A stretch of 64,000 nucleotides of DNA, from assembly GCA_964617815.1 (NCBI GenBank), contig CAZTXY010000003.1, positions 473-64,472 on the forward strand, read 5' to 3'. Below, one piece after another: positions 1-64,000 of the stretch. Source of the stretch: an uncultured Candidatus Saccharibacteria bacterium. Its GTDB lineage: Bacteria > Patescibacteriota > Doudnabacteria > UBA920. Position numbers and translations under genes: made by a program. The stretch's first letter is position 1, and each line of letters begins with the position of its first letter. The notes below the pieces were generated by a model. It ran no database searches and was not told where the DNA came from. It saw only the letters and a program-made list of their open reading frames with translations.

Positions 1-227
1 GAGAATGGTTGTCGGGTATTTATACTCCCAGCCCCGAAGATCTGGGTGGAAAGCTCAAGGAGGTAAGTGGTAGTCGGGGACCAGTCATATGGATTTCGCA
101 GGCGCGATTGGTTATGGGGGTACAGTCCCTCGTGTTCGCGTACATCTTCCATTACGAGGATTCGCAGACAGTGGTACATACGCACTTCTGCTATATCCCA
201 GTTCATCTCATCCGCCGGCTTCATCAT
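1..227 (-). CDS. Hypothetical protein, truncated at the window edge (start near 225-227, runs off the left edge)
   Basis: By-hand minus-strand translation gives MMKPADEMNWDIAEVRMYHCLRILVMEDVREHEGLYPHNQ... with no stop before coordinate 1. The segment is GC-rich. The three overlapping plus-strand ORFs in the track (9..266, 67..321, 89..376) look like antisense noise. Confidence 0.3.
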   Translation of the reverse strand, partial: MMKPADEMNWDIAEVRMYHCLRILVMEDVREHEGLYPHNQSRLRNPYDWSPTTTYLLELSTQIFGAGSINTRQPF

Positions 228-362
228 CAGTCGCTTCAGCAGTCTTCTGCAGGGGTGGCATCATGAACATTTTTTTCCGCGCGCGCTTTGGAACTCCAAA
301 GCGCGCTTTGCTATTATATAGAGTTTCGGCTATGTTATATATAGAGAGGACGATTTACTATC

Positions 363-1739
363 ATGAATATAGATAAAAGTATTTTTAAAGCATATGACAT
401 TCGGGGAGTTTATCCTGAGCAATTAGACGAAGTCGCCGCTTTTAATGTTGGCAGGGCTTTGGCCTCTTTGCTTCGCCGTGAAATGCCGGATCAGTTAATT
501 AAAATTGCTGTTGGCGGTGATATGCGCACCTCAACCCCTGCATTAAAAAAACAGTTGCTTGCAGGGTTGTCGGAAAGTGGAATTAACGTTGATGACGTTG
601 GTTTAGTATCCACACCAACTTTTTATTATGCTGTGGCAAAATATAATTACGACGGTGGGGTGCAAGTTTCAGCTTCCCATAACCCGGCCGAGTATAATGG
701 TTTTAAAATTGTGCGTCGTGGCGGGGTGGCTATGGGCGGGGAGACAGGAATAAAAGAATTGGCTCGTATTATTCTTGAGGAAGACTATGTGCCAAGAGCG
801 GGGAAAAAAGGTTTGATTAGCACTACAGTTAACATGACCGATGGCGCTAGCCAGGAATATTTGCAGGTTGCGGGGAATCCAAAAATTAAAAAATTTAAGA
901 TTGTAATTGACACTGCCAACGCGATGGGCGGGCTTGACTATGAAGCATTGTTCGCAAAACTGCCATGCGAAATTGTTAAAATGAATTTTGAACTTGACGG
1001 CACTTTTCCAAGCCATGAAGCAGACCCGTTGAAGCCTGAAAATACAGCTGATTTACAAGCAAAAGTCTTAGCCGAAAAGGCGGACCTTGGAATTGCTGCA
1101 GACGGCGACAATGACCGCGTCTTTATTATAGATGAAAAAGGCCAGCGCGTAGCTTCGCCAATTTTGTATACGTTGTTGGCAAAAACAGAATTGGAACAAC
1201 ATCCTGGTGGCACGTTGGCTTATGAAATTCGTTTAGGGATGATTGTTAAAGATGAATTTGAAAGTAAAAGGGTAAAGCTAATACCAACACCAGTGGGACA
1301 TTCGTTAGAAAAACAAATTATGCTTGACCATGATGCTATTTTTGGCGGTGAAATTAGTGGACATTATTTTTTTAAGTTTCCCTTTGGGACTTTTGAAGCG
1401 CCATCATTGCTCACAATTAAATTACTAGAATACTTAACTAAAAAGAAAAAGCCGCTTTCAGAAATTACTAAGCCGTATGAGCGTTATTTTTCTTCTGGGG
1501 AAATTAATACTAAGGTAGAGAGCCGAGAAGTTATCGAACAAAAAATTTCAGAGATAAAAAATAAATATAGCGATGGCAATCAAATCTTGCTAGACGGGGT
1601 TAAAGTTGAGTACCCAGATTATTGGTTTAGCCTGCGGGCTTCGAATACCGAGCCAGTAATGCGATTGATTGTGGAAGCGCGAAACCAAAAGTTGATGGAA
1701 CAAAAACGTGACGAGTTGATGACACTTTTGCAGTCTTAA
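363..1739 (+). CDS. Alpha-D-phosphohexomutase (phosphoglucomutase/phosphomannomutase family)
   Basis: Active-site phosphoserine loop GGVQVSASHNPAEYNGFKIV, the Mg-binding DGDNDR motif and a length of 458 aa fit the PGM/PMM/GlmM superfamily. Confidence 0.88.
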   Translation: MNIDKSIFKAYDIRGVYPEQLDEVAAFNVGRALASLLRREMPDQLIKIAVGGDMRTSTPALKKQLLAGLSESGINVDDVGLVSTPTFYYAVAKYNYDGGVQVSASHNPAEYNGFKIVRRGGVAMGGETGIKELARIILEEDYVPRAGKKGLISTTVNMTDGASQEYLQVAGNPKIKKFKIVIDTANAMGGLDYEALFAKLPCEIVKMNFELDGTFPSHEADPLKPENTADLQAKVLAEKADLGIAADGDNDRVFIIDEKGQRVASPILYTLLAKTELEQHPGGTLAYEIRLGMIVKDEFESKRVKLIPTPVGHSLEKQIMLDHDAIFGGEISGHYFFKFPFGTFEAPSLLTIKLLEYLTKKKKPLSEITKPYERYFSSGEINTKVESREVIEQKISEIKNKYSDGNQILLDGVKVEYPDYWFSLRASNTEPVMRLIVEARNQKLMEQKRDELMTLLQS

Positions 1740-1811
1740 AAAATATTTCCATAAAATGGAAAACCGCTGACACCGCCGAGAAATTGAAAGAGTAGTAAGT
1801 AAAAATCAAAC

Positions 1812-1850
1812 ACCCTGCACTTTCGAAAGAAAATGTAGGGTGTTTTGGTT
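1812..1850 (+). terminator. Candidate intrinsic terminator after the phosphohexomutase gene
   Basis: Imperfect hairpin acaccctgca...tgtagggtgt followed by tttt. Confidence 0.35.
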
Positions 1851-1865
1851 CTTGGGCGTCTCGAC

Positions 1866-2330
1866 TTACGCTGTGACGTTCTTGTTGTCCTCCTTGGTCC
1901 TGCAGGTTGTGCACTCGACGACGAGTTCTCGTGAGTTTTGTTTCATGCCTTGATGGTGGAACTGAATCCCACACTTATGGCAGAATCGGGAGTCTAGCCG
2001 AGGCATGTTTCCTTTGTCGCTGCAGTCATCGCAGCGTGTTCGCGCGCACACCATTTTGGTGTTGCAGACATTGTGGGTCGAGAGGTGGTCGTAGTTGTAA
2101 GACTTTCCGCACTGAGTGCAGAAGCGGTTCCGCGCGAATAATTCGCGCAGTTTTTGCTGGTGCTCTCTGCGTCTATTCGCCTTGTTTTCTGCCACCTTGA
2201 TCTTGTAGGGGGTGTCCAAGAGATCTCCGCGATCTGTGGTGCTCTCTGCTTTGCGGATCGGTTTAAGAGTTGCTGTTTCCCTGTCAGTGTCAGGATGAAA
2301 GCGTCCCCACGTTGGGTTGTTTTTGCTCAT
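1866..2330 (-). CDS. Cys/His-rich zinc-finger protein, possibly an HNH-like nuclease domain
   Basis: A strong SD (aaggagg, 5 nt, ATG) precedes MSKNNPTWG, so the start is placed at 2330 rather than at the ORF-track start. The protein has CxxC...DH...H...N...CxxC...CxxC...HH spacing. The segment is GC-rich, unlike its neighbours. Confidence 0.4.
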   Translation of the reverse strand: MSKNNPTWGRFHPDTDRETATLKPIRKAESTTDRGDLLDTPYKIKVAENKANRRREHQQKLRELFARNRFCTQCGKSYNYDHLSTHNVCNTKMVCARTRCDDCSDKGNMPRLDSRFCHKCGIQFHHQGMKQNSRELVVECTTCRTKEDNKNVTA

Positions 2331-2407
2331 CTCGTCCTCCTTATGTGAAACTATCACACAAATTATATAAAATGTCAATATCCGCTACGTTGTAATAGTA
2401 AATTAAT

Positions 2408-2436
2408 AATCGACCTAAATAGGTCGATTTTTTTTC
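2408..2436. terminator. Hairpin followed by a T-run (aatcgacctaaataggtcgatt ttttttt), possibly bidirectional
   Basis: Perfect 8-bp stem with a 7-T tract. It lies between two minus-strand genes. Confidence 0.45.
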
Positions 2437-2497
2437 GGATAGTATGCAATAAATTGAATATAAAAAAAGTGAAAAAGGGGAGCCGGATGGCGCCCCT

Positions 2498-2797
2498 TTA
2501 TTCTCTTCGTCTGAAAAAGATGCGGACAACCCAGCCGAACTTGTGGCTAGTTGCTAGTCCACCCAACTCCACGGGCTGGTACTTCCGGTATTCATATGAA
2601 GACCCAGCCTCAATTTGAATTGACCGACTGAGTGGAATTTGGACAGTGCTCTGTGCCCGAAAAATGTTGGGGCGCTCGATGGTGACGGCGTTGCTAAAAG
2701 TTGACTGCGTTTGCAGTCGCACTTTTTGTGGGGTTGGTTGTTGGGCTAGAGTGGCTGTTGGCCAGAGTATCAGGAGCATTAGCCCGATCTTTTTCAC
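2498..2797 (-). CDS. Small secreted protein (signal peptide), hypothetical
   Basis: N-terminus MKKIGLMLLILWPTATLAQQ looks like a Sec signal peptide. Confidence 0.4.
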   Translation of the reverse strand: MKKIGLMLLILWPTATLAQQPTPQKVRLQTQSTFSNAVTIERPNIFRAQSTVQIPLSRSIQIEAGSSYEYRKYQPVELGGLATSHKFGWVVRIFFRRRE

Positions 2798-2878
2798 AGT
2801 GTTCCTCCTGTTCTGAGTTTGAGACGTAGAGACAGTTTACGCTTTGTATCGGATTTGGTCAATGTCCATCAATCAGGG

Positions 2879-2971
2879 CACTGTCATTCTGAGCCCTTCG
2901 ATGCCCACAGGGTAAACTCCGCGAAGGCTGCCTACCTGAAGAGATTCCTCGACAGGCTCGGAATGACAGTG
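2879..2971. repeat. MITE/REP-like palindromic element, copy R1 (TIRs cactgtcattctgagc / gctcggaatgacagtg)
   Basis: 16-bp terminal inverted repeats are read directly from the sequence. Copies of the same family are at 7076, 14046, 37812, 48957, 55497 and 63055. Confidence 0.75.
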
Positions 2972-3023
2972 GGTAAAATATTGCAGAACGATAGTCACAA
3001 AAACAGTCAAACAAAAAATCGGT

Positions 3024-4004
3024 CTAAAGCAGACCGATTTTTTGTTTGACTTCGAGAAGAGTTTGGCTGGCAATGGCTTTGGCTTTTTTGGCTCCATCTG
3101 CCAGAATTTGGGCCAAGGCATCTTTGTCTTTGAGAAGCGCTTTTTTCTTTTCTCGGAATTCTGCGAAGTGTTCTGATATGTCAGTAGCTAGAGTTTCTTT
3201 GAGTTCGCTATATTTTATAGAATTGTCAGCAATTGCATCTTCAAAGTAATTGATCTGTTCCTTAGTTCCAAAATGTCTGAGCAAAAATAACAAATTTTCA
3301 ACTCCAGGTGACTTGGCCCCTTCTGTGGCGGTCACAGCTTTTTTTAGTTTGCGGGAAATTTCCTCAGGACTGTCATCTAACCAGATGGCGTTGTCTATAT
3401 CACCAGTTTTGCTCATTTTCTTTTCTGGATTTTTTAAGCTTTTAATTCGCAAAGGTTTTTGCACAAAAGTTTGTGGTTCAGAAAAAGTTTTGCCAAAGCG
3501 ATTATTAAATTTGCGCGCTACAATTCGGGCGAGTTCGACATGCTGAGCTTGGTCTTCTCCTACTGGAACCCCGTCTGGTTTATAAAGTAAGATATCTGCA
3601 GCCATGAGCGTAGGGTAGGTTAACAGACCAGCGTTTATATTTTCTTTGTGCTGTTTTGCTTTGTCTTTAAACTGCGTCATGCGTTCTAATTCACCAAGAG
3701 GGGTTATGCAGTTAAATATCCAAGCGAGTTCGCTATGTTCAGATAGATGATTTTGCAAAAAAATACTAGAATTTTTTAAATTTAGTCCTGCAGCTAAATA
3801 TTCAGCAACTACTTCTAAAGTGTCTTGTTTTAGTTGTTTTGGTTCGAATGGCGTGGTGATAGCATGAAGGTCCGCCACAAAAAAGAATCCTCGGTAGTCA
3901 GGATTATTGCTTAACTCGATGAATTGTTGTAACGCACCAAGATAATTACCAATATGTAATTTGCCGGTGGCTCGTATACCGGCTAAAAATGTTTTTTGCT
4001 TCAT
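3024..4004 (-). CDS. trpS: Tryptophanyl-tRNA synthetase
   Basis: HIGH motif (GKLHIGNYLGAL) and KMSKS motif (KMSKT) at class-I TrpRS spacing, 326 aa. Confidence 0.9.
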   Translation of the reverse strand: MKQKTFLAGIRATGKLHIGNYLGALQQFIELSNNPDYRGFFFVADLHAITTPFEPKQLKQDTLEVVAEYLAAGLNLKNSSIFLQNHLSEHSELAWIFNCITPLGELERMTQFKDKAKQHKENINAGLLTYPTLMAADILLYKPDGVPVGEDQAQHVELARIVARKFNNRFGKTFSEPQTFVQKPLRIKSLKNPEKKMSKTGDIDNAIWLDDSPEEISRKLKKAVTATEGAKSPGVENLLFLLRHFGTKEQINYFEDAIADNSIKYSELKETLATDISEHFAEFREKKKALLKDKDALAQILADGAKKAKAIASQTLLEVKQKIGLL

Positions 4005-4040
4005 AGTGTGTATAGTATAGCAAATTTTATCTGAATGAGT

Positions 4041-4074
4041 CTAAAAAAGAAGGAGGGCGGCCTTGGGGCCGCCC
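4041..4074 (-). terminator. Intrinsic terminator for the minus-strand GC-rich cassette
   Basis: Stem gggcggcc ttgg ggccgccc, followed on the minus strand by tccttctttttt. Confidence 0.6.
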
Positions 4075-4119
4075 TTGAGGTGGGGATTGCCGTAGCCTTT
4101 TGAGCTAGGGGCTGACGGG

Positions 4120-4425
4120 TTATGAGCTTGCCGTCGGGTTCATCCCACGGTTGTCTACTACTCTGAAAGCCGGACACTCTTGGGCGGTGATCTCCAGACG
4201 GAAACGTCCTTGAGGTGCCCAGATGCTATCTCCAGCTTGGCTGGCGATGTCCATGCGTTCCTGATAGAACTCCTTTTGGGCGGCTTCGATCATGCGGAGT
4301 AAGTCTTGTTCGGAGTTGGCCTTGATGAGTCTGTGGATCAAGATCTGATCATGAGACTCTTCGGTGTCACTCTTTCCGAAAAGGTGAACTGTGATATGCA
4401 GTTCATGTGTGAACAGTTCGGTCAT
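4120..4425 (-). CDS. Hypothetical protein (GC-rich cassette, gene 3 of 3)
   Basis: SD ggagg plus ATG at 4425 (MTELFTHELH...). The composition is higher in GC than the backbone. Confidence 0.45.
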   Translation of the reverse strand: MTELFTHELHITVHLFGKSDTEESHDQILIHRLIKANSEQDLLRMIEAAQKEFYQERMDIASQAGDSIWAPQGRFRLEITAQECPAFRVVDNRGMNPTASS

Positions 4426-4444
4426 CTGTGTCCTCCGTTGGTTG

Positions 4445-4633
4445 TTAGTCGAGAATCCAGACTTCAGCAACGAGCAAGCCGCCACTGATCATCAGTGTCC
4501 ACCACAGCGTATCTTTGTCGACATGGGTGAGCAGTTCGACAATGACAACTGCGGTAGCACAGACTACTGTGATTGCGATCACAGCATTTTTCCCGAACGA
4601 CTGTGGCTCTTGGCCGGTTACCTTATTTGCCAT
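4445..4633 (-). CDS. Small membrane protein, 62 aa (GC-rich cassette, gene 2)
   Basis: SD aggagg, 6 nt, then ATG (MANKVTGQEP...). One or two hydrophobic helices. Confidence 0.4.
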   Translation of the reverse strand: MANKVTGQEPQSFGKNAVIAITVVCATAVVIVELLTHVDKDTLWWTLMISGGLLVAEVWILD

Positions 4634-4655
4634 CACTGGCCTCCTTGCTATTGAA

Positions 4656-4892
4656 CTACTCGGATGGAAGGTGTTTGATAGTGCATTCGAACACAACACC
4701 AAATCCTTCAAATTCCTCTGGGTAGAGGAGTCGCGGGTTAATGCTATCTACCATAGCGTAAATTCTTTGGCTGCGAAGCGAAACTCTCGCTTGAGTGATG
4801 CCAAAGACTTTCTCGTACTGTTCCAGGAACCGAAGTTTCAGTGCCTCGCAAGTTTTGCAAAAGGCTTCTTCGTTCACGGTGGTGTCCTCCAT
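4656..4892 (-). CDS. Hypothetical protein (GC-rich cassette, gene 1)
   Basis: ORF MEDTTVNEEAFCKTCEALK..., co-oriented with and tightly spaced to the next two genes. Confidence 0.4.
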   Translation of the reverse strand: MEDTTVNEEAFCKTCEALKLRFLEQYEKVFGITQARVSLRSQRIYAMVDSINPRLLYPEEFEGFGVVFECTIKHLPSE

Positions 4893-4919
4893 TTGGACCA
4901 GACTAGTTAATTAGTATAA

Positions 4920-4952
4920 CAAAAACCCTCCCTAATACAAGGGAGGGTTTTG
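4920..4952. terminator. Bidirectional intrinsic terminator (aaaaa ccctccc taatacaa gggaggg ttttg)
   Basis: 7-bp GC stem with an A-run on one side and a T-run on the other. It lies downstream of rnj (minus) and of the GC cassette. Confidence 0.6.
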
Positions 4953-5031
4953 AAGTTTCAATAATTGTTTCTGAGAATTTCTTGAGACCAAATGTTTATG
5001 TGAGGATCTAGATTTCTGAAGACAATTATTT

Positions 5032-5053
5032 TCTAGTCACTAGTGGCTAGTTG
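5032..5053. repeat. TAGT-heptad array (tctagtcac tagtggc tagttg)
   Basis: 7-bp periodic TAGTNNC units immediately 3' of the rnj stop codon. Same family as the arrays at 13253, 49231, 50325 and 51098. Confidence 0.5.
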
Positions 5054-6859
5054 TTATATTTCAATTATAACTGGCAAGATCATTGGGCGTCGTTCGGTTT
5101 TTTTGAAGAGGTATTCACCAACTTCGTCGCGTACGACTTCACGGAGGTAAGCCCAGTTTGGTTCTTGGTTTTTCTTGTCGCCATTTTCAACAAGCTTGCG
5201 TACTTCGTGTTTAACTTCGCGCACAAGGTCGTCGTTATTTTTCATATAGATGAATCCGCGAGAAATAATGTCCGGTTGGTTTATAAGTTTACCAGTTTTA
5301 CGGTCGAGTGTGACAATAATCACAAACATTCCGTCTTCGGCCATGACTTTACGGTCACGAACAACAACTTCACCAACGTCTCCAACGCCAAGACCGTCGA
5401 CAAAGACTTGGCCGCCTGGAATTTTACTTTCAAGGCGCTTAGCTTGGCCATTGTTGTCAATTTCCAAGACGTCGTAGTTGTTCAAAACATGAATGCGCTC
5501 TTCAGGAATACCCATCAATTGACCAAGTTTACTGTGGGCGACAAGCATGTGATGTTCGCCGTGAATTGGAATAAAATATTTTGGTTTAGTCATGTTCAGC
5601 ATGAGCTTAAGCTCTTCTTGCTTGGCGTGACCAGAAGTGTGAATGTCCAAAATTTTGTTGTAGATAACGTCAGCACCAGCGCGGGTTAAGTTGTCTAAAA
5701 CCGCGACAATGGAATTTTCGTTACCGGGAATTTGAGAAGCAGACACAATGACAGTATCTCCTTTTTTAATGGAAACAGTTTTGTGTTCGCCACGGCTCAT
5801 GCGAGCAAGAGCAGAAAATTCTTCACCTTGAGCACCAGTTGTGAGAATCACAATTTGATTGTCTGGATATTTTTTGGCTTGTTCAGACTTTACGATTAAT
5901 TTTGGCTCGATTTTGAGGTACCCAAGTGACAAACCAATTTCAACTGTGGCCACCATTGAGCGTCCTGTGACAATAACTTTTCTGTTATATTTGGTTGCAA
6001 TGTCAAAGACTTGTTGCATACGGCCAATAAGGCTTGAGAAACTCGAAAAGATAATGCGGCCTTTGCTGTCTTGAAAAATGCGGTCAATGGACGATCCAAT
6101 TTCGCGTTCACTGGGACAGTAACCGCCAAACAGCGCGTTGGTAGAGTCGCTCATTAAAACTGTTACACCTTCTTCACCAAACTTGGCTAGCTTATTAAAT
6201 TCCATCAGTCGTTCGTTGACTGGAGTGTGGTCTATTTTCCAGTCACCAGTATGGATAACTTGACCAACTGGGGTGACAATAGACATTCCGACAGCGTCGG
6301 GGATGTTGTGGTTTACACCAAAGAATCGAATTTGAAAATTACCCAAGCGAATAACGTCGTCGATATTAACAACATTGAGTTGAACTCGGCTAACGAGATT
6401 AAACTCTTCAAGACGTTTTTTTATCATAGCCGCAGTTAGCGTTAAAGTGTAGATTGGTGGGTCACCAATGCGGGGAATGATGTAGGGGATAGCGCCAGTG
6501 TGGTCTAAGTGGCCATGGGTAATAAAGACTCCACGAATTCTACGCTTGTTGTCTTCGAGCCATTTTGTGTCTGGAATAATGTAGTCGATGCCGGGGGTAG
6601 TTTCATTTGGAAAAGCAAAGCCCATGTCGACAATAATAATATCGTCGCCATACTCAAACACTGTCATGTTCGAGCCAACTTCTTCAAGGCCACCAAACGG
6701 AATAATTCGAAGTGTGGTGCGTGAGACGGTATGACTTGAAGTTGAAACTGGTGTTGCTGTTTGTGGCAGATTATCGCCGGGTCTGGCAATCGGTCGTGGT
6801 CCTGTATTTCTTGGAGGACGACTGGAGCGAGAACTACTGGCATTAGGTTTTCTTATCAT
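5054..6859 (-). CDS. rnj: Ribonuclease J (metallo-beta-lactamase/beta-CASP RNase)
   Basis: Metal-binding motif FITHGHLDHTGAIPY and beta-CASP organisation in about 550 aa. An unusual N-terminal extension of about 50 aa rich in Ser, Arg and Pro precedes the catalytic domain. Confidence 0.88.
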   Translation of the reverse strand: MIRKPNASSSRSSRPPRNTGPRPIARPGDNLPQTATPVSTSSHTVSRTTLRIIPFGGLEEVGSNMTVFEYGDDIIIVDMGFAFPNETTPGIDYIIPDTKWLEDNKRRIRGVFITHGHLDHTGAIPYIIPRIGDPPIYTLTLTAAMIKKRLEEFNLVSRVQLNVVNIDDVIRLGNFQIRFFGVNHNIPDAVGMSIVTPVGQVIHTGDWKIDHTPVNERLMEFNKLAKFGEEGVTVLMSDSTNALFGGYCPSEREIGSSIDRIFQDSKGRIIFSSFSSLIGRMQQVFDIATKYNRKVIVTGRSMVATVEIGLSLGYLKIEPKLIVKSEQAKKYPDNQIVILTTGAQGEEFSALARMSRGEHKTVSIKKGDTVIVSASQIPGNENSIVAVLDNLTRAGADVIYNKILDIHTSGHAKQEELKLMLNMTKPKYFIPIHGEHHMLVAHSKLGQLMGIPEERIHVLNNYDVLEIDNNGQAKRLESKIPGGQVFVDGLGVGDVGEVVVRDRKVMAEDGMFVIIVTLDRKTGKLINQPDIISRGFIYMKNNDDLVREVKHEVRKLVENGDKKNQEPNWAYLREVVRDEVGEYLFKKTERRPMILPVIIEI

Positions 6860-7075
6860 AAAAATAACATCCTATCTGGAATGCGGTTTAGATTTTTGTT
6901 ATGCGCGCATAACAAAATAAATATCGAAGACCGAATTCTTAAATTTATCTATAGCTTATACTTTGTTAGTCGTAAGGAAGTGGCTTCCGCAGCCGCCTTA
7001 CTTAGACAATTAACAAATGAAAACTAACTGTGATTAACTTTCATCTGGTAATTGTGTAGTGCTATCCTTCGTTGT

Positions 7076-7118
7076 CACTGTCATCCTTCTCCGCCGGAGG
7101 CGGATCAGGATGACAGTG
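7076..7118. repeat. MITE/REP-like palindromic element, copy R2 (cactgtcatcct...aggatgacagtg)
   Basis: 12-bp TIRs around a ccgccggaggcgg core. It sits at the AT-rich to GC-rich transition. Confidence 0.7.
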
Positions 7119-7475
7119 TAGCGGGTTTAGTTTATTTGAGAATTTTAGATAAGAAGTAAAAAGTACGAAAGGAAAAAATGAAACAACAACAATGTAAACC
7201 TAAATATTATGATCGTTTTTTATTGCTTTAACCTTTTTTCGCTTTGCACTTTCTGCTTTTTGCTATCTTTTTATTTCGAGGCAAAATTTAAAGATAATCG
7301 TATTATACAAGAACAGTGGGATTATGTCAAACCCTTTTAGCTATATTTGGCTTATTTAAGGTACTAAATCCTAAGATTCCCTTAGGAAGGGAGTCTTTAA
7401 AGGGGAGTCTTGAGGTAAGATTAGGGCCCGATTCGCATTGTAGCGAACCGGGCCCTGAGTTGTGGCCATCAGGCT

Positions 7476-8117
7476 TTAGGCCTGATGAGCCATTCGGTCC
7501 AAGAACTCGCGACCCTTGCCGACGTCGATGTTGATAGGCACGCCACTTGCGCAGAGCGGGCAGTCCGCCTCATCCCAAGCTTCGAGGATGACGTCGAGCA
7601 GTGACGAAAGCCTGGGCACGTCTCCTAACTGCTCTGCAGTCACACCACCTCGGTTGCAGATAGCTCCGAGCCCGATGACCTTGCCACCAATTGCCCTTGT
7701 GGCTTTCACAACCTTGTGTGCCGTTCCGCCGGTGGTCAGAACGTCTTCGACCACGAGGACGTTCTTGTCGGCGACGAGCTTGTCGTAGCCACGCTTGATC
7801 ACGAAGTTGCCTTCGTAATTTTCGGCGTAGACCGCCAGCACTTCTTTCCCTGTGATCTCGCTGAGATGCATGGCCGTCCATTGCGACAGAATGACTCCGC
7901 CGATAGCTGGCCCGATGACCACCTCGACGTGATTGTAGAGGAACTCAGTTGCGATCTTCCGGCAGATCTTCGAAACTTCAAAGATGTGCGGATACACGGC
8001 GTCCTTGTTGACATAGGCATTGCCGTGCTTTCCGCTGGTGTAGACGACGTGGGTGTTTGTGATGACAGCCGAAACCTTTCCGAGGATTTCCAACACGAAC
8101 TCTTCGTTGCTTTTCAT
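7476..8117 (-). CDS. pyrE: Orotate phosphoribosyltransferase-like type I PRTase
   Basis: PRPP-binding motif VLVVEDVLTTGGT. Length 213 aa equals OPRTase. Adjacent to pyrF. GC-rich. Confidence 0.6.
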   Translation of the reverse strand: MKSNEEFVLEILGKVSAVITNTHVVYTSGKHGNAYVNKDAVYPHIFEVSKICRKIATEFLYNHVEVVIGPAIGGVILSQWTAMHLSEITGKEVLAVYAENYEGNFVIKRGYDKLVADKNVLVVEDVLTTGGTAHKVVKATRAIGGKVIGLGAICNRGGVTAEQLGDVPRLSSLLDVILEAWDEADCPLCASGVPINIDVGKGREFLDRMAHQA

Positions 8118-8129
8118 CCGATGATCTCC

Positions 8130-9044
8130 TTATCTGCAGAGGTTGATCTGGTCGCGAAGCTTCATGGTTTCGCGACGTGCCGCTCTAGCGTAGTCATCTT
8201 CCTTGGAAGCGAAGATGATCTTACTGGAGCTGTTGATAATCATGCCGTAGCCGTGGCTGTCAGCTGTGGCCATAACCGTTGCTTCAACATCTCCGCCTTG
8301 GGTACCAATACCCGGCAAGAGAAAGGCCATGTCGCCGACGATCTCACGAACTTCCTTGGCTTGGAGCGGGTAGGTCGCACCAACGACGAGAAGGCAGTTG
8401 CCGTTGGTGTTCCAGTCCCGAGCGACGTTGAACGCGACCCGCTGGTAGAGAGGCATCGAATCCTCACAAAGAAGATTCAGCCAGGTTTTGGCTTTCATGC
8501 CTTTGGGCTTTTCTCGCGGATCGAGCGTCAGCGTGTGCAGATCCTGAAATTCACCTGCGCCTTTGTTGGTTGTCCGGCAAAGCACGATGATGCCCTTGTC
8601 CTTTTGGTCCAAGAACGGTTGCATCGCCTCTTTGCCGAGGTAGGGGTGAACGGTGATGGCGTCAGCTCGGAGCCAGCCAAAACTGGCAGTGACGTAGCAG
8701 TTATTGGTATTGCCGATGTCGGCGCGCTTGGCGTCGAGGATCACCGGCACATGCGGTGCGAAGCGGTTAATGTCGGCAATGGTTCGCCATAGTGCGCTCA
8801 TGCCTTCGTTGCCACTCTCTTCGTAAAACGCCGAATTGAGCTTGTAGGCACAGACGATGTCCTGCGTCGCTTCCACGATTTCGCGGTTGAACGCGACCAT
8901 CGTGTTGGCGATGCCGACTGTACATTCGTGTCCCGGCCTGTAGGCAGACTCCGGAATCTTTCCGAATTCGCTGTCCAGACCCACGCAGACGAAGTTACCA
9001 ACGCTCCACCGCTCTTCGAGCAGTCGCTGGAAATTTCTTCTCAT
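8130..9044 (-). CDS. pyrF: Orotidine-5'-phosphate decarboxylase, type 2
   Basis: Motifs VCVGLD and ILDAKRADIGNT (type-2 ODCase DxKRGDIxxT). The start is moved to MRRNFQ, which has SD aaggagg 7 nt upstream. Confidence 0.7.
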   Translation of the reverse strand: MRRNFQRLLEERWSVGNFVCVGLDSEFGKIPESAYRPGHECTVGIANTMVAFNREIVEATQDIVCAYKLNSAFYEESGNEGMSALWRTIADINRFAPHVPVILDAKRADIGNTNNCYVTASFGWLRADAITVHPYLGKEAMQPFLDQKDKGIIVLCRTTNKGAGEFQDLHTLTLDPREKPKGMKAKTWLNLLCEDSMPLYQRVAFNVARDWNTNGNCLLVVGATYPLQAKEVREIVGDMAFLLPGIGTQGGDVEATVMATADSHGYGMIINSSSKIIFASKEDDYARAARRETMKLRDQINLCR

Positions 9045-9083
9045 GGTTTTGCCTCCTTCTAGGCTGTCAAACAACTTTAAAAC

Positions 9084-9106
9084 CCGCTACTTAGCGGGAT
9101 TGAGTC
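9084..9106 (-). terminator. Intrinsic terminator (cccgcta agta gcggg then ttttaaagtt on the minus strand)
   Basis: It lies downstream of the minus-strand purM-like gene. Confidence 0.5.
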
Positions 9107-9216
9107 TGGTCGTAGTTTAGTAGAAATATAGAAAAAATGCAATAGTAAAATATTTGTAAAAAAAATTGGTGGGCCTGCTGTCTTGCGACAGCAGGCCCAA
9201 GCCTAGTGACACTTGG

Positions 9217-10386
9217 TCACCGGATGTTAAGTGACTCTCCCTTAAACTCGAGATACTTCGGGAGGATGACCACTCTCTTGTCAACGCTCCTTTTGATGTA
9301 TCCAGCCTTGATTGCATCAAAGTTGTAGTCCTGGGCGATCATCATGGCCTTGCTTACATCTGCCTTCGATATGTAGATAGCAAAGCCTGCGCCCATGTTC
9401 AGATTGCCGAAGGCTTCCTCATCGCTGATTGGGCCATGCTTTTGAAGGAACGCGAAGATTGGTTGTTCTTTCGGAAGCTCCTCGATGATGTACCGAAAGT
9501 TACGGTTCGCGCGCATCAGCTTGCGCCACCCGTGGCCGGTGATGTTCACTGCGTAGTGAATATCAACGCCCCACTTCTGGCATTCCTCCATGAACTTCTG
9601 GTAGATGCAGGTTGGAGTCAGAAGCGTTTCGCCGTAGGTACGACCGTCTGAAAGTTCGGTGAGGTAGCCCTTGGGCAAAGCATGCAGGGGGAAGGACTGC
9701 GGCAGGATGAGGTTACTGAATTTACGCCAAAAGCCATCCTTTCTGTCGCCGATTGATCTTGCCAAGGTCAGGCCGTTGGCGTGAATGCCAGAACTCCCTA
9801 GGAGAATTATGACATCACCATGCTGGATTTTATTTTCCGTGATCAGCCGACTCTTTGGTTCAATGATCCCGGTAGCTGAGCCAGAGATGACTGATTTTCC
9901 GGGGATGATAATGTCTTTGAGAGTCGGCGTTTCGCCGCCACCCCAGACACACCCACTGAGCATGCAGGCTTTTTTCCATCCATTGATGAGATCTATACTT
10001 CGCTGTTGGTTGCCGAACCAGCTTGATTCGCCGACGGCCAAGTGCATCATTACAGACACTGGCATTGCACCGAGCGTGATGATGTCGTTGATGATCATCG
10101 CCATAGTGCATTGCGCGACTTGGTCGTAGTACGACTTGCCGGTCAAAGCGCTCATCTGGTCTGCGACGATGTTCTTGGTACCGAGGCCCTCTTCGACGTG
10201 AGCTAGGATTACCTGCGGCATTTCGACGAGATAGGCGCTTTCGCCACGGCTCATCGAGATTTCATAAAAGCCGAAGCGCTCGATGTTCGGAGCTGTTTCC
10301 AAGCCAGCGGCCAATGCTTGCCGTTTGAACGGATCCATGGCGCCGTAGTCAACGCCCGTGCTAGCGTATGTCATGTTCTCTGTCAT
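9217..10386 (-). CDS. AIR synthase-related protein (PurM-like; probably phosphoribosylformylglycinamidine cyclo-ligase)
   Basis: The N-terminal GVDY...VILAHVEEGLGTK resembles the PurM VLxSGTDGVGTK ATP-binding loop. 389 aa. GC-rich. Confidence 0.55.
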   Translation of the reverse strand: MTENMTYASTGVDYGAMDPFKRQALAAGLETAPNIERFGFYEISMSRGESAYLVEMPQVILAHVEEGLGTKNIVADQMSALTGKSYYDQVAQCTMAMIINDIITLGAMPVSVMMHLAVGESSWFGNQQRSIDLINGWKKACMLSGCVWGGGETPTLKDIIIPGKSVISGSATGIIEPKSRLITENKIQHGDVIILLGSSGIHANGLTLARSIGDRKDGFWRKFSNLILPQSFPLHALPKGYLTELSDGRTYGETLLTPTCIYQKFMEECQKWGVDIHYAVNITGHGWRKLMRANRNFRYIIEELPKEQPIFAFLQKHGPISDEEAFGNLNMGAGFAIYISKADVSKAMMIAQDYNFDAIKAGYIKRSVDKRVVILPKYLEFKGESLNIR

Positions 10387-10423
10387 TGTCTTTCCTCCTG
10401 CGGACAGATGGGTCAGTATCCAA

Positions 10424-10447
10424 TTTTAAATCCCACTACAATTAGTG
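10424..10447 (-). terminator. Intrinsic terminator after the NUDIX gene (tcccactaattgtagtggga then tttaaaatt on the minus strand)
   Basis: 8-bp stem followed by a U-rich tail. It shares the gggattRagWctgg tail motif with the hairpin at 9084. Confidence 0.5.
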
Positions 10448-10509
10448 GGATTAAGACTGGTTTTACTTTAGCTTAAACGTTTACAAAAATCAAGCAAAAT
10501 ATAAAAAAG

Positions 10510-10965
10510 TTAAATATATCCAAGTCGTGTAAAGAGTTCTTTCGATGGCGGCGTAATTTTAACGTCTTTTAGTTCTGATATGTTTATCCATTGATAGCTA
10601 GCTAGGTCATCATTTAACGACACTATAATCTCATCAGCATTTTTATCTGTAATATTGATTTTATAGACACTAAATGTCATCTCGCACAGCACTTTTTCAC
10701 CAGTGTCTAATGTTTTTTCAGATTGACCTGTACCTTTGTCGTCAACTAGTTCGATTGGGTAAATTGAAATGTCTATGCCTGTTTCTTCTTGGATTTCTCT
10801 GATCAGTGCTTGTTGCTCAGTTTCATTTTCTTCTACGCCTCCACCAGGAATATGCCAGCAGTCGATATATACGCCGCCGGACTTTGGATCACGCATGCCT
10901 TGAAATATCTTCTTATCTTTGGAAAATATTAACGCTGCAACAATTTTTCTTTGTATAGTTCGCAT
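10510..10965 (-). CDS. NUDIX hydrolase
   Basis: Nudix box GGGVEENETEQQALIREIQEETGI (Gx5Ex7REUxEExGU). Confidence 0.8.
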   Translation of the reverse strand: MRTIQRKIVAALIFSKDKKIFQGMRDPKSGGVYIDCWHIPGGGVEENETEQQALIREIQEETGIDISIYPIELVDDKGTGQSEKTLDTGEKVLCEMTFSVYKINITDKNADEIIVSLNDDLASYQWINISELKDVKITPPSKELFTRLGYI

Positions 10966-10977
10966 TTAAAAATTTAT

Positions 10978-11020
10978 TGGTGGCCGAGGAGGGAGTCGAA
11001 CCCTCACACCTTGCGGCGTC
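10978..11020 (-). pseudogene. tRNA 3'-half fragment: diverged copy of the tRNA-Leu variable arm, T-arm, acceptor 3' strand and CCA
   Basis: Its reverse complement reads ...gccgcaaggtgtgagggttcgactccctcctcggccacca. No complementary 5' acceptor strand is present, so it cannot fold as a tRNA. It is about 80% identical to the 3' end of the adjacent tRNA-Leu. Confidence 0.6.
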
Positions 11021-11050
11021 CCGCCATAGGCGGGATGTGTCTTGTGCAAA

Positions 11051-11137
11051 TGGTGGCCGGAGAGGGAGTTGAACCCTCATGACCTTGCGATCGCTGGCAC
11101 CTGAAGCCAGTGCGTCTGCCAGTTCCGCCATCCGGCC
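11051..11137 (-). tRNA. tRNA-Leu (anticodon CAG), type II with long variable arm, CCA encoded
   Basis: Hand-folded. Acceptor ggccgga/tccggcc; anticodon stem ctggc/gccag with loop ttCAGgt; variable arm gatcgcaaggtcat; T-arm gaggg ttcaact ccctc; 3' end cca. Confidence 0.8.
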
Positions 11138-11183
11138 ATCATTTATATAAGACTTCAGCCATTAGTATAGTGCACTCAGCAAG

Positions 11184-12827
11184 CTATTTCCAAGAGCGGG
11201 ATGTGGAGATGTACCAGTTGGGGATGTCGTAGACTCGGTAAGACGAGTCTAATAATGTTGTTAAGTTTATGCCTTGAATTTTTTTATCTAACGCGTAAAT
11301 ATAAATACTTTGGTTTAAGAAAACTGCCGGGACGTTTTCGCTAATTAGTTGGCTAATGCGTTGATATTTTTGAGCTCTTAATGTGGTGTCAGTTGTGGCC
11401 CGGGCCTCACTCATTAACTTGTCTGCTTCGGCGTTACTAAATCCTGTAACGTTTACCCCAGGATTTTTGCTTTGGCTTGAATGCCAAAAAACAAAAGGGT
11501 CAGGGTCAGCGTCAAGTTTTTGTGGAAGGACAAGGGCGTCGAACAAGCGAGGGCGAATGATATTGTCGGTTAACTCTTTATTAGAAAAAACGTTGACTTT
11601 TATATTAATTTGCAAAGCTTGCCATTGCTTGGCCAGATTTTCTGCTGTATTAGCATTGAGGGCAAAATCGCTAGTAGCTAAAGTTATTTCAAAGTTAGTA
11701 TTGTTTTTAGAACGAACTGTAGCACCACTGGCAACCTTCCAGCCTGCTTGGTCAAGCAGGGCTTTAGCTTGCTCTATATTAGTAGGTTGTTTTGGATTTT
11801 CCAAAAAACCAATTTGCTCTGGCAAGAACGGTTCGTTGAGAGCACGAGCGTTACCACCAAAAACTTCTTGGACAATAGCGTCTTTGTTTGTGGCAAGGAG
11901 TAGAGCTTGGCGCACATTTTTATCGCTTAAAATTTTATTGTTCAGATTAAAGAACACAGCTTGGTACTGGGGGATAGGGAGGCGCAAGACAGTTAAATTC
12001 TCTCTGTCTTGGTCAATGTATAAATTGCGGTCAAGTGGCAGGTAACCCAAACCTTCAATTTCCTTGCCTTGAAAAGCATTGATAAGGTCTTCATTGGTTT
12101 CGTAAAAATTAAAACGAAGGGTGTCGATATTCGGAACTTGCGCGTAATATTTTTTATAGGAGTCAAGGGAGATGGACGTTACTTGGCCGGATGGTAGTTT
12201 TTTTATTTCGCGAACCATATATGGTCCACTACCAATAGCTTCAAGGTTGGCGCTAGAGAGGGCAGCAGAGTCAGAGTTTATTTTCGACCAGATGTGTTCT
12301 GGGGCAATGGGTAGGGTTAGATTATTTACAAACGGCGCGTATACATCTTTGTTAATAAAAACAACGGTGCGATTATCTCTTTTTTCAACAGTTGTATTTA
12401 GCCATTTATTGCGAAGGGGGCTTTTGTAAGCAGGGTCTTGAATAGTCTTTACTGTAAAAACAACGTCGTCTGCAGTTACTGGGCGGCTGTCATGCCACTG
12501 GGCATTTTGTCGTAGCGTTACTGTGTATTCGTTTTGATCACCACTAATAACTGGCATGCTTTCGGCTAAGTCCGGAACAAGTTCTGCTTGGCTATTGTAT
12601 TTATAGAGTCCAGAAAAAATTAAACGGCTGAGGGTGAGGTCCGTTCCTGAAGAGGCGAACAGAGGATTAATTAGTCTTGGTTGGCCAATTAAGCCTTCGA
12701 TGTATTGGCCACCTTGTCCTGGTCCTATACTTGTATTGTTAACATAAAATATCCAAACATTGCTTATGGAGCTTACAGCTACAAGACCAAGGAGGCTCCA
12801 GGCAATGATTTTTTCGGTTTTGCCCAT
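11184..12827 (-). CDS. ABC transporter substrate-binding protein, family 5 (OppA/DppA-like), N-terminally membrane-anchored
   Basis: Length and family-5 SBP features. The start is placed at MGKTEKIIAWSLLGLVAVSS (TM anchor) because the longer ORF would overlap secG. Confidence 0.7.
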   Translation of the reverse strand: MGKTEKIIAWSLLGLVAVSSISNVWIFYVNNTSIGPGQGGQYIEGLIGQPRLINPLFASSGTDLTLSRLIFSGLYKYNSQAELVPDLAESMPVISGDQNEYTVTLRQNAQWHDSRPVTADDVVFTVKTIQDPAYKSPLRNKWLNTTVEKRDNRTVVFINKDVYAPFVNNLTLPIAPEHIWSKINSDSAALSSANLEAIGSGPYMVREIKKLPSGQVTSISLDSYKKYYAQVPNIDTLRFNFYETNEDLINAFQGKEIEGLGYLPLDRNLYIDQDRENLTVLRLPIPQYQAVFFNLNNKILSDKNVRQALLLATNKDAIVQEVFGGNARALNEPFLPEQIGFLENPKQPTNIEQAKALLDQAGWKVASGATVRSKNNTNFEITLATSDFALNANTAENLAKQWQALQINIKVNVFSNKELTDNIIRPRLFDALVLPQKLDADPDPFVFWHSSQSKNPGVNVTGFSNAEADKLMSEARATTDTTLRAQKYQRISQLISENVPAVFLNQSIYIYALDKKIQGINLTTLLDSSYRVYDIPNWYISTSRSWK

Positions 12828-12943
12828 TAAAGAAAAAACTTTCCGTAAGGAGGAAAGGTTGAGCTTGCGAATCTGTTTGAAACCGGTTAAGGTTTGTCTA
12901 CAGAACGATATGAAACTTTGATATTGAATATTCACAAAAATGT

Positions 12944-13213
12944 TTAATTGCGCAAGATAAGGTTGGTGATGCTTAGACCAACAAACAAAAGTGCTAAAAC
13001 AATGGTTGCATAAAAAAGCCATTTGTCAAAACCGCGACGTGTTTGGACGACACCGCCCCCGCCGCCAAAAATGTTGGACAAACCTGCAGATTTATTTTGC
13101 AAAGACACAACCATAATTAACAGTACCATAACGGCCATGTTTATAATTGTGAGGATTTGATCGAGATTTATATTCTTAAATGACATTTGGGTAGGGATTA
13201 AAGACTGCATCAT
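12944..13213 (-). CDS. secG: Preprotein translocase subunit SecG
   Basis: Two TM helices flank a Gly-rich loop (SAGLSNIFGGGGGVVQTRRGFDKW), the SecG signature. About 80-89 aa. Confidence 0.65.
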   Translation of the reverse strand: MMQSLIPTQMSFKNINLDQILTIINMAVMVLLIMVVSLQNKSAGLSNIFGGGGGVVQTRRGFDKWLFYATIVLALLFVGLSITNLILRN

Positions 13214-13252
13214 TATACTAATTTTATAGTGGTCGTGTCAATAACGACTAGA

Positions 13253-13290
13253 AACTAGTTACTAGTATCTAGTCACTAGTAGAGGCAAGG
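13253..13290. repeat. TAGT-heptad array (aaC TAGTTAC TAGTATC TAGTCAC TAGTAGA) in the divergent secG / RNHCP intergenic region
   Basis: Four or five 7-bp units built on the ACTAGT palindrome. Confidence 0.55.
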
Positions 13291-13304
13291 GATATACTAC
13301 AGAT

Positions 13305-13613
13305 ATGATTCAATCCAAAAAGTTTCAGAGAACTAAAGAAGATTTTAGCTGCACTCATTGTGGACAGGTTGTTTTTGGTACAGGGTACACAAACCATTGT
13401 CCAAAGTGTTTGTGGAGTAAGCATGTAGACATTAACCCAGGTGATAGAGCTAGCGAATGTAGTGGAATGATGACACCAGTTCAAGCTGAGTTTAAAGCCG
13501 GGGAGTGGGCACTGCTTCATCGCTGTGAGGTTTGCGGGTTTGAGAAAAAAAATAAAACAGTGCCTGATGATGATTTAAATGCAATTTTAAAATTAGCAAC
13601 TAAGTTGCTATAG
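13305..13613 (+). CDS. RNHCP-domain zinc-ribbon protein
   Basis: CxxC...YTNHCPKC...CxxC arrangement, 102 aa. Confidence 0.5.
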   Translation: MIQSKKFQRTKEDFSCTHCGQVVFGTGYTNHCPKCLWSKHVDINPGDRASECSGMMTPVQAEFKAGEWALLHRCEVCGFEKKNKTVPDDDLNAILKLATKLL

Positions 13614-15485
13614 ATATTTTTTTATAATTTCAGCTTTGGATTTGCCGACGAGGTCGGTTAGGATTTGAAGTGAGGCTGTGCGAATGTTTGCGACACTGCC
13701 AAGTTTATTTTTGAGCAGTTTTTTTGTTTTGGGGCCAATACCTGCTACTTCATCGAGTGCGGATTTGACTGCTTGCTTACTGCGCAGTGCGCGATGAAAA
13801 GTAATGCCAAAACGGTGAGCTTCGTCGCGCAGGCGTTGGAGAAGTTGAAGCGCCGGTTGGTCGTGGTCAAGGATAATTGGTTGTTTTTTTCCGGGGACAA
13901 AAATTTCTTCAATGCGTTTAGCCAAGCCAATGACCGGAATTTTTAAACCTTTTTCTTTTAAGACTTTGACTGCTACAGAAAGTTGCCCTTTGCCGCCGTC
14001 TATAACTAGAAGATCCGGCGTTGGCCAGGTATCTTTGTTATTAGCACTGTCATTCTGAGGTGCATCCGAAGAATCTCTGTTTTTGTCATTGAGATCCTTC
14101 ACTCCGTTCAGGATGACAGTAGGTAGGGGGGTACTTCTCGCCAATCGGCGAGTCAGCATCTCTTCCATCATGGCAAAGTCGTCTGGCGTGGACTTACCGG
14201 TAATTTTGAATTTGCGGTATTCGGACTTTGCCGGCAGGCCATCAATACAAACGACCATACTCCCGACAGGGTTAGTGCCTTGGATGTTGCTTATGTCGTA
14301 GCCTTCTATTCTTTTGGGAATTTTTGTTAAGCCAAGCACAGTTTGCAGTTGCTTTAGGGCAGAGTTTATGACATCGCGATTGTCTGCTTGGCTCCGTTGC
14401 CATTTTTGTAAATATTCTTGCGCATTGGTTTGGCCAAGTTTAACTAGGTCGCGCTTTTTCCCCCGCGTAGCTATCTCTATAGAGATTTTTGTTTTGCTTC
14501 TGGTTCGTAGCAGGAGGGCTATTAGAGCTTCGTTGGTCGTGCCACTTTGCAAAATAATGAGTTTGGGCAAATTGGAAGTGTCGGCGTAATAATTTTCTGC
14601 AAATTTTTGCAAGACGTCGCTATCTTGCGTATTTGATTTTATATTATAGATAAAACTTTCTTTGTCGATAAGTTTGCCCGCGCGAATTTTAAATAAATTT
14701 ACGCTACCATTAATGCCTTCTCGGAAAACTGAGATAATATCCCAAGAAACTTTTTTTGGCATAATGGCGATTTGGCGTTCTTGCAAAATATCTAAGCTGC
14801 TGACTTGGTCACGCAGGCGGGCTGCGCGCTCAAACTGTTTGCGACGACTCGCGCTTTGCATTTGGGTTTTAAGTTGGCTTGTAATTTTAGCAGTTTGCCC
14901 GGAAAGAAACAGAACAATGTTGTTAATTTGTTCTGCGTATTCAGTAAAAGTTATGTTTCCTACGCACACACCGGGACAGCGGTGAAGGTGATAGTAAAAG
15001 CAAGGGCGCTTGCCGACTTGGTTATTGCTACAAAATGGAAAAATTTTTCGAACTAGATCGAGCGTAGTTTTTATTTTTTTAGTCGAGGAGTATGGTCCGA
15101 AATATTTTATGCTCCCGCTATTGTTTTCAACTTTGCGTGCATAGCTAATTTGCGGAATTTGCGTGGAGTAGTCAATGGTAATAAAAGCATAATTTTTATC
15201 ATCTCGTAGTTTAATGTTGTATGGGGGAGTGTATTGTTTAATTAACGTGTTTTCTAAAAATAAACTTTCCAGTTCCGTCTGGACTACAACATAGTCAAGA
15301 TCTTGGGCTTCGCTAATCAAAAAGGGCAGTTGAACGCGCGTGTCCTGACCGCTAAAATATTGAGCTACTCGCGATTTTAAGTTTTTAGCTTTGCCCACGT
15401 ATAAAACATCACCGCTAGCACCTTTGAATAAGTACACTCCTGGCTTGGCAGGCAAGTCTTTAATTTTTTCTTTAAGAGAGTTCAT
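13608..15485 (-). CDS. uvrC: Excinuclease ABC subunit C
   Basis: N-terminal GIY-YIG domain (KPGVYLFKGASGDVLYVGKAKNLKSRV), UvrBC-interaction region, C-terminal RNase-H-like and HhH domains. It contains an in-frame 25-codon insertion encoded by a palindromic repeat element. Confidence 0.9.
   Translation of the reverse strand: MNSLKEKIKDLPAKPGVYLFKGASGDVLYVGKAKNLKSRVAQYFSGQDTRVQLPFLISEAQDLDYVVVQTELESLFLENTLIKQYTPPYNIKLRDDKNYAFITIDYSTQIPQISYARKVENNSGSIKYFGPYSSTKKIKTTLDLVRKIFPFCSNNQVGKRPCFYYHLHRCPGVCVGNITFTEYAEQINNIVLFLSGQTAKITSQLKTQMQSASRRKQFERAARLRDQVSSLDILQERQIAIMPKKVSWDIISVFREGINGSVNLFKIRAGKLIDKESFIYNIKSNTQDSDVLQKFAENYYADTSNLPKLIILQSGTTNEALIALLLRTRSKTKISIEIATRGKKRDLVKLGQTNAQEYLQKWQRSQADNRDVINSALKQLQTVLGLTKIPKRIEGYDISNIQGTNPVGSMVVCIDGLPAKSEYRKFKITGKSTPDDFAMMEEMLTRRLARSTPLPTVILNGVKDLNDKNRDSSDAPQNDSANNKDTWPTPDLLVIDGGKGQLSVAVKVLKEKGLKIPVIGLAKRIEEIFVPGKKQPIILDHDQPALQLLQRLRDEAHRFGITFHRALRSKQAVKSALDEVAGIGPKTKKLLKNKLGSVANIRTASLQILTDLVGKSKAEIIKKYL
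14046..14120. repeat. MITE/REP-like palindromic element, copy R3, inserted in frame inside uvrC (encodes ...NGVKDLNDKNRDSSDAPQNDSANNKD...)
   Basis: TIRs cactgtcattctgagg / ttcaggatgacagt. 75 bp = 25 codons with no stop. The coordinates map to UvrC residues about 456-481, just before the conserved LLVIDGGKGQ block. Confidence 0.7.
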
Positions 15486-15581
15486 ATATAGTAGTATAGC
15501 CTACAGAAGTTTTTGGCTAAAGGCTGGACAAGGTAGTATACTTGTGTTAGATTGTTTGATCGCCTAAGGAGGGGCGCTTCA

Positions 15582-15821
15582 ATGATTTCTCTGGTCCTGC
15601 TGTCAGGTCTCGACGATGAGATCTTCGCAATTCTGTGGTCGTTGGCCGTGTGGGTCTGCGACTACGTTCTGCCAGCCCTGGCGTTGGTCTACATTTTGTA
15701 CTGTGGGTATCTCGTGGAGCTACCTCAGTACATCTGGGCAAAGATCCGACGAGTCCTCGAGATTGGCTTAAGCCTGTTGGTCGGTCTCGTGGGCTTCGTT
15801 CGAAACATGCCGCATGGGTAA
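15582..15821 (+). CDS. Small membrane protein, 79 aa (GC-rich cassette)
   Basis: SD aaggagg, 9 nt, then ATG. Two hydrophobic helices. A possible 31-aa hydrophobic micro-ORF follows at 15827..15922. Confidence 0.4.
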   Translation: MISLVLLSGLDDEIFAILWSLAVWVCDYVLPALALVYILYCGYLVELPQYIWAKIRRVLEIGLSLLVGLVGFVRNMPHG

Positions 15822-16078
15822 CGACGATGTTTCGACGACTTGTCATAATCTGGATTACCTACGCCCTCGTCATGCTGGTCATTTTCCTGCCCTTGTGGTG
15901 GGAGAGCCGGCGTCACCGCTAGAAGAAGTCATTTTCCGGAAGGTCTTGGTTGTAGCCCTCTGCTACATCCAAGACCTTTTCGCTTTATTGACTTGCGATG
16001 AAAACTTGGAGCATAATAGGGTACCTTCAGGCTGAGGCTTTGAAGAAGTCACAAAAAAAGTTAAAGGAGGCGCTGGCT

Positions 16079-16846
16079 ATGACAAACCAGTGGGATGGAA
16101 AATCGGAAGTCTTTGGCAATTCTAAGCTGGCGTCATTTGATGATCGCCTCGCAAAGAATATTGCTGAATTATGGGAGAGTCTGCGTGGTCCTCTGGCAGA
16201 TCCGGAGAACAGGCGTTCGTTTAACGAGTTGGTTTCAGACTTTGCCCGTGCAAGACATCTTGGCGGGACGACTCTGCTCGTAGAGTTTTTTCAGTTTTTG
16301 CAGGGTTTGGAAGCAGAGATGGAAAGAGTCATTGTTAGGCAAGCTCGATTTTTGGAGGAGAATCAAATTTGGTTGGATTTAGTCTTGGCCGACTATATTC
16401 AAGCTTTGTTTACAGGAAATGAGGACGAAGGCGTCAAGCAACTTGAGGTGCAAGAGGGTTGCTTGGTTCGTTTGGTTGCTAGTTTCATTGAGATTCAAGT
16501 GGCCGACCATTTTGATCCTGTGTTTACTCAGCAGCTGGATGAAACTTTTGTCTTAAAGCTTTCAGTCTTGCTAGACCAAGTTATTGGCCAGGCTTTTGTC
16601 GAGGAAAGAGACAGGCCAGTAAATGTAGTAAAGCTAAGATCTCTAGGACAAGGCGGAATTACAGAGCCAATCGAGTCGTTGTTGTTTGACTACTTGCGAT
16701 CTGTTTGGACGCTGTATCAGCTCACAGACAATGTTCAGGGTTCCCCTGGAATGCGCTACTATAGACAGACCAAGATGGTTGAAGAAGCGCTGGATCGAGT
16801 GGTTTGTCGTTGCAGGTTTCTTGTGAGTCAATCAGAGTTTTCTTAG
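16079..16846 (+). CDS. Hypothetical protein, 255 aa (GC-rich cassette)
   Basis: SD aaaggagg, 8 nt, then ATG (MTNQWDGKSE...). Followed by a terminator hairpin at 16876. Confidence 0.45.
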   Translation: MTNQWDGKSEVFGNSKLASFDDRLAKNIAELWESLRGPLADPENRRSFNELVSDFARARHLGGTTLLVEFFQFLQGLEAEMERVIVRQARFLEENQIWLDLVLADYIQALFTGNEDEGVKQLEVQEGCLVRLVASFIEIQVADHFDPVFTQQLDETFVLKLSVLLDQVIGQAFVEERDRPVNVVKLRSLGQGGITEPIESLLFDYLRSVWTLYQLTDNVQGSPGMRYYRQTKMVEEALDRVVCRCRFLVSQSEFS

Positions 16847-16875
16847 GATTGCTCTGGTTTCCACAGATCGAATTG

Positions 16876-16913
16876 TGTCGCGCCCCATTTATGGAGCGCG
16901 ACATTTCTTTTCT
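16876..16913 (+). terminator. Intrinsic terminator (tgtcgcgc...gcgcgaca then tttcttttct)
   Basis: 8-bp GC stem followed by a T-rich tract. Confidence 0.6.
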
Positions 16914-17124
16914 AGTTCTAAAAGGCTAAGAGTTGGTTCATAGATATTGATTTCTCTTGACCCATCCTTCGTCCCGCTTTGCGGGACAACGGAGGGCGGG
17001 ATTCCTGAATGCTCGAGGTCGGCATTGCTATAAAGCCTATATATTTACTTAGCGCCTTGAAAAGTCTTGACATATGTGCTAGACTTGTTTCTAGTTTTTC
17101 ATTCATGTAACAGGAGTCTTTTTT

Positions 17125-20001
17125 ATGCCTACAAAGAAGATAAAAACTACTGACAATGTTAGTAACGCGATTATTATTCGCGGGGCGCGCCAACACAATT
17201 TAAAAAATATTGACGTTGACTTACCACGTAACAAATTGATTGTTATGACCGGTCTTTCCGGTAGTGGTAAGTCTTCTTTAGCTTTTGATACGATTTATGC
17301 AGAGGGTCAGCGTCGTTACGTGGAGTCGCTTTCAGCTTACGCGCGCCAGTTTATTGGTTTGATGGACAAACCAGATGTCGACAAAATTGAAGGACTTAGC
17401 CCTGCCATTTCTATCGATCAAAAATCAGCGAGTCACAACCCGCGTTCAACAGTTGGAACTGTTACTGAAATTTATGACTACTTGCGTTTACTATACGCTC
17501 GTGTCGGTGTGCCCCATTGTCCAGTTTGTGGAAAGAAAATTTCTGGCCAAACCTTGCAAGCCATGACAGACCAGTTGATGAAGCTTCCAGCAGGAACTAA
17601 GCTGGTTTTGCTCGCACCGTTTATACGAGACCAAAAAGGTGAACATAAAGCAGTGTTTGAACAGATTAAGCGTGCTGGTTTTGCGCGTGTGCGAACTGAT
17701 GGCATGCTCATGGACTTGAATGAAGCTCAGGGCTTGAATTTAGATAAGCAAAAAAAACATAGCATAGACGTTGTTATTGACCGCATTACAGTTAGCCCAG
17801 ATGACCGTGGGAGAATTTCTGAAAGTTTAGAAAAAGCTCTTGACCTTGGTGACCAAATTGCAATTGCACTTGTTGGCGAAGAAGGAAAAGCCAAAGAACA
17901 ATTATTATCTCAAAAATTTGCTTGTCCCGACGGGCACATGTCACTTTCTCAGCTGGATCCCCGTGATTTTAGTTTTAACAGTCCGCATGGGGCTTGTCCG
18001 GAATGTAAAGGTTTGGGAACTAAGCTTAATATTGAACCAGAATTAGTAATTCCTAATCAGCGTTTGACACTCGCTGAAGGGGCAGTGCGCCCTTGGAGCA
18101 AAACTACATCAAGACTGACTTGGTATAGCCGAATTATGCAAGCTGTGGCAGAAGAGTACGGCTTCTCTATTAATACTCCGATTAAAGATTTACCAAAAAA
18201 ATATTTGGACGTTATTTTATATGGGACGGGCGACAAAAAAATTCATGTGAAAGGGGAGTCTTCTACGCGCGAGGCGACTTATGAATTTAACACAGCTTTT
18301 GAAGGAGTTATCCCAAATTTAGAACGTCGCTATGGCGAAACAGACTCAGAATACATGCGCGGCGAGATTGAAAATTATATGCGCATTCGAGTTTGCCCAA
18401 CTTGCAACGGCAAGCGTCTTAAGCCTGAAGTCTTGGCAGTTACAGTTGGCGACCGGGGAATTGTCGATGTGTCACAAATGAGCATTGAAGATGCTGATAA
18501 GTTTTTTACAGATCTACCAAAAAAATTGTCGAGCAAGGATATGCAAATTGCCAAATTAATTTTTAAAGAAATTAGCGCAAGGTTAAACTTTTTGCTAAAT
18601 GTTGGTTTGTCGTACTTGTCGCTTGACCGCAGTGCGGACACTCTCTCAGGCGGTGAGGCTCAGCGTATTCGTTTAGCCACTCAAATTGGCTCTGGCCTAA
18701 CTGGTGTGCTCTATATTTTAGACGAGCCTTCAATCGGATTACACCAACGAGACAATGGCAGGCTCTTGCGTACTCTTAAAGAACTACGAGATTTAGGGAA
18801 TACAGTTATTGTTGTTGAACACGACGAAGAAACTATCCGCGAAGCTGACTGGGTTGTTGACATTGGCCCAGGAGCGGGTAAGCATGGCGGGGAGTTAGTT
18901 GCTTTTGGCACGCCTGAGGACGTGGCAAAGAATAAAAATTCATTAACTGGACAGTACTTGTCTGGCACAGAGAGCATAGAAGTACCAAAACGCAGACGTA
19001 GTGGTAATGGCAAAAAAATCTCTGTCATTGGTGCTAGCGAGTTTAATCTTAAAGATGTTAATGTCGACATTCCTCTTGGAAAGTTTGTATGTTTGACCGG
19101 CGTGTCCGGTAGTGGCAAATCCACTTTGCTCAACGACATTGTGGCCAAGGCCTTATCAAAATATTTTTACAACAGCAAAGATGAACCTGGTAAGCACAAG
19201 AAACTTTTAGGAATTGATTCAGTTGATAAAATTATCAACATTGATCAGTCGCCAATTGGTAGAACGCCACGCTCTAACCCAGCGACGTACACGGGCGTGT
19301 TTACATTTATTCGCGATTTATTTGCCGACACTAAAGAAGCTAAAATGAAAGGTTACAAGAGTGGCCGATTTAGTTTTAACGTTCAGGGTGGACGTTGTGA
19401 GCGCTGTAGTGGTGATGGTGTGATTAAAGTTGAGATGAATTTTTTGCCGGATGTTTACATTACTTGTGAGGAATGTAACGGGAAGCGTTACAACCGTGAA
19501 GCTTTGGAAATTCACTACAATGGAAAAACTATTGCAGATGTTTTAGAAATGACTGTCGATGAATCGAAAATGTTTTTTGCTAATCTGCCACCAATTAAGC
19601 GAAAGCTGGATACACTTTCAGAAGTTGGTTTGGGTTATATGCACCTTGGCCAAAATGCCACCACACTTTCGGGTGGTGAAGCACAACGTATTAAGTTGGC
19701 AACCGAGTTGTCACGCGCTTCCACAGGGCGTACTCTCTATATTTTAGATGAGCCAACTACGGGACTTCATTTTGCTGACACTAAGCGTTTGATAATTGTG
19801 CTAAACAAGTTGGTAGAAAAAGGTAATACGGTTGTGGTGATTGAGCATAACTTAGATATGATTAAAACCGCAGACTGGATTATTGACCTTGGGCCGGAAG
19901 GCGGCAATAAAGGCGGCGAAATTGTGGCTGTAGGAACACCTGAAGAAGTGGCGAAAGTCAAAGGCAGTTATACGGGTCAGTATTTGAAAAAGATTTTGTA
20001 G
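17125..20001 (+). CDS. uvrA: Excinuclease ABC subunit A
   Basis: Two ABC ATPase modules ([14 protein letters not shown]... and [14 protein letters not shown]...) with zinc-finger insertions. 958 aa. SD aggag. Confidence 0.95.
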
Positions 20002-20013
20002 TTCTAATAATAA

Positions 20014-20078
20014 AAGCCCCGAAATTTCGGGGCTTTAAAAAAAAGGGGCACCCTTTTGCAAAAGGGTGTCCCTTTTAG
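20014..20078 (+). terminator. Tandem intrinsic terminators after uvrA
   Basis: Hairpins gccccgaaatttcggggc and ggggcaccc ttttgcaaaa gggtgtccc, the second followed by tttt. Confidence 0.65.
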
Positions 20079-20080
20079 TA

Positions 20081-20109
20081 TTGACAAAACAGCTAAATTG
20101 TTGTATTAT
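20081..20109 (+). promoter_or_regulatory. Sigma-70-like promoter (TTGACA, 17 nt, TATTAT) for the GC-rich island gene at 20180
   Basis: Consensus -35 and near-consensus -10 with 17-nt spacing. Confidence 0.5.
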
Positions 20110-20179
20110 TTTAAGTTGCATTGACCGGCCAAGTTTTTTAAACTTGGTATTCTGATGTTTCGAATTTGGAGGATTACAC

Positions 20180-20533
20180 ATGTCGAGCGATGACAAAGGC
20201 AAAACGCTTTGGGCCGACTGCGAAAAGAAGGGTCAAGACCTCACTCCGTGCTTCGAGAAGAACAAGGATCTGATCGAGGGGCTTGGTAGCAAGCAGGAAG
20301 TGCCTGCTGGCAAGCCCACTCAGCCACTGGTCCCCACCATCGAGCAGGCCGAACTCGAAAGCACAGAGAAGCCCGATTTCGGTCTGGTGATTATCCAGGG
20401 TTCTTACGGAACCGCTGGGGAGGGAATGGACTCTTTCTTCGAAGAACTGACGACGCCGTGGGTCAATGAGACTCAGCCGCTCAGGCCCATCATCGAGGGG
20501 GCTCTGGCGGCCGACGCAGACGACGACGAATAG
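20180..20533 (+). CDS. Acidic hypothetical protein, 117 aa
   Basis: SD ggagg, 7 nt, then ATG. High-GC codon usage. Terminator hairpin at 20542-20590. Confidence 0.5.
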   Translation: MSSDDKGKTLWADCEKKGQDLTPCFEKNKDLIEGLGSKQEVPAGKPTQPLVPTIEQAELESTEKPDFGLVIIQGSYGTAGEGMDSFFEELTTPWVNETQPLRPIIEGALAADADDDE

Positions 20534-20541
20534 AGATGTGA

Positions 20542-20590
20542 AGCGCGAGTGGAGAGCTGCAGAAATGCAGTCTCTCCACTCGCGCTCTTT
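20542..20590 (+). terminator. Intrinsic terminator (agcgcgagtggagag...ctctccactcgcgct then cttt)
   Basis: 15-bp inverted repeat. Confidence 0.55.
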
Positions 20591-20673
20591 AATTAGTTTA
20601 AAATTGACTTATCGGTCTTAGAAGATTATGGTTGAGTTGAGGGGTTGAATTTTTTGATGAAGGGGGAAGGACA

Positions 20674-21039
20674 ATGAGCACAATATTGCTTGTTGACGGT
20701 GACTACATTCAGCGGCCAGTTTTGGCACGCATGCTCAGTGATGAAGGACGCCAAGTCATCGAGGTGAAAAATGCCGAGGAGGCATTGCAGACACTCCAAG
20801 AGGTTTCTGTGGACTTGGTGATCACAGCCATCAGCCTGTCTCCTCGCATGAACGGCGATCCGTTTTCGGCCGAGCTTCGTGCGGCGGGGCACAAGATGCC
20901 TGTGATCTTGATGAAGAACTACCCCGGCGACGTTGTGGATGAGTCCGCCTATTCTGCGGTACTTCTCAAGCCGCTAGTCTTCGTTCGCATTCACATGGCC
21001 GTCGAGCGGGTGCTGTCTCAGTTCGCAGAAGCGGGCTGA
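20674..21039 (+). CDS. Degenerate stand-alone receiver (REC) domain protein (pseudo-receiver)
   Basis: A clear paralog of the canonical REC protein at 24624. It reads LLVDGD instead of DDD and DLVITA instead of DLVLSD, so the phospho-acceptor Asp is Ala. The conserved Lys (LLKP) is retained. Confidence 0.6.
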   Translation: MSTILLVDGDYIQRPVLARMLSDEGRQVIEVKNAEEALQTLQEVSVDLVITAISLSPRMNGDPFSAELRAAGHKMPVILMKNYPGDVVDESAYSAVLLKPLVFVRIHMAVERVLSQFAEAG

Positions 21040-21198
21040 TTCCTCGCCGCACTCATTCTTCTTGAGCCGTTCTTGTTTCACCTTCGGGTGGGATGAGGGC
21101 GGCTTCTTTGTTTACAAAAAAACAGCGCCGTGTCCCACCGGTGAAGGCGGGGCGTGCGCTGTGTTGCGAAGTGTCATGAAAGCTCAAGTCAGGGAAGC

Positions 21199-22347
21199 TT
21201 AGTCTTGGGCAGTACTCTCTGCCAGCTGTCCCTTGGGAATCTTACTCGCTGGAAGCTGGTAGGCATCGGGTGCGGGAATCAAGGTCGTGACTTCATTGAG
21301 CGCGCCTTGCGTCCAAGTGATTTCATCATCAAGTGCACTGAGAGCCGTCTCAATTTCACTTAACTCCCTGTCCCTTTTTCCGGCCAAGATAGTGAGCCAT
21401 CGTTCATCTCCAAACGTGGCGTAGCCCTGCACTCGCATGAGAAGTGTTTCTTTGCTTTCGCACTTGGCCTTCAGTGTGACCAAGTTGTTCACTCCTCCTT
21501 GCAGTGCTTCCAAGTGCCGGTTGAGGAGTCCGAGCTTTTCGCTCAGGTCTTGTTCCTGAGGGCTGAGGTGTCCTCTGAGTTCCTCACACTCAGAGATTTG
21601 AGCCTCTACACAGTTCAGTAGCGTCTCTCGCTCTGGTAGATCATCATCGTTGAGTTCTTCGATGGCTTGCCGGTCTGCGCGCAATTCGAGAAGATATTCA
21701 TCTAACTCGACGCGCGGTTCGACGACCGCAATCTTGAAGCGTCCTTCCAGATCCACCAGTCTTTTCAAGTAGTCCTTCATGGATTCTTCAAGGTGAAGTT
21801 GAACTTCGCTCAGAAGATAAAGCGGTTCGTTCCAGAAGCGAGAAATTCGTTGGTTGAGCATCTCATCTGCAACCTTGCGGTATCTTTCTACATCATCTTT
21901 CAAGCGCGACAACTCAAGAAGTGGAAAAATTGTGACAATGCTGAGCCAAGAGATGCTGGCAAGGCACGTCCATACCAGGCGAATGGAAAGTGGGTCTGGC
22001 TCAGTTCCGAGGAGAATAAAACTCAGAATTCCTCCAATTATGAAAGCGGGGATAAACATGGCAAAAGCTGGTAAATAGCCAAAGCTGTTTTCTTCCCACC
22101 AGCATTCTCGGAAACAGAATTGGAATCTTTTCCAGAGAGATTGGTTTTGCAGGTCAATCTTCTTTTGGAGAGAGTCCTGTTCTTTGGCGTTCCACTTGCC
22201 AAAGATTTGCGCAGGGATAACTCCCAGCGTTTGTGGGGTAGGTGACCGATCCTCTTTGCTTACGCAAGTGAGGTCGCGGTGAGAGGTGGCAACTTCTTGT
22301 GCCAAATCTCTGAGCTCATCATGCAACACTTCGCTTTCGCTGTTCAT
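21199..22347 (-). CDS. Membrane protein with two TM helices and a long C-terminal coiled-coil region, hypothetical
   Basis: The start is placed at MNSESE, which has SD ggagg 5 nt upstream. Hydrophobic segments LPAFAMFIPAFIIGGILSFILL and SISWLSIVTIFPLL. The C-terminus is heptad-rich. Confidence 0.5.
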   Translation of the reverse strand: MNSESEVLHDELRDLAQEVATSHRDLTCVSKEDRSPTPQTLGVIPAQIFGKWNAKEQDSLQKKIDLQNQSLWKRFQFCFRECWWEENSFGYLPAFAMFIPAFIIGGILSFILLGTEPDPLSIRLVWTCLASISWLSIVTIFPLLELSRLKDDVERYRKVADEMLNQRISRFWNEPLYLLSEVQLHLEESMKDYLKRLVDLEGRFKIAVVEPRVELDEYLLELRADRQAIEELNDDDLPERETLLNCVEAQISECEELRGHLSPQEQDLSEKLGLLNRHLEALQGGVNNLVTLKAKCESKETLLMRVQGYATFGDERWLTILAGKRDRELSEIETALSALDDEITWTQGALNEVTTLIPAPDAYQLPASKIPKGQLAESTAQD

Positions 22348-22517
22348 GTCTGCCTCCAGTTTTTGCCATTTCTGGCTGTGTCTTCCGACCACATAGTATC
22401 TTTTATTTATTGAGTTTTGTCAATACTTTTTGTGAAGAGCGAGGCTTTTCTTTTGTGCTCTTGCAATATATAATAGGTTCCTAGTTAAACTAGAAAAAAA
22501 TCCGCAGGAGGACACAC

Positions 22518-23414
22518 ATGGACACTAGTTGTACGATCGGATCGATTGAGTTTGAGCACCCCATCATGAACGCTGCGGGCTGGTGCAAGAATGCACAGCA
22601 CGCAGAAGAGCTCACGCTCTCAAACAGCTCAGCTGTAGTTTTCGGGTCTATCACCGTTTTGGAGCGCGGAGGGAACGAGGGGAACGTTTTTGTTCCGCCA
22701 CTCAATTCTCTCGGCCTACCAAATCACGGGATGGTTCGTTACCAGCAAGAGCTACCGGCAATCGTGGACAGAGTTCACGAAGCTGGTAAACCTTTCATTC
22801 TCAGCGTGGCTGGCTTTAATCTGTCTGACTTTCGCAAGCTCACTGATCTCGCATGGAGTGTTGGTGCCGATGGTGTTGAGTTGAATTTCGGTTGCCCAAA
22901 TGTTTGGGAAGATGGGAGCCAAAAAAGCCCTGCGTCTTTCCAGCCTGACTTTATCTACCAAACTTTGATGGTAGTGTTGGAGCCGAACTGCGGAGATATC
23001 TTTGTGAAGCTGTCTCCTTATTCGGATCCGTACCAACTCAAGGAGGTTGGGCAGGTCATCAACGAGATTGGTGGTGTGACAGCAGTCGTGACCAGCAACA
23101 CCTTTCCGAATGCTTTGGTTTTTGATGAGGATGGTCGGCCAACGATCTCTGAGGGCAAAGGCTTGGCTGGTTTCAGCGGTCCTGGGTTTATGCCCATTGC
23201 TTTGGGGCAGGTTTTCCAGTTCCGCGCCGCGCTCAACAGTGAGATTGCAGTGATTGGCGTTGGTGGCATCCGAAACGGCCGGGATGTTGCAGACTACATG
23301 AGAGCCGGCGCGTCTGCGGTTCAAGTTGGTACTCATCTCATGTGGCCTGATTCACCAGCTTGTCTTACCTCAATTCTTATCGAGTACACCGATTTCTTGC
23401 AGGGGAAGAAATGA
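22518..23414 (+). CDS. pyrD: Dihydroorotate dehydrogenase, class 1
   Basis: Motifs NAAG, GLPNHG, ELNFGCPN and GVGGIRNGRD. SD aggagg. Confidence 0.8.
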   Translation: MDTSCTIGSIEFEHPIMNAAGWCKNAQHAEELTLSNSSAVVFGSITVLERGGNEGNVFVPPLNSLGLPNHGMVRYQQELPAIVDRVHEAGKPFILSVAGFNLSDFRKLTDLAWSVGADGVELNFGCPNVWEDGSQKSPASFQPDFIYQTLMVVLEPNCGDIFVKLSPYSDPYQLKEVGQVINEIGGVTAVVTSNTFPNALVFDEDGRPTISEGKGLAGFSGPGFMPIALGQVFQFRAALNSEIAVIGVGGIRNGRDVADYMRAGASAVQVGTHLMWPDSPACLTSILIEYTDFLQGKK

Positions 23415-24448
23415 TCCAAGAAAACGTTCTTCAGATGACACTTCGGCGGCCTGATGATTTCCATCATCATTTCCGCGAGGGGGCTATGCTCAATTCTGTC
23501 ATTGAGCATGCGGGGTTGTTTGGTCGAGTTCTGGCGATGCCCAATTTGGCCAAGCCCGTTCTGACAGCTCATGATGCTTTCCGCTATCGCTACGAAATTC
23601 AGTTTGCGATTAGTCAGAAAGCTCGGAGACCGTTTAGGGTTTTGATGACGATTCAGATCACTGAGGCCACAACGCCGGAGATGATCTACGAAGCGCATCG
23701 TGCGGGTGTAGTTGCAGGCAAGGTTTACCCGCTTGGACAGACCACAAACTCTGATGCAGGAGTGACTTCTTACAACAAGCTTTACCTTGTTTTCTGGGCG
23801 ATGCAGGACTGTGGCATGCTACTGCTTCTCCACGGCGAGTTGCCGGATGCTGACATGTATTGCATGAAGCGGGAACGAAAGTTCTTGCCCGTGCTCCGCG
23901 ACATCGCACTTACATTTCCGCGACTTCGTATTGTCATGGAGCATCTTTCCACCCGAGCGGCGGTTCGTGCAGTGCTGAGTCTTCCGGCCAATGTGGCCGG
24001 CACGATTACAGTTCATCACTTACTGTATACGCTCAACGACGTGATGGGTGACAAGTTTCATCCTCATGCCTTCTGCAAGCCAGTGGCCAAGAAACCACGT
24101 GATCTCAAGGCCCTGCTCAAAGCGGCCACCAGTGGCAACCCGAAGTTTTTCTTTGGCTCAGATAGCGCACCACATCTTCGTGGCGCCAAAGAGACTGCGG
24201 ATTGTTGCGCGGGGATTTACTGTCCACCTGACGTTGCGCTTTCACTGCTCGCTGAGATTTTCGAGAGGCGAGGAGCTTCCGACAAACTCGAAGGTTTTAC
24301 TTCCGAGTATGGCGCGAACTACTACGGTCTTGAACCAAACGAGGGCACTATGACTCTCGTCAAGAAGTCGTGGAAGGTTCCAGAAGAGTACAATGGTGTT
24401 GTCCCGCTTTATGCGGGGAGAGAAATCTCATGGCAAGTTCAGTCGTAG
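23411..24448 (+). CDS. pyrC: Dihydroorotase, type II
   Basis: RRPDDFHHHFREG matches E. coli PyrC RRPDDWHLHLRDG. Also KVYPLGQTTNSDAGVTS, LLLHGE and FGSDSAPHLRGAKETADCCAGIY. The start ATG overlaps the pyrD stop (ATGA). Confidence 0.85.
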   Translation: MIQENVLQMTLRRPDDFHHHFREGAMLNSVIEHAGLFGRVLAMPNLAKPVLTAHDAFRYRYEIQFAISQKARRPFRVLMTIQITEATTPEMIYEAHRAGVVAGKVYPLGQTTNSDAGVTSYNKLYLVFWAMQDCGMLLLLHGELPDADMYCMKRERKFLPVLRDIALTFPRLRIVMEHLSTRAAVRAVLSLPANVAGTITVHHLLYTLNDVMGDKFHPHAFCKPVAKKPRDLKALLKAATSGNPKFFFGSDSAPHLRGAKETADCCAGIYCPPDVALSLLAEIFERRGASDKLEGFTSEYGANYYGLEPNEGTMTLVKKSWKVPEEYNGVVPLYAGREISWQVQS

Positions 24449-24452
24449 TCTA

Positions 24453-24491
24453 GGTCGGCCTCTCGAGAAGAGGCCGACCACAATTTTTATT
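24453..24491 (+). terminator. Intrinsic terminator after pyrC (ggtcggcctctcgagaagaggccgacc then acaatttttatt)
   Basis: 10-bp GC stem followed by a T-tract. Confidence 0.65.
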
Positions 24492-24537
24492 AAAGGTGTT
24501 ATTGCTCGTTTATGTAAAAGATGAGATGCCTCGTTCA

Positions 24538-24566
24538 TTGACTTTTGGTTGGATTAGGCATATGAT
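24538..24566 (+). promoter_or_regulatory. Sigma-70-like promoter (TTGACT, 17 nt, TATGAT) upstream of the REC gene
   Basis: Read directly from the sequence. An AT-rich patch inside the GC-rich island. Confidence 0.45.
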
Positions 24567-24623
24567 TGTATGTTAGTTCAGGTTTCATTTCGGAAATTTT
24601 CGGACAAGACGGAGGATGCCATC

Positions 24624-24974
24624 ATGGCAAAGAGAATCTTGATCGTTGACGATGATGCTTCGGTGCGACGGGCATTGGCTCGAATGTTGAGCGTGTTGGG
24701 TTACGAAACCCTACAAGCCGACGGAGGGGCAACGGCTCTGCGAATTCTTTCTGAAGCATCAGTTGATTTGGTGCTTTCGGATTACGTCATGCCGAAGATG
24801 AACGGCGTGGAGCTTGTCTGCGAGCTCCGTCTCGCAGGTCACAGAATGCCTATCGTTATGATCTCTGGGACCCCCGGAGACGTCAGTGACACAACTGATA
24901 TTGTTGCTCTTCTCGGTAAGCCTACCGAGATGGCCCAGCTTCAGGCAACGCTTGAAGCCGCACTTGGGTCGTAG
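24624..24974 (+). CDS. Stand-alone response-regulator receiver domain protein (CheY-like)
   Basis: Canonical ILIVDDD, DLVLSDYVMPKMNG, MISG and LLGKP. SD ggagg 8 nt before the ATG. Confidence 0.7.
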   Translation: MAKRILIVDDDASVRRALARMLSVLGYETLQADGGATALRILSEASVDLVLSDYVMPKMNGVELVCELRLAGHRMPIVMISGTPGDVSDTTDIVALLGKPTEMAQLQATLEAALGS

Positions 24975-25079
24975 AGTGAGTCAGCGCATTTTTCTTTTCT
25001 GAGCCGTTCCATATTTCGCTATCTAGCGGAATTGGGACGGCTCTTCATTTTGTATAAAACAAACAGCGGTCGCTTTGAT

Positions 25080-25496
25080 TTACATCGAGACGACCGCTTG
25101 CTTTTTTAGGTATGCTTGCCGAAAGTGCTCCAAGCCTTCGGGAAACTCACAGTGCTGTAGATACGCCAGAATGTAGTCGGGCGTAAAATCTTTTTTGCCA
25201 AAAAGTTTATGCGACCAGTAACGCGACACGACAATGACTGGTTCGCGTTTTTCTGTGGCCATCACAGCTTCGATGAAAGTTACAGACTGGATGATTTGGC
25301 CACACTCGTCTCGCAGTTCGACTCGAACTGCAGAAATGTCCTTTTGGACAAAGAGGACACAGACCTGAGTGGGACACTCTGGAAGACTCAGTTCGTAGAC
25401 AGCGCGAAAGCGAGTGTCATCGAAGACTGAGACATTCTTCCAAAGGCTAGGAGTGACTCCAGTAGTCAGAAGAAGCACGAGCAAAAAACTGGGCAT
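25080..25496 (-). CDS. Secreted hypothetical protein, 139 aa
   Basis: SD aaggagg, 5 nt, then ATG. N-terminus MPSFLLVLLLTTGVTPSLW is a signal peptide. Confidence 0.45.
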   Translation of the reverse strand: MPSFLLVLLLTTGVTPSLWKNVSVFDDTRFRAVYELSLPECPTQVCVLFVQKDISAVRVELRDECGQIIQSVTFIEAVMATEKREPVIVVSRYWSHKLFGKKDFTPDYILAYLQHCEFPEGLEHFRQAYLKKQAVVSM

Positions 25497-25681
25497 ACAG
25501 ACCTCCTTGGGCAGTAGCACGCTTTTATCATACAAGGTTTCGCTTAGTTTAACTAACTCTTGACATTGGCATGTAAAGTGCTCCAACTCGCATGCTATAA
25601 TAAAAGACTTTGGCAAAGGTCGTGCCAAATAAACTTATTTTTTTGAGATTAAATTTGAAAAAACTAATAAAAAGGACATAT

Positions 25682-27268
25682 ATGAAAACAACAAGCAAAC
25701 TTTTAGTGTCTGGTGGAGCGGCGCTAATTATGGTTTTAGGACTGTTTGGTTCACAAACAGCTCTTGCGGTAGCTCCTCTCCCTGCTCAGTGCCCGGGCAG
25801 TTTGGGCGACTATAATATTATTGAGGGAACATCTGCTAGCCAAACTTTGAATGGTACAGCTGGCAATGACTACATTGTTGGGAATGGTGGCGCTGATACT
25901 GTAAAAGGAAATGGTGGGAACGACTGTGTGGTAACTTTAGGCGGCGCCGATAAAATTACTACAGGCAGTGGTGACGATGTTATTTTAGCCGGTGGAGGTA
26001 CCAACACCATAAATGCAGGTAACGGAAATAACAAAGTTTACACTGGTGATGGCGCCGACACTATTACCACTGGTAGTGGTGACGATGTTGTTGAGGCCGG
26101 TGGTGGAGCTAATAAAGTTACCACTGGTGCTGGAGAAGACACTGTTACTACAGGAGATGGTGCAGACAACATTAAAACGCAGGGCGGTAACGACGTAATT
26201 ACCTCTGGAGCCGGTGGTGATATTATCGACGGTGGGACAGAATGTGATATTATCGACGGTGTTACTGATGACTTTGCATGTGATAACACAGTTCCAGAAG
26301 CGACAATTACTTTAGGTAGCCCAATGTATATTAGTGGCCCAAACATGTACATCACAAGTGCAACTCCTGTAACTGTAGACGTTGTTGATGACTTTGGTCT
26401 ATGGTTTTGTGAAATTTCCTATACCGGTCCAGGTGGGACAACCTTTGTGAAGGGGAGTGTTCCATGTCCTGATGATCAGTATGTATTTATGTTAGTTGGT
26501 CCTGACGGAACTTACACTATTGATGTTAACATTGCCGACTATGGCGACAATACAGACAATGCAACTAAAACAGTAATTCTAGACAACACTGCTCCTGTTA
26601 TTAGTATTGCAACACCTGCTGATGAATCTGCTCATGCACAAGGTGCTGTGGTAAATTCAGATTTTTCTTGCAGTGATGCCGCTAGTGGTGTGGCAACTTG
26701 TGTTGGTACTACCCCAGATGGTAGCCCAATTGACACAGCAACTCTTGGTGCAAAATTATTTACTGTGAATGCCTCAGATAACTTAGGTAACTCTTCTAGT
26801 TTAACCAACGACTACAGCGTGGCTTACGGCTGTAACGGGTTAGTGGCGACAATTCTTGGTGACGGTGGTATCAACTTTTTAGTGGGAACTTCCGGTGACG
26901 ATGTCATTGTCAGCCTCGGTGGTTTTGATACTATTATCGGTAATGGCGGGAATGACACCATTTGTAGTGGCGATGGACCTGACTTAGTTTTTGGCAGTAA
27001 TGGTAATGACTGGGTAGATGGTGGCGAGGGTGATGATACCATTTCAGGTGGTAACGACAATGACACTATTTATGGTGGAGGTGGAAACGATATTATTGGT
27101 GGGAACGATGGAACAGACAGTTTGTTTGGTGGTCCAAGCGGAGATGTTATTAGTGGTGGTAGTGGCAATGACACTATCGACGGTGGTGATGGCTTTGACT
27201 TCATTAACGGAAATAGTGGCACTGACACTTGCACAACTGGTGAGAATTTGACCAGTTGTGAGATTTAA
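25682..27268 (+). CDS. Secreted RTX-type beta-roll (hemolysin-type calcium-binding repeat) protein
   Basis: Sec signal peptide (MKTTSKLLVSGGAALIMVLGLFGSQTALA). Two blocks of 9-residue xGxGxDxUx repeats, for example TGSGDDVIL AGGGTNTIN AGNGNNKVY TGDGADTIT, about 20 units in total. Confidence 0.7.
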   Translation: MKTTSKLLVSGGAALIMVLGLFGSQTALAVAPLPAQCPGSLGDYNIIEGTSASQTLNGTAGNDYIVGNGGADTVKGNGGNDCVVTLGGADKITTGSGDDVILAGGGTNTINAGNGNNKVYTGDGADTITTGSGDDVVEAGGGANKVTTGAGEDTVTTGDGADNIKTQGGNDVITSGAGGDIIDGGTECDIIDGVTDDFACDNTVPEATITLGSPMYISGPNMYITSATPVTVDVVDDFGLWFCEISYTGPGGTTFVKGSVPCPDDQYVFMLVGPDGTYTIDVNIADYGDNTDNATKTVILDNTAPVISIATPADESAHAQGAVVNSDFSCSDAASGVATCVGTTPDGSPIDTATLGAKLFTVNASDNLGNSSSLTNDYSVAYGCNGLVATILGDGGINFLVGTSGDDVIVSLGGFDTIIGNGGNDTICSGDGPDLVFGSNGNDWVDGGEGDDTISGGNDNDTIYGGGGNDIIGGNDGTDSLFGGPSGDVISGGSGNDTIDGGDGFDFINGNSGTDTCTTGENLTSCEI

Positions 27269-27275
27269 GAAAATT

Positions 27276-27315
27276 TAAAAAAACATCCCGATTTAATCGG
27301 GATGTTTTTTTATTT
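27276..27315 (+). terminator. Intrinsic terminator (aaaaaaacatcccgatttaatcgggatgttttttt)
   Basis: Perfect 9-bp stem flanked by A and T runs. Bidirectional. Confidence 0.7.
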
Positions 27316-27325
27316 TAAACTATAT

Positions 27326-27790
27326 TTAGCGAATGCCAGTATCTACATTAACGTCGAATCTGGTAATCTGTCCGCCAGTAATGGAAATGTTAGCAGGAAC
27401 ATTACTACTTCCAACGCGATCACAGCGAATTTCTGGGTCACAGTCTGCTACAGCCCAAGGGTTTGGCCATAGGTCCAGCTTATAATTACCTGCTGGCAAA
27501 ATGGCAAAGTAGTTTCCAAAATAATTAAATCTTGCTGTGCGAACTAACTTTGGTTCTTGCGCCGGAACTAAACGCCAAATTTTCAATTCATGGCTACGGT
27601 AGATTGCTCTGAGAGCTGGTCCATCATCACAGCTTGGGGGAATGGTGATAACAGGACAGATGGGTCCGTAGTTGAAGTGCCCAGAAAGTATCCCGATTTG
27701 AGGGATTCTAGAAGCGGCACTGGCAGTGCTGGTAACTAAAAAGCTGGCTACCAAAGCGCCTGTTAAGATCATTGCAAATAATTTACGCAT
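27326..27790 (-). CDS. Secreted hypothetical protein, 154 aa
   Basis: Signal peptide MRKLFAMILTGALVASFLVTSTASAAS. Confidence 0.5.
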   Translation of the reverse strand: MRKLFAMILTGALVASFLVTSTASAASRIPQIGILSGHFNYGPICPVITIPPSCDDGPALRAIYRSHELKIWRLVPAQEPKLVRTARFNYFGNYFAILPAGNYKLDLWPNPWAVADCDPEIRCDRVGSSNVPANISITGGQITRFDVNVDTGIR

Positions 27791-28059
27791 AACTTAACCT
27801 TTCATTAGTACTAAGAATTATCAATTAGTATAATCTTATTGCTAAAAATTAGCAAGAGCAGTTTTTCAGTTAAATCGGTAGGGCTTTTCATAGGGTTTTC
27901 AAAGTGCTAGAATGTAAAGTCATTGCTTTGTGAAGCAATGATTATTGAGACAAGAGCCTTGTATATAAACTTCTTTTTGTATTTAGGACTCTTCGCTTCA
28001 ATAGAGCAAAGTTTTCGCCGAATAAAGTAGGTGATGTAAAATATTTTGATTGCAGGAGG

Positions 28060-28692
28060 ATGACGCCGATGACCAAGAAGTCATTGACCCCGTCTCAAGC
28101 AAGGCCAGCAGAGGCCAAGATCGATAAACTTTGCGACCGTGTTCGCGCGGCTGCACGGAAGTCGGGAATACCCGATGACCGTTTCCAGTTGGGACTGGAG
28201 GTGCCTGGTACTGGACTTGAGGATGACATCCTTAAAGTGCTTACCAGCTATATCAGGAAGGCCTCTAGTCTTGTTGTTCCGTCTCGGGCTCAGGACACAG
28301 GGCTTGTTCCGGAAGGATGGGCAGTCTGGTCGGATGAAGTTGAGAATGACGTCTGTTTAGCTCAGCTCGACTTTTGCTACTCACCTTGCGCTTGGAATGA
28401 AGAATACATCTACCATGATGCGATGCTTGAGCGCGTCAAAGCCGCAAAGACTTTGGGAAGCCTGGGGTTGGCCAAGATCATCCTTGATGAGCAGAAAGCC
28501 GGTAGACAGATAATACCGGTGAAGCTACAAGGAAAGAAGACCATTCTCTTTCCCAAAACCATTATTGTCCACGCTGGTGGCGACCATTGTTTGGCCTCTA
28601 TGCCATGGTACGAGGGGAAGTGGTATTTGGAGTTCATTTGGCTCGATAACTCTTTCAATTCCTCCATGGTGGTTCCTCGCGAGCACCAGTAG
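28060..28692 (+). CDS. Hypothetical protein, 210 aa (GC-rich island)
   Basis: SD aggagg. GC-rich. Its own terminator at 28714-28755. Confidence 0.5.
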   Translation: MTPMTKKSLTPSQARPAEAKIDKLCDRVRAAARKSGIPDDRFQLGLEVPGTGLEDDILKVLTSYIRKASSLVVPSRAQDTGLVPEGWAVWSDEVENDVCLAQLDFCYSPCAWNEEYIYHDAMLERVKAAKTLGSLGLAKIILDEQKAGRQIIPVKLQGKKTILFPKTIIVHAGGDHCLASMPWYEGKWYLEFIWLDNSFNSSMVVPREHQ

Positions 28693-28713
28693 ACCTTGGT
28701 AATTTGGTCTTTT

Positions 28714-28755
28714 GCCCGACAGAAATGCTTGCATTTCTGTCGGGTGTTCTGTTTT
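28714..28755 (+). terminator. Intrinsic terminator (cccgacagaaatgc ttgc atttctgtcggg then tgttctgttttt)
   Basis: 13-bp stem followed by a T-tract. Confidence 0.65.
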
Positions 28756-28894
28756 TAAAAAAGATATTAGCAGGCTTGACTTTTTTGAGTTCTTGGCGAT
28801 AACATCTTAAAGTAGTGCTATAATAAAAAACTTTCCGGAAAGTCTGGAGAAATTTGCAGTACACAGAAAAAGTTTAAAAAAGTCAAAATTTATT

Positions 28895-30349
28895 ATGAAG
28901 CTAAAAGTCCTATTATTATGCACCGTGCTAATTCTGATTGCCTATGTGGTCTGGTTATTTTTCCACGTCACAGGCCCATTGGGTTGGCTTTTTTTTGTGG
29001 TGGAAGGGTCCATCTCTCTTTTGCCACTATTATTTTTAATTAATCACTGGACTCAGCGTCACGTTCATAAGTCGAGTTATCCACCAGTTGGTAGCGTGGA
29101 TGTGTTTATCACGGTGGTCAATGAACCGTTAGAACTTTTTGAACCAGTCTTACGTTCTTTGTCACGAATTACGTATGAAAATAAAAAAATATATGTGCTA
29201 GATGACGGTGGGCGAAGTGCAGTAGAAAGTTTAGCTACCCAGTATGGCGCGACATATATTTCGAGAGCCGACAGACCTGCTTTCTACAAAGCGGGAAATT
29301 TAAATAATGGCTTGTTGGTATCTAGTGGCGATTTTATTTTAGTTATAGACGCTGATCAAGAAGTTACTAACCCATACATTTTAGACGAGCTCTTGGGCCA
29401 TTTTATAGAAGACTCAAAACTGTCCTTGGTCGCCACTCGCCAGTCCTTTGTAACTCCACCCGAGGACTTTAACCACGACATTTTATTTTACGAGCATATC
29501 CAAACCGGAAAAAACGCTAATAACGCTGCCATTTCCTGCGGATCAGGTGTTATCTATCGCCGTAGTAGTTTAGATGTGATTGGCGGGTTTCCAACCTGGA
29601 ATATGGTAGAAGACTTATACACGTCTTACAAACTTCACTGTGCCGGTTTTAAAAGTTTGTATGTAAATAAAATTTATACAAAAGGCACTGCGCCTTTGGA
29701 CTTAGCTGATATTTATAAACAACGTGGCACCTGGGGGCTAGACACAATGCGTTTGTTTGTAAAAGACAACCCATTGTTTAAGCGGTCACTCTCTTGGCGC
29801 CAGAAACTTCATTATTCTGAGTTGGCTGTGACTTACGCAATTTCGGCAGTCTGTATTCCGCTGTTATTTCTCATGCCTGCAATCTCGTTGTTGTTTGGCC
29901 TGCAAGCAGTGACGGATATTTATGGTTATTCTGCTTTTCGTGTGCCGTCTTTAATCATGCTGTTAATTTTTTATTACTATGTGTGTGGCAAAACTTTTGT
30001 AGCTGGACAATTTTGGGCTGGCTTATTTCCAGCTTATTTTAAGGGCTTAGTCTTTGCAATTATGCCGGGCAAGCCTAGTTATAAAGTAACGTCTAAAGTT
30101 TCAAGTGGTGGCCGTCATCTCCGCCAGATAATTCCGCATTTAGTTTTGGTTTTCTTTTCTTTTGGTTCAGTGTTGTGGTACGTAGCGAGTAATGGCTGGG
30201 ACAGCATTGTTTTGTTTACTTTTGTTATTCAATTTTTGATGGTCTTTTGGCTCTACCCGATTATTATACGTGGGCTATTTGGGGTTCCTAAACTTCGAGT
30301 TGAAATCGAGCCAGAAAAACTTGGCGCTGTCGCAACCCAGCGCAATTAA
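28895..30349 (+). CDS. Membrane-embedded processive family-2 glycosyltransferase (cellulose/chitin/PNAG synthase-like)
   Basis: Two N-terminal TM helices, a GT-A catalytic core (DDGG, DAD, a QRGTW variant of Q(Q/R)xRW) and four or five C-terminal TM helices. Confidence 0.7.
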   Translation: MKLKVLLLCTVLILIAYVVWLFFHVTGPLGWLFFVVEGSISLLPLLFLINHWTQRHVHKSSYPPVGSVDVFITVVNEPLELFEPVLRSLSRITYENKKIYVLDDGGRSAVESLATQYGATYISRADRPAFYKAGNLNNGLLVSSGDFILVIDADQEVTNPYILDELLGHFIEDSKLSLVATRQSFVTPPEDFNHDILFYEHIQTGKNANNAAISCGSGVIYRRSSLDVIGGFPTWNMVEDLYTSYKLHCAGFKSLYVNKIYTKGTAPLDLADIYKQRGTWGLDTMRLFVKDNPLFKRSLSWRQKLHYSELAVTYAISAVCIPLLFLMPAISLLFGLQAVTDIYGYSAFRVPSLIMLLIFYYYVCGKTFVAGQFWAGLFPAYFKGLVFAIMPGKPSYKVTSKVSSGGRHLRQIIPHLVLVFFSFGSVLWYVASNGWDSIVLFTFVIQFLMVFWLYPIIIRGLFGVPKLRVEIEPEKLGAVATQRN

Positions 30350-30524
30350 ATTAAAAAGTCTAGTAAGTGATGACACCTGTGCTATAAATAGAGCACCTCT
30401 TTTAAGCTTGCACTAGACAAAAAAGAGCAAAAGGAGTAAGTTATTAAGTTATGGTTTGTGGCTTGGGTGGAAGGGGGCCGAGGCCAAAAGCCTTTTGGAG
30501 ATGGAATTTTTCGGAGGAGTCGTC

Positions 30525-31181
30525 ATGGCAAACATTGTCACAGGCGAACAGTACTACGAGCTGGATGGTCAGCTGGGCGAGATCAAACGTCAGTTGCGTC
30601 AATTGAGTGGCTATCCTTTCAGTGTGGACGGTCTTCGGGTGGCTCTTCAAGACGTGATTGAGGGTCATTTCGTCAGTAAATTGTGGCGCGAGGAAGATGG
30701 CGTCATCTACTTTTCTGTTACTTCCGACGGAACAACCGGCGAGGGCTGGATCAGGCGTCTAGAAAACAATGGTTTTCTTGTTGGAGGGCATGCCAAGCAG
30801 TCGCTTTGTTCGCCTAAATTCAAGCCGACCAACGGGGTAACGACTGAAGTTGGGGTTATCTGTGGCTCGATCTTCGAGGACGACGACCGCATCGCGAGAA
30901 CGATCCGTGGAGAGGCAGCCAATCGCAAGTTCAGAAGGCCCAAGGCCGAACTGTCCTGCCTTATCCGTGAAAAGTTTACGGATGAGGAGATTGAAGCAAT
31001 GGGTTTGTCGTACATCAATGTTATGCACGAACCTATCAAAAACTTGGAGGGTATTCTGACCTTGCTTCAAGTGAGCTGCCAGGGTAATGGCGAGCTCATG
31101 GCGGGTAGTGGTAGTCCTGACTTTAAGTGGATTCGTGGCGGCGGGTTCGCATTCGCCGTGTCGGAAGCAGTCACTTTCTGA
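30525..31181 (+). CDS. Hypothetical protein, 218 aa (GC-rich island within the glycosylation cluster)
   Basis: SD ggagg, 7 nt, then ATG (MANIVTGEQY...). The composition is strongly GC-rich compared with both flanking genes. Confidence 0.5.
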   Translation: MANIVTGEQYYELDGQLGEIKRQLRQLSGYPFSVDGLRVALQDVIEGHFVSKLWREEDGVIYFSVTSDGTTGEGWIRRLENNGFLVGGHAKQSLCSPKFKPTNGVTTEVGVICGSIFEDDDRIARTIRGEAANRKFRRPKAELSCLIREKFTDEEIEAMGLSYINVMHEPIKNLEGILTLLQVSCQGNGELMAGSGSPDFKWIRGGGFAFAVSEAVTF

Positions 31182-31203
31182 TAGGAGAACATAGGACTTT
31201 TTG

Positions 31204-31266
31204 ACCCTCTGAAACTTTGCTTTGCCTCTAGGCAGATGCAAAGTTTCAGAGGGTCTGCATTTTTAT
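31204..31266 (+). terminator. Strong intrinsic terminator with 18-bp perfect arms (gaccctctgaaactttgc...gcaaagtttcagagggtc then tgcattttt)
   Basis: Read directly from the sequence. Confidence 0.7.
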
Positions 31267-31294
31267 TAGCGACATTTTCAATCACTTTTTCTTT

Positions 31295-32563
31295 TTGTTG
31301 GCGCGGGGTACAATAACTCTATATATGCTTAATAATATCAAAACATTTTTACAGCCGAATCGGAAATTTATTGGCAATAGTTTTATTGCGCTTATTGGTA
31401 CAGGACTAATAGGTTTCTTTAATTTTGCTTTTCATTTTTACACTGCGCGGCAATTTTCTTTGTCAGAATATGGCGAGTTGCAATCACTCCTTGCTTTGCT
31501 AACAATTTTTTTAGTTTTCGCCACGACAATTAATTATGTCGTGATTAAAGAGTCCTCCAGCAAGACTTTTGCTGCTCAACTACTTCGTAAAAAAACTTAC
31601 CTCTGGTCATTTGGATTAGCGTTTGCCTTAGCAATTAGTTCACCATTGATTGCAACATATTTGCAGCTTCAAAGCCCAGTTGGTGTGCTGTGGGTGGCCG
31701 TGGCAGTTTTGTTTTCCACAGTCACAGGTTTTTACAGTGGCCTTTTGCAATCCGCGCGACGTTTCAGTTCTTTTTATGGAGTACAAATTGTCTCAGTTGT
31801 TTTAAAGTTGGTCGGTGCAGCGCTTGTAGTCTGGCTGGCCTTAGATAAATCTTGGACTTTGGCCGGGGTTGCTGTTGCCGGCGGTGCTGGATATTTATTT
31901 GCTGTAATATTTTCGAGGCTTAGTCGGCGCGATGAATCACAAGTAATTTCAAGTTTAGAATTACCAAATACACAACAAGTCATCCTACCAATTTTTTTAT
32001 TTGCTGCGCTTTTGGCGTTACTTTCTAATATAGACGTTGTGATGTTCAAGCATATCGCGACCAGTGAACTAGCTGGCGCTTACAGCGCCTTAAAAGTTAT
32101 TGCTTCAACTGTTTTGGTAATTAATACAGCCATCATCTCTGTGGTTATTCCGTATGCAGTTAGCTCCAGCCAAGAGCAGGGAAGAGTCCATTATTCCCTA
32201 GTTACTATGGCTTATGGCTTAATTGGTTTAATTTCGCTTTTGTTTGTTGCTGGTTTTGCAGTTTTTGCTGAGCCAATTATAGCCTTGCTTTTAGGTGAAA
32301 AATATGTTTTAATTAGCGGCTGGCTATGGTTGTTTGGTTTGATGTCAGCTGCTCTGTCGCTTCTGATGCTGGAAGCTAATTTGGCCTACGCGCGCCACCG
32401 TTTTGTGGTCAATTATATATTGGCAGGTGTGGCAATTACAGTGTTAGTTGGGGCCTACTTTATAGAGACAACTATCCCGGCTTTTGCTTCGCTTGTCTTA
32501 CTGGCAAGTTTTACTGGGTTTGTGTGCTTATGTTTTGACTCTTATGTTATAAGTAAAAAATAA
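31295..32563 (+). CDS. Polytopic membrane protein, MOP-superfamily flippase-like (Wzx / polysaccharide biosynthesis protein family)
   Basis: About 12-14 predicted TM helices in 422 aa. Sits in the glycosyltransferase cluster. Confidence 0.6.
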   Translation: MLARGTITLYMLNNIKTFLQPNRKFIGNSFIALIGTGLIGFFNFAFHFYTARQFSLSEYGELQSLLALLTIFLVFATTINYVVIKESSSKTFAAQLLRKKTYLWSFGLAFALAISSPLIATYLQLQSPVGVLWVAVAVLFSTVTGFYSGLLQSARRFSSFYGVQIVSVVLKLVGAALVVWLALDKSWTLAGVAVAGGAGYLFAVIFSRLSRRDESQVISSLELPNTQQVILPIFLFAALLALLSNIDVVMFKHIATSELAGAYSALKVIASTVLVINTAIISVVIPYAVSSSQEQGRVHYSLVTMAYGLIGLISLLFVAGFAVFAEPIIALLLGEKYVLISGWLWLFGLMSAALSLLMLEANLAYARHRFVVNYILAGVAITVLVGAYFIETTIPAFASLVLLASFTGFVCLCFDSYVISKK

Positions 32564-32569
32564 ATTTCA

Positions 32570-33508
32570 ATGGCGCGACTGGTTACTATTGTTATTCCAT
32601 TTTACAACGAGCAGGATAATTTGCCTGTATTGTTAACCGAGGTCTCAAAAACCATGAATACGCTTGCAGAAATTGACTGGCAAGTCTTGTTAGTAAATGA
32701 CGGTAGCACTGACAATAGCAGTAACGTCATCGTAGAGTTACAAAACCAGTATTCAAATTTGCAGTACTTGGAATTTTCACGGAATTTTGGCAAAGAAGCT
32801 GCGCTGTCTGCTGGCCTTCACGGGGCTTCTGGAGATGCAGTAATTATGATGGATGCGGACATGCAACACCCTCCAAGCTTTTTGCCAGAATTAATTAAGG
32901 CTTGGCAAGCTGGTAGTGAAGTGGTTGTGGGAGTGCGAAAGCAAAGCTCAAGTAATAATCTTTTTAAAAAAACTGGTGCGAAATTCTTTTATTGGTTGAT
33001 GAATCAGATAAGCAGTGTAGCCATGGTCCCACACGCTACAGACTTTCGCTTGTTAACTAGAGAAGTTGTTGAGGCTTTTTCTCAACTTTCAGAAAAACAG
33101 CGCTTGACTCGTGGATTGATTGATTGGCTTGGTTATAAAACTTTATACGTGACATTCGATGCACCAGCTCGAAACTACGGGCAGTCACATTATGGTTTTT
33201 TTAGTCTTGTGGGATTAGCATTGCGCGCAATTGTTAGTCAAAGCTTATTTCCACTTCGGATAGCTGGTTATTTAGGAGCAAGCATTACAATTTTATCTGG
33301 AGTTTTTGGTATTTTTATATTTGTTGAAAAATATATTTTGCATGATCCATGGAATTTAAATTTTTCTGGGCCGGCAATTTTAGCTGTTATAAATCTATTT
33401 TTGATTGGGATTGTTTTGTCTGCTTTAGGCTTAATTGCGTTGTACATTGCTTCAATTCATGGCGAGGTAATTGGCCGCCCACTGTATGTGATTCGTAAGC
33501 AGAAGTGA
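32570..33508 (+). CDS. Polyprenyl-phosphate glycosyltransferase (GtrB/ArnC/DPM1-like GT2)
   Basis: Motifs IVIPFYNEQDNL, VNDGSTDNS, FSRNFGKEAA and DAD, plus two C-terminal TM helices typical of GtrB. Confidence 0.75.
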   Translation: MARLVTIVIPFYNEQDNLPVLLTEVSKTMNTLAEIDWQVLLVNDGSTDNSSNVIVELQNQYSNLQYLEFSRNFGKEAALSAGLHGASGDAVIMMDADMQHPPSFLPELIKAWQAGSEVVVGVRKQSSSNNLFKKTGAKFFYWLMNQISSVAMVPHATDFRLLTREVVEAFSQLSEKQRLTRGLIDWLGYKTLYVTFDAPARNYGQSHYGFFSLVGLALRAIVSQSLFPLRIAGYLGASITILSGVFGIFIFVEKYILHDPWNLNFSGPAILAVINLFLIGIVLSALGLIALYIASIHGEVIGRPLYVIRKQK

Positions 33509-33532
33509 CGCCGAGTATTAAAATAGACTCTA

Positions 33533-36500
33533 ATGTCCGAAAAACCTTTAATTTCAGTGATAATGCCAGCACACAATGCTGGCTCATACATTGCAAGCGC
33601 CATCGACAGCATTTTAGCGCAGTCGTTGGCTGATTTTGAATTAATAATCATTGACGATGGTAGTTCGGATACTACTGGCCGAATAGCGGTGGATTACGCG
33701 AGTCGTGATTCGCGCATAAAAATTATTGTAAATCAAAATAATCGTGGTGTTGCAAATAGTCGTAACAGGGGGATACAGCAAGCATTAGGGCAGTATATTG
33801 CTTGGCAAGATGCAGATGACATTGCTATGCCAAATCGACTTAAACTACAGTTTGACTTTTTAGAGACGCATCCAGAAGTGGGAATGGTGGGCGGGAGTTT
33901 GGAATTTTTTGATCAAAATGGAACTAAAAGTCTCCGAGAATATGAGACAGAGGATGCTAAACTTCGGGCTAAACTTTTTCGTTATCAAGCAGTTAGCCAG
34001 CCCGCGGGCATGGTGCGCAAAGTTTGTTTTGCCACAGCTGGGTTATTTGATGAAAGTTTAGAAACAGCTGAAGATTTAGATATGACTTTTCGCATTGCCA
34101 GAACATGGAAGCTGGCAAATATTCCTGAGGTGGTGATTAAATATCGGATGAACACGGATTCCCTGACTTATAAACGATTAAAAAATTTAGAGCAGAACAC
34201 TTTTCGTATTCGAGCAAAATATAAGGGTGAAAGCGCTTTTAATTATAGTGTCGGCGATCTCTTTTATAATATTTTGCAAAAACTGTCGTTGCATTTAATG
34301 CCACCTGCATTTCGCATTTGGTTATTTAGTAAGCTGCGCAACAAAAAAGCTCAGTCTCAAAAAATAATTTTTGCATGTCATAGTTATTACCTAGACAGTG
34401 GAGCAATTATTGATTCGCATCGAAACTTAACTTTTACTTTTTTGGACCGCTACTATCCGAATGGCTATGCGGTCTTGCGGCATAGTCTATACACGGGCGG
34501 AGAATCACGCATTTATAAGCAGGGGATTGACGGGCCATTTTGGAAAATTCCAGTGATTGGTAAGCTTCCAAGCTTTTTGCGTTACTTTGCTGAAATAAAA
34601 ATTAATTTGTTGTATTTGTTAGTTCAGTTAGTGCGTCACAACATTACTTTTATTGCCATAGATCCTCTGTCTGCTTGTGGGGGAGTGATTTTAAAACGCC
34701 TTGGTTTTTCGGTAAATGTTATTTTTATTACTCCAGATTTTGCGCGGAAGCGTTTTGAAAATAAAATCTTGAATCAACTTTATTTTAAGCTTGATAAATT
34801 TGCCACGGTTTACTCAGATATAAATTATTGCTCTGCGCAGACTGTAATTGATTATAAAAAAGAGTTGTATGGAGAAGTTTTGTCAGACAAACTAGTCCAC
34901 ATGCCAAACAGTCCTGCACCGTGGTTAGTTGAACCGTTGCGCGGAAGTGCAAAAACGCCATATCGCTGTGTCTATGTTGGCGATATTGGTCAACAGCTAG
35001 ATTTTAAAATGATTTTTTCTACTTTGGAAAAACTCAAAGCAGAATTCCCAGAGATCCATTTGCAAGTGATTGGAGATGGCGAGAAAAGGGAGGAGCTTGA
35101 GGCATGGGTCAAAGAGCAAGGCTACACTACCATCAAATTTCTTGGCCATGTGACATATGAAAAGGCGCTCTATCAAATTGCTACAGCAGAGGTTGGACTA
35201 GCGCTTTATAATGGGCAGCTTAATTTTGATGAGTTCCGAGACTCAATTAAAGTTCGCGAGTATCAATCTCTCGGAACAATTCCAATTGCTTCGAGTAGCG
35301 CAGTAGCCAGTGCAAATGAAATCGTTTCGTATGGCAGTGGCGTGGTTATTAAAAATACAGCAGAAGATTTATTTTTGAGTTTGCAAAATATTTTTTGTGA
35401 CCGACAAAAATCTGCAGAAATGATGCGTGCCTGTTTGAGAAATTATAGTGTTTACCGAAATATTTTTGATCAGTTATACCAGAGAACTCAAGTTTTGCAA
35501 AAAACTTCAGTATCTCAAACTGCAAAACCGGCCCGAGGGCTGTGGATTTGGGCGGTGGTGGGTTTAAATTTGCTGGCGGTTGGCTTTTTATTCATAACTC
35601 AACTGCAAGTTATGCGAGGCCATAATTTAATTGGCTTAATAGACCAAGGTTTTATGGAACTTAATCCGACTTTTCAGTTAGCTCGTAATTTATTTGTTTG
35701 GGATTCGACACGTGGGCTTGGTGAGTCACAATTTTTGTTTGTGCCTTCTGGTTTAGCGGAAGCTTTTTATGTTTATTTACTGTCTTGGGTGTCACCGAGC
35801 TTTTCGGTTTTAAGTTTTTTAAAGATATTTCTGCTCCAGTTGGCTTATTATGCGGGTGGCTTCATCACACTCGCTACATTTGTAAAATATGTGCTTAAAA
35901 AGTCGCTTACGGCTCAGATGCTCTCTGTCGTGTCCTTATTTAGCTTGCTTGGTATTTTAAATTTGCATTTTTTCCAAAGCTCAAGCGCTTTTTTGTTTAA
36001 TCAGCGTTACGATTTGTTCATTTTTAGTTTACTATTTTATAGTGTTAACAAAATTGGTTATGAGAAAAAAGGCTATGGGTTGTTTGTTTTGTCCTCACTG
36101 CTCTCGATTGGTTGCTGGACTTACATTGGTTTTTGGTTACCGTTTGTGTTGTTTTTGATTGCTTATGCTTTTTTAGTGCTTCGAAAATATAAAACATTGA
36201 TAGCTCTAGCTGTGCTTCATTTTTTACTGATTTTACCCGCAATAGTTTCCTTAGCTTTATTTTATAGTCAGGTTAATCCTGTGGCTAATACAGCCATTAG
36301 CTATAAGGACGTGATTTTTGACTATGCCAATCGAAATTCGACACTTAACCATATTACTGCCTTAATTGGCGGGGTAAATTGGGATTTGGCTTGGGGTTGG
36401 TTGCCAGGTGCTTTGGCTTATCCCTATGTTGCGCTGTTTGGACAGTGGCACGCGGGGCTGTTAGCTATGGGAATTTTTGCTGTATTTTTAATCGGGCAGA

Positions 36501-37810
36501 TGTTTGTAAAGAATGTTCCAAAGTCTGTTGTGTTGTGGTTAAATGGGACAGTTATTGTTTCTATATTTTTAATTGCCAGTTACAATAAACCTTTTGGCAA
36601 ACTTTTTGTGTGGTTGCTGAATAACTTTCCATTATTCATAGTTTTTCGTGAGTCACATAATAAAGTTTACCCAGTATTAATTTTAGCTTTGTTATTGGCT
36701 GGGCTGGCTGGGTTTATTGCGTCATCAGGGAAAGTTAAAAAAGCCCTAGCTGGTTTTTTAATAGTCTACTGCGGTGTCTTTTTATATGCAGGACTGCACT
36801 ACGGAATTTTGAGTCAACAAGGCGCATTTACTTTTCCAAACCAAACTTATCAAGCCCTCACTTCAACTATTCCGGAAGGCTCTCGTGTGCTTTGGCTTCC
36901 AGAATATTCATATGCCAAACGCTATAGTTATGGTTATGCTGGAAATACTATTACAAGATATGCTTTGCCATTTCGGCAGTTTGATATTTCCTATTTATTG
37001 GAGCGCGGGTTTCATAATCCGCTGACTCGCTCTATTCTCGACAACTTCAATTATGAGATTTATCCAAAAGGTCTGTATAATTTTGGCCTGCAACAGCCAT
37101 CTTTTGATGGTAATTTACTGAACCAAGGCAATATTCAGTACGTCATTTTTGATAAACAACTTATTGGGGACACTACCATTGTGCCTTTTGTGCAAAGTTC
37201 TTTATATCTTGGAAGCCTGAGAGCTGTAGAAAATTTAGAGGTAGTGTTAGAGGATGAGAATTTTGTGGTTTTTAAAAATAAAATTTCACAACCAGTTTTG
37301 CTCGCAAAAAATAGTCAGGTCAAGCAAAAGAGTCCGGTAGAATATCAAGTTTTAATTAAAGGACTAAAGGAGCCTACTGACCTAAGCTTACTTCAGGGTT
37401 ATGATGCTGGCTGGGCAACTGCATTTATGCCAGTAAATGCGGATTTTGATTGTCCGATTTTTGAAGAGCTTACTGCTTTACAGACAAAAGTTTGTGAAAA
37501 TAAAGATTTTTCTACATCTTTGTTTTCTACGATACGCTATAATTTTAGCGATGATTTGTTAATCAGTAGTCACAGCACATTTGAGGGATATGCGAACCGT
37601 TGGCGTCTTGACCCTGAAGTTTTAAAAACGCAGCTGCCAGAAAGTTCGTGGCAAGCCAATCCAGATGGAGGAATAGACGTTCTGTTGGTTGTTTACTATA
37701 AACCCCAAGCGCACTATTATGCCAGCTGGTTAGTCGCAATTTTAACGGCTTTAGGAATTTTTAGCTGGCTAGTTTATAGAAAATTTAGGCATAGAATTAA
37801 TAATTTATAA
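33533..37810 (+). CDS. Giant multidomain glycosyltransferase: N-terminal GT2 (GT-A), a central GT-B-like region, and a C-terminal polytopic membrane domain of about 650 aa
   Basis: ISVIMPAHNAGSYIASAIDSILAQS...IIIDDGSSDTT...QDADD marks the GT2 domain. The C-terminal half is almost entirely hydrophobic helices. Confidence 0.7.
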   Translation: MSEKPLISVIMPAHNAGSYIASAIDSILAQSLADFELIIIDDGSSDTTGRIAVDYASRDSRIKIIVNQNNRGVANSRNRGIQQALGQYIAWQDADDIAMPNRLKLQFDFLETHPEVGMVGGSLEFFDQNGTKSLREYETEDAKLRAKLFRYQAVSQPAGMVRKVCFATAGLFDESLETAEDLDMTFRIARTWKLANIPEVVIKYRMNTDSLTYKRLKNLEQNTFRIRAKYKGESAFNYSVGDLFYNILQKLSLHLMPPAFRIWLFSKLRNKKAQSQKIIFACHSYYLDSGAIIDSHRNLTFTFLDRYYPNGYAVLRHSLYTGGESRIYKQGIDGPFWKIPVIGKLPSFLRYFAEIKINLLYLLVQLVRHNITFIAIDPLSACGGVILKRLGFSVNVIFITPDFARKRFENKILNQLYFKLDKFATVYSDINYCSAQTVIDYKKELYGEVLSDKLVHMPNSPAPWLVEPLRGSAKTPYRCVYVGDIGQQLDFKMIFSTLEKLKAEFPEIHLQVIGDGEKREELEAWVKEQGYTTIKFLGHVTYEKALYQIATAEVGLALYNGQLNFDEFRDSIKVREYQSLGTIPIASSSAVASANEIVSYGSGVVIKNTAEDLFLSLQNIFCDRQKSAEMMRACLRNYSVYRNIFDQLYQRTQVLQKTSVSQTAKPARGLWIWAVVGLNLLAVGFLFITQLQVMRGHNLIGLIDQGFMELNPTFQLARNLFVWDSTRGLGESQFLFVPSGLAEAFYVYLLSWVSPSFSVLSFLKIFLLQLAYYAGGFITLATFVKYVLKKSLTAQMLSVVSLFSLLGILNLHFFQSSSAFLFNQRYDLFIFSLLFYSVNKIGYEKKGYGLFVLSSLLSIGCWTYIGFWLPFVLFLIAYAFLVLRKYKTLIALAVLHFLLILPAIVSLALFYSQVNPVANTAISYKDVIFDYANRNSTLNHITALIGGVNWDLAWGWLPGALAYPYVALFGQWHAGLLAMGIFAVFLIGQMFVKNVPKSVVLWLNGTVIVSIFLIASYNKPFGKLFVWLLNNFPLFIVFRESHNKVYPVLILALLLAGLAGFIASSGKVKKALAGFLIVYCGVFLYAGLHYGILSQQGAFTFPNQTYQALTSTIPEGSRVLWLPEYSYAKRYSYGYAGNTITRYALPFRQFDISYLLERGFHNPLTRSILDNFNYEIYPKGLYNFGLQQPSFDGNLLNQGNIQYVIFDKQLIGDTTIVPFVQSSLYLGSLRAVENLEVVLEDENFVVFKNKISQPVLLAKNSQVKQKSPVEYQVLIKGLKEPTDLSLLQGYDAGWATAFMPVNADFDCPIFEELTALQTKVCENKDFSTSLFSTIRYNFSDDLLISSHSTFEGYANRWRLDPEVLKTQLPESSWQANPDGGIDVLLVVYYKPQAHYYASWLVAILTALGIFSWLVYRKFRHRINNL

Positions 37811-37811
37811 C

Positions 37812-37879
37812 CGTCATCCTGATCCGCCTCCGGCGGAGAAGGATCTCTGAGATGCTTCATTTCACTCAGCATGACAGTG
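37812..37879. repeat. MITE/REP-like palindromic element, copy R4 (an R2-like core in inverse orientation with an internal 26-bp hairpin insertion)
   Basis: gtcatcctgatccgcctccggcggagaaggat is the reverse complement of the R2 core, followed by ctctgagatgcttcatttcactcagcatgacagtg. It begins right after the stop codon of the giant GT. Confidence 0.65.
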
Positions 37880-37892
37880 CTCGATAGATAAT

Positions 37893-39515
37893 ATGTTTAA
37901 GAGCTTATTCCAAAAATATAAATCAACAATACCTTATTGGGCAGTGGTTTTGGCCATTGTTTTGCCATGGTTTTTAGGGTCTGGGTATCTCTTTTTGACT
38001 GATTATGTCTGGGGTCCAGTGTTTCCGCTTCATTGGGGAGAGCCTGATTTTTTGTTTAATTTTACTTTCTCAATGTTTGGCTGGGTGATATCTTCGGCTT
38101 TTTTACAAAAATTGTGGCTGACAGCAGTTATCGCCTTATTACTTTTTGGCGGACGGTTTTTAGCCAAACAATTTTTAGACAAACCCCTCGTCATTTTTGG
38201 TGCTAGTTTGATATTTTTGTTTAACCCCTTTGTTTACGACAGGCTTCTTTATGGGCAAGTTTTTGTTGTGGCCAGCTTAGCCAGTTTGGTTTGGCTTACG
38301 GGTTACTCTGTGACTTGGTTAAAAACTTTATCGTATAAGTCTGCTAGTCAGATGGGTGTGTGGATTGCGCTTTGTGTTTTGTGGTCGCCACATTTTGTGT
38401 TTATAGTAGGATTATTTCTAGTAGCTTTATTTAGTGCGGTCATAGTAAGTCGTGGAGTTAGTAAAAAACTTTTCTACCAGATAGGTCTAATTATTTTTAT
38501 GACGTTGCTGTTAAACGCAAATTGGTTAGTAGCTACAACCCTTGGCCAGTCACGCGCCACTGAGTTTGCTCAAACTCAGATTGGCCGCCAAGATTTTGAA
38601 GCGTTCCGAACAGCTGGTAATAGCACAGGTCAGGTTATTAGAAATGTGCTCCAATTATCTGGATTTTGGGGGAAGGATCAGTACCGCTACGCTGATTTAG
38701 CTCAAAACAAGACCAATTGGGGAAGAAGCTTTATTTTATTAGCACCTTTGATCATTTTTGGTTTCCTTGGTTTGATTCGAACTAAGGAGACTCGAGTATT
38801 GGGATTGTTGTCTATGGTGGTAGTAGTTGTTGCGACGTTGTTGTCACTTGGGCTTGGTACGCCATTTTCAACTAAACTAACTTATTGGCTGTTTGAACAT
38901 ATTCCGTTTTATGGCGGTTTGCGTGATACTCAAAAATGGAGCGCGCTTCTCGTGGTTGTCTATGGACTATGGTTTGCCTTTGGACTGAAAGCTTGGCAAA
39001 AGCTTTCTGTGGTTAAGAATCAGTTTGTCGCTTTGCATATTATTCTGGCCATTTCAATTGTGCTTTGGGCTCCACTATTATTATGGGGTTTTTGGACGCA
39101 AGCAAAGCCTCACTCATACCCAGAGAGCTGGTACCAGGCAGATCGTCTTTTAGTGAGCAATGGCTGTAGCGGTCAGACTCTGTTTTTGCCTTGGCATTTG
39201 TACATGAGATTCTCGTTTACCGATAGTGTGGTGGCAAACCCAGCAAAGCGTTTTTTTAGATGTCCCACCCTTTGGGGCACCAATCAGGAATTTGGGGGGA
39301 TAGATGACAATAGTGGTGACCAAAAAAGCCAAGCAATTCGTGCTTGGTTGGCAGATCTTGGCCAAAAACCGCATATTTTAAAGGAATTAGACATTCAGAC
39401 TGTGGTTGTCGCCAAAGCCGGTGATTGGCCAAATTATTCCTGGGTCTCAAAGTTGCCGTATTTGATTAAGATGGAAGACAGCACTGAGCTGACTGTTTAT
39501 CAGGTTAAGCCATAA
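37893..39515 (+). CDS. Polytopic membrane protein, candidate GT-C-type glycosyltransferase
   Basis: About 14 TM helices and a soluble C-terminal domain. Cluster context. Confidence 0.5.
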   Translation: MFKSLFQKYKSTIPYWAVVLAIVLPWFLGSGYLFLTDYVWGPVFPLHWGEPDFLFNFTFSMFGWVISSAFLQKLWLTAVIALLLFGGRFLAKQFLDKPLVIFGASLIFLFNPFVYDRLLYGQVFVVASLASLVWLTGYSVTWLKTLSYKSASQMGVWIALCVLWSPHFVFIVGLFLVALFSAVIVSRGVSKKLFYQIGLIIFMTLLLNANWLVATTLGQSRATEFAQTQIGRQDFEAFRTAGNSTGQVIRNVLQLSGFWGKDQYRYADLAQNKTNWGRSFILLAPLIIFGFLGLIRTKETRVLGLLSMVVVVVATLLSLGLGTPFSTKLTYWLFEHIPFYGGLRDTQKWSALLVVVYGLWFAFGLKAWQKLSVVKNQFVALHIILAISIVLWAPLLLWGFWTQAKPHSYPESWYQADRLLVSNGCSGQTLFLPWHLYMRFSFTDSVVANPAKRFFRCPTLWGTNQEFGGIDDNSGDQKSQAIRAWLADLGQKPHILKELDIQTVVVAKAGDWPNYSWVSKLPYLIKMEDSTELTVYQVKP

Positions 39516-39520
39516 GTTTT

Positions 39521-40159
39521 ATGAATAAGACAAAACTAAAAATTATAGCTAGATTGACCGCAGACTACATAGCCTCTTACTTCGGTTATATTTTTGTGGT
39601 CTATATTGTTTGTATTTTTTTAGCAACTACAGTTCCATCGACCCGCGCATTTTTTTACTGGCCAGCATTTCATGTAACAGTTTTTATTTTTGGAATCATT
39701 ACAATTACCAGTCCGCGTTTTATCGCTCTACTTGGTCGCCCGCAGTTTATATTAGAGTCGCTTCGCAACTGGTATTTTGGGTTCGGATCTCAGCCTAAAT
39801 TAAAATTATTTTTGTTAGTGCTAACTCCAGTGCTATTAATGATTTTTCAAGTTTCTATTTCAATGTTGTTGTTTGGTTTTGCCAGCGCATTTATTTTACT
39901 GCGAACTTCCAAAGTGGTTTATCCACTCGCGCTGTCGCTGGCATGTTTTCTAGTTGGGCGCTTGCTTAGCATCTCAGGGCAGGCTCGAGCAGGGAGTTGG
40001 TCTGAGTTTGGGTATTACTTTTTGATTCTTTCTGCGCTTGTTAACTTACGACCTTTTCAGTCTAATATGACCTTTTTTCAGGGGTTATTTAAACGTCTTG
40101 GCAAAGGGGAAAACGTGGGGAAAAAAACATTTGACAAAGTTCAAAGTCCTGAGATATAG
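39521..40159 (+). CDS. Membrane protein, hypothetical
   Basis: Five or six TM helices. Directly downstream and co-oriented. Confidence 0.45.
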   Translation: MNKTKLKIIARLTADYIASYFGYIFVVYIVCIFLATTVPSTRAFFYWPAFHVTVFIFGIITITSPRFIALLGRPQFILESLRNWYFGFGSQPKLKLFLLVLTPVLLMIFQVSISMLLFGFASAFILLRTSKVVYPLALSLACFLVGRLLSISGQARAGSWSEFGYYFLILSALVNLRPFQSNMTFFQGLFKRLGKGENVGKKTFDKVQSPEI

Positions 40160-40310
40160 TTAAGTACTCAGCAGACGCAGGGACGAAGAAAAAGTTTGAG
40201 GAAAAAATTAGGATCAAATAAATAAACAACACACAGCTCGCTTAGAAAATAGCGAGCGTCGTCGTAACCTCAGCGTCAAATTTAAGAAGTAAGAATGAAA
40301 TCAAATAATT

Positions 40311-41177
40311 ATGAATAGCAGAATTCAGAAACTCAAAAATTATTTTAATCAGGAACAGAAAGTTGCAAAGACACTGTCTTCAGTAGTTTTAGTTTTTGCG
40401 TTTATGGCAGTTGTCATGCCAGCGCTTGCTGACTTTGTGTTGCAAGATGATAACTCATCCTGTGGTTATGGCTACGGCTACGGCTATGGCTATGGTTATG
40501 GGTATGGCTACGGTTACGGTTACGGCTGTGACGGTGGCGGTGGATCTTTGATTGTAGATCCTGGTGTAACTAAGACCGTTGACAACGGTACTCCTGCTCC
40601 AGGCGCAACAATTGTCTACACTATCACTGCACATAACTTTGGTAGCACAACAGTTAACGACGTGACTGCCACAGACAGTATCCCAGCTGGGATTACCTAC
40701 GTCAGTCATACACTCACTCAAGGTGTCTATAGTAATGTCACTAGCATCTGGAATGTGGGCACCCTTACCTCTGGTGGGGACGCGACTTTGACCATTACGG
40801 CTACCGTGGATGGTTCCACTGTTGGAACTGTAATAAACACAGTTACAATTACCGGTTCTATCCCAGTTGACCCAAATAGTGCCAATAATACAGCATCTGC
40901 CAATATTGTAGTGACTACATCTGGCGGCGGTGGTGGCGGAAATACAGGCGGCGGCGGTGGTAGTACTGGTGGTGGCGGTGGTAGTACTGGTGGAGGTAGC
41001 AATGACGGAAGTGTTTTGGGAGATAGTACAGGGCCAACTGTAACCCCTCCAACTGGCCGAGTCCTCGGAGACAGCACTTTACCACGAACAGGCTTAGCAG
41101 TAACTTTAGTTCTTACCCTAGTTGCAGTTTCATCTTTAGCCTTTGTTTCTAGAGGTAAAGCAGTTAAAGCAGAGTAG
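40311..41177 (+). CDS. LPXTG-anchored surface protein with a (GY)10 repeat, a DUF11-like repeat domain and a poly-Gly linker
   Basis: Signal/TM N-terminus, YGYGYGYGYGYGYGYGYGYG, the DUF11-like block TVDNGTPAPGATIVYTITAHNFG...VTATDSIPAGITYVSHT, then LPRTG followed by a hydrophobic stretch and an RGK tail. Confidence 0.7.
   Translation: MNSRIQKLKNYFNQEQKVAKTLSSVVLVFAFMAVVMPALADFVLQDDNSSCGYGYGYGYGYGYGYGYGYGYGCDGGGGSLIVDPGVTKTVDNGTPAPGATIVYTITAHNFGSTTVNDVTATDSIPAGITYVSHTLTQGVYSNVTSIWNVGTLTSGGDATLTITATVDGSTVGTVINTVTITGSIPVDPNSANNTASANIVVTTSGGGGGGNTGGGGGSTGGGGGSTGGGSNDGSVLGDSTGPTVTPPTGRVLGDSTLPRTGLAVTLVLTLVAVSSLAFVSRGKAVKAE
40464..40526 (+). repeat. Hexanucleotide microsatellite (GGYTAY) repeated about 10 times, encoding the GY repeat
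   Basis: ggttatggctacggctacggctatggctatggttatgggtatggctacggttacggttacggc. Confidence 0.7.
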
Positions 41178-41239
41178 TTAAAAGTTTTTCGTTCAGACAC
41201 CAACATTCAATTTATCAATCTAGGCAAATTCACAAACAT

Positions 41240-41560
41240 ATGACTGGTCCATCTCTGGCAGAAAAAATGGCCCATTGCCCTGGCTGTCAAAAGCCAGTCC
41301 TCAATGCAGGACAATTCTGGTCCCATGCAGAATTCTCGATACGATGTCCATGGTGTCAGTCTAATATCCAAATTACTATAGAGCCTAAAATTACCGTAAA
41401 GTCCTTAAAACCTGAAGAGAAGACGGATGATGGAAATACTCAGAATATCCAAAGTATGCAAGTCCCACCTGAAGGGGGCCTAAAAATAATCGGTTACATT
41501 TATCCAGAAAGTCAAAAGACAAAAGACGGCCAAGCTGGCCAGAATAATCAGCAGTCCTAA
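41240..41560 (+). CDS. Small zinc-ribbon protein, hypothetical
   Basis: CPGC...CPWC pair. 106 aa. Confidence 0.35.
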   Translation: MTGPSLAEKMAHCPGCQKPVLNAGQFWSHAEFSIRCPWCQSNIQITIEPKITVKSLKPEEKTDDGNTQNIQSMQVPPEGGLKIIGYIYPESQKTKDGQAGQNNQQS

Positions 41561-41797
41561 CAGAGTTTAACAATTTATTGAGCGGACTACGTGCGCCGCG
41601 GGACTACGAGAGCCCATCTAAGAACCTCACTACTCAAGTGTGTATTTTACACATTTGTAAGTGGGAAGCTTGGATGGGCTCTTTATTTACTCCTTCACCA
41701 CAGCGATATGTATAGCGCTCTGGTGTGAGGGTGGAAGAGCACCGTAAAGGTCGATATAGTGTGTAATTAGTGGTCTGAAAATTATTTCAGCCACTGC

Positions 41798-42400
41798 TTG
41801 AGGAGTGACATGAAAAGATTATTTGCAGGATTAGCCATGCTGACGCTGGCCGCAGCTGCCTTACCGGCTTCTGCAGACCTGTCCGCGAGCGATAATTCTA
41901 TGGTTAACTACACAACTAACTTTCTTGTTGGTTTGTATCTAAATCATAGCAATAACGCAAATATCCGCAATACTATCAATACTCGCAGTCGTACTGGCGG
42001 CAATGCTATTATTGCCGATGATACAATTGAACGTTCTGGAATTGTAACAGGGGATGCTGACGCTTTAACTGACGTTGGTAACCGTGCTAATTCTACGGAT
42101 GTGACAGCTGGTATTGACGTTACATTGCCAGCTACGCCTGACGCTTCCGCCACGGATTCTTCTGACTTAACGTTAGAACAAGACGAGACGCTTGAAGTCG
42201 TTAGTAACACAACTGACAATGCTGACGTTGAAAACTTGCTCGATACATCTGCTGACAGTGGCAATAATATGCTTTCTGCAGGAGACGAAGTAGCTGATAG
42301 TTGGATTTTCAGTGGCTCCGGGCGTGCATACAGTGTGGTCAATAATGTTCTCAATTCGGTGCGCGAGAATATTTCAATCACACGCAGGCTAGCCCCATAA
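41798..42400 (+). CDS. Secreted Thr/Ser/Asn/Asp-rich protein, paralog A (shares a module with the 1272-aa surface protein)
   Basis: Signal peptide MKRLFAGLAMLTLAAAALPASA. Motifs NADVENLLDTSADSGNNMLSAGDEVADS. Confidence 0.6.
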   Translation: MRSDMKRLFAGLAMLTLAAAALPASADLSASDNSMVNYTTNFLVGLYLNHSNNANIRNTINTRSRTGGNAIIADDTIERSGIVTGDADALTDVGNRANSTDVTAGIDVTLPATPDASATDSSDLTLEQDETLEVVSNTTDNADVENLLDTSADSGNNMLSAGDEVADSWIFSGSGRAYSVVNNVLNSVRENISITRRLAP

Positions 42401-42475
42401 ATATCAACTACATTTGTAGTAAAAATTAATATGTTGTGTCCGCAATAAAAGCGGGCACACACAAGGACTTATTGT

Positions 42476-43075
42476 ATGAAAAAAATTATTGCAGGCGCAG
42501 GTTTGGTTGCTATGTTGGCAGTCACCGGTGGCGTAGCTTCTGCTTCCACCTTTACTGCAGACGACAGTTCTAACTTGTCTTTGACAAACAGCATGAAGAG
42601 CATTCGCGCTATCTTAAACCACACTCAAGTTTTGACTGTTGGTGGTGCAAACATTGCTACTTCTAACACTGGTAACTTTGCTATTTCTGCTGGCGATGAA
42701 GTCAATGGTTCTACCGTTGGTACTGGCCAAGCTGAAGCTGTTACTGGAAGCGACACTCTAGGTAACGACTCCGATACTGGCGTCAACATTGATGCTACTA
42801 TGGACGACAACCACGCTTTCTACGTCAACGATAGCTCTACTTTGACAGAAAACAACAACGATGAAGAAATCGAAGCTGTTGATAACAACACTCAAGTAAG
42901 CACTTTGCTTGATAGCTCTGCTTCCACTGCTAACAGCGGTAACGTTGCAGTAGCTGCTGGCGACGAAGTCAATGACTTCACTGGTACATCTGCTGGCTCC
43001 ATTGCTGGTAGCGTAACCACTCGCACAGTTGACATGGTTATGTCTCGTTTGAACATGATCCGCCGCTCTAACTAG
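42476..43075 (+). CDS. Secreted Thr/Ser/Asn/Asp-rich protein, paralog B
   Basis: Signal peptide MKKIIAGAGLVAMLAVTGGVASA. LLDSSASTANSGNVAVAAGDEVND is homologous to the paralog A motif. Confidence 0.6.
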   Translation: MKKIIAGAGLVAMLAVTGGVASASTFTADDSSNLSLTNSMKSIRAILNHTQVLTVGGANIATSNTGNFAISAGDEVNGSTVGTGQAEAVTGSDTLGNDSDTGVNIDATMDDNHAFYVNDSSTLTENNNDEEIEAVDNNTQVSTLLDSSASTANSGNVAVAAGDEVNDFTGTSAGSIAGSVTTRTVDMVMSRLNMIRRSN

Positions 43076-43223
43076 TTTTAGGGTTCGGATTATTTTTTTG
43101 GGAGGGCCCCAAAAGGGTCCTCCCAAAATAAGCTTTAATCATTATGGTAGACAGGGGCTTGGCGTGCTTCTGGAGAGACTATGGCACAAAGCCTTTGCCT
43201 ATCAATCAATTAGATAAACAATT

Positions 43224-46200
43224 ATGAAATTTTTAAATATTACAGTAATTAGAAAATATAGTGATAAGTTTTCCGGCAACCGCTTCGGGCATGCTTGGAG
43301 TTTATTGTTATTTGTCGGCTGGCTAGCAATGAAGGAAATCCGTAGTTTTTATGGGAAAGTAATTTTAAGCCAACGGGCAGTTAAGCCACTTGCTTTTAAT
43401 CAGTCTTGGCACCAAAAACTTTCTCAGACTGCTCTTTCAGTAGTTCTAGAACGACACCAAGGTTTCAATAATTCTAAAATAGAAACAGTCAAACATGCCA
43501 CTAAAACCGTTAGCCTTGATGGGCTGTTTCAGACATGGTCCTCTGCTAGATTGTCTGTTCCTCTATTTTTTCAAAAATCTTTTGCAATTTTAGCAATTGC
43601 CTTTTTAGTCTTGCCTTTGGCACGTCCTGCCTTGGCTGATGAAGTAACTCCGCCACCGATTGAGACACCCTCTAATGTAGAAACAGAGCCAATTTTAAAC
43701 CAAGGTACAGTACTTGATGTTCAAGAGGGTGTAACCGTATCATCTGACTCATTACCTGAAAGCGAAGATGGCGCTGGCACGGCTCTTATTGACGGTGAGC
43801 TGCCAGAAAACTTACAGGAACATTTAAATCCTGATCAGAATACCGAAGAAGGAACTACAGATCCAGAAGTGGCTGACCCAGCTCCAGCGATAATTTTTGA
43901 AGATACAACAACAGGAAATAATGCTTTGTGTGAGTCTAATTTAGACTCTCCAATTGTTCAAACTGAGCCAGCAACTCCAGAAGGTGACCCGAATGTTGCT
44001 TTGGAAAATTCTGACCCTCAGCTTACCGACTTAGAAGTGGTAGCAGAAGATCCAGATGAAGTAACTGCTGTTCCCGCAGAGGCGGCTGGATGTAACGGGC
44101 AGGGTGGTCGGGCTGTAGTGGTTGCAGACGACGATTCAGAAGTAAATGTAGACCAAACAGTAACTCAAGAAGTCTCTATTATAAATACAAATGATGTCGA
44201 GCTTGTTAACGACCTTGACTCAGAAGCAGTTAGTGGACAGAACTTAGTTTTAACAGAAGCCGACGGTCAAGATGTCACAGTTTCTACCGGTGATGTTAAT
44301 GTCGTTGCTAATGTTTTTAATGTAGAGAATAATAACCTGACAAATTCGGAAATCGTTGAATTAACTGAGACCTTTAATAATCTTAGTAACGACGTAATTA
44401 TGAATCAACCAGAAAAGTCTCAAGCGCAAAAGGCGCAAGACTTAGTCTCTGGAATTTGTAGTGAGTCAGCACAGGTTAGTGATAGTTCAGAAGCCAATAT
44501 CGACTGTAAAAGTTTTTCTACTTTTAGTCTGACAAATAAAAATACTGCAGACATTGAAAACAATGTTGATGCTACGGGTGTTTCGGGGCAGAATATTATT
44601 GAAGGAGTTGAAGAAAATGCCAATATTATTACTGGCGACGTTAATGTTATTGTAAACATTCTTAACATTGTTAACATTAACCTTTATAACTCCACCTTAA
44701 CTATTGCTAATACAAATATTTTTGGTAATTTTACAGGTGACGTAGTTTTGCCGTCCGAGTTATACTTTACTAATTTCATGTCGGTGGGAGCAGCGGATAA
44801 TTCTAACGCCTCTCTGGACAGCGTTAAAAAAGTAGTTATCGATATTAGTAACGACAACGAAGCTGATATTGAAAACAACGTCACAATTAATGGAGTTACT
44901 GGTGACAACGCGCTTATCGGTACTGGAACCCCGGCTGGCACAGAAGGTGACGTAGACGACAGCGAAATTTCCAGTGGCGACGCACAAAGTGGTGCTAGCG
45001 TTCAAACTTTAGCCAACACCAACATTATCAACGGAAAATGGTACATTGGTATGGTTAATGCGCTTGGTTCTTGGAGTGGAGATGTCTACTCTTTGCCAAA
45101 CGAAGTCGCCATGATTCCTACAACCACAGGATATTCCTTCTTTGCCTCAACTGCCGAGAATGCTGACGGAACTTATGAATTATTAGATGACGCTATTTTA
45201 AACGCTTCCAGCACAGAAGAAACAGAAGTTACTATTAGCAATGAAAATGACGCTAAGATTGTTAACAACGTTAACATTGACGCTATTAGTGGTGAAAATG
45301 GAATTATCAACGAAGAAGTTGAAGACTCTAGCGTGCGAACCGGAAATACTTTAACTTTGGCTAGTATTTTAAACATTGTAAACTTAAACTTAATTAATGC
45401 AGATGTCTTTATTGGAGTAGTAAATGTTCTTGGAACTTGGGATGGAAATGTCGTCTTTGGTTACCCAGACTTAGCAGTTTCGCAGAGCATGTCAGGAAAC
45501 GTTCCTCAAAAAGCTCAAGACTCTGCTCGTTACACGGTAGATTATGCCAACACCGGAGACGGTTCTATGGCCGATACTTGGGTTGAATGGCACTTTGCTC
45601 CAAATGTATTTGATTTTGATGCTGTGTTTGGGCCAAATAATACAAACCCACAGTATTTGTTGGCTCGCCCAGGAATTTTGAAAGTTAATCTTGGTCGTTT
45701 ACTTCCAGGGGCTGTTGGTAGCTTCGATATTGGTCTTCGCGCTAATCAAAACTTGCAAGGTGGAGCTACTATTGGTAACTACGCTCGCATTTATGGTGAT
45801 GGCCCAGAAAAGAACAAGACTAATAATGAGTTTCTTTTACAAACTGTAGTTCCAACCTCCCAAGTAAACTCTGGGACTGGCGCTGGAAACCAAAACAACA
45901 CAGGAACAGACAATAACACTGGAAATTCAGGTAATCAGAATAATCAGGACAATAACTCAGGCCAAAATAATACTGGTAATCAAAACAATACTGGTACAGA
46001 TAACAATTCTGGCGATCAAAATAATAACAATCAGAATAATCAGGACTCAGACAACACTCAGAACGATCAAAATGACGAGAATGCTGATACTGAAAACCAG
46101 AACGAACAAAATCAAAACACTGAAAATGATGAAAATGGTCCGCTACCACCAGGAGCAGAAATCTTTGACGCCGGATCACTTCAGATTTCGAAGAGCAATA

Positions 46201-47042
46201 ACTCTAGTGGAAGAACTCTTGCTCGAGGCGAGTCAGTAACCTTTACTATCATTGTAAAAAATACTACTAGCCAGCCAATTTTTAACACAGTTATTTTTGA
46301 CACCTTATATTCACCAAGTACTTCAGAAACAGATACTGTACCAATCCCACTAGATACAGTTAAAGCCGGTGAAGAAGTCGAACTATCTTATGACCTCACA
46401 ATCGGAGCGCAGAGCGCCTTTGGAGTCTATACCAACTCAGCTTATGTTGAAGGTATGGATTGGGGTCTCCGTCCAGTTCGTTCTTTAAGTGCCACTAGCA
46501 GCTTTACAGTTGGGACTGCAGTACTTCCCCAAAATGACAATGTAAAGCCAGACCAGATTGAGGAAGAACCTGTTACAGAAGAAGAAGTTGTTGTAGTTAA
46601 AGAAGAAACTCTCAGAGAAAAAGTTGCTCGCCGAGCGCAAGAATTGAGAGACACTCAATCTCAATTATTGGGAGCTATACTTGGGCAAACAGATAGTAAT
46701 GAGCAGCCACCAATTGGTCGTGGTCCAGTATCTTTTGCAAAAAGCTCTAGTACAGGCTCAGCTTTAAACCAGACTCCTGAATTATTGGCACAGACTGGTA
46801 AAATTGGGTCCGCGGCTTTCACAGATCTTTATTCGGAATATTTAGCCAAGTCAGCAGCATTAGACAAGCCTGTTGTTAGAGCTGCAAGTGGCTGGAAGAG
46901 CTTCTTTAACCTAGACATGCTTCTAATTGCATTCTTATTCTCAATTGGTTATGCTGTATCTTCTTTCCGCGAAAAACGAAAAAAGCAGTTGGGTAAAGCA
47001 CCAAGCTTAAAACCCGCTCATCGTTTTACAAGCTTCCTGTAA
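43224..47042 (+). CDS. Giant surface protein (1272 aa ORF) with four copies of an Asn-rich module, an N/Q/T/D low-complexity linker, a DUF11-like domain and a C-terminal TM anchor
   Basis: An internal signal-peptide-like segment (SFAILAIAFLVLPLARPALA-DEV) suggests the true start is downstream of 43224, possibly TTG near 43550. The module ADIENNV..TGVSGQNII...TGDVNV..NILNIVNINL occurs four times. The C-terminus has LAQTG, a hydrophobic helix and REKRKK. Confidence 0.65.
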   Translation: MKFLNITVIRKYSDKFSGNRFGHAWSLLLFVGWLAMKEIRSFYGKVILSQRAVKPLAFNQSWHQKLSQTALSVVLERHQGFNNSKIETVKHATKTVSLDGLFQTWSSARLSVPLFFQKSFAILAIAFLVLPLARPALADEVTPPPIETPSNVETEPILNQGTVLDVQEGVTVSSDSLPESEDGAGTALIDGELPENLQEHLNPDQNTEEGTTDPEVADPAPAIIFEDTTTGNNALCESNLDSPIVQTEPATPEGDPNVALENSDPQLTDLEVVAEDPDEVTAVPAEAAGCNGQGGRAVVVADDDSEVNVDQTVTQEVSIINTNDVELVNDLDSEAVSGQNLVLTEADGQDVTVSTGDVNVVANVFNVENNNLTNSEIVELTETFNNLSNDVIMNQPEKSQAQKAQDLVSGICSESAQVSDSSEANIDCKSFSTFSLTNKNTADIENNVDATGVSGQNIIEGVEENANIITGDVNVIVNILNIVNINLYNSTLTIANTNIFGNFTGDVVLPSELYFTNFMSVGAADNSNASLDSVKKVVIDISNDNEADIENNVTINGVTGDNALIGTGTPAGTEGDVDDSEISSGDAQSGASVQTLANTNIINGKWYIGMVNALGSWSGDVYSLPNEVAMIPTTTGYSFFASTAENADGTYELLDDAILNASSTEETEVTISNENDAKIVNNVNIDAISGENGIINEEVEDSSVRTGNTLTLASILNIVNLNLINADVFIGVVNVLGTWDGNVVFGYPDLAVSQSMSGNVPQKAQDSARYTVDYANTGDGSMADTWVEWHFAPNVFDFDAVFGPNNTNPQYLLARPGILKVNLGRLLPGAVGSFDIGLRANQNLQGGATIGNYARIYGDGPEKNKTNNEFLLQTVVPTSQVNSGTGAGNQNNTGTDNNTGNSGNQNNQDNNSGQNNTGNQNNTGTDNNSGDQNNNNQNNQDSDNTQNDQNDENADTENQNEQNQNTENDENGPLPPGAEIFDAGSLQISKSNNSSGRTLARGESVTFTIIVKNTTSQPIFNTVIFDTLYSPSTSETDTVPIPLDTVKAGEEVELSYDLTIGAQSAFGVYTNSAYVEGMDWGLRPVRSLSATSSFTVGTAVLPQNDNVKPDQIEEEPVTEEEVVVVKEETLREKVARRAQELRDTQSQLLGAILGQTDSNEQPPIGRGPVSFAKSSSTGSALNQTPELLAQTGKIGSAAFTDLYSEYLAKSAALDKPVVRAASGWKSFFNLDMLLIAFLFSIGYAVSSFREKRKKQLGKAPSLKPAHRFTSFL

Positions 47043-47055
47043 ATAAAATTTAAAA

Positions 47056-47088
47056 ATCTCCCCAGTGTATTCTGGGGAGATTTTTGTT
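47056..47088 (+). terminator. Intrinsic terminator (atctcccca gtgtattc tggggagat then ttttgtt)
   Basis: 9-bp stem followed by a T-tract. Confidence 0.6.
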
Positions 47089-47099
47089 ATACTAGCGCT

Positions 47100-47696
47100 A
47101 TGCATTGGTTATTTAAGAGGTTTATTCTCGCTATTATTATCCTTGTTCTTGGTGCGGCCATCTTAAATGGTCAATATTTTTTGCGTAATTTAAAACAATG
47201 GTTTTGGCCCCCACAACCTAAAGTGGTCACAACAACACAAGTTAACTTATCGCCAGACACCTTAATTATTGAAAGTTTAGGCATTAGCGCGCCAGTTGTA
47301 TACATAGAGGAGAAAACAGAAACCGCTTATCAAGAAGCTTTGGAACGGGGAGTGGTTCATTTTCCTGATACTGCTAAAGTCGGAGAGGCTGGAACTGTTT
47401 ATATTTTTGGACACTCTTCTGATTATCCTTGGGGTAAGGGGAAATTTAAAACAGTTTTTGCAACACTCCCACAAATTAAAATTGGCAGTAGCATTTTTAT
47501 TACCAATCAAAATTCGCAACCGTTTATTTATAAAGTTATCTCAACAAAAATTATTTCCCCAAATGACACTTCGGTTTTGGAACAGGACCTAAGTAAGCAT
47601 TTGTTAATACTGCAAACTTCTTATCCAGTGGGCACTGCGCTTAAACGTTACATAGTAATAGCAGAACTTGTCCTCTCGGAGGGGAGTCTTCCATAA
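47100..47696 (+). CDS. Sortase-family transpeptidase homolog (catalytic Cys position reads Ser)
   Basis: N-terminal TM anchor, sortase beta-barrel motifs (IESLGISAPV, active-site His in TVYIFGHSS, Arg in KRYIVIA). The TLxTC box reads LILQTSYP: codon tct where tgt is expected. Confidence 0.6.
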   Translation: MHWLFKRFILAIIILVLGAAILNGQYFLRNLKQWFWPPQPKVVTTTQVNLSPDTLIIESLGISAPVVYIEEKTETAYQEALERGVVHFPDTAKVGEAGTVYIFGHSSDYPWGKGKFKTVFATLPQIKIGSSIFITNQNSQPFIYKVISTKIISPNDTSVLEQDLSKHLLILQTSYPVGTALKRYIVIAELVLSEGSLP

Positions 47697-47737
47697 AATG
47701 TTATACTATAAGAGCGATAGATTTGTAAACAAACAAT

Positions 47738-48568
47738 ATGTTAAATAAAAAACTAATTACGCGTAAATACAAAAAACACCCAAGCATAATTTTGCCTTCA
47801 AAACAGCTGGACCAGTATGTGGCAGTGAATCAGGAGGGGATGTCGCCATGGCGGATTTTTAAAATTATGGCTGAATTTGTGACTGGCTATGAATTTATTC
47901 GTCACTATCATCGCGCTGTTACATTTTTTGGTTCAGCACGAGCTGGTTTTAAAGACGAGGTTTATAGAGACGCAACTAAACTTGCATATAATTTGTCCAA
48001 AGAAGGGTTTGCTATTATTACTGGCGGCGGTCCTGGAATTATGGAAGCGGCTAACAAAGGCGCTCTTCAGGCTGGTGGAGAGTCTGTTGGTTTAAACATT
48101 CAGTTGCCAAGAGAGCAAAGGAGCAATCGTTATGTAAATGAGTCAACTTCATTCCATTATTTTTTTACTCGCAAAGTGATGCTTGCAACTGCTTCCCAAG
48201 TCTATGTTTTTTTTCCAGGTGGTTTTGGTACTCTTGATGAGTTATTTGAAATGTTAACTCTAGTGCAGACTAAAAAAATCTCACCCATTAGCGTAGTTCT
48301 TGTAAATAAAGAATTCTGGTCACCACTTTTGAGTTGGATAGAGGAAACTATTTATAAAAAAGACTCTGCAATTAATAAGGCAGATACTCAGCTGTATTCT
48401 TTAGTTGATCATGCTGATGAAGCTTTGGATTTAATTAATAAACTTGCGAAACAGCGGTACTTTAAACCGAAGGCTCGTGCCCTAGAAACACTGGAGAATA
48501 ATCCAAATGGTGTGATAATGTCGAAAACTCGTATTAAGAGCAAACCAAGAAAAAAAGCCTCAAAATGA
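47738..48568 (+). CDS. LOG-family protein (cytokinin riboside 5'-monophosphate phosphoribohydrolase / TIGR00730 family)
   Basis: [10 protein letters not shown]...[17 protein letters not shown]...[12 protein letters not shown]. The true start is probably internal (MAEFVTG... near 47867). Confidence 0.7.
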
Positions 48569-48575
48569 GGCTTTT

Positions 48576-48944
48576 TTAGCGTTTAAAATGGAGGTAAATG
48601 AGACTGAGTACCTTTACTAGGTTTATGGCTATAAGCCCTGCCAGAAGCCAATAATCAGGCTGATGTGTCACAAAGAGTTGGTATAGTAGACCACAGGAAA
48701 GCACTGCCGTTCCTACAAGCAAGCTTATACGGTTAGCAGAATAACGATGGCTAATTTCTCGCTCGTCTGTAGTTTTACCTTCTCCTGCTACTGACATGCC
48801 TACAACATAGACCCCAAGAAGGACACAAACAGTTGCAAGTTTTGTCATGCTCATAGCTGACGCATTGTCTTGTCCAGATATAAGGAAGGCTGTAGTTAAA
48901 ATTATTAGCCCAAGCAATGAAATGTAGTAGTAAATTATTTTCAT
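48576..48944 (-). CDS. Small 4-TM membrane protein, partner of the upstream XRE regulator (DUF2178-like arrangement)
   Basis: Four hydrophobic helices in 122 aa. Immediately downstream of a 65-aa HTH gene. Confidence 0.5.
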   Translation of the reverse strand: MKIIYYYISLLGLIILTTAFLISGQDNASAMSMTKLATVCVLLGVYVVGMSVAGEGKTTDEREISHRYSANRISLLVGTAVLSCGLLYQLFVTHQPDYWLLAGLIAINLVKVLSLIYLHFKR

Positions 48945-48956
48945 AGGTTTTATACT

Positions 48957-49016
48957 GTGTCATTCCAGCGAAGGCTGGAATCCAGTCTGGATCCCAAATC
49001 AAGTTTGGGATGACAA
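48957..49016. repeat. MITE/REP-like palindromic element, copy R5 (gtgtcattccagcgaaggctggaatccagtctggatcccaaatcaagtttgggatgacaa)
   Basis: Two internal hairpins (ttccagc/gctggaa and tcccaaa/tttggga). It is the near-exact reverse complement of copy R6 at 55497. The ORF-track entry 48775..49002 simply translates this element. Confidence 0.75.
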
Positions 49017-49029
49017 AATTGGTTAGTCT

Positions 49030-49227
49030 CTATTCTGTTTGAAACAATTCTTCCACGCTAATTTTAAAAAACTTAGCTAATTGCATAGCTAGCATAAGTG
49101 AAGGAGTGTAGTTTCCTTTTTCAATAGCAATAACCGTCTGTCGTGAGACGCCAATAGTAGATGCTAAATCGTCTTGAGTTATATTACGCTGAAGGCGTAA
49201 TTTTTTTATATTATTTTGTATGGTCAT
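49030..49227 (-). CDS. XRE-family helix-turn-helix transcriptional regulator
   Basis: LRLQRNITQDDLASTIGVSRQTVIAIEKG is a classic HTH_3 motif. 65 aa. Confidence 0.8.
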   Translation of the reverse strand: MTIQNNIKKLRLQRNITQDDLASTIGVSRQTVIAIEKGNYTPSLMLAMQLAKFFKISVEELFQTE

Positions 49228-49230
49228 AAA

Positions 49231-49268
49231 GCTAGTTCCTAGTAACTAGTATCTAGTGACTAGTCTTA
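49231..49268. repeat. TAGT-heptad array filling the whole spacer between the TlpA-like stop and the XRE start (gcTAGTTCC TAGTAAC TAGTATC TAGTGAC TAGTCTT)
   Basis: Five 7-bp units. Confidence 0.6.
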
Positions 49269-50321
49269 TCCAAAAGTAAAGGTAAAGGCTTCAAATCCCG
49301 CACCGGAAATTTCAATAATTAGAGTGTATTCATTATTCTCATCAGCGCTGTATAAAGTGTAGAGTTGTGAGTCACCAACAGTGACAGGGGCAACCTCTTC
49401 GTTATTGATAAATATTTTTAGTTTTGAGCCAAGTTTACTGGCTGCTACCATGTGCACTTCTTTGCCTTGATAGCGTAGTCGTATCTTTCCTTTTCCAGAA
49501 GCGAGGACTGCTTTTTCAGGCTCTATAATCCAGTCACCTTCAAGCTGAAATTCATTTAGATTTTGAACGCTTGTAAAAGAAAAAGTTTGCGATGCTTGGG
49601 TGTTGGTAAATTTTTGGGCCAAGTGCTCGAGACGATTTGAACCAAAATACATTTCTGGACTACCTATACTTTTTGAGTTTTGATCTGAATCTAAAACAGT
49701 TTTTTTATCAAGCCCTAAAAGTTGTCTGATTAACGATTCAGTTTCTTCATACTTACCTTCACCAAAATGGGTATAGACAATATTACCCTCTTGATCAATT
49801 AAGTATTTAGCAGGCCAGTATTGGTTCTTGTAAGCGTTCCAAGTCGCAAAATTATTGTCCTGGGCAACCGGGTAAGTAATTTTGTAGCGTTTTAAGGCAG
49901 TCTCTACATTTTTTGTAACTTTTTCAAACTCAAATTCCGGAGTGTGTACGCCGATGATTACAAGACCTTGGTCTTTATAAGTCTCATGCCACTTTGTTAT
50001 ATAGGGGAGTGTGCGAATACAATTAATGCAAGAGTATGTCCAAAAATCAATTAAAACAACTTTGCCACGATATTCTGCCAGGGTTGCTGCTTGCTTGCCA
50101 GAAGGTAAGTTGAGCCATTTGTTAATACCCACAAATTCTGCTGCTGGTCCTTGGCTTTTTAACTCCGCTGGTTTTTCATCTTTTGCATTATCAATTCCAA
50201 GCAGAGAAGACACGGAGTTTGTTTTTGTGCCATCTGTATTAGTTTTAGACGTCTTGTCTATATATATACCACCAGCAATAAGTAGAACAACAACTATGAT
50301 TATGTATGGAAGTGCTTTCAT
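49266..50321 (-). CDS. Membrane-anchored thioredoxin-fold thiol:disulfide oxidoreductase (TlpA/ResA/DsbE-like) with an extra C-terminal domain
   Basis: Redox motif WTYSCINC (CxxC) in a TlpA-like fold. N-terminal TM. 351 aa. Confidence 0.7.
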   Translation of the reverse strand: MKALPYIIIVVVLLIAGGIYIDKTSKTNTDGTKTNSVSSLLGIDNAKDEKPAELKSQGPAAEFVGINKWLNLPSGKQAATLAEYRGKVVLIDFWTYSCINCIRTLPYITKWHETYKDQGLVIIGVHTPEFEFEKVTKNVETALKRYKITYPVAQDNNFATWNAYKNQYWPAKYLIDQEGNIVYTHFGEGKYEETESLIRQLLGLDKKTVLDSDQNSKSIGSPEMYFGSNRLEHLAQKFTNTQASQTFSFTSVQNLNEFQLEGDWIIEPEKAVLASGKGKIRLRYQGKEVHMVAASKLGSKLKIFINNEEVAPVTVGDSQLYTLYSADENNEYTLIIEISGAGFEAFTFTFG

Positions 50322-50324
50322 ATT

Positions 50325-50367
50325 TTTAGTGACTAGCCACTAGTAACTAGCTTCTAGTGTTACTGCA
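50325..50367. repeat. TAGT-heptad array (TAGTGAC TAGCCAC TAGTAAC TAGCTTC TAGTGTT)
   Basis: Five units between the ccdA stop and the TlpA-like start. Confidence 0.6.
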
Positions 50368-50376
50368 GCTTCTTAA

Positions 50377-51090
50377 TTATTTTAATAACTTTTGTTCTAG
50401 TGTGCCAAAGTTATAGTACTCCAAGATTTTAGCTTGAAGGACTAAGTCATACTGGAAATACATAGCGACGGCAAGTCCAATAATCAACACTCCGAAAACT
50501 TGTTGCATTCTTGTTGCGTATTGGGCAAAGCTGCGAACCTTTGTTGTTACTAACTGTCCGCCGTAGGCAATAATTAACATGGGAATTCCAGCACCAACCG
50601 CGTAGGCGACAAGCAAAATAGAAGCGCGACCTACTTCAGTGGAAGTGGCAATTAGAGTCAGAATAGAGCCAAGAACTGGGCCAGCGCATGGTGTCCAGAT
50701 TACACCGAGCATTACACCAAGGACAAAGCCGCCAAAATTGCCCGTGCCAGCTGCAGTAGCTGTTTGGTTAGCTTTGTTGATAAAACCACTTAAGTAAACG
50801 GTCAGTTTTTCAAACGGCGTTGGCCAAATCATAAATAGTCCAAAAATTCCGAGAGCGACAATCGCAATATTGCGCAGAACATCTGGAGCGATGTTTAGGT
50901 TTGTAACTAAATAAGAGAGGAGTAGTCCGGTTAAGGCAAAGGTTAAAACGAACCCTAGGGCAATAAACAAGGGCCTTGTTTTGCTTTGTTGTCCTACTGA
51001 GGCGCCAAGCAAAATAGGGAGTAGGGGTAGAATGCATGGGGCACCAATGGTTAGGATGCCTGCTATAATCGCAAAAAGAATTTGTAGCAT
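50377..51090 (-). CDS. ccdA: Cytochrome c-type biogenesis / thiol-disulfide electron transporter CcdA (DsbD beta-domain family)
   Basis: Six TM helices with the two conserved Cys (GAPCILPLLP and WTPCAGPVLG). Confidence 0.8.
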   Translation of the reverse strand: MLQILFAIIAGILTIGAPCILPLLPILLGASVGQQSKTRPLFIALGFVLTFALTGLLLSYLVTNLNIAPDVLRNIAIVALGIFGLFMIWPTPFEKLTVYLSGFINKANQTATAAGTGNFGGFVLGVMLGVIWTPCAGPVLGSILTLIATSTEVGRASILLVAYAVGAGIPMLIIAYGGQLVTTKVRSFAQYATRMQQVFGVLIIGLAVAMYFQYDLVLQAKILEYYNFGTLEQKLLK

Positions 51091-51097
51091 AATTTAG

Positions 51098-51135
51098 TTT
51101 GCTAGTAACTAGTCACTAGTGGCTGGTCACTAATT
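51098..51135. repeat. TAGT-heptad array (gcTAGTAAC TAGTCAC TAGTGGC TGGTCAC TAATT)
   Basis: Between the thioredoxin stop and the ccdA start. Confidence 0.55.
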
Positions 51136-51136
51136 A

Positions 51137-51673
51137 TTACTTGATATTTGTTTTTAATGAATCTATATCCCCACCATTCCATTTAGTAACCATGTTTCCT
51201 TGTTGATCGATTTGGACAAATGTATGCTGGTAGGTAACGCCGTATTTCTTTTTTAGATCGGTGTTGCTGTCGTAGTCAGTTTTAAGCACAGTCACCCCGC
51301 TAGGGATTTCGCCAAGCTTAGATTTAAAAGCACTGTCGGCGGCTTTACAAAAAGGACACCAAGGGGCATGAAAGAAGAGAACAACTTTTTGACCTTGTGC
51401 TTGTTCGTCTTTAACTGTGCTTTCAGAATAATCTTTATAGGCTCCAGCCTTTTTGACCATAGATTCTTGGCTGGTGCTTCCTGCGTCGCTGTTTGGCTTG
51501 TCTTTTTCCATCATAGCGTTTTCATTTGTGGCTGGTGTTTGTGTTTCTTCCATCTTTTTATCATCTACTACCACGTCGCTGGCTATATCTTGCTTATTAT
51601 CCTGGCTTAAGACAACTCCAATAACAATAATTGCGATTAACACTAATATCCCCGCGAGCATTTTTTTATTCAT
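51137..51673 (-). CDS. Membrane-anchored thioredoxin-like protein
   Basis: WCPFC active site. N-terminal TM anchor. 178 aa. Confidence 0.7.
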   Translation of the reverse strand: MNKKMLAGILVLIAIIVIGVVLSQDNKQDIASDVVVDDKKMEETQTPATNENAMMEKDKPNSDAGSTSQESMVKKAGAYKDYSESTVKDEQAQGQKVVLFFHAPWCPFCKAADSAFKSKLGEIPSGVTVLKTDYDSNTDLKKKYGVTYQHTFVQIDQQGNMVTKWNGGDIDSLKTNIK

Positions 51674-51813
51674 TTGAAATAGTTTAATTTTAATATATTT
51701 CTAGTTTAACATGCTGGGATTATATGTCAAGTGTACTTTACATTGAGATATTAGTAGTACTACTATATACTGATAAACCGGCTTTCAGCCGAGATTTTTC
51801 GAAGGAGTGAACC

Positions 51814-53397
51814 ATGAAAGTCAAACGAGCGCTGATCAGCGTTTCGGACAAGAGGTACATCGACAAACTCGGCTGGGCTCTTACCAAGCTCGGCGTGGAG
51901 ATTATTTCTACGGGTGGAACCGCCAAGGCGCTTTTGCAAGCGGGAGTGCCCATCATTGACGCCAGTGAGTTCACTGGCTGGCCCGAGATGTTCGAAGGTC
52001 GCCTCAAGACCTTGCACCCTCTCATCCACGGGGGAATTCTGTTCCGCCGGGGCAACGAAGAAGACCAGCGCCAGGCCGCCGAACATGGCGTCGTGGGGAT
52101 CGACCTCGTCGTGGTCAATCTTTATCCTTTTGCCGCGACCGTGGCAAAGGAGGGCGTGACCTTCGAAGACGCGGTCGAGAATATCGACATCGGCGGGCCG
52201 ACCATGGTGCGGGCGGCTGGCAAGAACTACGAGGATGTTGCTGTGGTCGTCGATTCCGGCGACTACGAAGCACTCATCGAGGAACTGGAGTTCAGTGGTG
52301 GCAACCTTTCGCTTATGACTCGCTTCAGTCTGATGAGCAAGGCCTTCGCCCATACGGCGGCCTACGACAGCGCGATCGCTGACTTCATTGCCAACCGGGC
52401 GACGTTTAACCCCGGAACCGAGAAGGTCGAGGTGCTTGATGCTGAAGCGATGCCGGCGCGGGTAACGCTGCAGTTGAGGCGCAAGGACACTCTTCGCTAC
52501 GGTGAGAACCCGCATCAGAAGTCTGCGCTGTACACTACGGCGCAGTCTGACGGTGGCGTTGCAGCGGCTGTTCAGATCCAGGGCAAGGGTCTTTCTATGA
52601 CCAACTATCTGGACATGGACGCGGCCTGGAAGATCGTAGGGGAGCTCGCAGGGGAGCTCGTCTCCTTTCAAGTCCCTTGTGCAATCGTCAAGCACGCAAC
52701 CCCGTGCGGCGTTGCCATCGGAGCAACCCAAGTTGATGCCTACATTCGGGCTTTTGCCTGCGATCCAAAGTCGGCTTTCGGCGGCGTCATCGCGTTCGAT
52801 GATGTGGTTGACGGTGATGCGGCCAGAGCAGTTCTGAGCCATTTCGTTGAGGTCGTGATCGCAACTGATTACACCGACGAGGCTCTGGAGGAGTTTCAGC
52901 GAAAGCCCAACGTTCGTGTGATGCGGGCGCCAAACGCGGTAGCTGAACCTTTCGAGCTTCGTAGTATCAGTGGCGGCCTGCTGTTTCAGCAGCCTGACAC
53001 TGACGCCATTCACGCTCTCTCTGTCGTCACGGAGCGTCAACCCACGGAATTCGAGGAGAACGATCTGTGGCTCGCCAACATGTTGGTCAAGTACGTCAAG
53101 AGCAACGGCATTGTCTACGTTCGCGACCAGCAGATGGTGGCGGTGTGTGGTGGACAGACGAGTCGAGTGGATGCGGTGCGCATGGCTGGCGAGAAGGCTG
53201 TGCTTCCGCTTGCTGGTTCTGTGTTGGCCTCAGACGCCTTTTTCCCGTTTCGCGACAATGTCGATGAGGCGGCAAAGGCAGGCGTTACGGCCATCATTCA
53301 GCCGGGAGGATCGAATCGCGATCAGGAGGTCATCGATACAGCCAACGAGAATGACATGGCCATGATCTTCACTGGCACACGCCACTTTCGGCACTGA
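51814..53397 (+). CDS. purH: Bifunctional AICAR transformylase / IMP cyclohydrolase
   Basis: N-terminal MGS-like IMPCH domain (KRALISVSDK...GVEIISTGGTAKAL...LKTLHP) plus the AICARFT domain. 527 aa. SD aaggag. Strongly GC-rich. Confidence 0.88.
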   Translation: MKVKRALISVSDKRYIDKLGWALTKLGVEIISTGGTAKALLQAGVPIIDASEFTGWPEMFEGRLKTLHPLIHGGILFRRGNEEDQRQAAEHGVVGIDLVVVNLYPFAATVAKEGVTFEDAVENIDIGGPTMVRAAGKNYEDVAVVVDSGDYEALIEELEFSGGNLSLMTRFSLMSKAFAHTAAYDSAIADFIANRATFNPGTEKVEVLDAEAMPARVTLQLRRKDTLRYGENPHQKSALYTTAQSDGGVAAAVQIQGKGLSMTNYLDMDAAWKIVGELAGELVSFQVPCAIVKHATPCGVAIGATQVDAYIRAFACDPKSAFGGVIAFDDVVDGDAARAVLSHFVEVVIATDYTDEALEEFQRKPNVRVMRAPNAVAEPFELRSISGGLLFQQPDTDAIHALSVVTERQPTEFEENDLWLANMLVKYVKSNGIVYVRDQQMVAVCGGQTSRVDAVRMAGEKAVLPLAGSVLASDAFFPFRDNVDEAAKAGVTAIIQPGGSNRDQEVIDTANENDMAMIFTGTRHFRH

Positions 53398-53423
53398 GCA
53401 GTTACAAACGGGGGAGAGTTTTT

Positions 53424-53486
53424 GCAGAGCATCTGGCTCTGCGTTTGGGCGGGTCGCTACACCAGCGACCCGCCCTCATCTTTTTT
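53424..53486 (+). terminator. Tandem terminator hairpins after purH (gcagagc atctg gctctgc; gggcgggtcgc tacaccag cgacccgccc then tcatctttttt)
   Basis: Read directly from the sequence. Confidence 0.7.
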
Positions 53487-53522
53487 ATGTTATAATTTAC
53501 TTAATAAAACTAATCTAAAAAA

Positions 53523-54086
53523 ATGAAACAAAAAGAAATTTTACTTTGGACGCTAGCGGTTTCTGCTTTGATCTTATCAGTCATCGCCACTTTTGGATCT
53601 CGTTTGCAAGGACTTTCTTCAGAAGCTGCTTCTAGACCACAAAATATGACCATGTCACAAAATCAGGGGACATTAAGAGTGACCACTGGTGGAATAGTCA
53701 CAAATGGTGATGAAAATTCACCTACAGCTCCAGGATGCGATTATAGTGAGGTATCGATATCTATGACTTATAGTGAGGATACTCAAACAAGAAATGATAA
53801 TATTGAAAGAGCATTTTTTGAACTTCAAGCACGCTGTGGGCAGACTAGTAGTTGTTCTGGTTTGGCCAATACTATTGATGAATTAAATGAGCAAATGTCA
53901 GGTCAGAATACTATATCCGAAGAGAGCCGTCAGGCGGGGCAAACATGGTTGAATGATATGACAGCAGCTTTTAGACAATGGTGCGGTGGTCATAATAGTG
54001 GCGCAAATAGTGATGGAGGTGATCCCGAAGCTTGTAACCGTGGAGGTGGTACAACATGTTTAGAACCCGGAGCGGTATTGAATTAA
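53523..54086 (+). CDS. Secreted Cys-containing hypothetical protein
   Basis: Signal peptide MKQKEILLWTLAVSALILSVIATFGS. Eight Cys. Confidence 0.45.
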   Translation: MKQKEILLWTLAVSALILSVIATFGSRLQGLSSEAASRPQNMTMSQNQGTLRVTTGGIVTNGDENSPTAPGCDYSEVSISMTYSEDTQTRNDNIERAFFELQARCGQTSSCSGLANTIDELNEQMSGQNTISEESRQAGQTWLNDMTAAFRQWCGGHNSGANSDGGDPEACNRGGGTTCLEPGAVLN

Positions 54087-54105
54087 AATTCAGGTAGAAT
54101 ATAAA

Positions 54106-54132
54106 TTAGCACTCTACTTGACAGAGTGCTAA
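54106..54132 (+). promoter_or_regulatory. CIRCE operator (TTAGCACTC-N9-GAGTGCTAA), the HrcA binding site
   Basis: Perfect match to the consensus inverted repeat, 54 nt upstream of the hrcA start. Confidence 0.85.
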
Positions 54133-54185
54133 TTTTTTATTATCATATTAACAGTAGATTATAATCATCAATAAACCGCACAAAT

Positions 54186-54941
54186 ATGGCGGAAAAAGAC
54201 ATTCAAATCAGTCCTCGGCAAGCTAAAATCCTTGCCGCTATTGTCAAAGAAAACTGCGAATCTGGCCAGCCTGTGGCCAGCCGTGACTTGGAAGAGAAGT
54301 ATAACTTCGACGTCAGTGGAGCCACTATTCGAAATGAAATGCAGGCTTTGGAAAAGTTAGGCTTTGTCACGCATACGCATACTTCTAGTGGGCGTGTGCC
54401 TACAGACAAAGGCTTCCGCTATTTTGTTAACCAGCTCATGGACCACGTAAAGCTTACTGCAAAAGAGCAGGAACGACTTAGAGTGGAAGTCATGAAGTTG
54501 TCCTTGGTTAATGCTGAAGTGGGAAGACGCTTGGCAAAACTAATTACTCAACAAACTGCCCAAGCTTCATTTACAATTTTCCCTCAAGAGGTGTCATCAA
54601 CTGGTTTATCGAATATTTTGGATAATCCAAATCTTTCAGGGGACGACGCTAAAGAGATAGCTCAATTTTTTGACTCGCTAGATGAATATGCTGATCAGTT
54701 TATTGCCGACTACGCCGACGGTGAACCAAAAGCATATATCGGAAAAGAGCTTACTCTTTCTAAGCACTCAGACTATTCTATGATAGTTTCTGGACTTAAA
54801 TTACCATCAGGGAAAAAAGGGGTAATTGGACTGATTGGTCCTAAAAGTATGCAGTATCAGAAAAATATGTCATTGATGGAGTATTTAACAAAACTTCTTG
54901 GTGGTGGTGCTGCAGTAACTTTACTTTTTTTAATTAAATAA
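54186..54941 (+). CDS. hrcA: Heat-inducible transcription repressor HrcA (short form)
   Basis: N-terminal winged helix: LSPRQAKILAAIVKENCESGQPVASRDL...SGATIRNEMQALEKLGFVTHTHTSSGRVPTDKGFRYFV. Confidence 0.8.
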   Translation: MAEKDIQISPRQAKILAAIVKENCESGQPVASRDLEEKYNFDVSGATIRNEMQALEKLGFVTHTHTSSGRVPTDKGFRYFVNQLMDHVKLTAKEQERLRVEVMKLSLVNAEVGRRLAKLITQQTAQASFTIFPQEVSSTGLSNILDNPNLSGDDAKEIAQFFDSLDEYADQFIADYADGEPKAYIGKELTLSKHSDYSMIVSGLKLPSGKKGVIGLIGPKSMQYQKNMSLMEYLTKLLGGGAAVTLLFLIK

Positions 54942-54947
54942 GAAGTT

Positions 54948-55493
54948 ATGAACGACAAACAACATGCTCAAATTCCTATTGAAGATGAAGACCAAAGCGA
55001 TTCTGTGGCTAACAGCAGCGCAGGTGGTCTGGCGGATTGGGAAGTGGATTTACAAAAAGCTCAAGACGAGGCGGCCAAAAATTTAGATGGATGGAAGCGG
55101 ACGTTGGCTGACTTTGAAAATTATCAGAAACGAAAAGAGAACGAGAATAAGGACTTGATAGAGTTTGCCCGTGAGGTGGTGGTGGCTAAACTGCTTCCGA
55201 CGCTCGACACTATTAAACAAGGACTTCTTCACATCCCAGAGGACATGGCCAAAATGGAAGAATGGAAAAATGGTATTGATGGGACACTAAAACAAGTTGA
55301 TACTACTTTAGCTGAACTGGGAGTTAAAAAAATTGAAAGCGTCGGAAAAAAATTTGATCCCCATTTTCACGAAGCAGTCCGGGAAATTTCAGGACAAGAA
55401 GACGGTATTGTCATGGAAGAGTATCAAACAGGCTATGAATTAAACGGTAAAGTAATTCGGCCCTCACAAGTAGTAATAAGTAAAAAACAGTAA
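54948..55493 (+). CDS. grpE: Nucleotide exchange factor GrpE
   Basis: Coiled-coil region followed by the C-terminal beta domain (ADFENYQKR...DPHFHEAV...GYELNGKVIRPSQVVI). Confidence 0.85.
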   Translation: MNDKQHAQIPIEDEDQSDSVANSSAGGLADWEVDLQKAQDEAAKNLDGWKRTLADFENYQKRKENENKDLIEFAREVVVAKLLPTLDTIKQGLLHIPEDMAKMEEWKNGIDGTLKQVDTTLAELGVKKIESVGKKFDPHFHEAVREISGQEDGIVMEEYQTGYELNGKVIRPSQVVISKKQ

Positions 55494-55496
55494 AGT

Positions 55497-55557
55497 TGTC
55501 ATCCCAAACTTGATTTGGGATCCAGTCTGGATTCCAGCTTTCGCTGGAATGACACAT
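55497..55557. repeat. MITE/REP-like palindromic element, copy R6, between grpE and dnaK
   Basis: ttgtcatcccaaacttgatttgggatccagtctggattccagctttcgctggaatgacaca is the reverse complement of R5 with two substitutions. Confidence 0.75.
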
Positions 55558-55574
55558 ATTTGAAAGGAACTATT

Positions 55575-57476
55575 ATGTCTAAAATTATAGGAATTGACTT
55601 AGGAACAAGTAATAGCGCAGCAAGTGTGATGGAAGCTGGTAAGCCAGTCATTATCCCTGCTGCTGAAGGTGCAAGTTTAGGTGGCAAGGCTTTTCCATCT
55701 TACGTGGCTTTTACCAAAGAAGGTGAGCTTCTTGTTGGCGAGCCTGCGCGCAGACAGACAGTCACTAACCCAGAAGGCACAATTTTTGAAGCGAAGCGCA
55801 AGATGGGTACAAAATTTAAGTATACTGTTAATGGTAAAGACTATGCTCCAGAACAAATCAGTGCTTTTATTTTGCAAAAAATTAAGAAAGACGCGGAAAG
55901 CTATCTTGGCGATAAAGTTGAGAAAGCCGTAATTACTGTACCGGCTTACTTCGATGATGCTCAGCGCCAAGCCACAAAACATGCTGGAGAGATTGCGGGC
56001 TTGGAAGTTGTGCGTGTGATTAACGAGCCAACTGCGGCCGCTTTCGCTTATGGTATCGACAAAACTGGTGCTAAGGATCAGAAAATTTTAGTGTTCGATC
56101 TTGGTGGCGGTACGCTTGACGTGACTATCATGGATTTTGGTGAAGTCGACGGCCAAGCTACTTTTGAGGTGCTCTCTACTAGTGGAGATACCGCACTTGG
56201 TGGTAAAGATATGGACGCTAGCTTAATTGATCATATTGTAAAAACTTTCAAAGATGAAAGTGGTGTTGATTTAAGTAGTGATAAAATGGCAATGAATCGT
56301 GTTCGCGAAACAGCGGAAAAAGCTAAAATTGAGTTGTCTACAACTTTAGAAACTGAATTGAACTTACCTTTCATTACGGCAGATAGCTCCGGTCCAAAAC
56401 ATTTGCAAATGAAGTTGACTCGCGCAAAATTGGAAGACTTGGTCAAACCAATTGTCGAGCGTATGCGTACGCCAGTACAGCAAGCTTTATCTGATGCAAA
56501 ACTAACACCGCAACAAATTGAAAAAATTATTATGGTTGGTGGTCCAACTCGCATGCCTATAGTCACTAAGTTTGTTGAAGACTACGTTGGTAAGCAAATT
56601 GAGCGCGGTGTGGATCCAATGGAGGCTGTGGCTAAAGGTGCTGCTATTCAAGCTGGAGTTCTTTCTGGTGACGTTGCTGGTAAAGAAATTTTATTGCTCG
56701 ACGTGACGCCTTTGACCTTAGGCTTAGAGACTTTAGGTGGCGTGCGCACTCCAATTATTGACCGTAATACTACAGTGCCAACTTCAAAGAGCCAAGTTTT
56801 TTCTACAGCCGCTGACAATCAAACTTCAGTAGAGATTCATGTCCTCCAAGGGGAGCGCGAATTTGCTAACGACAACAAAGACTTGGGACGTTTTATTCTC
56901 GATGGTCTTCCTCCAGCGCCTCGCGGGATTCCCCAAGTTGAAGTCACGTTTGATATAGACGCCAGTGGGATTTTAACAGTTAAAGCAAAAGATAAAGCTA
57001 GCGGTAAAGAACAGCATATTACTATTCAAGGTTCAGCTAGTTTGAATAAAGAGGAAGTTGAGAGAATGAAAAAAGAAGCTGAAAGCCATGCTGAAGAAGA
57101 CAGAAAGCGTCGCGAAACCGTGGATATGAGAAACCAAGCCGACACACTTTTGGCTGTCTCAGAAAAGACCCTAAAAGATGCTGGTGACAAAGCTAAGGCA
57201 GAAGACAAAGCCGAAGTGGAAAGCAAAGTAGCAAGTTTAAAAGAAGTGAAAGATAAAGACGATGTAGACGCTATTCGTAAAGCTGTGGACGAATTATCCG
57301 CTGCTATTCAAAAAGTTGGCGCGGCTATGTACGAATCTTCTGCTGAAGCGACAGCGAACAAGGCAACAGAAACAACTGGAGATGCAGCTGGTGCAGACAA
57401 AGGACCTGTGGACGCAGAATTTAAAGAAGTTAAAGAAGAAAGTTCAGAACAAACACCTAAGGATGAAGTTAAATAA
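55575..57476 (+). CDS. dnaK: Molecular chaperone DnaK (Hsp70)
   Basis: [33 protein letters not shown] and others. The start is moved to MSKIIG, which has SD aaagga upstream. The longer ORF-track start merely translates the repeat element. Confidence 0.95.
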
Positions 57477-57482
57477 ATGAAA

Positions 57483-57512
57483 GGGCGACCACGTTGCTGT
57501 ACGTGGCCGCCC
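57483..57512 (+). terminator. GC-rich hairpin immediately after the dnaK stop (gggcgaccacgt tgctgt acgtggccgccc)
   Basis: 12-bp stem with one mismatch. The U-tract is weak. Confidence 0.4.
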
Positions 57513-57858
57513 AGTTAGCTCTTTGAGACCTTGCTTTGAGATCTCATATAGATAAGGATCGCCTCCTTTAGACCGCGTTCGGAGAGATGGTTCGAACGTG
57601 CGCGATACCGACCGTGGTCGCAATCATAAGGTGTCCTCCTGTTTGGAGCCGGCGCAAGGCTCGGCTGAGTGTGGTGGTTGATGCAACGGGGCAATCTTCT
57701 CCCGTGGTCGCATCTGTGGGTCGAGACCGAAGAATCTTCGGCTCAACCGCTTGAATTGCTTCGCAACCGAGGCGTACATAATGGCTTTCACCTCGACTCG
57801 GATTTACTAATTAAAGTATATCATAGTAGTTATTAATTAATAAAAAATCTAAAAATAT

Positions 57859-58176
57859 ATGGAAAACAATCAACCTTCCTCAAATGGCGGGCAACAACAG
57901 GGACAACAAATCCAAGTTAAAGCAACAGATGCAGTTTTGGCAGGACTTTACGCCAACATGCTTCAAGTTTCTCATACTAAGGAAGAATTTGTGTTAGACT
58001 TTATGAACTTGTTTCCTCCAACTGGCATCCTTGGAAGCCGTGTTATTGTTAGTCCTGCGCACATGAAGCGCATCATGTTAGCTTTGGAAGATAACTTGAA
58101 AAAATACGAAGAACAGTTTGGAAAAATTGAAGCCGGGCAAAATCCGCAACAAAGTTACGGTTTCAGAACAGAGTAA
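57859..58176 (+). CDS. Conserved hypothetical protein (DUF-type) between dnaK and dnaJ
   Basis: 105 aa with a Q-rich N-terminus. It sits inside the chaperone operon. Confidence 0.45.
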   Translation: MENNQPSSNGGQQQGQQIQVKATDAVLAGLYANMLQVSHTKEEFVLDFMNLFPPTGILGSRVIVSPAHMKRIMLALEDNLKKYEEQFGKIEAGQNPQQSYGFRTE

Positions 58177-58179
58177 TTT

Positions 58180-58220
58180 TCAGTAGTCCTAAGTACTAAG
58201 TACTTAGTACTCAGTACTAC
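58180..58220. repeat. AGTACT-heptad array (cctAAGTACT AAGTACT TAGTACT CAGTACT ac) upstream of dnaJ
   Basis: Four 7-bp units built on the AGTACT palindrome. Confidence 0.6.
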
Positions 58221-58225
58221 AAAAT

Positions 58226-59383
58226 ATGGCAAAAGATTTTTATGAAATACTTGGAGTAAACAAGTCTGCTAACGCAGATGAGATTAAACGCGCCTACAGA
58301 AAAAAGGCTCATGAGTATCATCCAGACAAAGGCGTGGGCAATGAAGAAAAGTTTAAAGAAGTTAATGAAGCGTATCAAGTTTTATCGAGCAGTGACAAGC
58401 GCTCACAGTACGATCAGTTTGGCCAGACCTATGAGCAGGCACAGCGAAACGGGGGAGCTGGTCCCGGTGGTTTTGGTGGTAATCCTTTCGGTGAAGGTTA
58501 TGATTTTTCAGGTTTTGGCCAAGGTGGTAATGTAAAATTCGACTTAGGAGATATTTTTGGTGATATTTTTGGGGGTCGGCAAGAACGTCAGAGCCGTCGC
58601 ACTCGTGGTGTAGATTTAGAAATGCCTGTAACAATTAGTTTTCAAGAGGCTGTATTTGGCATAGAAAAAGAATTGCAGTTAGAGAAAAAAGACACTTGTC
58701 CGACTTGCAAAGGAAATGGGGCAGAAGTTGGCACTAAAATAGTGACGTGTTCAAAGTGTCATGGTCAAGGTCAAATTATTACAATGCGCCGCACTATTTT
58801 TGGGCAAATGCAATCTGCAACTACTTGTGATAAGTGTGATGGTGACGGAAAGATTCCAGAAGTCCCCTGTAAGCAATGTAGTGGCGCTGGGATTTTGCGT
58901 CAAAGTAAAACTTTGCAAGTTAAAATTCCCGCGGGGATAGATAATGGCCAACGCATTCGAATTTCCAAAGAAGGGGAGATTGGTTATAAAGGTAGTAACC
59001 CTGGAGATTTGTATTTAAATATAAAAGTAAAACCACATGCCGAATTTAAGCGCTCAGGACAAGACTTACTTAAAGATTTGCCAGTGAGTTTTACCCAAGC
59101 CGCTTTAGGTGCAAAAATTAATTTTTCAACACTTGATGGAGATATTGAGTTAAAAGTTCCCACTGGAACTCAGTCCGGAACTGTTTTAAAAGTTTCTGGA
59201 AAAGGTGCACCTTTTATTAACAGTGGTAAGCGAGGCGATTTGCTAATTACAATTCGGGTTGTAGTCCCTGGAAAGCTGTCGAAAAAAGAAACAGATCTTC
59301 TAAAAGAGCTGGCAAAAGCCAGAGGGGAAACAGTGGAAGTTGATAAAGGATTTTGGGATAGCATTAAAGGAAGTTTTAATTAA
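58226..59383 (+). CDS. dnaJ: Molecular chaperone DnaJ
   Basis: J-domain with HPD (YHPDKG), a G/F-rich region, four CxxCxGxG zinc-finger repeats and the C-terminal domains. Confidence 0.9.
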
Positions 59384-59388
59384 ATCTG

Positions 59389-59423
59389 AAACTGTCCCGA
59401 TGTACATCGGGGCAGTTTTTTTG
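59389..59423 (+). terminator. Intrinsic terminator after dnaJ (ctgtcccgatg tac atcggggcag then ttttttt)
   Basis: 11-bp stem with one mismatch, followed by a 7-T tract. Confidence 0.65.
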
Positions 59424-59509
59424 ACCCAGAAACTGTGGCGTGGTAGAGTAATAAGCTTGAGTCCAACTTTGTTTGGACCTGGCTACCACTAAAAGGAGGC
59501 GTTTACGCC

Positions 59510-61003
59510 ATGAAAAAGTCCTGGGCCATTAGGTTCTGGTTGATTCTTCGCTCGATATGCAATATCTGGCGGGGTCAGGTGATGGTGGTCGTTGGCGCCT
59601 ACTGGGGCGACGAAGGTAAAGGAAAAGTGGTTGATGGAATCGGCCGCTTGTACGATATCATTGTCCGTTTCGGTGGTGGAGCCAATGCAGGCCACACGGT
59701 GTTTACTCCAGACGGGCGCAAGGTTGTGTGCCATCTGATTCCTTGCGGTGTTGCTTGGGGCAAGACCTGTGTGATTGGCCGAGGTGTGCTCTTCTCGTTG
59801 AGTTCATTTCTGAAAGAGTACCTTGAGATCGCAATGGTTCTTGGCGGTGTCATGCCTGTGATTTACATTGACACGGGCTGCACGTTGTTCACTCCGTATC
59901 ATCGGTTGTTCGAATTTTGGGGAGAGACTCTCCGGAATGGCAAAATTGGAACAACTGGTCGCGCGATCGGAGCATTGGCAGCTTTTGACAAACTTCGGTA
60001 TGGGCCAAAGGTTGGAGATCTGTTTTCTCCAGCTAGGCTTGAAGAGAGGGTTACAGAACTCTACTCCTTGCTTTTACCGATTTTTGAAGAAATGTTGGAC
60101 AGAAAGGAGAAGGGCGACGCAGACTTCAAGGATGTAGTCATCCCAACTCCACAGGAGGTGGTCGCACAACTTCTTTTGGAGGCGCAAAATCTTCCGAAGG
60201 ACTGCGTCATCGACACGCGAAGTTTTTTGCTCAAGCAGATTGCTTTGGGCAAAAAGATTCTTCTCGAAGGCGCACAGGCTGCAGGGCTCGACAGCAAGTG
60301 GGGAACTTGGCCTTTTGTTTCAGCTGGCGACTCTGTCGCCGCGGGAGCTTCTTTGGGTACTGGCCTGCCAATGTACTTGATCACTAGGATTATGATGGTT
60401 GGCAAGGCTTTGCCTTCGCGCGTTGGTCGTGGTCCCTTTCCTTCAGAGATGTGGGATAGAGACCTCATTGCTGATTTTGGTGAAGAACACATGTACCTGT
60501 TTTCGCCAGGGAAACGAAGAGACGGTTTCCTCGCTGATCTGCGAGAACAGATAAACATGGGCGGCAACAATGAGGTGCATGCCAAGTATTTTGGAGTGCT
60601 GGGCCTTGAGCTTGGCGCCAGTACCAGTCGTGTTCGGAGCCTTGGCTTCAGCGATTTGCCTTGGTTGCGTTACTCGGCTGAGGTAAATGGCGCCACCGAG
60701 ATGGCTCTGACCCGTCTGGACATGCTGTCTGGAATTGACTCAATTCAGGTCGCGGTCGCTTACAAATACGAGGGGGAGATTTTTCCTCCGGGGCAAATGC
60801 CAGTCTCGGCTTTCGACTTGGATCAGGTCGAGCCGGTTTACGAAGATTGGCCGTGCTGGAAGGAGGATATTTCTGGAGTGAGCAAGTGGCGTGACTTGCC
60901 GCGCGAAGCTAGGGTCTTCATCAAGCGGATGGAAGCTGCGGTCGGCGTGCCCATTACCGTGATTGGGACGGGGCGTGGTCGCGAAGCTCTCATTCGAAGG
61001 TAG
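59510..61003 (+). CDS. purA: Adenylosuccinate synthetase
   Basis: GAYWGDEGKGKVVD (P-loop), GGANAGHTV, GTTGRA, GAQAAGLD and PSRVGRGPFP. Strong SD aaaggagg before the ATG at 59510. An alternative start at MVVVGAYWGDE (59582) would remove an atypical 24-aa N-terminal extension. GC-rich. Confidence 0.8.
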   Translation: MKKSWAIRFWLILRSICNIWRGQVMVVVGAYWGDEGKGKVVDGIGRLYDIIVRFGGGANAGHTVFTPDGRKVVCHLIPCGVAWGKTCVIGRGVLFSLSSFLKEYLEIAMVLGGVMPVIYIDTGCTLFTPYHRLFEFWGETLRNGKIGTTGRAIGALAAFDKLRYGPKVGDLFSPARLEERVTELYSLLLPIFEEMLDRKEKGDADFKDVVIPTPQEVVAQLLLEAQNLPKDCVIDTRSFLLKQIALGKKILLEGAQAAGLDSKWGTWPFVSAGDSVAAGASLGTGLPMYLITRIMMVGKALPSRVGRGPFPSEMWDRDLIADFGEEHMYLFSPGKRRDGFLADLREQINMGGNNEVHAKYFGVLGLELGASTSRVRSLGFSDLPWLRYSAEVNGATEMALTRLDMLSGIDSIQVAVAYKYEGEIFPPGQMPVSAFDLDQVEPVYEDWPCWKEDISGVSKWRDLPREARVFIKRMEAAVGVPITVIGTGRGREALIRR

Positions 61004-61015
61004 GTTGGTTTTCTT

Positions 61016-61068
61016 GGGGTTTCCTGCGTGCAGTCGTGCCCGCAGGAAACCCCTTCTTTCTTTTTAAG
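61016..61068 (+). terminator. Intrinsic terminator after purA (ggggtttcctgcg...cgcaggaaacccc then ttctttcttttt)
   Basis: 13-bp GC stem followed by a T-tract. Confidence 0.7.
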
Positions 61069-61126
61069 TCATAGAATTAAAGTTTTATGGTATAATAGAA
61101 AAAAGAGATAATCTATAGAAACAAAA

Positions 61127-61675
61127 ATGGATCAGATAGAAATTGTTAGAAAGTTAATCAATCAATTCAACTGGCATACGCCAAGTTGGGATTTGTTCAT
61201 TGTTTTAGCGTGGCTTGTGGTTAGCGTTATTTATGCTTTTGCTTCTGGACGCGGCAGAATTTTGACAGTGCTAATGAGTCTTTGTATGGCTAAACTTGTC
61301 GTTATTGAGGCACCATTTTTAAGCACTGAAGTTGCTCAACGTTTTAATATTGGTGTGGCATCTCTTCAACAGTTGGTGACTTTTTCTGGACTATTTTTAT
61401 TATTTTTTGTTTTCTTGGGACGATATGTGTTTAAAACCGCAGCAGATGGTAAACAAATTTCTGGAATGGTCTTTAGTTTAGTTTTTTCTTTCTTACAAGT
61501 TGGACTTTTGATAAATACAATTTTAACTTTACTTCCAAAAAATATCCAGGCTAATTTTACGCAGTTAATTCAGTTTGCCTTTATCAAGGATCCGGCAAGC
61601 TTTGTTTGGTTAGTCTTACCCATAGGGTTTTTAATAGTTTTGGGTCGTCTTGTGTCCGACAGAGCAGAGGTATAA
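61127..61675 (+). CDS. CvpA-like 4-TM membrane protein, hypothetical
   Basis: Four hydrophobic helices in about 180 aa. Confidence 0.4.
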   Translation: MDQIEIVRKLINQFNWHTPSWDLFIVLAWLVVSVIYAFASGRGRILTVLMSLCMAKLVVIEAPFLSTEVAQRFNIGVASLQQLVTFSGLFLLFFVFLGRYVFKTAADGKQISGMVFSLVFSFLQVGLLINTILTLLPKNIQANFTQLIQFAFIKDPASFVWLVLPIGFLIVLGRLVSDRAEV

Positions 61676-61678
61676 AAA

Positions 61679-61710
61679 TAGTACTTGGTACTGAGTACTT
61701 AGTACTTAGG
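61679..61710. repeat. AGTACT-heptad array (tAGTACTT GGTACTG AGTACTT AGTACTT agg), left flank of the four-helix-bundle gene
   Basis: Four units. Confidence 0.6.
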
Positions 61711-62061
61711 AACTGCATTCTTGTTAGCAAGGCTCCATAGCATTTTTTGAATAGAATTTAATCGTAAGAGTATCTGATTGATTGAAATATTTGGATACTC
61801 TTTTTGTATAATTAGTAGTTGAGTTTCAAGCTCATATGCTGACCCTAAGGAAATATTTAAAAATCTAATTAATTCAGGCTTGGTGTGTCTTCCAAATCCT
61901 TCTGATATATTCGAAGGTATGGATATTGCGGCTCTTAGTATCTGGGAAATTAAAATAAACTGCTCAGAGCTAGGTAATTGCTTAGCTATTTTATACATGT
62001 CAGAGGTTAATTGCATCGATTGTTGCCAAACAATCAAATCCTTGTGGTTGCTAATTGCCAT
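61699..62061 (-). CDS. Four-helix-bundle protein (TIGR02436 family, the type found in 23S rRNA intervening sequences)
   Basis: Signature blocks DLIVWQQSMQL, ISIPSNISEGFGR and GSAYELETQL. 120 aa. Confidence 0.75.
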   Translation of the reverse strand: MAISNHKDLIVWQQSMQLTSDMYKIAKQLPSSEQFILISQILRAAISIPSNISEGFGRHTKPELIRFLNISLGSAYELETQLLIIQKEYPNISINQILLRLNSIQKMLWSLANKNAVPKY

Positions 62062-62069
62062 ATGCGTTT

Positions 62070-62103
62070 TTCTCAGTACCCAGTACTAAGTACTAAGTAC
62101 TCC
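62070..62103. repeat. AGTACT-heptad array (tCAGTACC CAGTACT AAGTACT AAGTACT cc), right flank of the four-helix-bundle gene
   Basis: Four units. Confidence 0.6.
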
Positions 62104-62145
62104 TTTTTTATTATGGCAAAGTGCACTTTGCCATAATAAAAAAGG
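62104..62145. terminator. Perfect 40-bp palindrome (ttttttattatggcaaagtgcactttgccataataaaaaa), a bidirectional terminator-like element
   Basis: Reverse-complement symmetry was checked base by base. A/T runs lie on both sides. Confidence 0.65.
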
Positions 62146-62148
62146 TCA

Positions 62149-62847
62149 TTAAACCTTTTGGGTGATGCCATCACTATCTTGTGATTGAAATTTATAGCCT
62201 CTGGCAGGTATGGTGTGAATGAGTTTTTGTTTTGGACGTTTGCCTAGCTTGCGTCTTAAATTTAAAATGTGTGTTTCGATGGTGTTAGAAAACATATCAG
62301 CGTGAATGTCCCAAACGTGCTCCATTATCATTCCGCGGCTTAGTACCATGCCTTGATTTTTCATGAGGTACTCAAGAAGCTCAAACTCTTTACGTGTGAG
62401 ATAGATTTCCTTGTCGCCTCGCTTGACTATATGTTTATGAATGTCTAAGTAGAGGTCTCCGGCATTTAGTACTGAACTTTCAATTTCTCTGGGGCGCCGA
62501 AGGATGGCCCGAAGTCTCGCTAGGAGCTCTTCAAACAAAATTGGCTTATGCATGTAGTCATCTGCCCCACTATTTAAGTGCTCGACTTTATTCTGAATAT
62601 CTGGATGGTGGGACAGAATTAGTATTGGTGCATGCCTTTTTCTTTGCCTGAGCTCTAGGCATATCTCTCGACCTGATTTTTGCGGTAAATCGCTGGCAAT
62701 AATGAGTGCATCGTAGTCATTGGTGCGGGCTAAGAAAGACCCACGTTCCCCGTCCGGGCTCGTGTCAACAGTAAAGCACTCTTTAGTAAAACTATTTTTT
62801 AAAAACTCTCGTAGCTCGTGCTCACTCTCAATAATGAGGATTCGCAT
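62149..62847 (-). CDS. OmpR-family response regulator (REC + winged-helix DNA-binding domain), atypical receiver
   Basis: C-terminal trans_reg_C (LTRKEFELLEYLMKNQGMVLSRGMIMEHVWD...GYKF). The N-terminal receiver reads IIESEHE in place of the DD pair. Confidence 0.7.
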   Translation of the reverse strand: MRILIIESEHELREFLKNSFTKECFTVDTSPDGERGSFLARTNDYDALIIASDLPQKSGREICLELRQRKRHAPILILSHHPDIQNKVEHLNSGADDYMHKPILFEELLARLRAILRRPREIESSVLNAGDLYLDIHKHIVKRGDKEIYLTRKEFELLEYLMKNQGMVLSRGMIMEHVWDIHADMFSNTIETHILNLRRKLGKRPKQKLIHTIPARGYKFQSQDSDGITQKV

Positions 62848-63054
62848 ATAGCTGGATTAATAATAAAAAATAAAAAATCAAGGTAGATAAGCCTGATTTT
62901 TAAGATTTTTGTATTTATTTTTCCCCTAGCGCCTCCAATATAGCACACCCTGAAAACTTTGCAAGTGGCACTAAATTTTTTTAAAAAAGTCTTTATCTTT
63001 TCTTTATCTACTTTGTGCTAAACTTACTTCCCCCCTAATTTTAAAAGGCTTTTT

Positions 63055-63131
63055 GTGTCATTCCAGAAGCCACGAGTCATCGAGGGCTATGTGGAATCCA
63101 TGGTTCTGGATCCCGGATCAAGTCCGGGATG
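63055..63131. repeat. MITE/REP-like palindromic element, copy R7 (gtgtcattccagaagc...ggatcccggatcaagtccgggatgacaag)
   Basis: It shares the gtgtcattccag 5' end and the gggatgacaa 3' end with R5 and R6. It contains the hairpin cccggatcaagtccggg. Confidence 0.7.
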
Positions 63132-63162
63132 ACAAGAAAATAAAGTTTTGGCCAAAGGTTCG

Positions 63163-64000
63163 TTAGCTACTCCAGCGGGCAAAGATTCCTGTGGAAATAA
63201 GCCGTTTGTCTTGTTGGGTTAGGCAGAGTTCGCCACATTCAATTTGGCCGTGGCGATTTTGGAAGATGTCTTCTGTTAAATTATTTAGGGCTATAGCAGA
63301 GGAGTTTGTGGCGTAGCCGTTAACTAGTACAAACTTTGCTGTAGGGGAGAGAATTTTGTTACAAAGTTCAAGAAGGTATGGAAGGTCTTGATTAAATTTC
63401 CATGTTTTTCCTGTTGGGGAGTGACCAAAAGCAGGAGGGTCCATAATAATTCCGTCGTATTGTGCTCCACGCTTTATTTCACGTGTGACAAATTTTATTG
63501 CATCATCAAGAATCCAGCGAATAGAATCAGCAGGAATTTTATTTAACACTTGATTTTCTTTTGCCCAACCAATACTTGGTTTGCTTGCATCAACATGGGT
63601 AACAAAGCAACCCATTTTTGCTAAGGCAATGGATGCTCCACCGGTGTAAGCAAACAGGTTTAAAATTTTTGGTTTGCCACCATCACTTGGCGTAAAATTT
63701 TTAACTTGATCCGTCAGCCATTTCCAGTTGGCAGCTTGTTCTGCAAAAATTCCAGTATGTTTAAAAGGGGTGAGCCGAGCAAGGAGTGTAATGTCTCCAA
63801 AGTTGACTTCCCACGGTTCATTGATGGGATTATTTTTTATCCAGGTTCCTGCTTCTCCTTTGCCTTCAAAAATTGCATCTGCTTTATCCCAGACCTCATC
63901 ACTCAGGTGACGTTGCCAGATTATTTGGGGGTCAGGACGTTGCAGGACATACTCGCCCCATTTTTCAAGGCGAAAACCATCTCCGGTGTCGAGAAGTTCA
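63163..64000 (-). CDS. Class I SAM-dependent rRNA methyltransferase, RlmI-like (23S m5C), 5'-truncated at the window edge
   Basis: SAM motif I KILNLFAYTGGASIALAKMG (extended by hand beyond the ORF-track start) and motif IV IIMDPPAFG. The reading frame is open to coordinate 64000. Confidence 0.6.
   Translation of the reverse strand, partial: ELLDTGDGFRLEKWGEYVLQRPDPQIIWQRHLSDEVWDKADAIFEGKGEAGTWIKNNPINEPWEVNFGDITLLARLTPFKHTGIFAEQAANWKWLTDQVKNFTPSDGGKPKILNLFAYTGGASIALAKMGCFVTHVDASKPSIGWAKENQVLNKIPADSIRWILDDAIKFVTREIKRGAQYDGIIMDPPAFGHSPTGKTWKFNQDLPYLLELCNKILSPTAKFVLVNGYATNSSAIALNNLTEDIFQNRHGQIECGELCLTQQDKRLISTGIFARWSS

Follow-up and report, generated by a model that had tools for sequence, protein, structure and literature searches.

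GC-rich cassettes with nucleotide-synthesis genes, probably inserted laterally into the spacers of a Doudnabacteria-like backbone

How did GC-rich genes, several of them for nucleotide synthesis, come to lie between the AT-rich genes of a reduced genome? The 64,000-nt stretch of DNA analysed here (the window) has an overall GC of 43.6%, and a sequence-only reading had described it as an AT-rich backbone interrupted by eleven GC-rich islands. This description was borne out. All 11 intervals have 48-57% GC (in order 0.519, 0.503, 0.501, 0.530, 0.478, 0.503, 0.502, 0.508, 0.574, 0.555 and 0.525), whereas all 11 stretches between them have 39-42% (0.387-0.424). Pooled GC is 0.516 for the islands, which make up 26% of the window length, versus 0.407 for the stretches between them. 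Over 500-bp windows, the standard deviation of GC was 0.054, compared to 0.022 under binomial sampling. By tetranucleotide distance, all islands over 1.2 kb were closer to the island pool and all backbone chunks were closer to the backbone pool. Gene GC3 was likewise bimodal, at 0.45-0.71 in islands versus 0.26-0.43 in the backbone.

Gene identities were checked against Pfam, NCBIfam and PDB, which supported the proposed pyrE, pyrF, purM-like, pyrD-pyrC, purH and purA assignments. The proposed ATGA coupling of pyrD and pyrC was also found, with the overlap at 23411-23414. The combined nucleotide cargo represents four consecutive pyrimidine steps (pyrC, pyrD, pyrE and pyrF) and three purine steps (purM-like, purH and purA):

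7476-8117, minus strand: pyrE-like orotate phosphoribosyltransferase (Pfam PF00156; NCBIfam pyrE_Therm 111 bits, under the 150-bit cutoff; 45% identity to PyrE of CPR locus L170; GC3 0.71; AGGAG site)
8130-9044, minus strand: pyrF, OMP decarboxylase subfamily 2 (TIGR02127 211 bits, over the 110.6-bit cutoff; GC3 0.69; AGGAGG; start in agreement with the public gene call)
9217-10386, minus strand: divergent purM-like AIR synthetase (TIGR00878 169 bits, under the 236-bit cutoff; top PDB matches all PurM; GC3 0.66; AGGAGG)
22518-23414, plus strand: pyrD, class-1A-like (soluble, fumarate-type) dihydroorotate dehydrogenase (Pfam PF01180 141 bits; top PDB matches Lactococcus DHOD A and trypanosomatid fumarate-type DHODs; AGGAGG)
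23411-24448, plus strand: pyrC, homodimeric-type dihydroorotase (TIGR00856 349 bits, over the 293-bit cutoff; ATGA overlap with pyrD)
51814-53397, plus strand: purH, AICAR formyltransferase / IMP cyclohydrolase (Pfam 349 bits), between Trx and hyp187/hrcA, in the GC-richest island of all (GC 0.58, GC3 0.68)
59510-61003, plus strand: purA, long-form (497 aa) adenylosuccinate synthetase (Pfam 361 bits; GC3 0.56)

The remaining island cargo consists of two receiver-domain proteins, which are paralogues with 41% identity, and about eight ORFans. The island ORFans had no match in Pfam, NCBIfam, PHROGs, PADLOC or phage records. One of them, at 2498-2797, lies in an additional island beyond the eleven, and the interval 57480-57800 proved to be a conserved 50-aa minus-strand ORF rather than bare spacer. 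Three ORFs (4515-4910, 15547-15846 and 25080-25628) lack a ribosome-binding site of the SD type and are of doubtful gene status.

1-270, no strand assigned: GC-rich stretch cut by the window edge (GC 0.52)
1866-2330, minus strand: ORFan, 154 aa, Cys-rich, zinc-ribbon-like (AGGAGG 5 nt before the ATG; GC3 0.65)
2498-2797, minus strand: ORFan, 99 aa, signal-peptide-like N-terminus (AGGAGG site; GC 0.50)
4120-4425, minus strand: ORFan, 101 aa, facing the doubtful ORF 4515-4910 (GGAGG site; GC3 0.59)
16079-16846, plus strand: ORFan, 255 aa, filling the uvrC/uvrA spacer (AGGAGG site; own hairpin terminator)
20180-20533, plus strand: ORFan, 117 aa, opening the 20.1-25.6 kb composite island (GGAGG site; GC3 0.70)
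20674-21039, plus strand: RR1, stand-alone response-regulator receiver protein (Pfam PF00072)
21199-22347, minus strand: ORFan, 382 aa, coiled-coil membrane protein (GGAGG site)
24624-24974, plus strand: RR2, second stand-alone receiver protein (GGAGG site)
28069-28692, plus strand: ORFan, 207 aa (AGGAGG site; hairpin terminator)
30525-31181, plus strand: ORFan, 218 aa (GGAGG site; long hairpin terminator)
57624-57776, minus strand: small ORF, 50 aa, in the GC-rich dnaK/DUF3467 spacer (GAGGTG site; frame conserved in L256)

Composition is not all that sets the island genes apart. An SD (AGGAGG, GGAGG or AGGAG 5-10 nt 5' of the ATG) precedes 15 of 18 island genes but only 1 of 37 backbone genes (Fisher p = 1e-9). 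Starts supported by an SD agreed exactly with public gene calls in all ten cases checked. Since SDs are scarce across all Doudnabacteria-like loci, including GC-richer ones (0-3 per 10-20 genes), strong SDs mark foreign genes here and do not follow from GC content. The claim that each island gene has its own terminator is mostly correct: a hairpin and T-run follow 10 of the 18, several of the others lie within two-gene operons, and the 70 nt past the stop codon fold with a median energy of -25 kcal/mol in island genes versus -15 in backbone genes. Terminator hairpins are not island-specific, however, because uvrA, dnaJ and other backbone genes have them too.

We next consider the backbone and the sites that the islands occupy. 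DnaK of the window is nearest to Candidatus Doudnabacteria / Patescibacteria (82-86% identity), which places the backbone in a Doudnabacteria-like lineage of Patescibacteria (CPR) and agrees with the suggestion of an episymbiont-type genome. Synteny comparisons covered three islands and the 20-48.5 kb block. Relatives share the gene order but have no purH, purA or uvrC/uvrA island; in them Trx-hrcA, dnaJ-hyp182 and uvrC-uvrA directly adjoin, as expected if the islands were additions. Trx and hrcA are 880 bp apart in L015 versus 2513 bp in the window, where purH lies between them; dnaJ and hyp182 are 197 bp apart in L073 versus 1744 bp with purA; and uvrC and uvrA are 205 bp apart in L027 versus 1640 bp. 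In L013, L015, L016, L023 and L025, purH was absent from the Trx/hrcA site. Because the relatives keep the gene order without them, these three islands are insertions. Island borders lie in spacers, with promoters and terminators intact. No integrase, transposase, flanking direct repeats or common border motif was found in the window, so the mechanism of insertion can only be inferred.

Taken together, we consider it probable that at least 12 small segments were laterally inserted into intergenic spacers of a conserved Doudnabacteria-like backbone, partly via related lineages. The native genes are AT-rich and start without an SD, whereas each segment in the spacers is a self-contained transcription unit or short operon that is GC-rich and has a strong SD and mostly its own hairpin terminator. 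The sources may have been higher-GC, SD-using organisms, at least some of them other Patescibacteria rather than a foreign-phylum host, and phages with nucleotide-metabolism modules are a possible vehicle. The majority of detected transfers into Patescibacteria come from other Patescibacteria (PMC12455944). With GC-rich cassettes, seven with nucleotide-synthesis enzymes, making up about a quarter of the stretch among conserved native genes, the window shows clearly, though not for the first time, how a reduced genome can gain genes; laterally acquired islands are already known from Patescibacteria. Repeated acquisition from one or more donors had been proposed before, and several events with more than one source fit both the GC3 spread of 0.45-0.71 and the differing affinities of the enzymes. 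Recent capture and a high-GC host as donor lack support.

The timing is read from the purA cassette, whose two ends are as follows:

59395-59509, plus strand: left end, with a hairpin and T-run, a promoter-like TTGACC-N17-TAGAGT and a conserved leader that contains AAGGAGGC; L083 and L086 have a homologous sequence
61020-61075, plus strand: right end, the terminator hairpin GGGGTTTCCTGCG...CGCAGGAAACCCC followed by a T-run

In locus L086, whose DnaK is 86% identical, purA and a fragment of purH occupy the sites that they have in the window; both are GC-rich in an AT-rich backbone, and purA has a homologous promoter and leader. Between L086 and the window synonymous sites are saturated, and the PurA dN of 0.39 is within the backbone range of 0.11-0.45. 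This suggests that their common ancestor already carried the cassette where it lies now. As it predates a split saturated at synonymous sites, the acquisition of purA was not recent, and the acquisitions as a whole would not all be recent.

Such age could also mean that the genes are native, inherited vertically within Patescibacteria and lost in relatives, with selection or GC-biased gene conversion holding GC-rich codons and SDs. PurA and PyrC are indeed CPR-type, and the L086 comparison is in keeping with this explanation, as is the purifying selection on purA (dN/dS 0.08 against L083). Recent substitutions in purA are near balance (82 GC-to-AT versus 62 AT-to-GC), and the gene is GC-rich in two lineages with saturated synonymous sites; both observations fit maintained composition as well as repeated exchange. 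We nevertheless consider native inheritance unlikely. The spacers at island sites are tight and intact in most relatives, the genealogies of purA and backbone conflict, and the eight ORFans carry the same signature. Some 80 long-form PurA sequences match that of the window at 43-54% identity, and the labels among them, on four named matches, are solely Patescibacteria or Doudnabacteria; ordinary 430-aa PurA reaches only 35-39%. The window PurA is assigned to a Patescibacteria-specific long-form clade. In a neighbour-joining tree, the window/L086 branch (61% support for the pair) is basal and not nested within Doudnabacteria PurA, and the protein is predicted to be foreign to the lineage of the window. 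Native CPR purA genes (L170, L171, L172 and L088) have a GC3 like that of their own genome and no SD, as in the lineage generally, and the close relative L172 carries its native-composition, SD-less purA-IMPDH at another locus.

A high-GC host was the speculative donor first put forward, and recent capture from such a non-CPR host, for example by DNA uptake during episymbiosis, would be the corresponding scenario. Its appeal is that the backbone is of an episymbiont-type CPR lineage and that PurH has its nearest relatives (50-56% identity) on contigs as long as 3 Mb, a length usual for ordinary bacteria, with labels including 'bacterium HR08' and Blastocatellia; CPR PurH fragments match the window PurH less well, at 48% in L086 and 42% in L170. 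Yet PurH is the sole island enzyme that looks non-CPR, and its best non-self match is only 56% identical. PurA and PyrC have Patescibacteria affinities: the best PyrC matches are 50-53% identical, and the only named one is Candidatus Uhrbacteria, whose locus L173 (62% GC) has adjacent pyrD and pyrC as in the window, each preceded by AGGAGG. Beyond the population cluster of the window itself, no match to an island enzyme among 5.8 billion proteins exceeded 56% identity, so no sampled host lineage is a recent donor. Together with the age of the purA cassette, this makes host capture improbable.

Phage delivery, in which the nucleotide islands would be remnants of high-GC, module-carrying phages left after infection or lysogeny, is quite unlikely. 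The closest PyrC among 1.8 billion representatives does lie on a phage-like contig of 64% GC (L174), which encodes a Dda-like helicase, ThyX, a MazG-like pyrophosphatase and a nucleoside deoxyribosyltransferase, and where pyrD and pyrC overlap by 4 nt as in the window. However, this PyrC is merely 50-52% identical and the adjoining PyrD merely 26%, IMG/VR contained neither long-form PurA nor a close PyrC, the island ORFans match no PHROG or phage record, and the window contains no integrase or structural phage genes.

That GC-rich fragments of another organism were joined into an AT-rich contig during assembly or binning can practically be dismissed, although the alternating composition has the look of a chimera and Logan contig L001 (purH) stops within about 65 bp of both island borders: the borders lie in spacers with promoters and terminators intact, purH and purA recur at the same sites in L086, and both purA junctions are crossed at 100% identity by Logan contig L002 from another sequencing run and are present, with 88-98% identity, in assemblies of other samples (L083-85 and L256-257, from JGI, ENA and Logan). 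With five independent assemblies and a syntenic relative reproducing the junctions, misassembly is excluded for purA, for which this explanation is effectively refuted.

Returning to lateral insertion, cassettes appear to have passed between related lineages and not to be fresh captures. Any two of the three purA alleles from close populations share 92% identity, and each allele has 57 changes of its own, while backbone identity to the window is 95.5-98% for L083 and 83-91% for L256. In L258, the same purA allele lies behind a different upstream gene, and homology begins at the left-border hairpin. After the split from L086, the cassette may thus have moved between related lineages by recombination at its borders, which would explain its lasting foreign composition. 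The idea that the islands restored nucleotide synthesis needs qualification. Because the related Doudnabacteria locus L172 has a native purA-IMPDH and some CPR have the whole pathway (L170), the addition of xenologues, or replacement by them, is just as likely.

Tetranucleotide profiles, overall GC and GC3 all bear out the sequence-only reading of GC-rich islands in a low-GC backbone. The whole window has 43.6% GC, with a spread among 500-bp windows of 2.4 times the binomial sampling expectation. All 11 islands named in that reading have 47.8–57.4% GC, against 38.7–42.4% in all 11 intervals in between (51.6% versus 40.7% when pooled), and the islands take up 26% of the window length. By tetranucleotide profile, islands over 1.2 kb all group with the island pool and backbone chunks all with that of the backbone, while GC3 by gene is bimodal, at 0.45–0.71 in islands and 0.26–0.43 in the backbone. 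The proposed island borders were off by no more than a few tens of bases; one further island, at 2498-2797, had been overlooked. Island units are 0.3–5.5 kb long and mostly contain a single gene.

The start signals separate the same two gene sets. AGGAGG, GGAGG or AGGAG lies 5–10 nt upstream of the ATG in 15 of 18 island genes, versus one of 37 backbone genes, namely uvrA (Fisher's exact p = 1e-9). All ten of the Shine-Dalgarno (SD)-supported starts that we looked up are identical to the starts in public gene calls. In 40 related loci, a strong SD precedes merely 0–3 per 10–20 genes. SD-less starts are therefore a habit of the lineage, which the island genes break; the habit recurs in loci L003–L047, L073, L086 and L088 irrespective of their GC. 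GC content is not the cause of the island SD sites, because database loci from relatives with GC3 of about 0.6 (L073, L036, L046 and L088) are also SD-poor. GC3 spans about 0.29 to 0.65 among loci whose DnaK is about 75–85% identical to that of the window (L003–L047 and L073), so genomic GC changes fast in this family. In the backbone, a TATACT box ends 6–9 nt upstream of the ATG of TrpRS (4004), uvrC (15485) and sortase (47100), which hints at leaderless messengers; a -10-like box 4–14 nt ahead of the start codon occurs in just 6 of 37 backbone genes.

The sequence-only reading had given every readable island gene a GGAGG site and its own stem-loop terminator. Three of the 18 genes lack the SD, and 10 of the 18 have their own hairpin terminator. 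The 3' hairpins of island genes are the stronger ones (median energy -25 versus -15 kcal/mol), but hairpins also follow backbone genes. Promoter-like sites were present at all three islands inspected, those of purH, purA and hyp117 (a hypothetical protein, labelled by its length in aa).

Comparisons with Pfam, NCBIfam and PDB confirmed the claimed pyrE, pyrF, purM-like, pyrD-pyrC, purH and purA genes, which are given here together with a small ORF:

7476-8117, minus strand: pyrE-like gene, above the Pfam cutoff and below the NCBIfam equivalog cutoff
8130-9044, minus strand: pyrF, exceeding the NCBIfam equivalog cutoff
9217-10386, minus strand: divergent purM-like gene, whose top PDB matches are all PurM
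22518-23414, plus strand: class-1A-like pyrD, with Lactococcus DHOD A and enzymes of the fumarate type as top PDB matches
23411-24448, plus strand: pyrC of the homodimeric type, exceeding the NCBIfam equivalog cutoff and sharing an ATGA overlap with pyrD
51814-53397, plus strand: purH, by Pfam
59510-61003, plus strand: purA, by Pfam
within 57480-57800, minus strand: 50-aa ORF, with its reading frame kept in a related assembly

Pyrimidine steps 3–6 (pyrC, pyrD, pyrE and pyrF) are all recognisable in the window, and none of carA, carB and pyrB lies within its 64 kb. Both pyrD and pyrE pass the Pfam cutoffs and fall under the equivalog cutoffs, and are therefore divergent. The islands also encode two stand-alone, paralogous receiver proteins, RR1 and RR2, in the composite island at 20.1–25.6 kb. 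About eight other island ORFs had no credible match in Pfam, NCBIfam, PHROGs or PADLOC. Joined as one query, eight such ORFans had no match in phage records, with a query that also missed the window's own proteins in a collection containing them. For the segment at 57480-57800, the conserved small ORF fits better than a structured RNA, a candidate that we dropped in view of this ORF and of an Rfam search with nothing at threshold (best E = 2.7). The backbone encodes phosphoglucomutase, a class-I tRNA synthetase, RNase J, a NUDIX hydrolase, a peptide-binding protein, UvrC, UvrA, an RTX protein, glycosyltransferases, DUF11, sortase, a LOG-like protein, a thioredoxin/DsbD set and hrcA-grpE-dnaK-dnaJ. 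In the DUF11 surface-protein gene, a 12-nt tandem repeat at 40463-40542 yields a Gly-Tyr run.

Several islands interrupt a gene order that is otherwise conserved. DnaK of the window is 82–85% identical to that of Candidatus Doudnabacteria and other Patescibacteria MAGs, and relatives keep the order uvrC-uvrA-g48576-g49030-Trx10-DsbD-Trx-hrcA-grpE-dnaK-DUF3467-dnaJ-hyp182. For the three islands compared (purH, purA and the uvrC/uvrA insert), the insert is missing from the corresponding site in relatives that keep the flanks:

Trx to hrcA spacer: 880 bp in L015, 2513 bp in the window with purH inside
dnaJ to hyp182 spacer: 197 bp in L073, 1744 bp in the window with purA inside
uvrC to uvrA spacer: 205 bp in L027, 1640 bp in the window

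uvrA adjoins the g48576 homologue in several relatives and lies 28.5 kb from it in the window (20001-48576). This block holds three GC-rich islands together with AT-rich envelope genes (RTX, glycosyltransferases of up to 1425 aa, DUF11, a 1272-aa protein, sortase and LOG), so the variable content is not all GC-rich. Single GC-rich, SD-bearing genes also occur in L018, L027, L030, L020 and other relatives; they are unrelated to each other and to the window ORFans, and were thus ruled out as kin of the latter.

A chimeric assembly, which would undo the case for acquisition, was ruled out at purA. Both purA junctions are found at 100% identity in Logan contig L002 from a separate sequencing run, and dnaJ-purA-hyp182 recurs at 88–98% identity in JGI, Logan and ENA assemblies of other samples (L083-85 and L256-257). 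Five independent assemblies in all contain the junctions, and L086, a more distant relative with a DnaK 86% identical, has islands at both the purH and the purA site. At purH, Logan contig L001 (SRR8893625; window 51748-53455) starts and stops some 65 bp or less from the island borders, a pattern that could reflect graph branching between strain variants that have the island and others that lack it.

Within the window, we found no integrase or transposase domains in or beside the islands, and no flanking direct repeats or common motif at their borders. Integron-like and transposon-like mechanisms were dropped on the latter ground. The only RNA gene found in the window, tRNA-Leu(CAG) at 11051-11137, lies 650 bp from the nearest island (pyrE-pyrF-purM), separated from it by an AT-rich NUDIX gene and without an integrase; no island junction falls at this single tRNA.

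We next turn to the sources of the island genes. About 80 database proteins of 480–500 aa are 43–54% identical to the window PurA, and those that are labelled come solely from Patescibacteria or Doudnabacteria. Ordinary PurA of 430 aa is 35–39% identical, with a sharp drop in score below the long-form clade. At 497 aa, the window PurA fits this Patescibacteria clade by both length and identity. Donor phylogenies had been proposed for PyrC, PyrD, PurH and PurA; a tree was run for PurA alone, and it names no donor. In this neighbour-joining tree, the window PurA pairs with that of L086 (61% support), and the pair is basal within the long-form clade, outside Doudnabacteria PurA. Four CPR loci have native PurA genes with the GC3 of their own genome and no SD. 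L172, which carries a native SD-less PurA, comes from the same genome as L003, among the closest GTDB relatives by DnaK (82%). Scanning metagenome contigs with the PurA-clade alignment returned ordinary PurA, via universal motifs, and one short clade contig (L090). In two CPR genomes, a low-GC IS200-like Y1 transposase gene lies between purA and IMPDH (L088 11402-12025 and L171 11502-12125).

The best PyrC matches among 1.8 billion representatives are 50–53% identical, and the only named one is from Candidatus Uhrbacteria. At that locus, pyrD and pyrC are adjacent, each is preceded by AGGAGG, and GC is 62%; high-GC, SD-using Patescibacteria therefore exist. PurH is at best 56% identical to anything. 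Its nearest relatives are encoded on long contigs, with 'bacterium HR08' and Blastocatellia among them, and it is nearer to this group than to the CPR PurH fragments compared. No close donor was found, as the best non-self identities are merely 56% for PurH, 54% for PurA and 53% for PyrC. Taken together, the islands have mixed, unsampled sources that belong at least in part to Patescibacteria. The high-GC host that had been suggested as donor is unsupported, given the affinities of PurA and PyrC within Patescibacteria.

Phage delivery was also considered. The top PyrC match, L174 (ENA ERZ27315302 k141_15129), is a 64%-GC contig with a Dda-like helicase, ThyX, a MazG-like pyrophosphatase, a nucleoside deoxyribosyltransferase and pyrD-pyrC. 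It looks like a phage nucleotide-metabolism module in which pyrimidine de novo genes serve as phage auxiliary genes. The window shares with it the 4-nt pyrD-pyrC overlap, found there beside ThyX, the MazG-like gene and the deoxyribosyltransferase, but its PyrC is just 50–52% and its PyrD 26% identical, and no phage genes adjoin the window islands. IMG/VR scans returned ordinary PurA alone (<=35% identity) and a single giant-virus PyrC (40% identity), so phage delivery is unsupported there.

A near-complete nucleotide cluster also occurs on one CPR contig. This contig, L170 (GCA_964372905.1, CAYJQY010000007.1), has purH-purF-purN-purD-purE-purM-purC-purB-purA followed by pyrD-pyrF-pyrE-prsA, at a uniform GC of about 50% and with no SD on any gene. 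Among the window's island genes, the products of pyrC, pyrE, pyrF, RR1 and hyp255 each cluster with proteins of >=90% identity from other JGI, ENA or Logan samples, whereas purM-like, hyp117, hyp382, hyp207 and hyp218 are singletons in protein clusters; the islands may therefore vary in age or spread.

The history of the purA cassette could be followed through its relatives. In L086, a purH fragment lies between Trx and hrcA, and purA and IMPDH lie downstream of dnaJ; all three have a GC3 of 0.62–0.70, versus 0.29–0.45 in the backbone. The purA promoter and leader of the window and L086 are homologous, with GTGGTA-AGT-AAGCTTGAGTCC, AAGGAGGC and GCCATG in common, so the two purA genes represent one ancestral cassette. 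Their leader (window 59440-59509; L086 9930-10000) consists of a 25-nt near-identical block, GTGGTA-AGT-AAGCTTGAGTCC, and then a hairpin; it has no Rfam match and may be a regulatory leader. Between the window and L086, synonymous sites are saturated in all genes, and PurA dN is 0.39, within the backbone range of 0.11–0.45. Had a single old insertion been followed by neutral drift, the GC3 excess should be gone by now; it is still present. With a dN/dS of 0.08, purA is functional.

The window, L083 and L256 carry equidistant purA alleles, with 92% mutual identity and 57 private changes each. Their backbones are not equidistant, since identity to the window is 95.5–98% for L083 and 83–91% for L256. 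The cassette therefore has a history unlike that of its flanks. Along with the neighbour-joining position of PurA outside Doudnabacteria PurA, this sets gene tree against organism tree for purA, the only gene compared. In L258 (ENA ERZ1749613, 1-1900), the place of dnaJ ahead of the L256 purA allele is taken by a PIN-like gene and an AT-rich gene of 454 aa, and homology starts at the hairpin directly 5' of the purA promoter. The cassette there either has a second genomic context or adjoins an extra insertion. Recent purA substitutions are near balance (82 GC-to-AT versus 62 AT-to-GC, with a dnaJ control that is not reliably polarised), and because of this balance selection or biased gene conversion may also lie behind the purA composition.

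Of the acquisition claim, foreign composition, SD sites, absence from relatives and the discordance of purA bear out the core, but neither the host donor nor recent capture. Against the latter stand the best identities of 50–56% and a purA cassette older than the synonymous-saturated split from L086.

We directly observed the self-contained anatomy of the cassettes, their insertion into spacers and absence from relatives, their foreign start signals and the discordant genealogy of purA; the donors, not seen directly, are something we infer. The purA cassette would have been swapped between related lineages through recombination at its borders, and such swapping could stop it settling to the composition of one host. 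Transfer might proceed by DNA uptake and subsequent recombination, or by phage, and the seven enzymes would presumably cooperate with genes beyond the window. A more far-reaching proposal, which we consider improbable, is that Doudnabacteria-like lineages share a pool of self-contained, GC-rich, SD-led and hairpin-bounded cassettes, several for nucleotide synthesis. These would move by border recombination often enough never to adopt any host's composition or SD-less starts, and would amount to a floating accessory genome that initiates translation in its own way, within a lineage that makes no other use of SD sites.

The window is a dense, unusually legible case of the lateral islands known from Patescibacteria. 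In a survey of groundwater Patescibacteria (mSystems 2025, PMC12455944), most inferred transfers came from other Patescibacteria and were not recent, in agreement with the finding here that PurA and PyrC have CPR affinity and that best identities are 50–56%. There, too, lateral segments add metabolic functions to reduced CPR genomes. The survey ascribes up to 13% of genome length to transfer, compared with 26% here, over 64 kb only; the window differs further in its mostly one-gene units and coherent nucleotide-synthesis cargo, and in an SD contrast that the available text does not mention. Soil Doudnabacteria, Saccharibacteria and Parcubacteria reportedly acquired the cyo operon (cytochrome bo3) from a source ascribed to Proteobacteria or Chlamydiae, in a recipient genome otherwise without nucleotide and lipid synthesis (mSystems 2021, PMC8407418). 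This is likewise a gain of metabolic capacity by Doudnabacteria through transfer, but of one operon, not of many scattered cassettes of which at least two have Patescibacteria affinities. Part of Parcubacteria is also reported to have lost the anti-SD (PMC9297842). The window goes beyond these three reports in its SD contrast, in the coherence of its nucleotide cargo and in the evidence from purA for ongoing exchange.

Like classical genomic islands or islets, the window segments have atypical GC and oligonucleotides, are missing from relatives and carry accessory functions. Unlike them, they are units of 0.3–5.5 kb without integrase, direct repeats or tRNA insertion, and they bring along a promoter, an SD and a terminator of their own in the anatomy as counted (SD 15/18, terminator 10/18). 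With integron cassettes they share their small size, mostly single genes, frequent lack of an annotated function and an inverted repeat at the 3' end. However, they are scattered and not arrayed, intI and a common attC-like motif were not found in the window, and those inspected (purH, purA and hyp117) have promoter-like sites of their own.

The usual view of CPR bacteria is that they rely on hosts for nucleotides. In the window, four successive steps of pyrimidine synthesis and three of purine synthesis are all on acquired cassettes, which documents metabolic patching in reduced genomes. The main gene source that they point to is other Patescibacteria and not the host, in line with the groundwater survey (PMC12455944). 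The contrast between SD-led and SD-less genes offers a cheap, composition-independent marker of foreign genes in such lineages, and raises the question of how one ribosome serves both kinds of messenger. With a foreign composition that outlasts a saturated split and a genealogy discordant with the backbone, purA is a small, tractable case for why acquired genes resist host composition.

Tandem heptamer arrays, (CTAGTNA)n and (AGTACTN)n, are a separate feature of backbone spacers and occur at none of the island borders. They lie directly 5' of hyp65, Trx10, DsbD, dnaJ and IVP, and could be operator or terminator elements:

5033-5051, 13234-13280, 49232-49264, 50326-50358 and 51088-51134: heptamer arrays
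58184-58214, 61679-61709 and 62074-62104: further heptamer arrays

Follow-up and report, generated by a model that had tools for sequence, protein, structure and literature searches.

The CGTC-tagged REPs are defined by an unpaired 5′ CGTC (or TGTC/CCTC), a stem of 8–9 bp starting A-T, T-A, a loop of 4–5 nt and a short unpaired 3′ tail with the consensus CCA (Di Nocera, De Gregorio & Rocco 2013, BMC Genomics 14:522). They include dRS3 of Neisseria (CGTC-1) together with RPE-6 (CGTC-1) and RPE-4 (CGTC-4) of Rickettsia conorii. The units occur mostly as tag-outward (HH) dimers between unidirectional or convergent ORFs, and in no species were they found to flank a gene for a RAYT (REP-associated tyrosine transposase, IS200/IS605 type) (Di Nocera 2013). 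The NTS, or Ssn-related motif (SRM), is bound and cut by the GIY-YIG nuclease SsnA solely as single-stranded DNA (ssDNA); RNA is not bound, and both binding and cleavage depend critically on the GTC 5′ and the C 3′ of the palindrome (Chenal et al. 2025, Nat Commun 16:2388).

An original prediction had placed at least seven copies of a REP-like repeat, in two subtypes, within the 64-kb stretch of Patescibacteria DNA analysed here (the window). All seven were located at the claimed positions with their ends shifted by a few bases, far above chance; the limits of R4 to R7 were corrected, that of R7 having been 4 nt short. The division into two subtypes (termed types A and B below) is supported, and the REP-like character is borne out by the anatomy of tagged-hairpin dimers. 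The repeats probably belong to a family of hairpin repeats known earlier from Neisseria and Rickettsia. As an explanation of the whole, we give a probability of about 75% to tag-outward (‘head-head’) CGTC/TGTC-tagged REP dimers of the dRS3/NTS–RPE-4/6–SRM superfamily, nicked as ssDNA by Ssn and present in the window as passengers. The features are:

R1, 2879–2971, minus strand: type-A doublet of 93 nt between the end of trpS (3024) and the start of a 99-aa ORF (2797); one clear module at 2944–2967 (minus), actGTCATTCCGAGCCTGTCGAGGAATctc, and a degenerate plus-strand partner from 2883.
R2, 7076–7118, minus strand: single palindromic unit of 43 nt, hairpin 7080–7114, with a TGTCAT tag on both strands; a phosphoribosyltransferase gene on one side and RNase J on the other.
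R3, 14046–14120, minus strand: type-A doublet of 75 nt (25 codons), in-frame in uvrC; modules 14094–14117 (minus) and 14049–14074 (plus).
uvrC, 13608–15485, minus strand: host gene of R3, an intact ORF of 625 aa with all UvrC domains present.
R4, 37810–37879, plus strand: doublet whose first base is the last stop-codon base of a 1425-aa glycosyltransferase ORF; left module 37813–37844 (plus), tag CGTC, equivalent to the R2 hairpin, and right module 37852–37875 (minus).
R5, 48956–49016, minus strand: type-B doublet of 61 nt; modules 48959–48981 (plus), TGTCATTCCAGCGAAGGCTGGAATCCAG, which matches the published SRM motif, and 48991–49014 (minus), with a CTTGA loop.
R6, 55496–55556, plus strand: type-B doublet in the grpE–dnaK spacer, the reverse complement of R5 with 2 mismatches; modules 55498–55521 (plus) and 55531–55553 (minus), the latter matching SRM.
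R7, 63055–63135, minus strand: type-B doublet of 81 nt; modules 63110–63133 (minus), which matches SRM, and 63057–63097 (plus), with an expanded loop.

The sequence GGATGACA occurs 7 times in the window (1.36 expected) and GAATGACA 8 times (2.06 expected), and the composite pattern TGTCATYC-N(8-30)-GRATCY-N(20-50)-YRGAATGACA matches five of the seven copies with none expected. R3 ends in ...GACAGTA, not GTG. A scan of the window for further convincing copies beyond the seven found none. R5 and R6 are, as predicted, reverse complements (97% over 61 nt), and both substitutions fall at unpaired positions. Recent mobility, which had been read from this similarity, does not follow; module sequences are near-identical even in unrelated organisms, so the high identity reflects constraint. 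Relative to R5 and R6, the SRM-matching stem of R7 carries compensatory AA/TT to GG/CC changes. R4 had been described as an inverted R2 core carrying a nested 26-bp hairpin: the core is real, with 35 nt in common between R2 and the left half of R4 at 97%, but the supposed nested hairpin is the adjacent second module, on the other strand.

Six copies are built from two inverted modules, each comprising (T/C)GTC, a hairpin starting with AT and a tail starting with C, with the tags facing outward; R2 is the exception. The dimer thereby puts one forward unit on each DNA strand. All 14 modules read GTCAT, hairpin, then AT-C, with the tag TGTC in 13 and CGTC in one (R4 left); each has its palindrome bordered directly by GTC on the 5′ side and by C on the 3′ side. 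Five of the six type-B modules have a stem of 8 bp and a loop of GAAG/GAAA or CTTGA; the sixth (R7, plus) has a 6-bp stem and the expanded loop. The type-A stem starts with AT and has five Watson–Crick pairs, tandem G·A/A·G mismatches, 2 bp and a 3-nt loop. The tails are CCA(G) in type B and CTC in type A. Typing modules by the tail only (CC- versus CT-) proved fuzzy, and the stem architecture discriminates better.

In gapless alignments three pairs show 13–15 double changes each, and none of 500 shuffles reaches the observed covariation score. Of 115 dimers, 102 show local complementarity in each of their two modules. In 63 dimers the arms lack complementarity to each other, yet 50 of these 63 still keep both local stems. 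The covariation supports a structure of two local hairpins in each dimer. A single long hairpin for each element, the fold that RNAfold gives as the minimum for R1 to R3, was dropped as the conserved structure, local complementarity favouring two hairpins.

These data bear on the proposal that the copies are classical MITEs, i.e. deletion derivatives of insertion sequences moved by a DDE transposase through terminal inverted repeats. Inverted ends CACTGTCAT...ATGACAGTG, beginning TG...CA, a size of 43–93 nt and multiple dispersed copies would all suit such elements, but the ‘terminal inverted repeats’ are the two hairpin modules, and what the interiors preserve is covariation at module level rather than complementarity between the arms. 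Target-site duplications, a check proposed with the original prediction, are absent (direct repeats flank none of the seven copies), the window holds no transposase, and a GIY-YIG nuclease gene (below) is the only one found between ends of this kind. The MITE assignment is not supported, and we regard this origin as very improbable. REP/REPIN elements moved by a RAYT are another candidate. In Pseudomonas and Escherichia coli the repeated unit of REPINs is likewise an inverted doublet of small hairpins, located between genes as most copies are here, and its presumed origin is in the sequences flanking a single-copy gene whose product acts on hairpins in ssDNA. However, REPINs carry a GTAG tag and depend on a Y1 HUH transposase, as against a (T/C)GTC tag and a GIY-YIG nuclease here; no Y1 transposase gene is present in the window, and the reported absence of RAYT genes flanked by CGTC units in any species (Di Nocera 2013) also argues against mobilization by a RAYT, which we consider highly unlikely.

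The six intergenic copies all lie in short spacers between co-directional genes, for example hrcA–grpE–[R6]–dnaK. The placement at grpE/dnaK in the original prediction is borne out; the copies do not mark operon boundaries, but lie inside co-directional operon-like strings, and a location between an XRE gene and a membrane gene was not confirmed. R3, missed as a coding copy by the original prediction, is not intergenic. As to orientation, which it had proposed to check, all seven copies point the same way with respect to transcription, a post hoc observation (n = 7). Such a shared orientation is not predicted by a role confined to ssDNA.

A function mainly as RNA would have the copies transcribed within operons and their folds terminate, attenuate or stabilise mRNA. 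The intergenic copies are probably transcribed, given their co-directional neighbours, and the orientation relative to the flanking genes is uniform. All seven fold better as RNA than shuffled sequences (z from −3.3 to −8.7), and it has been argued that many REPs act as RNA (Di Nocera 2013, BMC Genomics 14:522). Against this, a T-run follows none of the copies, and all seven are missing from the sites flagged as terminator-like, of which the window has clear examples elsewhere; a role as terminator or attenuator, suggested earlier, is therefore not supported. One copy is coding. The conserved GTC tag, the C tail and the local hairpins on both strands are features of ssDNA recognition, RNA function does not call for the antisense-strand unit with its tag, and SsnA binds no RNA (Chenal et al. 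2025). Rfam at the gathering threshold reported tRNA alone, with no RNA family for the elements. We judge a primarily RNA-based function unlikely.

The reading as Ssn-recognized dimers is strengthened by the type-B copies. The published SRM search sequence, HGTCWYN(0-2)YYVSBRHN(0-5)WNVSBRGN(0-2)RNCYNB, matches three modules (48958–48985, plus; 55527–55554, minus; 63106–63134, minus) compared with 0.2 in shuffles; the other 11 of the 14 are unmatched. NTS is CGTCATTCCCGCGMAVGCGGGAATCYRG, and its counterpart in the window is TGTCATTCCAGCGAARGCTGGAATCCAG. On contigs of Paceibacterota and Liptonbacteria, ssn genes are flanked in the order TGTCAT-hairpin-ATCCAG ... ssn ... CTGGAT-hairpin-ATGACA, and the motif flanks the gene on both sides in 45 of 73 metagenomic ssn loci. 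The sole gene found between ends like those of R5 to R7 encodes a 95-aa GIY-YIG nuclease (ssn, single-domain, cd10448-type). Since identical termini surround ssn genes in other Patescibacteria, R5 to R7 look, from their sequences, like gene-less miniatures of the SRM–ssn–SRM unit. An ssn gene was found neither in the window nor in 22 kb of close relatives. The window itself, 120 loci bearing the repeats (0.9 Mb) and 82 viral loci (0.8 Mb) were also searched for ssn/GIY-YIG or YhbQ-like genes, likewise with negative results; these are uninformative, because no more than one such gene would be expected for about every 100 repeats. The ssn/YhbQ-like queries were consensus sequences, the cd10448-like one being up to 85% identical to real proteins.

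The type-A module (TGTC-ATYCY-GA-GCGAAGC-GA-RGRAT-CTC) makes up R1 to R4. A scan across phyla gave at least 120 loci, in Bacteroidota, Acidobacteriota, Chloroflexota, Clostridia, Proteobacteria, Rickettsiales, Planctomycetota, Patescibacteria and others, and type A predominates among the matches listed. Further copies elsewhere, whose absence would have counted against a family, thus exist: related copies occur across most bacterial phyla among the matches listed, which favours a real family, and one that is not specific to the source genome. The type-A modules do not match the published SRM motif, stable folding as single ssDNA hairpins is not predicted for them, and 300 kb of ssn flanks contain three type-A modules against 190 of type B. 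Where pairs of type-A modules enclose an ORF, as a possible autonomous element would, only incidental host genes were found. Literature searches with type-A DNA strings and the translated peptides returned no paper, nor did searches for such repeats in Patescibacteria.

R3 encodes TVILNGVKDLNDKNRDSSDAPQNDS, residues 456–480 of UvrC (25 aa). This insert stands out in the structure model, which is otherwise confident, as the one long segment with pLDDT <50, so that, on the predicted structure, R3 appears to be tolerated in-frame within a disordered surface loop. Most UvrC homologues have a short linker at the site, and similar inserts are present there in other UvrCs from candidate phyla. No NCBIfam model matched the R3 peptide. 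The repeat copy in uvrC is 95–99% identical between lineages whose uvrC genes are 65–79% identical. It is conceivable, and we offer it only tentatively, that type A is the recognition hairpin of a distinct ssDNA-acting enzyme, with dimers still entering this one UvrC loop in-frame across the candidate phyla radiation; ongoing, repeated in-frame insertion would explain the disparity in identity. Rickettsia palindromic elements are also said to lie inside protein-coding genes. Like R3, they are in-frame palindromic repeats in housekeeping genes, leaving the ORF intact and falling in surface or disordered segments. RPE-1 differs in its length (100–150 bp) and is a separate sequence family; R3 is linked to RPE-4/6 solely through the CGTC superfamily, and did not fall within a named RPE family.

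A mechanism may be proposed by analogy with SsnA. Each unit would present the unpaired (T/C)GTC tag, the stem starting A-T, T-A and the C-started tail. When the DNA becomes single-stranded during uptake, replication or repair, an Ssn nuclease could bind each hairpin and cut a few nucleotides 5′ of GTC; nicking and recombination between copies would then spread and homogenise the repeats, and the same nicking might restrict incoming ssDNA (by extension from Chenal et al. 2025). The window copies would be passengers, six in co-directional spacers and one in the UvrC loop.

The range of the family, known to include Proteobacteria, Bacteroidetes and some further phyla, is now extended to Patescibacteria, whose genomes are tiny; for these the density in the window, about one dimer per 9 kb, amounts to a notable burden. 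Two literatures, each with its own names, are joined: that of the CGTC-tagged REPs, RPE-4/6 and dRS3, and that of NTS/SRM and Ssn. The short dimers can be pictured concretely as the SRM–ssn–SRM unit without its gene, and the in-frame inserts that recur at a single loop of UvrC offer a natural experiment on selfish hairpins entering proteins. In practical terms, such repeats break assemblies, and because of them the annotation of uncultivated bacteria acquires false small ORFs and proteins with odd insertions.

Compared with the CGTC-tagged REPs, the window copies share the unpaired CGTC/TGTC tag, the A-T, T-A start of the stem, the predominance of tag-outward dimers, the spacers between unidirectional ORFs and the absence of a transposase. 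Type B also has their 8-bp stem, 4- or 5-nt loop and CCA tail, and R3 recalls their occasional in-frame dimers of 20–30 aa in excision-repair genes. Type A differs in its 5 bp, tandem G·A, GCGAAGC-like mini-hairpin and CTC tail; its translated forms are absent from the list of intragenic units of Di Nocera 2013, and the five phyla listed there exclude Patescibacteria. The comparison with NTS/SRM differs in arrangement. NTS form clustered arrays in Neisseria, whereas the window has compact dimers with 3–20 nt between units; 2% of NTS are reported inside genes, against one coding copy here; and the window contains no ssn gene. The modules themselves correspond, with GTCAT, hairpin and ATCYRG in the same order, GTC 5′ and C directly 3′ of the palindrome, and the SRM–ssn–SRM architecture of Chenal et al. 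2025 is reproduced here, Patescibacteria included.

The seven short palindromic repeats that the original prediction placed in the window are all found there, at 2879-2971 (R1), 7076-7118 (R2), 14046-14120 (R3), 37810-37879 (R4), 48956-49016 (R5), 55496-55556 (R6) and 63055-63135 (R7). Their limits as first drawn were broadly right, with small corrections that move the start of R4 to 37810 and the end of R7 to 63135. The family is real and was rightly recognised; it is of an already known kind, not something new. The terminal octamers GGATGACA and GAATGACA occur seven and eight times in the window (1.36 and 2.06 expected), and a composite pattern based upon features common to the copies matches five copies where no match is expected. 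Compared with shuffled controls, every copy folds better. R5 and R6 are indeed reverse complements over 61 nt with two mismatches, and the left half of R4 equals R2.

The elements comprise two modules on opposite strands with their tags outward. A module consists of the tag (T/C)GTC, then a hairpin with A-T, T-A as its first stem pairs, then C. R2 has one hairpin only, tagged on both strands. In type B (R5-R7) the tail is CCAG and the stems are 8 bp, with GAAG/GAAA or CTTGA as loops; the plus-strand module of R7 departs from this, its stem being 6 bp and its loop expanded. Stems of type A (R1-R4) are 5 bp, with a tandem G·A pair, the tail CTC and, in the cross-phylum consensus, a GCGAAGC-like mini-hairpin. 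R6 and R7 differ in one stem, where the AA/TT to GG/CC changes are compensatory.

In a scan of one genome per species, the composite pattern finds at least 120 loci. Among the matches listed are Bacteroidota, Acidobacteriota, Chloroflexota, Clostridia, many Proteobacteria, Rickettsiales, Coxiellaceae, Planctomycetota and Omnitrophota, together with four Patescibacteria. The stems are complementary in these matches although the pattern left them unconstrained; three stem pairs have 13-15 double (compensatory) changes each in gapless alignments, and the covariation score was reached by none of 500 shuffles. Both modules are locally complementary in 102 of 115 non-redundant dimers. The arms are not mutually complementary in 63 of the 115, and 50 of these 63 still keep both local stems. 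Because the local stems persist without arm-to-arm complementarity, the conserved structure is two local hairpins and not one long hairpin. Viral contigs, scanned in full, have just 82 loci. Tandem arrays of 3-7 dimers with a period of ~70-90 nt are present at four viral loci (L252, L272, L284 and L271) and one genome locus (L014); there are none of this kind in the window.

The window is from a bacterium of the Patescibacteria (candidate phyla radiation). Its genes are ordinary housekeeping and cell-surface genes, including trpS, RNase J, uvrC, uvrA, hrcA-grpE-dnaK-dnaJ, purA, purH, pyrD, pyrF, glycosyltransferases and a sortase; no transposase or small GIY-YIG gene is among them. Six of the seven copies lie in short spacers with co-directional genes on either side, and all seven have the same orientation relative to transcription (a post hoc observation, n = 7). 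No target-site duplication was found at any of the seven. The earlier suggestion of a terminator or attenuator role is unsupported, since none of the seven is terminator-like. In three elements the outward ATGACA at the element ends (GTGACA at R2) scores as a −35-like box paired with a −10-like hexamer, so that the elements could create outward promoters, all being weak consensus matches only:

Putative outward promoters
55549-55576, plus strand
48963-48934, minus strand
7078-7051, minus strand

In the region 55515-55564, the longest dnaK ORF begins at a TTG inside R6, whereas the true start is likely the ATG at ~55565, following an AAAGGAA ribosome-binding site; an automatic annotation could for this reason carry DnaK through the repeat by mistake. 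The G+C content is 50-53% in 8001-10000, 20001-24000 and 52001-54000, compared with 38-45% in the rest of the window. These stretches hold pyrF with an AIR-synthase-like gene, pyrD with an amidohydrolase, and purH, nucleotide-biosynthesis genes that are unusual for the group and may be horizontally acquired.

Two families of heptamers are also present. ACTAGTN, based upon the palindromic hexamer ACTAGT, forms tandem arrays of 3-5 units in short intergenic spacers adjoining gene ends; ACTAGTNACTAGT (≤1 mismatch) has 13 matches against 0.12 expected. These heptamers may resemble the cyanobacterial STRR heptamer repeats. The second family, AGTACTN, has 10 matches (0.08 expected), and its inverted arrays lie on both sides of a PF05635 gene, like a small inserted cassette. 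A PF05635 gene is also located near a nuclease gene of the ssn type (single-domain GIY-YIG) at the Liptonbacteria locus L126.

Heptamer arrays and the PF05635 gene
5032-5051, ACTAGTN array
13247-13280, ACTAGTN array
49238-49264, ACTAGTN array
50332-50351, ACTAGTN array
51101-51120, ACTAGTN array
58185-58218, AGTACTN array
61680-61706, AGTACTN array
62075-62101, AGTACTN array
61699-62061, minus strand, 23S rRNA intervening-sequence/four-helix-bundle protein gene (PF05635, TIGR02436)

R3, 75 nt long, lies in-frame in uvrC; the part of the RNase H-like endonuclease domain that it encodes is TVILNGVKDLNDKNRDSSDAPQNDS. Residues 453-483, a coil between the helix 436-449 and the strand 492-496, form the only long low-confidence stretch in the AlphaFold model of this UvrC (mean pLDDT 82). 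Its best relatives are MAG proteins, and named relatives are from Doudnabacteria or the 'Patescibacteria group'. In most of 120 homologues the R3 site is occupied by a short linker (…RRLARVNPENEKDKWPTPDLLVIDGGKGQ…). The 25-aa insert is shared with one 83%-identical relative, and in a 64%-identical one the insert is 20 aa long. At exactly this position an 80%-identical relative (L001) has instead an in-frame AGTACTN heptamer array (STKYSVLSTQ). At least 14 residues are present here in 29 of 121 UvrC sequences. At least nine of the 29 have peptides (VIPSEEGIQ…, RHPE…, …QNDN) that are typical of tagged units translated in various frames, and about six have a different repeat-derived peptide. A third such peptide, PPLEGExEGVxTSPNPSLKGG, occurs in P0011, P0024, P0048, P0064 and P0108 in the loop of window residues 453-483, and also at a second UvrC site, after residue 122; its recurrence points to another coding hairpin-repeat family in the candidate phyla radiation. 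Separately, 18 of the 120 homologues (including P0004-P0006, P0009, P0013 and P0014) are extended at the N-terminus by 14-114 aa, mostly about 45-115 aa with the common motif …TIYIVKREGKTVFVGRLKQIRRRF…; the window UvrC lacks this extension.

The in-frame copy is conserved to an unusual degree. The copies in the two relatives that share the insert (L002 and L003) match R3 at 98.7 and 95.1% identity, compared with 79 and 65% for the uvrC genes, and an unrelated metagenome contig (L203) has a 26-nt module identical to that of R3. Either strong constraint at the nucleotide level or repeated re-insertion is indicated. The sense-strand GTC of R3 is lost in the closest relative (GTC to ATC).

The Neisseria repeat NTS, CGTCATTCCCGCGMAVGCGGGAATCYRG, has been generalised as the Ssn-related motif, SRM. 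SsnA, a 94-aa single-domain GIY-YIG nuclease, binds NTS and cuts a few nucleotides upstream, acting on ssDNA only and on one strand only; the critical bases are GTC and the C that follows the palindrome, and the motif frequently flanks ssnA genes (Chenal et al. 2025). Three window modules match the published SRM, against 0.2 in shuffles.

A search with a consensus cd10448-like sequence retrieved >8000 real proteins, some from the Patescibacteria lineages Paceibacterota and Liptonbacteria. In the contigs of the latter, ssn lies between ruvB and ruvC, or between the two ribonucleotide reductase genes, with TGTCAT-hairpin-ATCCAG on its upstream side and CTGGAT-hairpin-ATGACA on its downstream side. 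Of the metagenomic ssn loci, 73 have flanks that are long enough, and at 45 of these a tagged unit lies ≤150 nt away on both sides. R5-R7 share these outer ends and inner junctions, with only few bases between, and therefore look like gene-less miniatures of the SRM-ssn-SRM unit. In 300 kb of ssn loci there are 190 type B modules versus three true type A, none of the three flanking ssn; a search for an ORF-bearing type A pair found none, and no stability as ssDNA is predicted for type A modules in isolation. R1-R7 are best read as passengers, copies of a hairpin repeat of the Ssn type that would act at the ssDNA level, the enzymology being inferred from the Neisseria work.

The CGTC-tagged REPs have a CGTC or TGTC tag and a CCA tail; their stems start AT and are 8-9 bp long, and the loops have 4-5 nt. 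They form mostly tag-outward dimers between unidirectional ORFs, without a transposase, and occur in-frame in uvrA, uvrB, dnaE and other repair genes, where dimers encode 20-30 aa; CGTC-1 corresponds to Neisseria dRS3 and R. conorii RPE-6, and CGTC-4 to RPE-4 (Di Nocera et al. 2013). Patescibacteria are among the phyla named in neither that study nor Chenal et al. (2025). Apart from the shorter stem and expanded loop in the plus-strand module of R7, type B (R5-R7) agrees with the definition of the CGTC-tagged REPs point by point.

Follow-up and report, generated by a model that had tools for sequence, protein, structure and literature searches.

Tandem heptanucleotide repeats have been on record for more than 30 years as STRR, LSSR, and TAACTGA repeats, and to our knowledge they still lack an established function and an established protein partner. 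The cyanobacterial STRR heptanucleotide repeats were reportedly described by Mazel et al. in 1990, and their units, CCCCAGT, TTGGTCA, and CAACAGT, are found in (heterocystous) cyanobacteria. The REP/RAYT system (REPtron) has inverted copies of a repeat on either side of a small gene, and the repeat is also dispersed in intergenic spacers. As far as we know, the S23p/IVP protein family is equally unexplained outside diversity-generating retroelements (DGRs).

According to Mrazek (2007), as cited in PMC4679880, LSSR are head-to-tail repeats with a 5–11-nt unit that are longer than expected by chance in the genome. TAACTGA direct repeats have been described in marine Beggiatoaceae (MacGregor 2015, PMC4679880), and Nostoc PCC 7120 has heptamer repeats close to its start codons (bioRxiv 10.1101/2022.06.06.494920). 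[quoted passage not shown] In a literature search, heptanucleotide repeats tied to S23p/IVP were found solely in the Coxiella IVS study.

The DNA analysed here (a stretch of 64,000 nt, hereafter the window) belongs to a Candidatus Doudnabacteria (CPR) bacterium, as placed in this analysis. A scan for any 5-mer with at least three copies at a fixed spacing recovered eight period-7 arrays in the window (Table 1), against an expectation of 0.11 (100 dinucleotide shuffles) or 0.19 (4th-order Markov resample) and a maximum of two, and 0–2 arrays for periods 6 and 8–12. The eight arrays lie at or a few bases from the positions given by an earlier sequence-only reading, are far above chance expectation, and fall within the definition of LSSR. 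The period-6 matches, at least, correspond to a Gly/Tyr coding repeat at 40470-40525.

Table 1. Heptad arrays, IVP cassette, and associated features of the window
Feature	Coordinates	Strand	Description
Array 1	5033..5051	.	3 units, CTAGTCA CTAGTGG CTAGT; 2 nt past the RNase J stop codon (gene at 5054-6859, minus strand)
Array 2	13247..13281	.	5 CTAG-core units; ends 24 nt upstream of an RNHCP-domain gene (13305-13613, plus strand)
Array 3	49232..49264	.	5 CTAGT units; fills the 38-nt tlpA-XRE spacer
Array 4	50325..50357	.	5 CTAG-core units; 55-nt ccdA-tlpA spacer
Array 5	51098..51132	.	5 CTAG-core units; 46-nt trx-ccdA spacer
trx-ccdA-tlpA-XRE transcription unit	49030..51730	minus	Arrays 5, 4, and 3 in its three spacers
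Promoter-like site of the trx-ccdA-tlpA-XRE unit	51730-51703		Upstream of trx
Array 6	58185..58219	.	5 AGTACT-type units; 49-nt DUF3467-dnaJ spacer
Array 7	61679..61709	.	GTAC-core; 3' arm (IVP sense) of the IVP cassette
Array 8	62070..62101	.	GTAC-core; 5' arm (IVP sense) of the IVP cassette
IVP gene	61699..62061	minus	120 aa; four-helix-bundle, Avd-like member of the 23S rRNA-intervening-sequence protein family (S23p)
Entire swappable cassette (IVP gene with its two arms)	61676..62103	minus	~430 bp
Palindromic hairpin with T/A runs	62104..62143	.	After the response-regulator gene; outer boundary of the cassette

The description of the arrays as 4–5 units built on 6-bp palindromes needs some correction. 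The unit number is right except for array 1, with just three, and the perfect hexamers ACTAGT and AGTACT are present in 9 of ~23 and 10 of ~14 units, respectively, the invariant cores being merely CTAG and GTAC(T) within the unit patterns nCTAGnn and AGTACTn. Outside the arrays, the window holds 8 copies of ACTAGT and 14 of AGTACT where base composition predicts ~19, which is at, or slightly under, expectation, with no enrichment and no clear avoidance. The arrays have also been recovered in independent assemblies (L209, L218-L220), and are thus not assembly artefacts. Since the order of variant units is common to the members of a family, these members are dispersed copies; arrays 1 and 5 have the 16-mer CTAGTCACTAGTGGCT in common, and arrays 4 and 5 are reverse-complementary to each other across ~26–32 nt.

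Like STRR and LSSR, the arrays of the window are intergenic tandem 7-nt units present as dispersed copies, with more than one family in a genome and much variation among close relatives; furthermore, some arrays that our pattern scan found in other genomes have STRR1- and STRR2-like heptads directly beside them. However, the host is a CPR bacterium instead of a cyanobacterium, the heptads differ from those of STRR and have a palindromic core, and, compared to both STRR and LSSR, the arrays are short (3–5 units), with non-identical units in a conserved order.

Arrays 7 and 8 are the inverted terminal arms of an IVS-like cassette with an S23p/IVP four-helix-bundle gene. This gene matches Pfam PF05635 (E = 1.6e-32), TIGR02436 (E = 5.8e-32), and PDB 2GSC (E = 5e-17); the entries 2GSC and 2RLD hold five chains each. 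Array 8 stops 8 nt short of the IVP start codon and array 7 provides the final codons and the stop codon of the gene, for which a promoter was not identified. The cassette is flanked by a 182-aa ORF on one side and a response-regulator gene on the other, and the inspected neighbours (purA, the 182-aa gene of unknown function, and the OmpR-type response regulator) include no reverse transcriptase gene beside the cassette, which sets this Avd-like gene apart from a DGR. Strain L210 aligns to the window with ~100% identity outside the cassette and is diverged inside it, the divergence starting and stopping where arrays 7 and 8 have their outer ends; this strain carries a different IVP allele (53% amino acid identity) with different arms. 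In L005, L211, and L214 the site is empty. The arms are predicted to pair around the ORF in the MFE and centroid folds (z = -3.8), and this pairing is predicted in both the window and the L210 alleles.

The 23S rRNA IVSs of Coxiella burnetii and Leptospira (PMC4990558) and this cassette have in common the protein family (PF05635/TIGR02436), a size of about 430 nt, terminal inverted repeats giving a stem of ~20–30 bp around the ORF, tandem heptamers beside the start codon, and a selfish, dispensable character, variable from strain to strain. Nevertheless, the IVSs reside in helix 25 or 45 of 23S rRNA, whereas the cassette lies between protein-coding genes, with no rRNA detected by Rfam anywhere in the window, and its arms, unlike those of the IVSs, are made of heptads throughout. 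Excision by RNase III has a precedent in the IVS (PMC4990558), and in the cassette it would act on a predicted duplex. The REP/RAYT system offers a second parallel, with a bracketed small gene and repeats that are mostly solo or paired and form genome-specific families. However, the Y1/HUH (IS200/IS605-like) transposase of REP/RAYT is missing from the IVP cassette, where the bracketed gene is of the PF05635 four-helix-bundle type, and the repeats are periodic heptads instead of the single palindromes of REP.

The proposal that the arrays are recombination sites delimiting gene cassettes holds for arrays 7 and 8 only. Arrays occupy all three spacers of the trx-ccdA-tlpA-XRE operon, as the sequence-only reading had noticed, but ccdA and tlpA are conserved core genes, and there the arrays vary while the genes stay constant. 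Array 3 is identical in the same-species contigs L219 and L220, and its place in the tlpA-XRE spacer is taken in L001 and L002 by a 124-bp inverted-repeat element. At the ccdA-tlpA spacer, L002 and L004 have a GTACT array, L001 has the 124-bp element, and L005 has just 3 nt, and the DNA of L001 and L002 is ~100% identical save for this one spacer, with the inverted-repeat element in the former and the heptad array in the latter. The trx-ccdA spacer of L001-L004 contains two GTAC arrays flanking a palindromic centre. A lineage with 97% CcdA identity has GTACT arrays where the window has CTAGT arrays, and relatives at 78% identity have operon spacers of 3–4 nt or other hairpins. Likewise, array 6 is missing (18-nt spacer) from L216 and L217 although their DUF3467 protein is identical, whereas L218 has it and so do L211-L213, which are more distant. 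Conservation among relatives is therefore partial: array positions recur in the closest ones, but sequence, family, and even presence turn over rapidly. The arrays are dispensable, rapidly exchanged fillers of short spacers, and the data also show that intergenic elements of several fast-moving families are tolerated within essential operons of streamlined CPR genomes.

In other genomes, a pattern scan recovered arrays of this intergenic heptanucleotide class from many phyla, with 33 of 204 arrays inside long ORFs, which hold 83% of the bases. Most of these arrays are solo, without an IVP gene inside 8 kb, and their heptads are mostly non-palindromic, so pairing is not the whole story for the class. 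The 120 array-anchored loci contain four IVP genes, all of them bracketed by inverted heptad arrays. In a second sample, of 80 loci picked solely for encoding an IVP gene, period-7 arrays reach 1.83 per kb within 200 bp of the gene versus 0.112 per kb elsewhere, a 16-fold local enrichment, other periods being essentially absent. At least one flanking heptad array is present in 56 of the 81 IVP genes from the fetched loci with adequate flanks, and in 31 of the 32 two-sided cases the arms are reverse-complementary, with locus-specific heptads and complementary blocks of 30 bp (median) with 9% mismatches. These mismatches comprise 22 G:U and 24 A:C pairs, and hence nothing in them favours pairing of the sense-strand RNA over inverted repeats at the DNA level. 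Heptad repeats and IVP genes are now linked quantitatively across phyla by this enrichment, the covarying arms, and the cassette swap. A vague repeat class thus becomes a defined element, with the predictions that RNase III cleaves the arms, that S23p binds its own heptads, and that each IVP allele goes with a single heptad family.

The explanation that we favour, and hold to be reasonably probable, is that the window contains two dispersed families of tandem heptanucleotide repeats (~30 nt each) of the STRR/LSSR class, together with an IVS-like cassette, and that the duplexes they form are processed or recombined. Complementarity would be the defining property of the arrays. Because the heptads of the window contain a palindromic core, every array is complementary to itself and to its whole family, a property that elsewhere would be achieved through inverted pairs of arrays. 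If a single transcript spans them, which the hairpin between the response-regulator gene and arm 8 makes less certain, the two arms are predicted to form a duplex of ~20–30 bp that RNase III could cleave. The same could apply to a pair of arrays carried by an operon mRNA, for instance arrays 5 and 4 on either side of ccdA. The predicted RNA duplex energies are -47.5 kcal/mol for arrays 5/4, -36.1 for arrays 4/3, and -31.6 for arrays 8/7. A lone self-folding array would undergo the same pairing more weakly; taken singly, the solo CTAG arrays give only weak folds (-3 to -13 kcal/mol, z = -1.1 to -2.3), with a predicted hairpin of -12.9 kcal/mol (z = -2.3) for array 2 as RNA, and array 6 is predicted to form one of -15.3 kcal/mol (z = -4.7). 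With a cut by RNase III, the segment between the paired repeats would be excised or insulated. As DNA, the same repeats may be substrates for recombination, and cassettes and arrays would be gained, lost, or swapped by this route.

It is also conceivable, although unlikely, that the arrays are binding sites of the S23p/IVP pentamer, which would recognise, regulate, or mobilise them in cis and in trans, in the manner of REP/RAYT or TRAP. The location of IVP genes between arrays points in this direction, as do the joint change of arms and protein in an isogenic background, the strand bias of the arms (5' arm AGT-rich, 38:6; 3' arm ACT-rich, 39:7), and the fact that 40% of the distal arrays share the arm heptad of their own locus, compared to 6% after permutation. 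In addition, the family forms pentameric toroids (PMC4990558), and arrays typically have 4–5 units. However, there are just four IVP genes among the 120 array-anchored loci, the Coxiella S23p is apparently not made in vivo (PMC4990558), and heptad sharing within a genome could reflect genome-specific repeat families. A similarly speculative, and improbable, generalisation is that S23p/IVP pentamers are the partners of bacterial heptanucleotide repeats, each allele recognising the heptads that bracket its own gene and thereby propagating, processing, or regulating solo arrays genome-wide. If true, this would constitute a REP/RAYT-like or TRAP-like system across many phyla, including CPR bacteria and rRNA intervening sequences.

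That the arrays are neutral products of slippage with a 7-nt preference (LSSR), devoid of function or mobility, seems distinctly unlikely. Heptanucleotides are the most abundant class of long SSR in prokaryotes according to Mrazek (2007), as cited in PMC4679880, copy number varies in the Coxiella IVS (PMC4990558), and the arrays are dispensable in relatives, all of which would suit slippage. Nevertheless, the units within an array are non-identical and yet their variant order is common to several loci, near-identical strains share identical arrays with no length polymorphism seen, and whole fillers are swapped between 100%-identical flanks. Covarying inverted arms are not expected from local slippage either.

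Six of the eight arrays end 3–24 nt upstream of a start codon that lacks a Shine-Dalgarno (SD) sequence. In this they resemble the repeats of Beggiatoaceae (MacGregor 2015, PMC4679880) and Nostoc (bioRxiv 10.1101/2022.06.06.494920), which are likewise short (2–6 units) and located a few nt before the start codon, at the SD position; those repeats, however, are direct and orientation-biased, with no S23p association or inverted pairing reported. A role as translation-initiation or standby elements replacing the SD, as proposed for the TAACTGA repeats, is nonetheless highly doubtful, given that only 19 of the 58 genes of the window have an SD-like core anyway, that orthologues are preceded by 3–18-nt spacers or unrelated elements, and that arrays 1 and 7 come after stop codons, in gaps between convergent genes.

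Iterated operators of the XRE repressor (65 aa), or targets of a nucleoid or restriction-modification protein, which the sequence-only reading had put forward and which the palindromic cores and the position of array 3 close to the XRE gene might suggest, are most improbable, as the arrays are intercistronic, downstream of the operon promoter, and also present at unlinked genes (RNase J, RNHCP, DnaJ, IVP), XRE is retained in relatives whose spacers hold the other heptad family, hairpins, or 3–4 nt, the hexamers are at about chance frequency outside the arrays, and the repeat class is mostly non-palindromic in other phyla. The XRE operator array was likewise rejected as a class for these repeats, their sites being neither in the promoter region nor co-occurring with the regulator across relatives.

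The boundary hairpin that separates the response-regulator gene from arm 8 shows a compensatory change in its stem, with GGCAAAG..CTTTGCC in the window and GGTAAAG..CTTTACC in L209 and L210.

The eight period-7 arrays listed by the sequence-only reading are borne out at their places by Tandem Repeats Finder and by direct reading (see the table). A mechanical scan for any 5-mer repeated at least three times with constant spacing returned the same eight arrays at period 7 and 0–2 at periods 6 and 8–12, where the period-6 matches correspond to a coding Gly/Tyr repeat (40470-40525). Chance would supply 0.11 period-7 arrays per window in dinucleotide shuffles and 0.19 in a 4th-order Markov resample, with a maximum of 2. 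The description of the units as palindromic hexamers holds for part of them: ACTAGT is perfect in 9 of ~23 units and AGTACT in 10 of ~14, the remaining units being imperfect; what never varies is a core of CTAG and of GTAC(T), respectively.

Coordinates and settings of the heptad arrays and associated elements (window positions unless a comparison locus, L, is named)
Feature	Position	Strand of transcription unit	Setting
Array 1 (CTAG)	5033-5051		2 nt past RNase J stop codon
Array 2 (CTAG)	13247-13281		upstream of RNHCP gene
Array 3 (CTAG)	49232-49264	minus	spacer of trx-ccdA-tlpA-XRE unit (Pfam)
Array 4 (CTAG)	50325-50357	minus	spacer of trx-ccdA-tlpA-XRE unit (Pfam)
Array 5 (CTAG)	51098-51132	minus	spacer of trx-ccdA-tlpA-XRE unit (Pfam)
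Array 6 (GTAC)			DUF3467-dnaJ spacer
Arrays 7, 8 (GTAC)			either side of 120-aa IVP gene (PF05635, TIGR02436; PDB 2GSC, 2RLD)
Palindromic hairpin, flanking T/A runs	62104-62143		3' of response-regulator gene
In-frame Gly/Tyr-rich coding repeats, periods 6, 18, 21 nt	40467-40527, 40953-40993, 45963-46026		within ORFs 40311-41177 and 43224-47042; no relation to heptads
Nested inverted-repeat (MITE-like) element, 124-147 bp, AATCCAAATCTAC...GTAGATTTGGATT	L001 8150-8273, 9318-9464; L002 8126-8272		
Hairpin element, ends GTCATCCC...GGGATCC...GGAATGAC	48945-49029		XRE-downstream spacer
Same hairpin family	L005 9945-10000; L211 3264-3339, 3628-3707; L214 2693-2807		spacers
Small GIY-YIG nuclease gene	L211 3340-3627; L209 5336-5605		in L211 between dnaJ and 183-aa gene, where window has purA
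Direct (ACTACTG)10-13 arrays, two	L062 900-2214		Latescibacterota chromosome OZ242010.1; around 1.15-kb segment
Array plus GC-rich hairpin module (~80-90 bp), ~3 copies	L086 2287-2580		Acidobacteriaceae; upstream of IVP gene, ahead of inverted arm

Arrays 7 and 8 are the arms of a cassette whose gene encodes a protein of the 23S rRNA intervening-sequence-protein family (IVP, or S23p); the two PDB entries that it matches hold five chains each. Among the Doudnabacteria relatives, L209 carries the same IVP allele, and in L005, L211 and L214 the 182-aa ORF and the response regulator have no gene between them, the empty site of L211 keeping AAGTACTAAATACT. The flanks of L210 are ~100% identical to those of the window, yet its IVP gene is different (53% amino acid identity), and its arms, (AGTNNNN)4 and (ACTNNNN)3, are unlike those of the window. 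The divergent segment lies between the 182-aa gene's stop codon and the hairpin of the regulator, and its limits coincide with the outer edges of arrays 7 and 8; arm, gene and arm thus vary as one unit. In both alleles, the arms pair around the IVP ORF in MFE and centroid folds. The suggestion that the arrays delimit recombining cassettes is supported for this one pair, exchanged as arm-gene-arm in L210. In the stem of the hairpin itself, strains differ by a compensatory change (GGCAAAG/CTTTGCC vs GGTAAAG/CTTTACC).

The link between heptads and IVP genes reaches across phyla. A scan with the pattern (A[CG]TA[CG]TN)x4, taking one genome per species, gave at least 120 array-anchored loci. Among the matches listed, these belong to Bacteroidota, Cyanobacteria, Acidobacteriota, Planctomycetota, Gemmatimonadota, Chloroflexota, Proteobacteria, Bacillota (Firmicutes) and several CPR groups; their units are mostly non-palindromic (AGTAGT/ACTACT), STRR1- and STRR2-like heptads occur in neighbouring arrays, and there is a strong preference for intergenic DNA, with 33 of 204 arrays inside long ORFs that hold 83% of the bases. 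Within the same listed matches, four of four IVP genes (from Elusimicrobiota, Prevotella, Acidobacteriaceae and Hyphomicrobiales) are bracketed by inverted arrays, and iterating the HMM search added none, including in the inverted pairs of L040 and L121 with gaps of ~340-400 bp.

The reverse test used 80 metagenome loci picked solely for encoding an IVP homologue, retrieved with a three-sequence alignment (L129-L208). Here, period-7 arrays reach 1.83 per kb within 200 bp of the IVP gene vs 0.112 per kb elsewhere, and periods 5, 6 and 8-10 yield 0-3 arrays. The fetched loci, with the window and the four array-anchored loci counted in, hold 81 IVP genes with adequate flanks; an array flanks 56 of these on one side or more, and 30 have arrays on both sides. 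The arms are complementary and covary: their heptads differ from locus to locus, and in 31 of 32 two-sided cases the consensus heptads are reverse complements (distance 0-1), the single exception being an ORF-splitting artefact. The median complementary block is 30 bp long, with mismatches at 9%. On the sense strand, AGT predominates in the 5' arm (38:6) and ACT in the 3' arm (39:7). As an orientation rule in L129-L208 and the window, AGT, often CAGT, occurs once per heptad in the 5' arm and ACT once per heptad in the 3' arm; the remaining four positions are free to differ from one locus to the next. The arm heptad recurs in distal arrays of the same locus in 40% of cases vs 6% after permutation.

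Two loci in the table show other arrangements. The 1.15-kb segment in L062 has terminal inverted repeats (GATACCAAATTGAATTT...) and resembles an element that entered a heptad array or was mobilised together with one. In L086, array and hairpin form a repeated module.

The arrays fall into a class already known, that of the STRR/LSSR heptamer repeats and the S23p intervening sequences (IVS), in a new setting and a new host, which CcdA homologues place in Candidatus Doudnabacteria (Patescibacteria/CPR). Heptanucleotide repeats are described as the most common long SSR class in prokaryotes; in Beggiatoaceae, cyanobacteria and Bacteroidetes, TAACTGA repeats with no known binding protein directly precede start codons (PMC4679880). 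Unexplained heptamer repeats near start codons are also reported from Nostoc (bioRxiv 10.1101/2022.06.06.494920). The 23S rRNA IVS of Coxiella, a selfish element of 428 nt, contains an S23p ORF with two to three GACAGAT heptamers 5' of its start codon and has a terminal stem of 28 bp cleaved by RNase III (PMC4990558). In our literature search, no paper turned up in which the connection of S23p with heptamer repeats is generalised, and the cross-phylum association appears to have been under-described so far.

By analogy with the IVS, transcribed arms would pair over 20-30 bp, and RNase III could cut the resulting duplex. Since arrays with palindromic cores complement themselves and other members of their family, ccdA and tlpA may be bracketed in the operon mRNA in the way the IVP gene is. 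The duplexes are predicted at -47.5 kcal/mol (arrays 5/4), -36.1 (4/3) and -31.6 (8/7), and the hairpins of single arrays at -3 to -15 kcal/mol; solo CTAG arrays fold weakly alone, and the arrays of other phyla are mostly solo and non-palindromic. As direct and inverted DNA repeats, the arrays could also offer a recombination route for loss. A wobble test of the arms favours neither RNA nor DNA pairing (22 G:U vs 24 A:C).

Within the window, trx is preceded by a promoter-like site (TTGACA-16-TAAACT), which makes arrays 5, 4 and 3 intercistronic. No sigma-70-like promoter was found inside any of the window's arrays, and the Rfam scan of the window placed no known RNA family at any array, its sole match being a tRNA (11054-11137, minus strand). 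The lack of a Shine-Dalgarno (SD)-like core after an array is nothing special, because just 19 of 58 window genes have one. All five CTAG-type arrays hold stops in six of six frames, vs 0.5% of random 33-nt windows, because a TAG-containing palindrome recurs at period 7, and they might serve as frame-independent translational stops between cistrons. This was not adopted as an explanation of the arrays, since it fails for the AGTACT type (stops in 4-5 frames) and, judged by inspecting examples, for many heptads of other taxa.

The spacers turn over rapidly among relatives. In L001-L004, whose CcdA is 97% identical, two trx-operon spacers hold GTACT-type arrays where the window has the CTAGT type, and the tlpA-XRE spacer is a 124-bp inverted-repeat element. 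The operon DNA of L001 and L002 is ~100% identical apart from the ccdA-tlpA spacer, where L002 has a heptad array and L001 the 124-bp element; in this pair of strains, identical in other respects, the MITE-like element takes the place of the array in one. At 78% identity (L005-L008), the operon has no heptads, and its spacers are 3-4 nt or other GC-rich hairpins. Array 6, with TCAGTA microhomology on both sides, is unchanged in L218, occurs in a different context in L211-L213, and is missing from L216 and L217, whose DUF3467 protein is identical and whose DUF3467-dnaJ spacer is 18 nt (TTTTCAGCACTACGTCAC) vs 49 nt in the window. The arrays are dispensable, their positions re-used and their content exchanged, which argues against an essential cis-regulatory role and against the proposal that they are operators of the XRE protein.

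The order of variant units is common to the arrays within each family: ACTAGTGGCT(A/G)GTCACTAA is shared by arrays 1, 4 and 5, and ATAGTACTTGGTACT..GAGTACTTAGTACT by array 7 and an L002 spacer. Arrays 4 and 5 are no uniquely matched pair, all family members being alike in both orientations. Because unit order is shared and arrays are identical between near-identical strains, dispersal of whole ~30-nt arrays fits the sequences better than slippage at each locus independently. These strains showed no length polymorphism; the phase-variation reading was rejected. The proposal of a restriction-modification site is not supported by the hexamer counts outside the arrays (ACTAGT 8 and AGTACT 14, vs ~19 expected from base composition), which indicate neither enrichment nor strong avoidance.

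Other spacers of Doudnabacteria contain a second dispersed family of intergenic hairpins, with one copy in the window. The GIY-YIG nuclease gene differs in position by strain, which suggests another mobile gene of the dnaJ/purA region.
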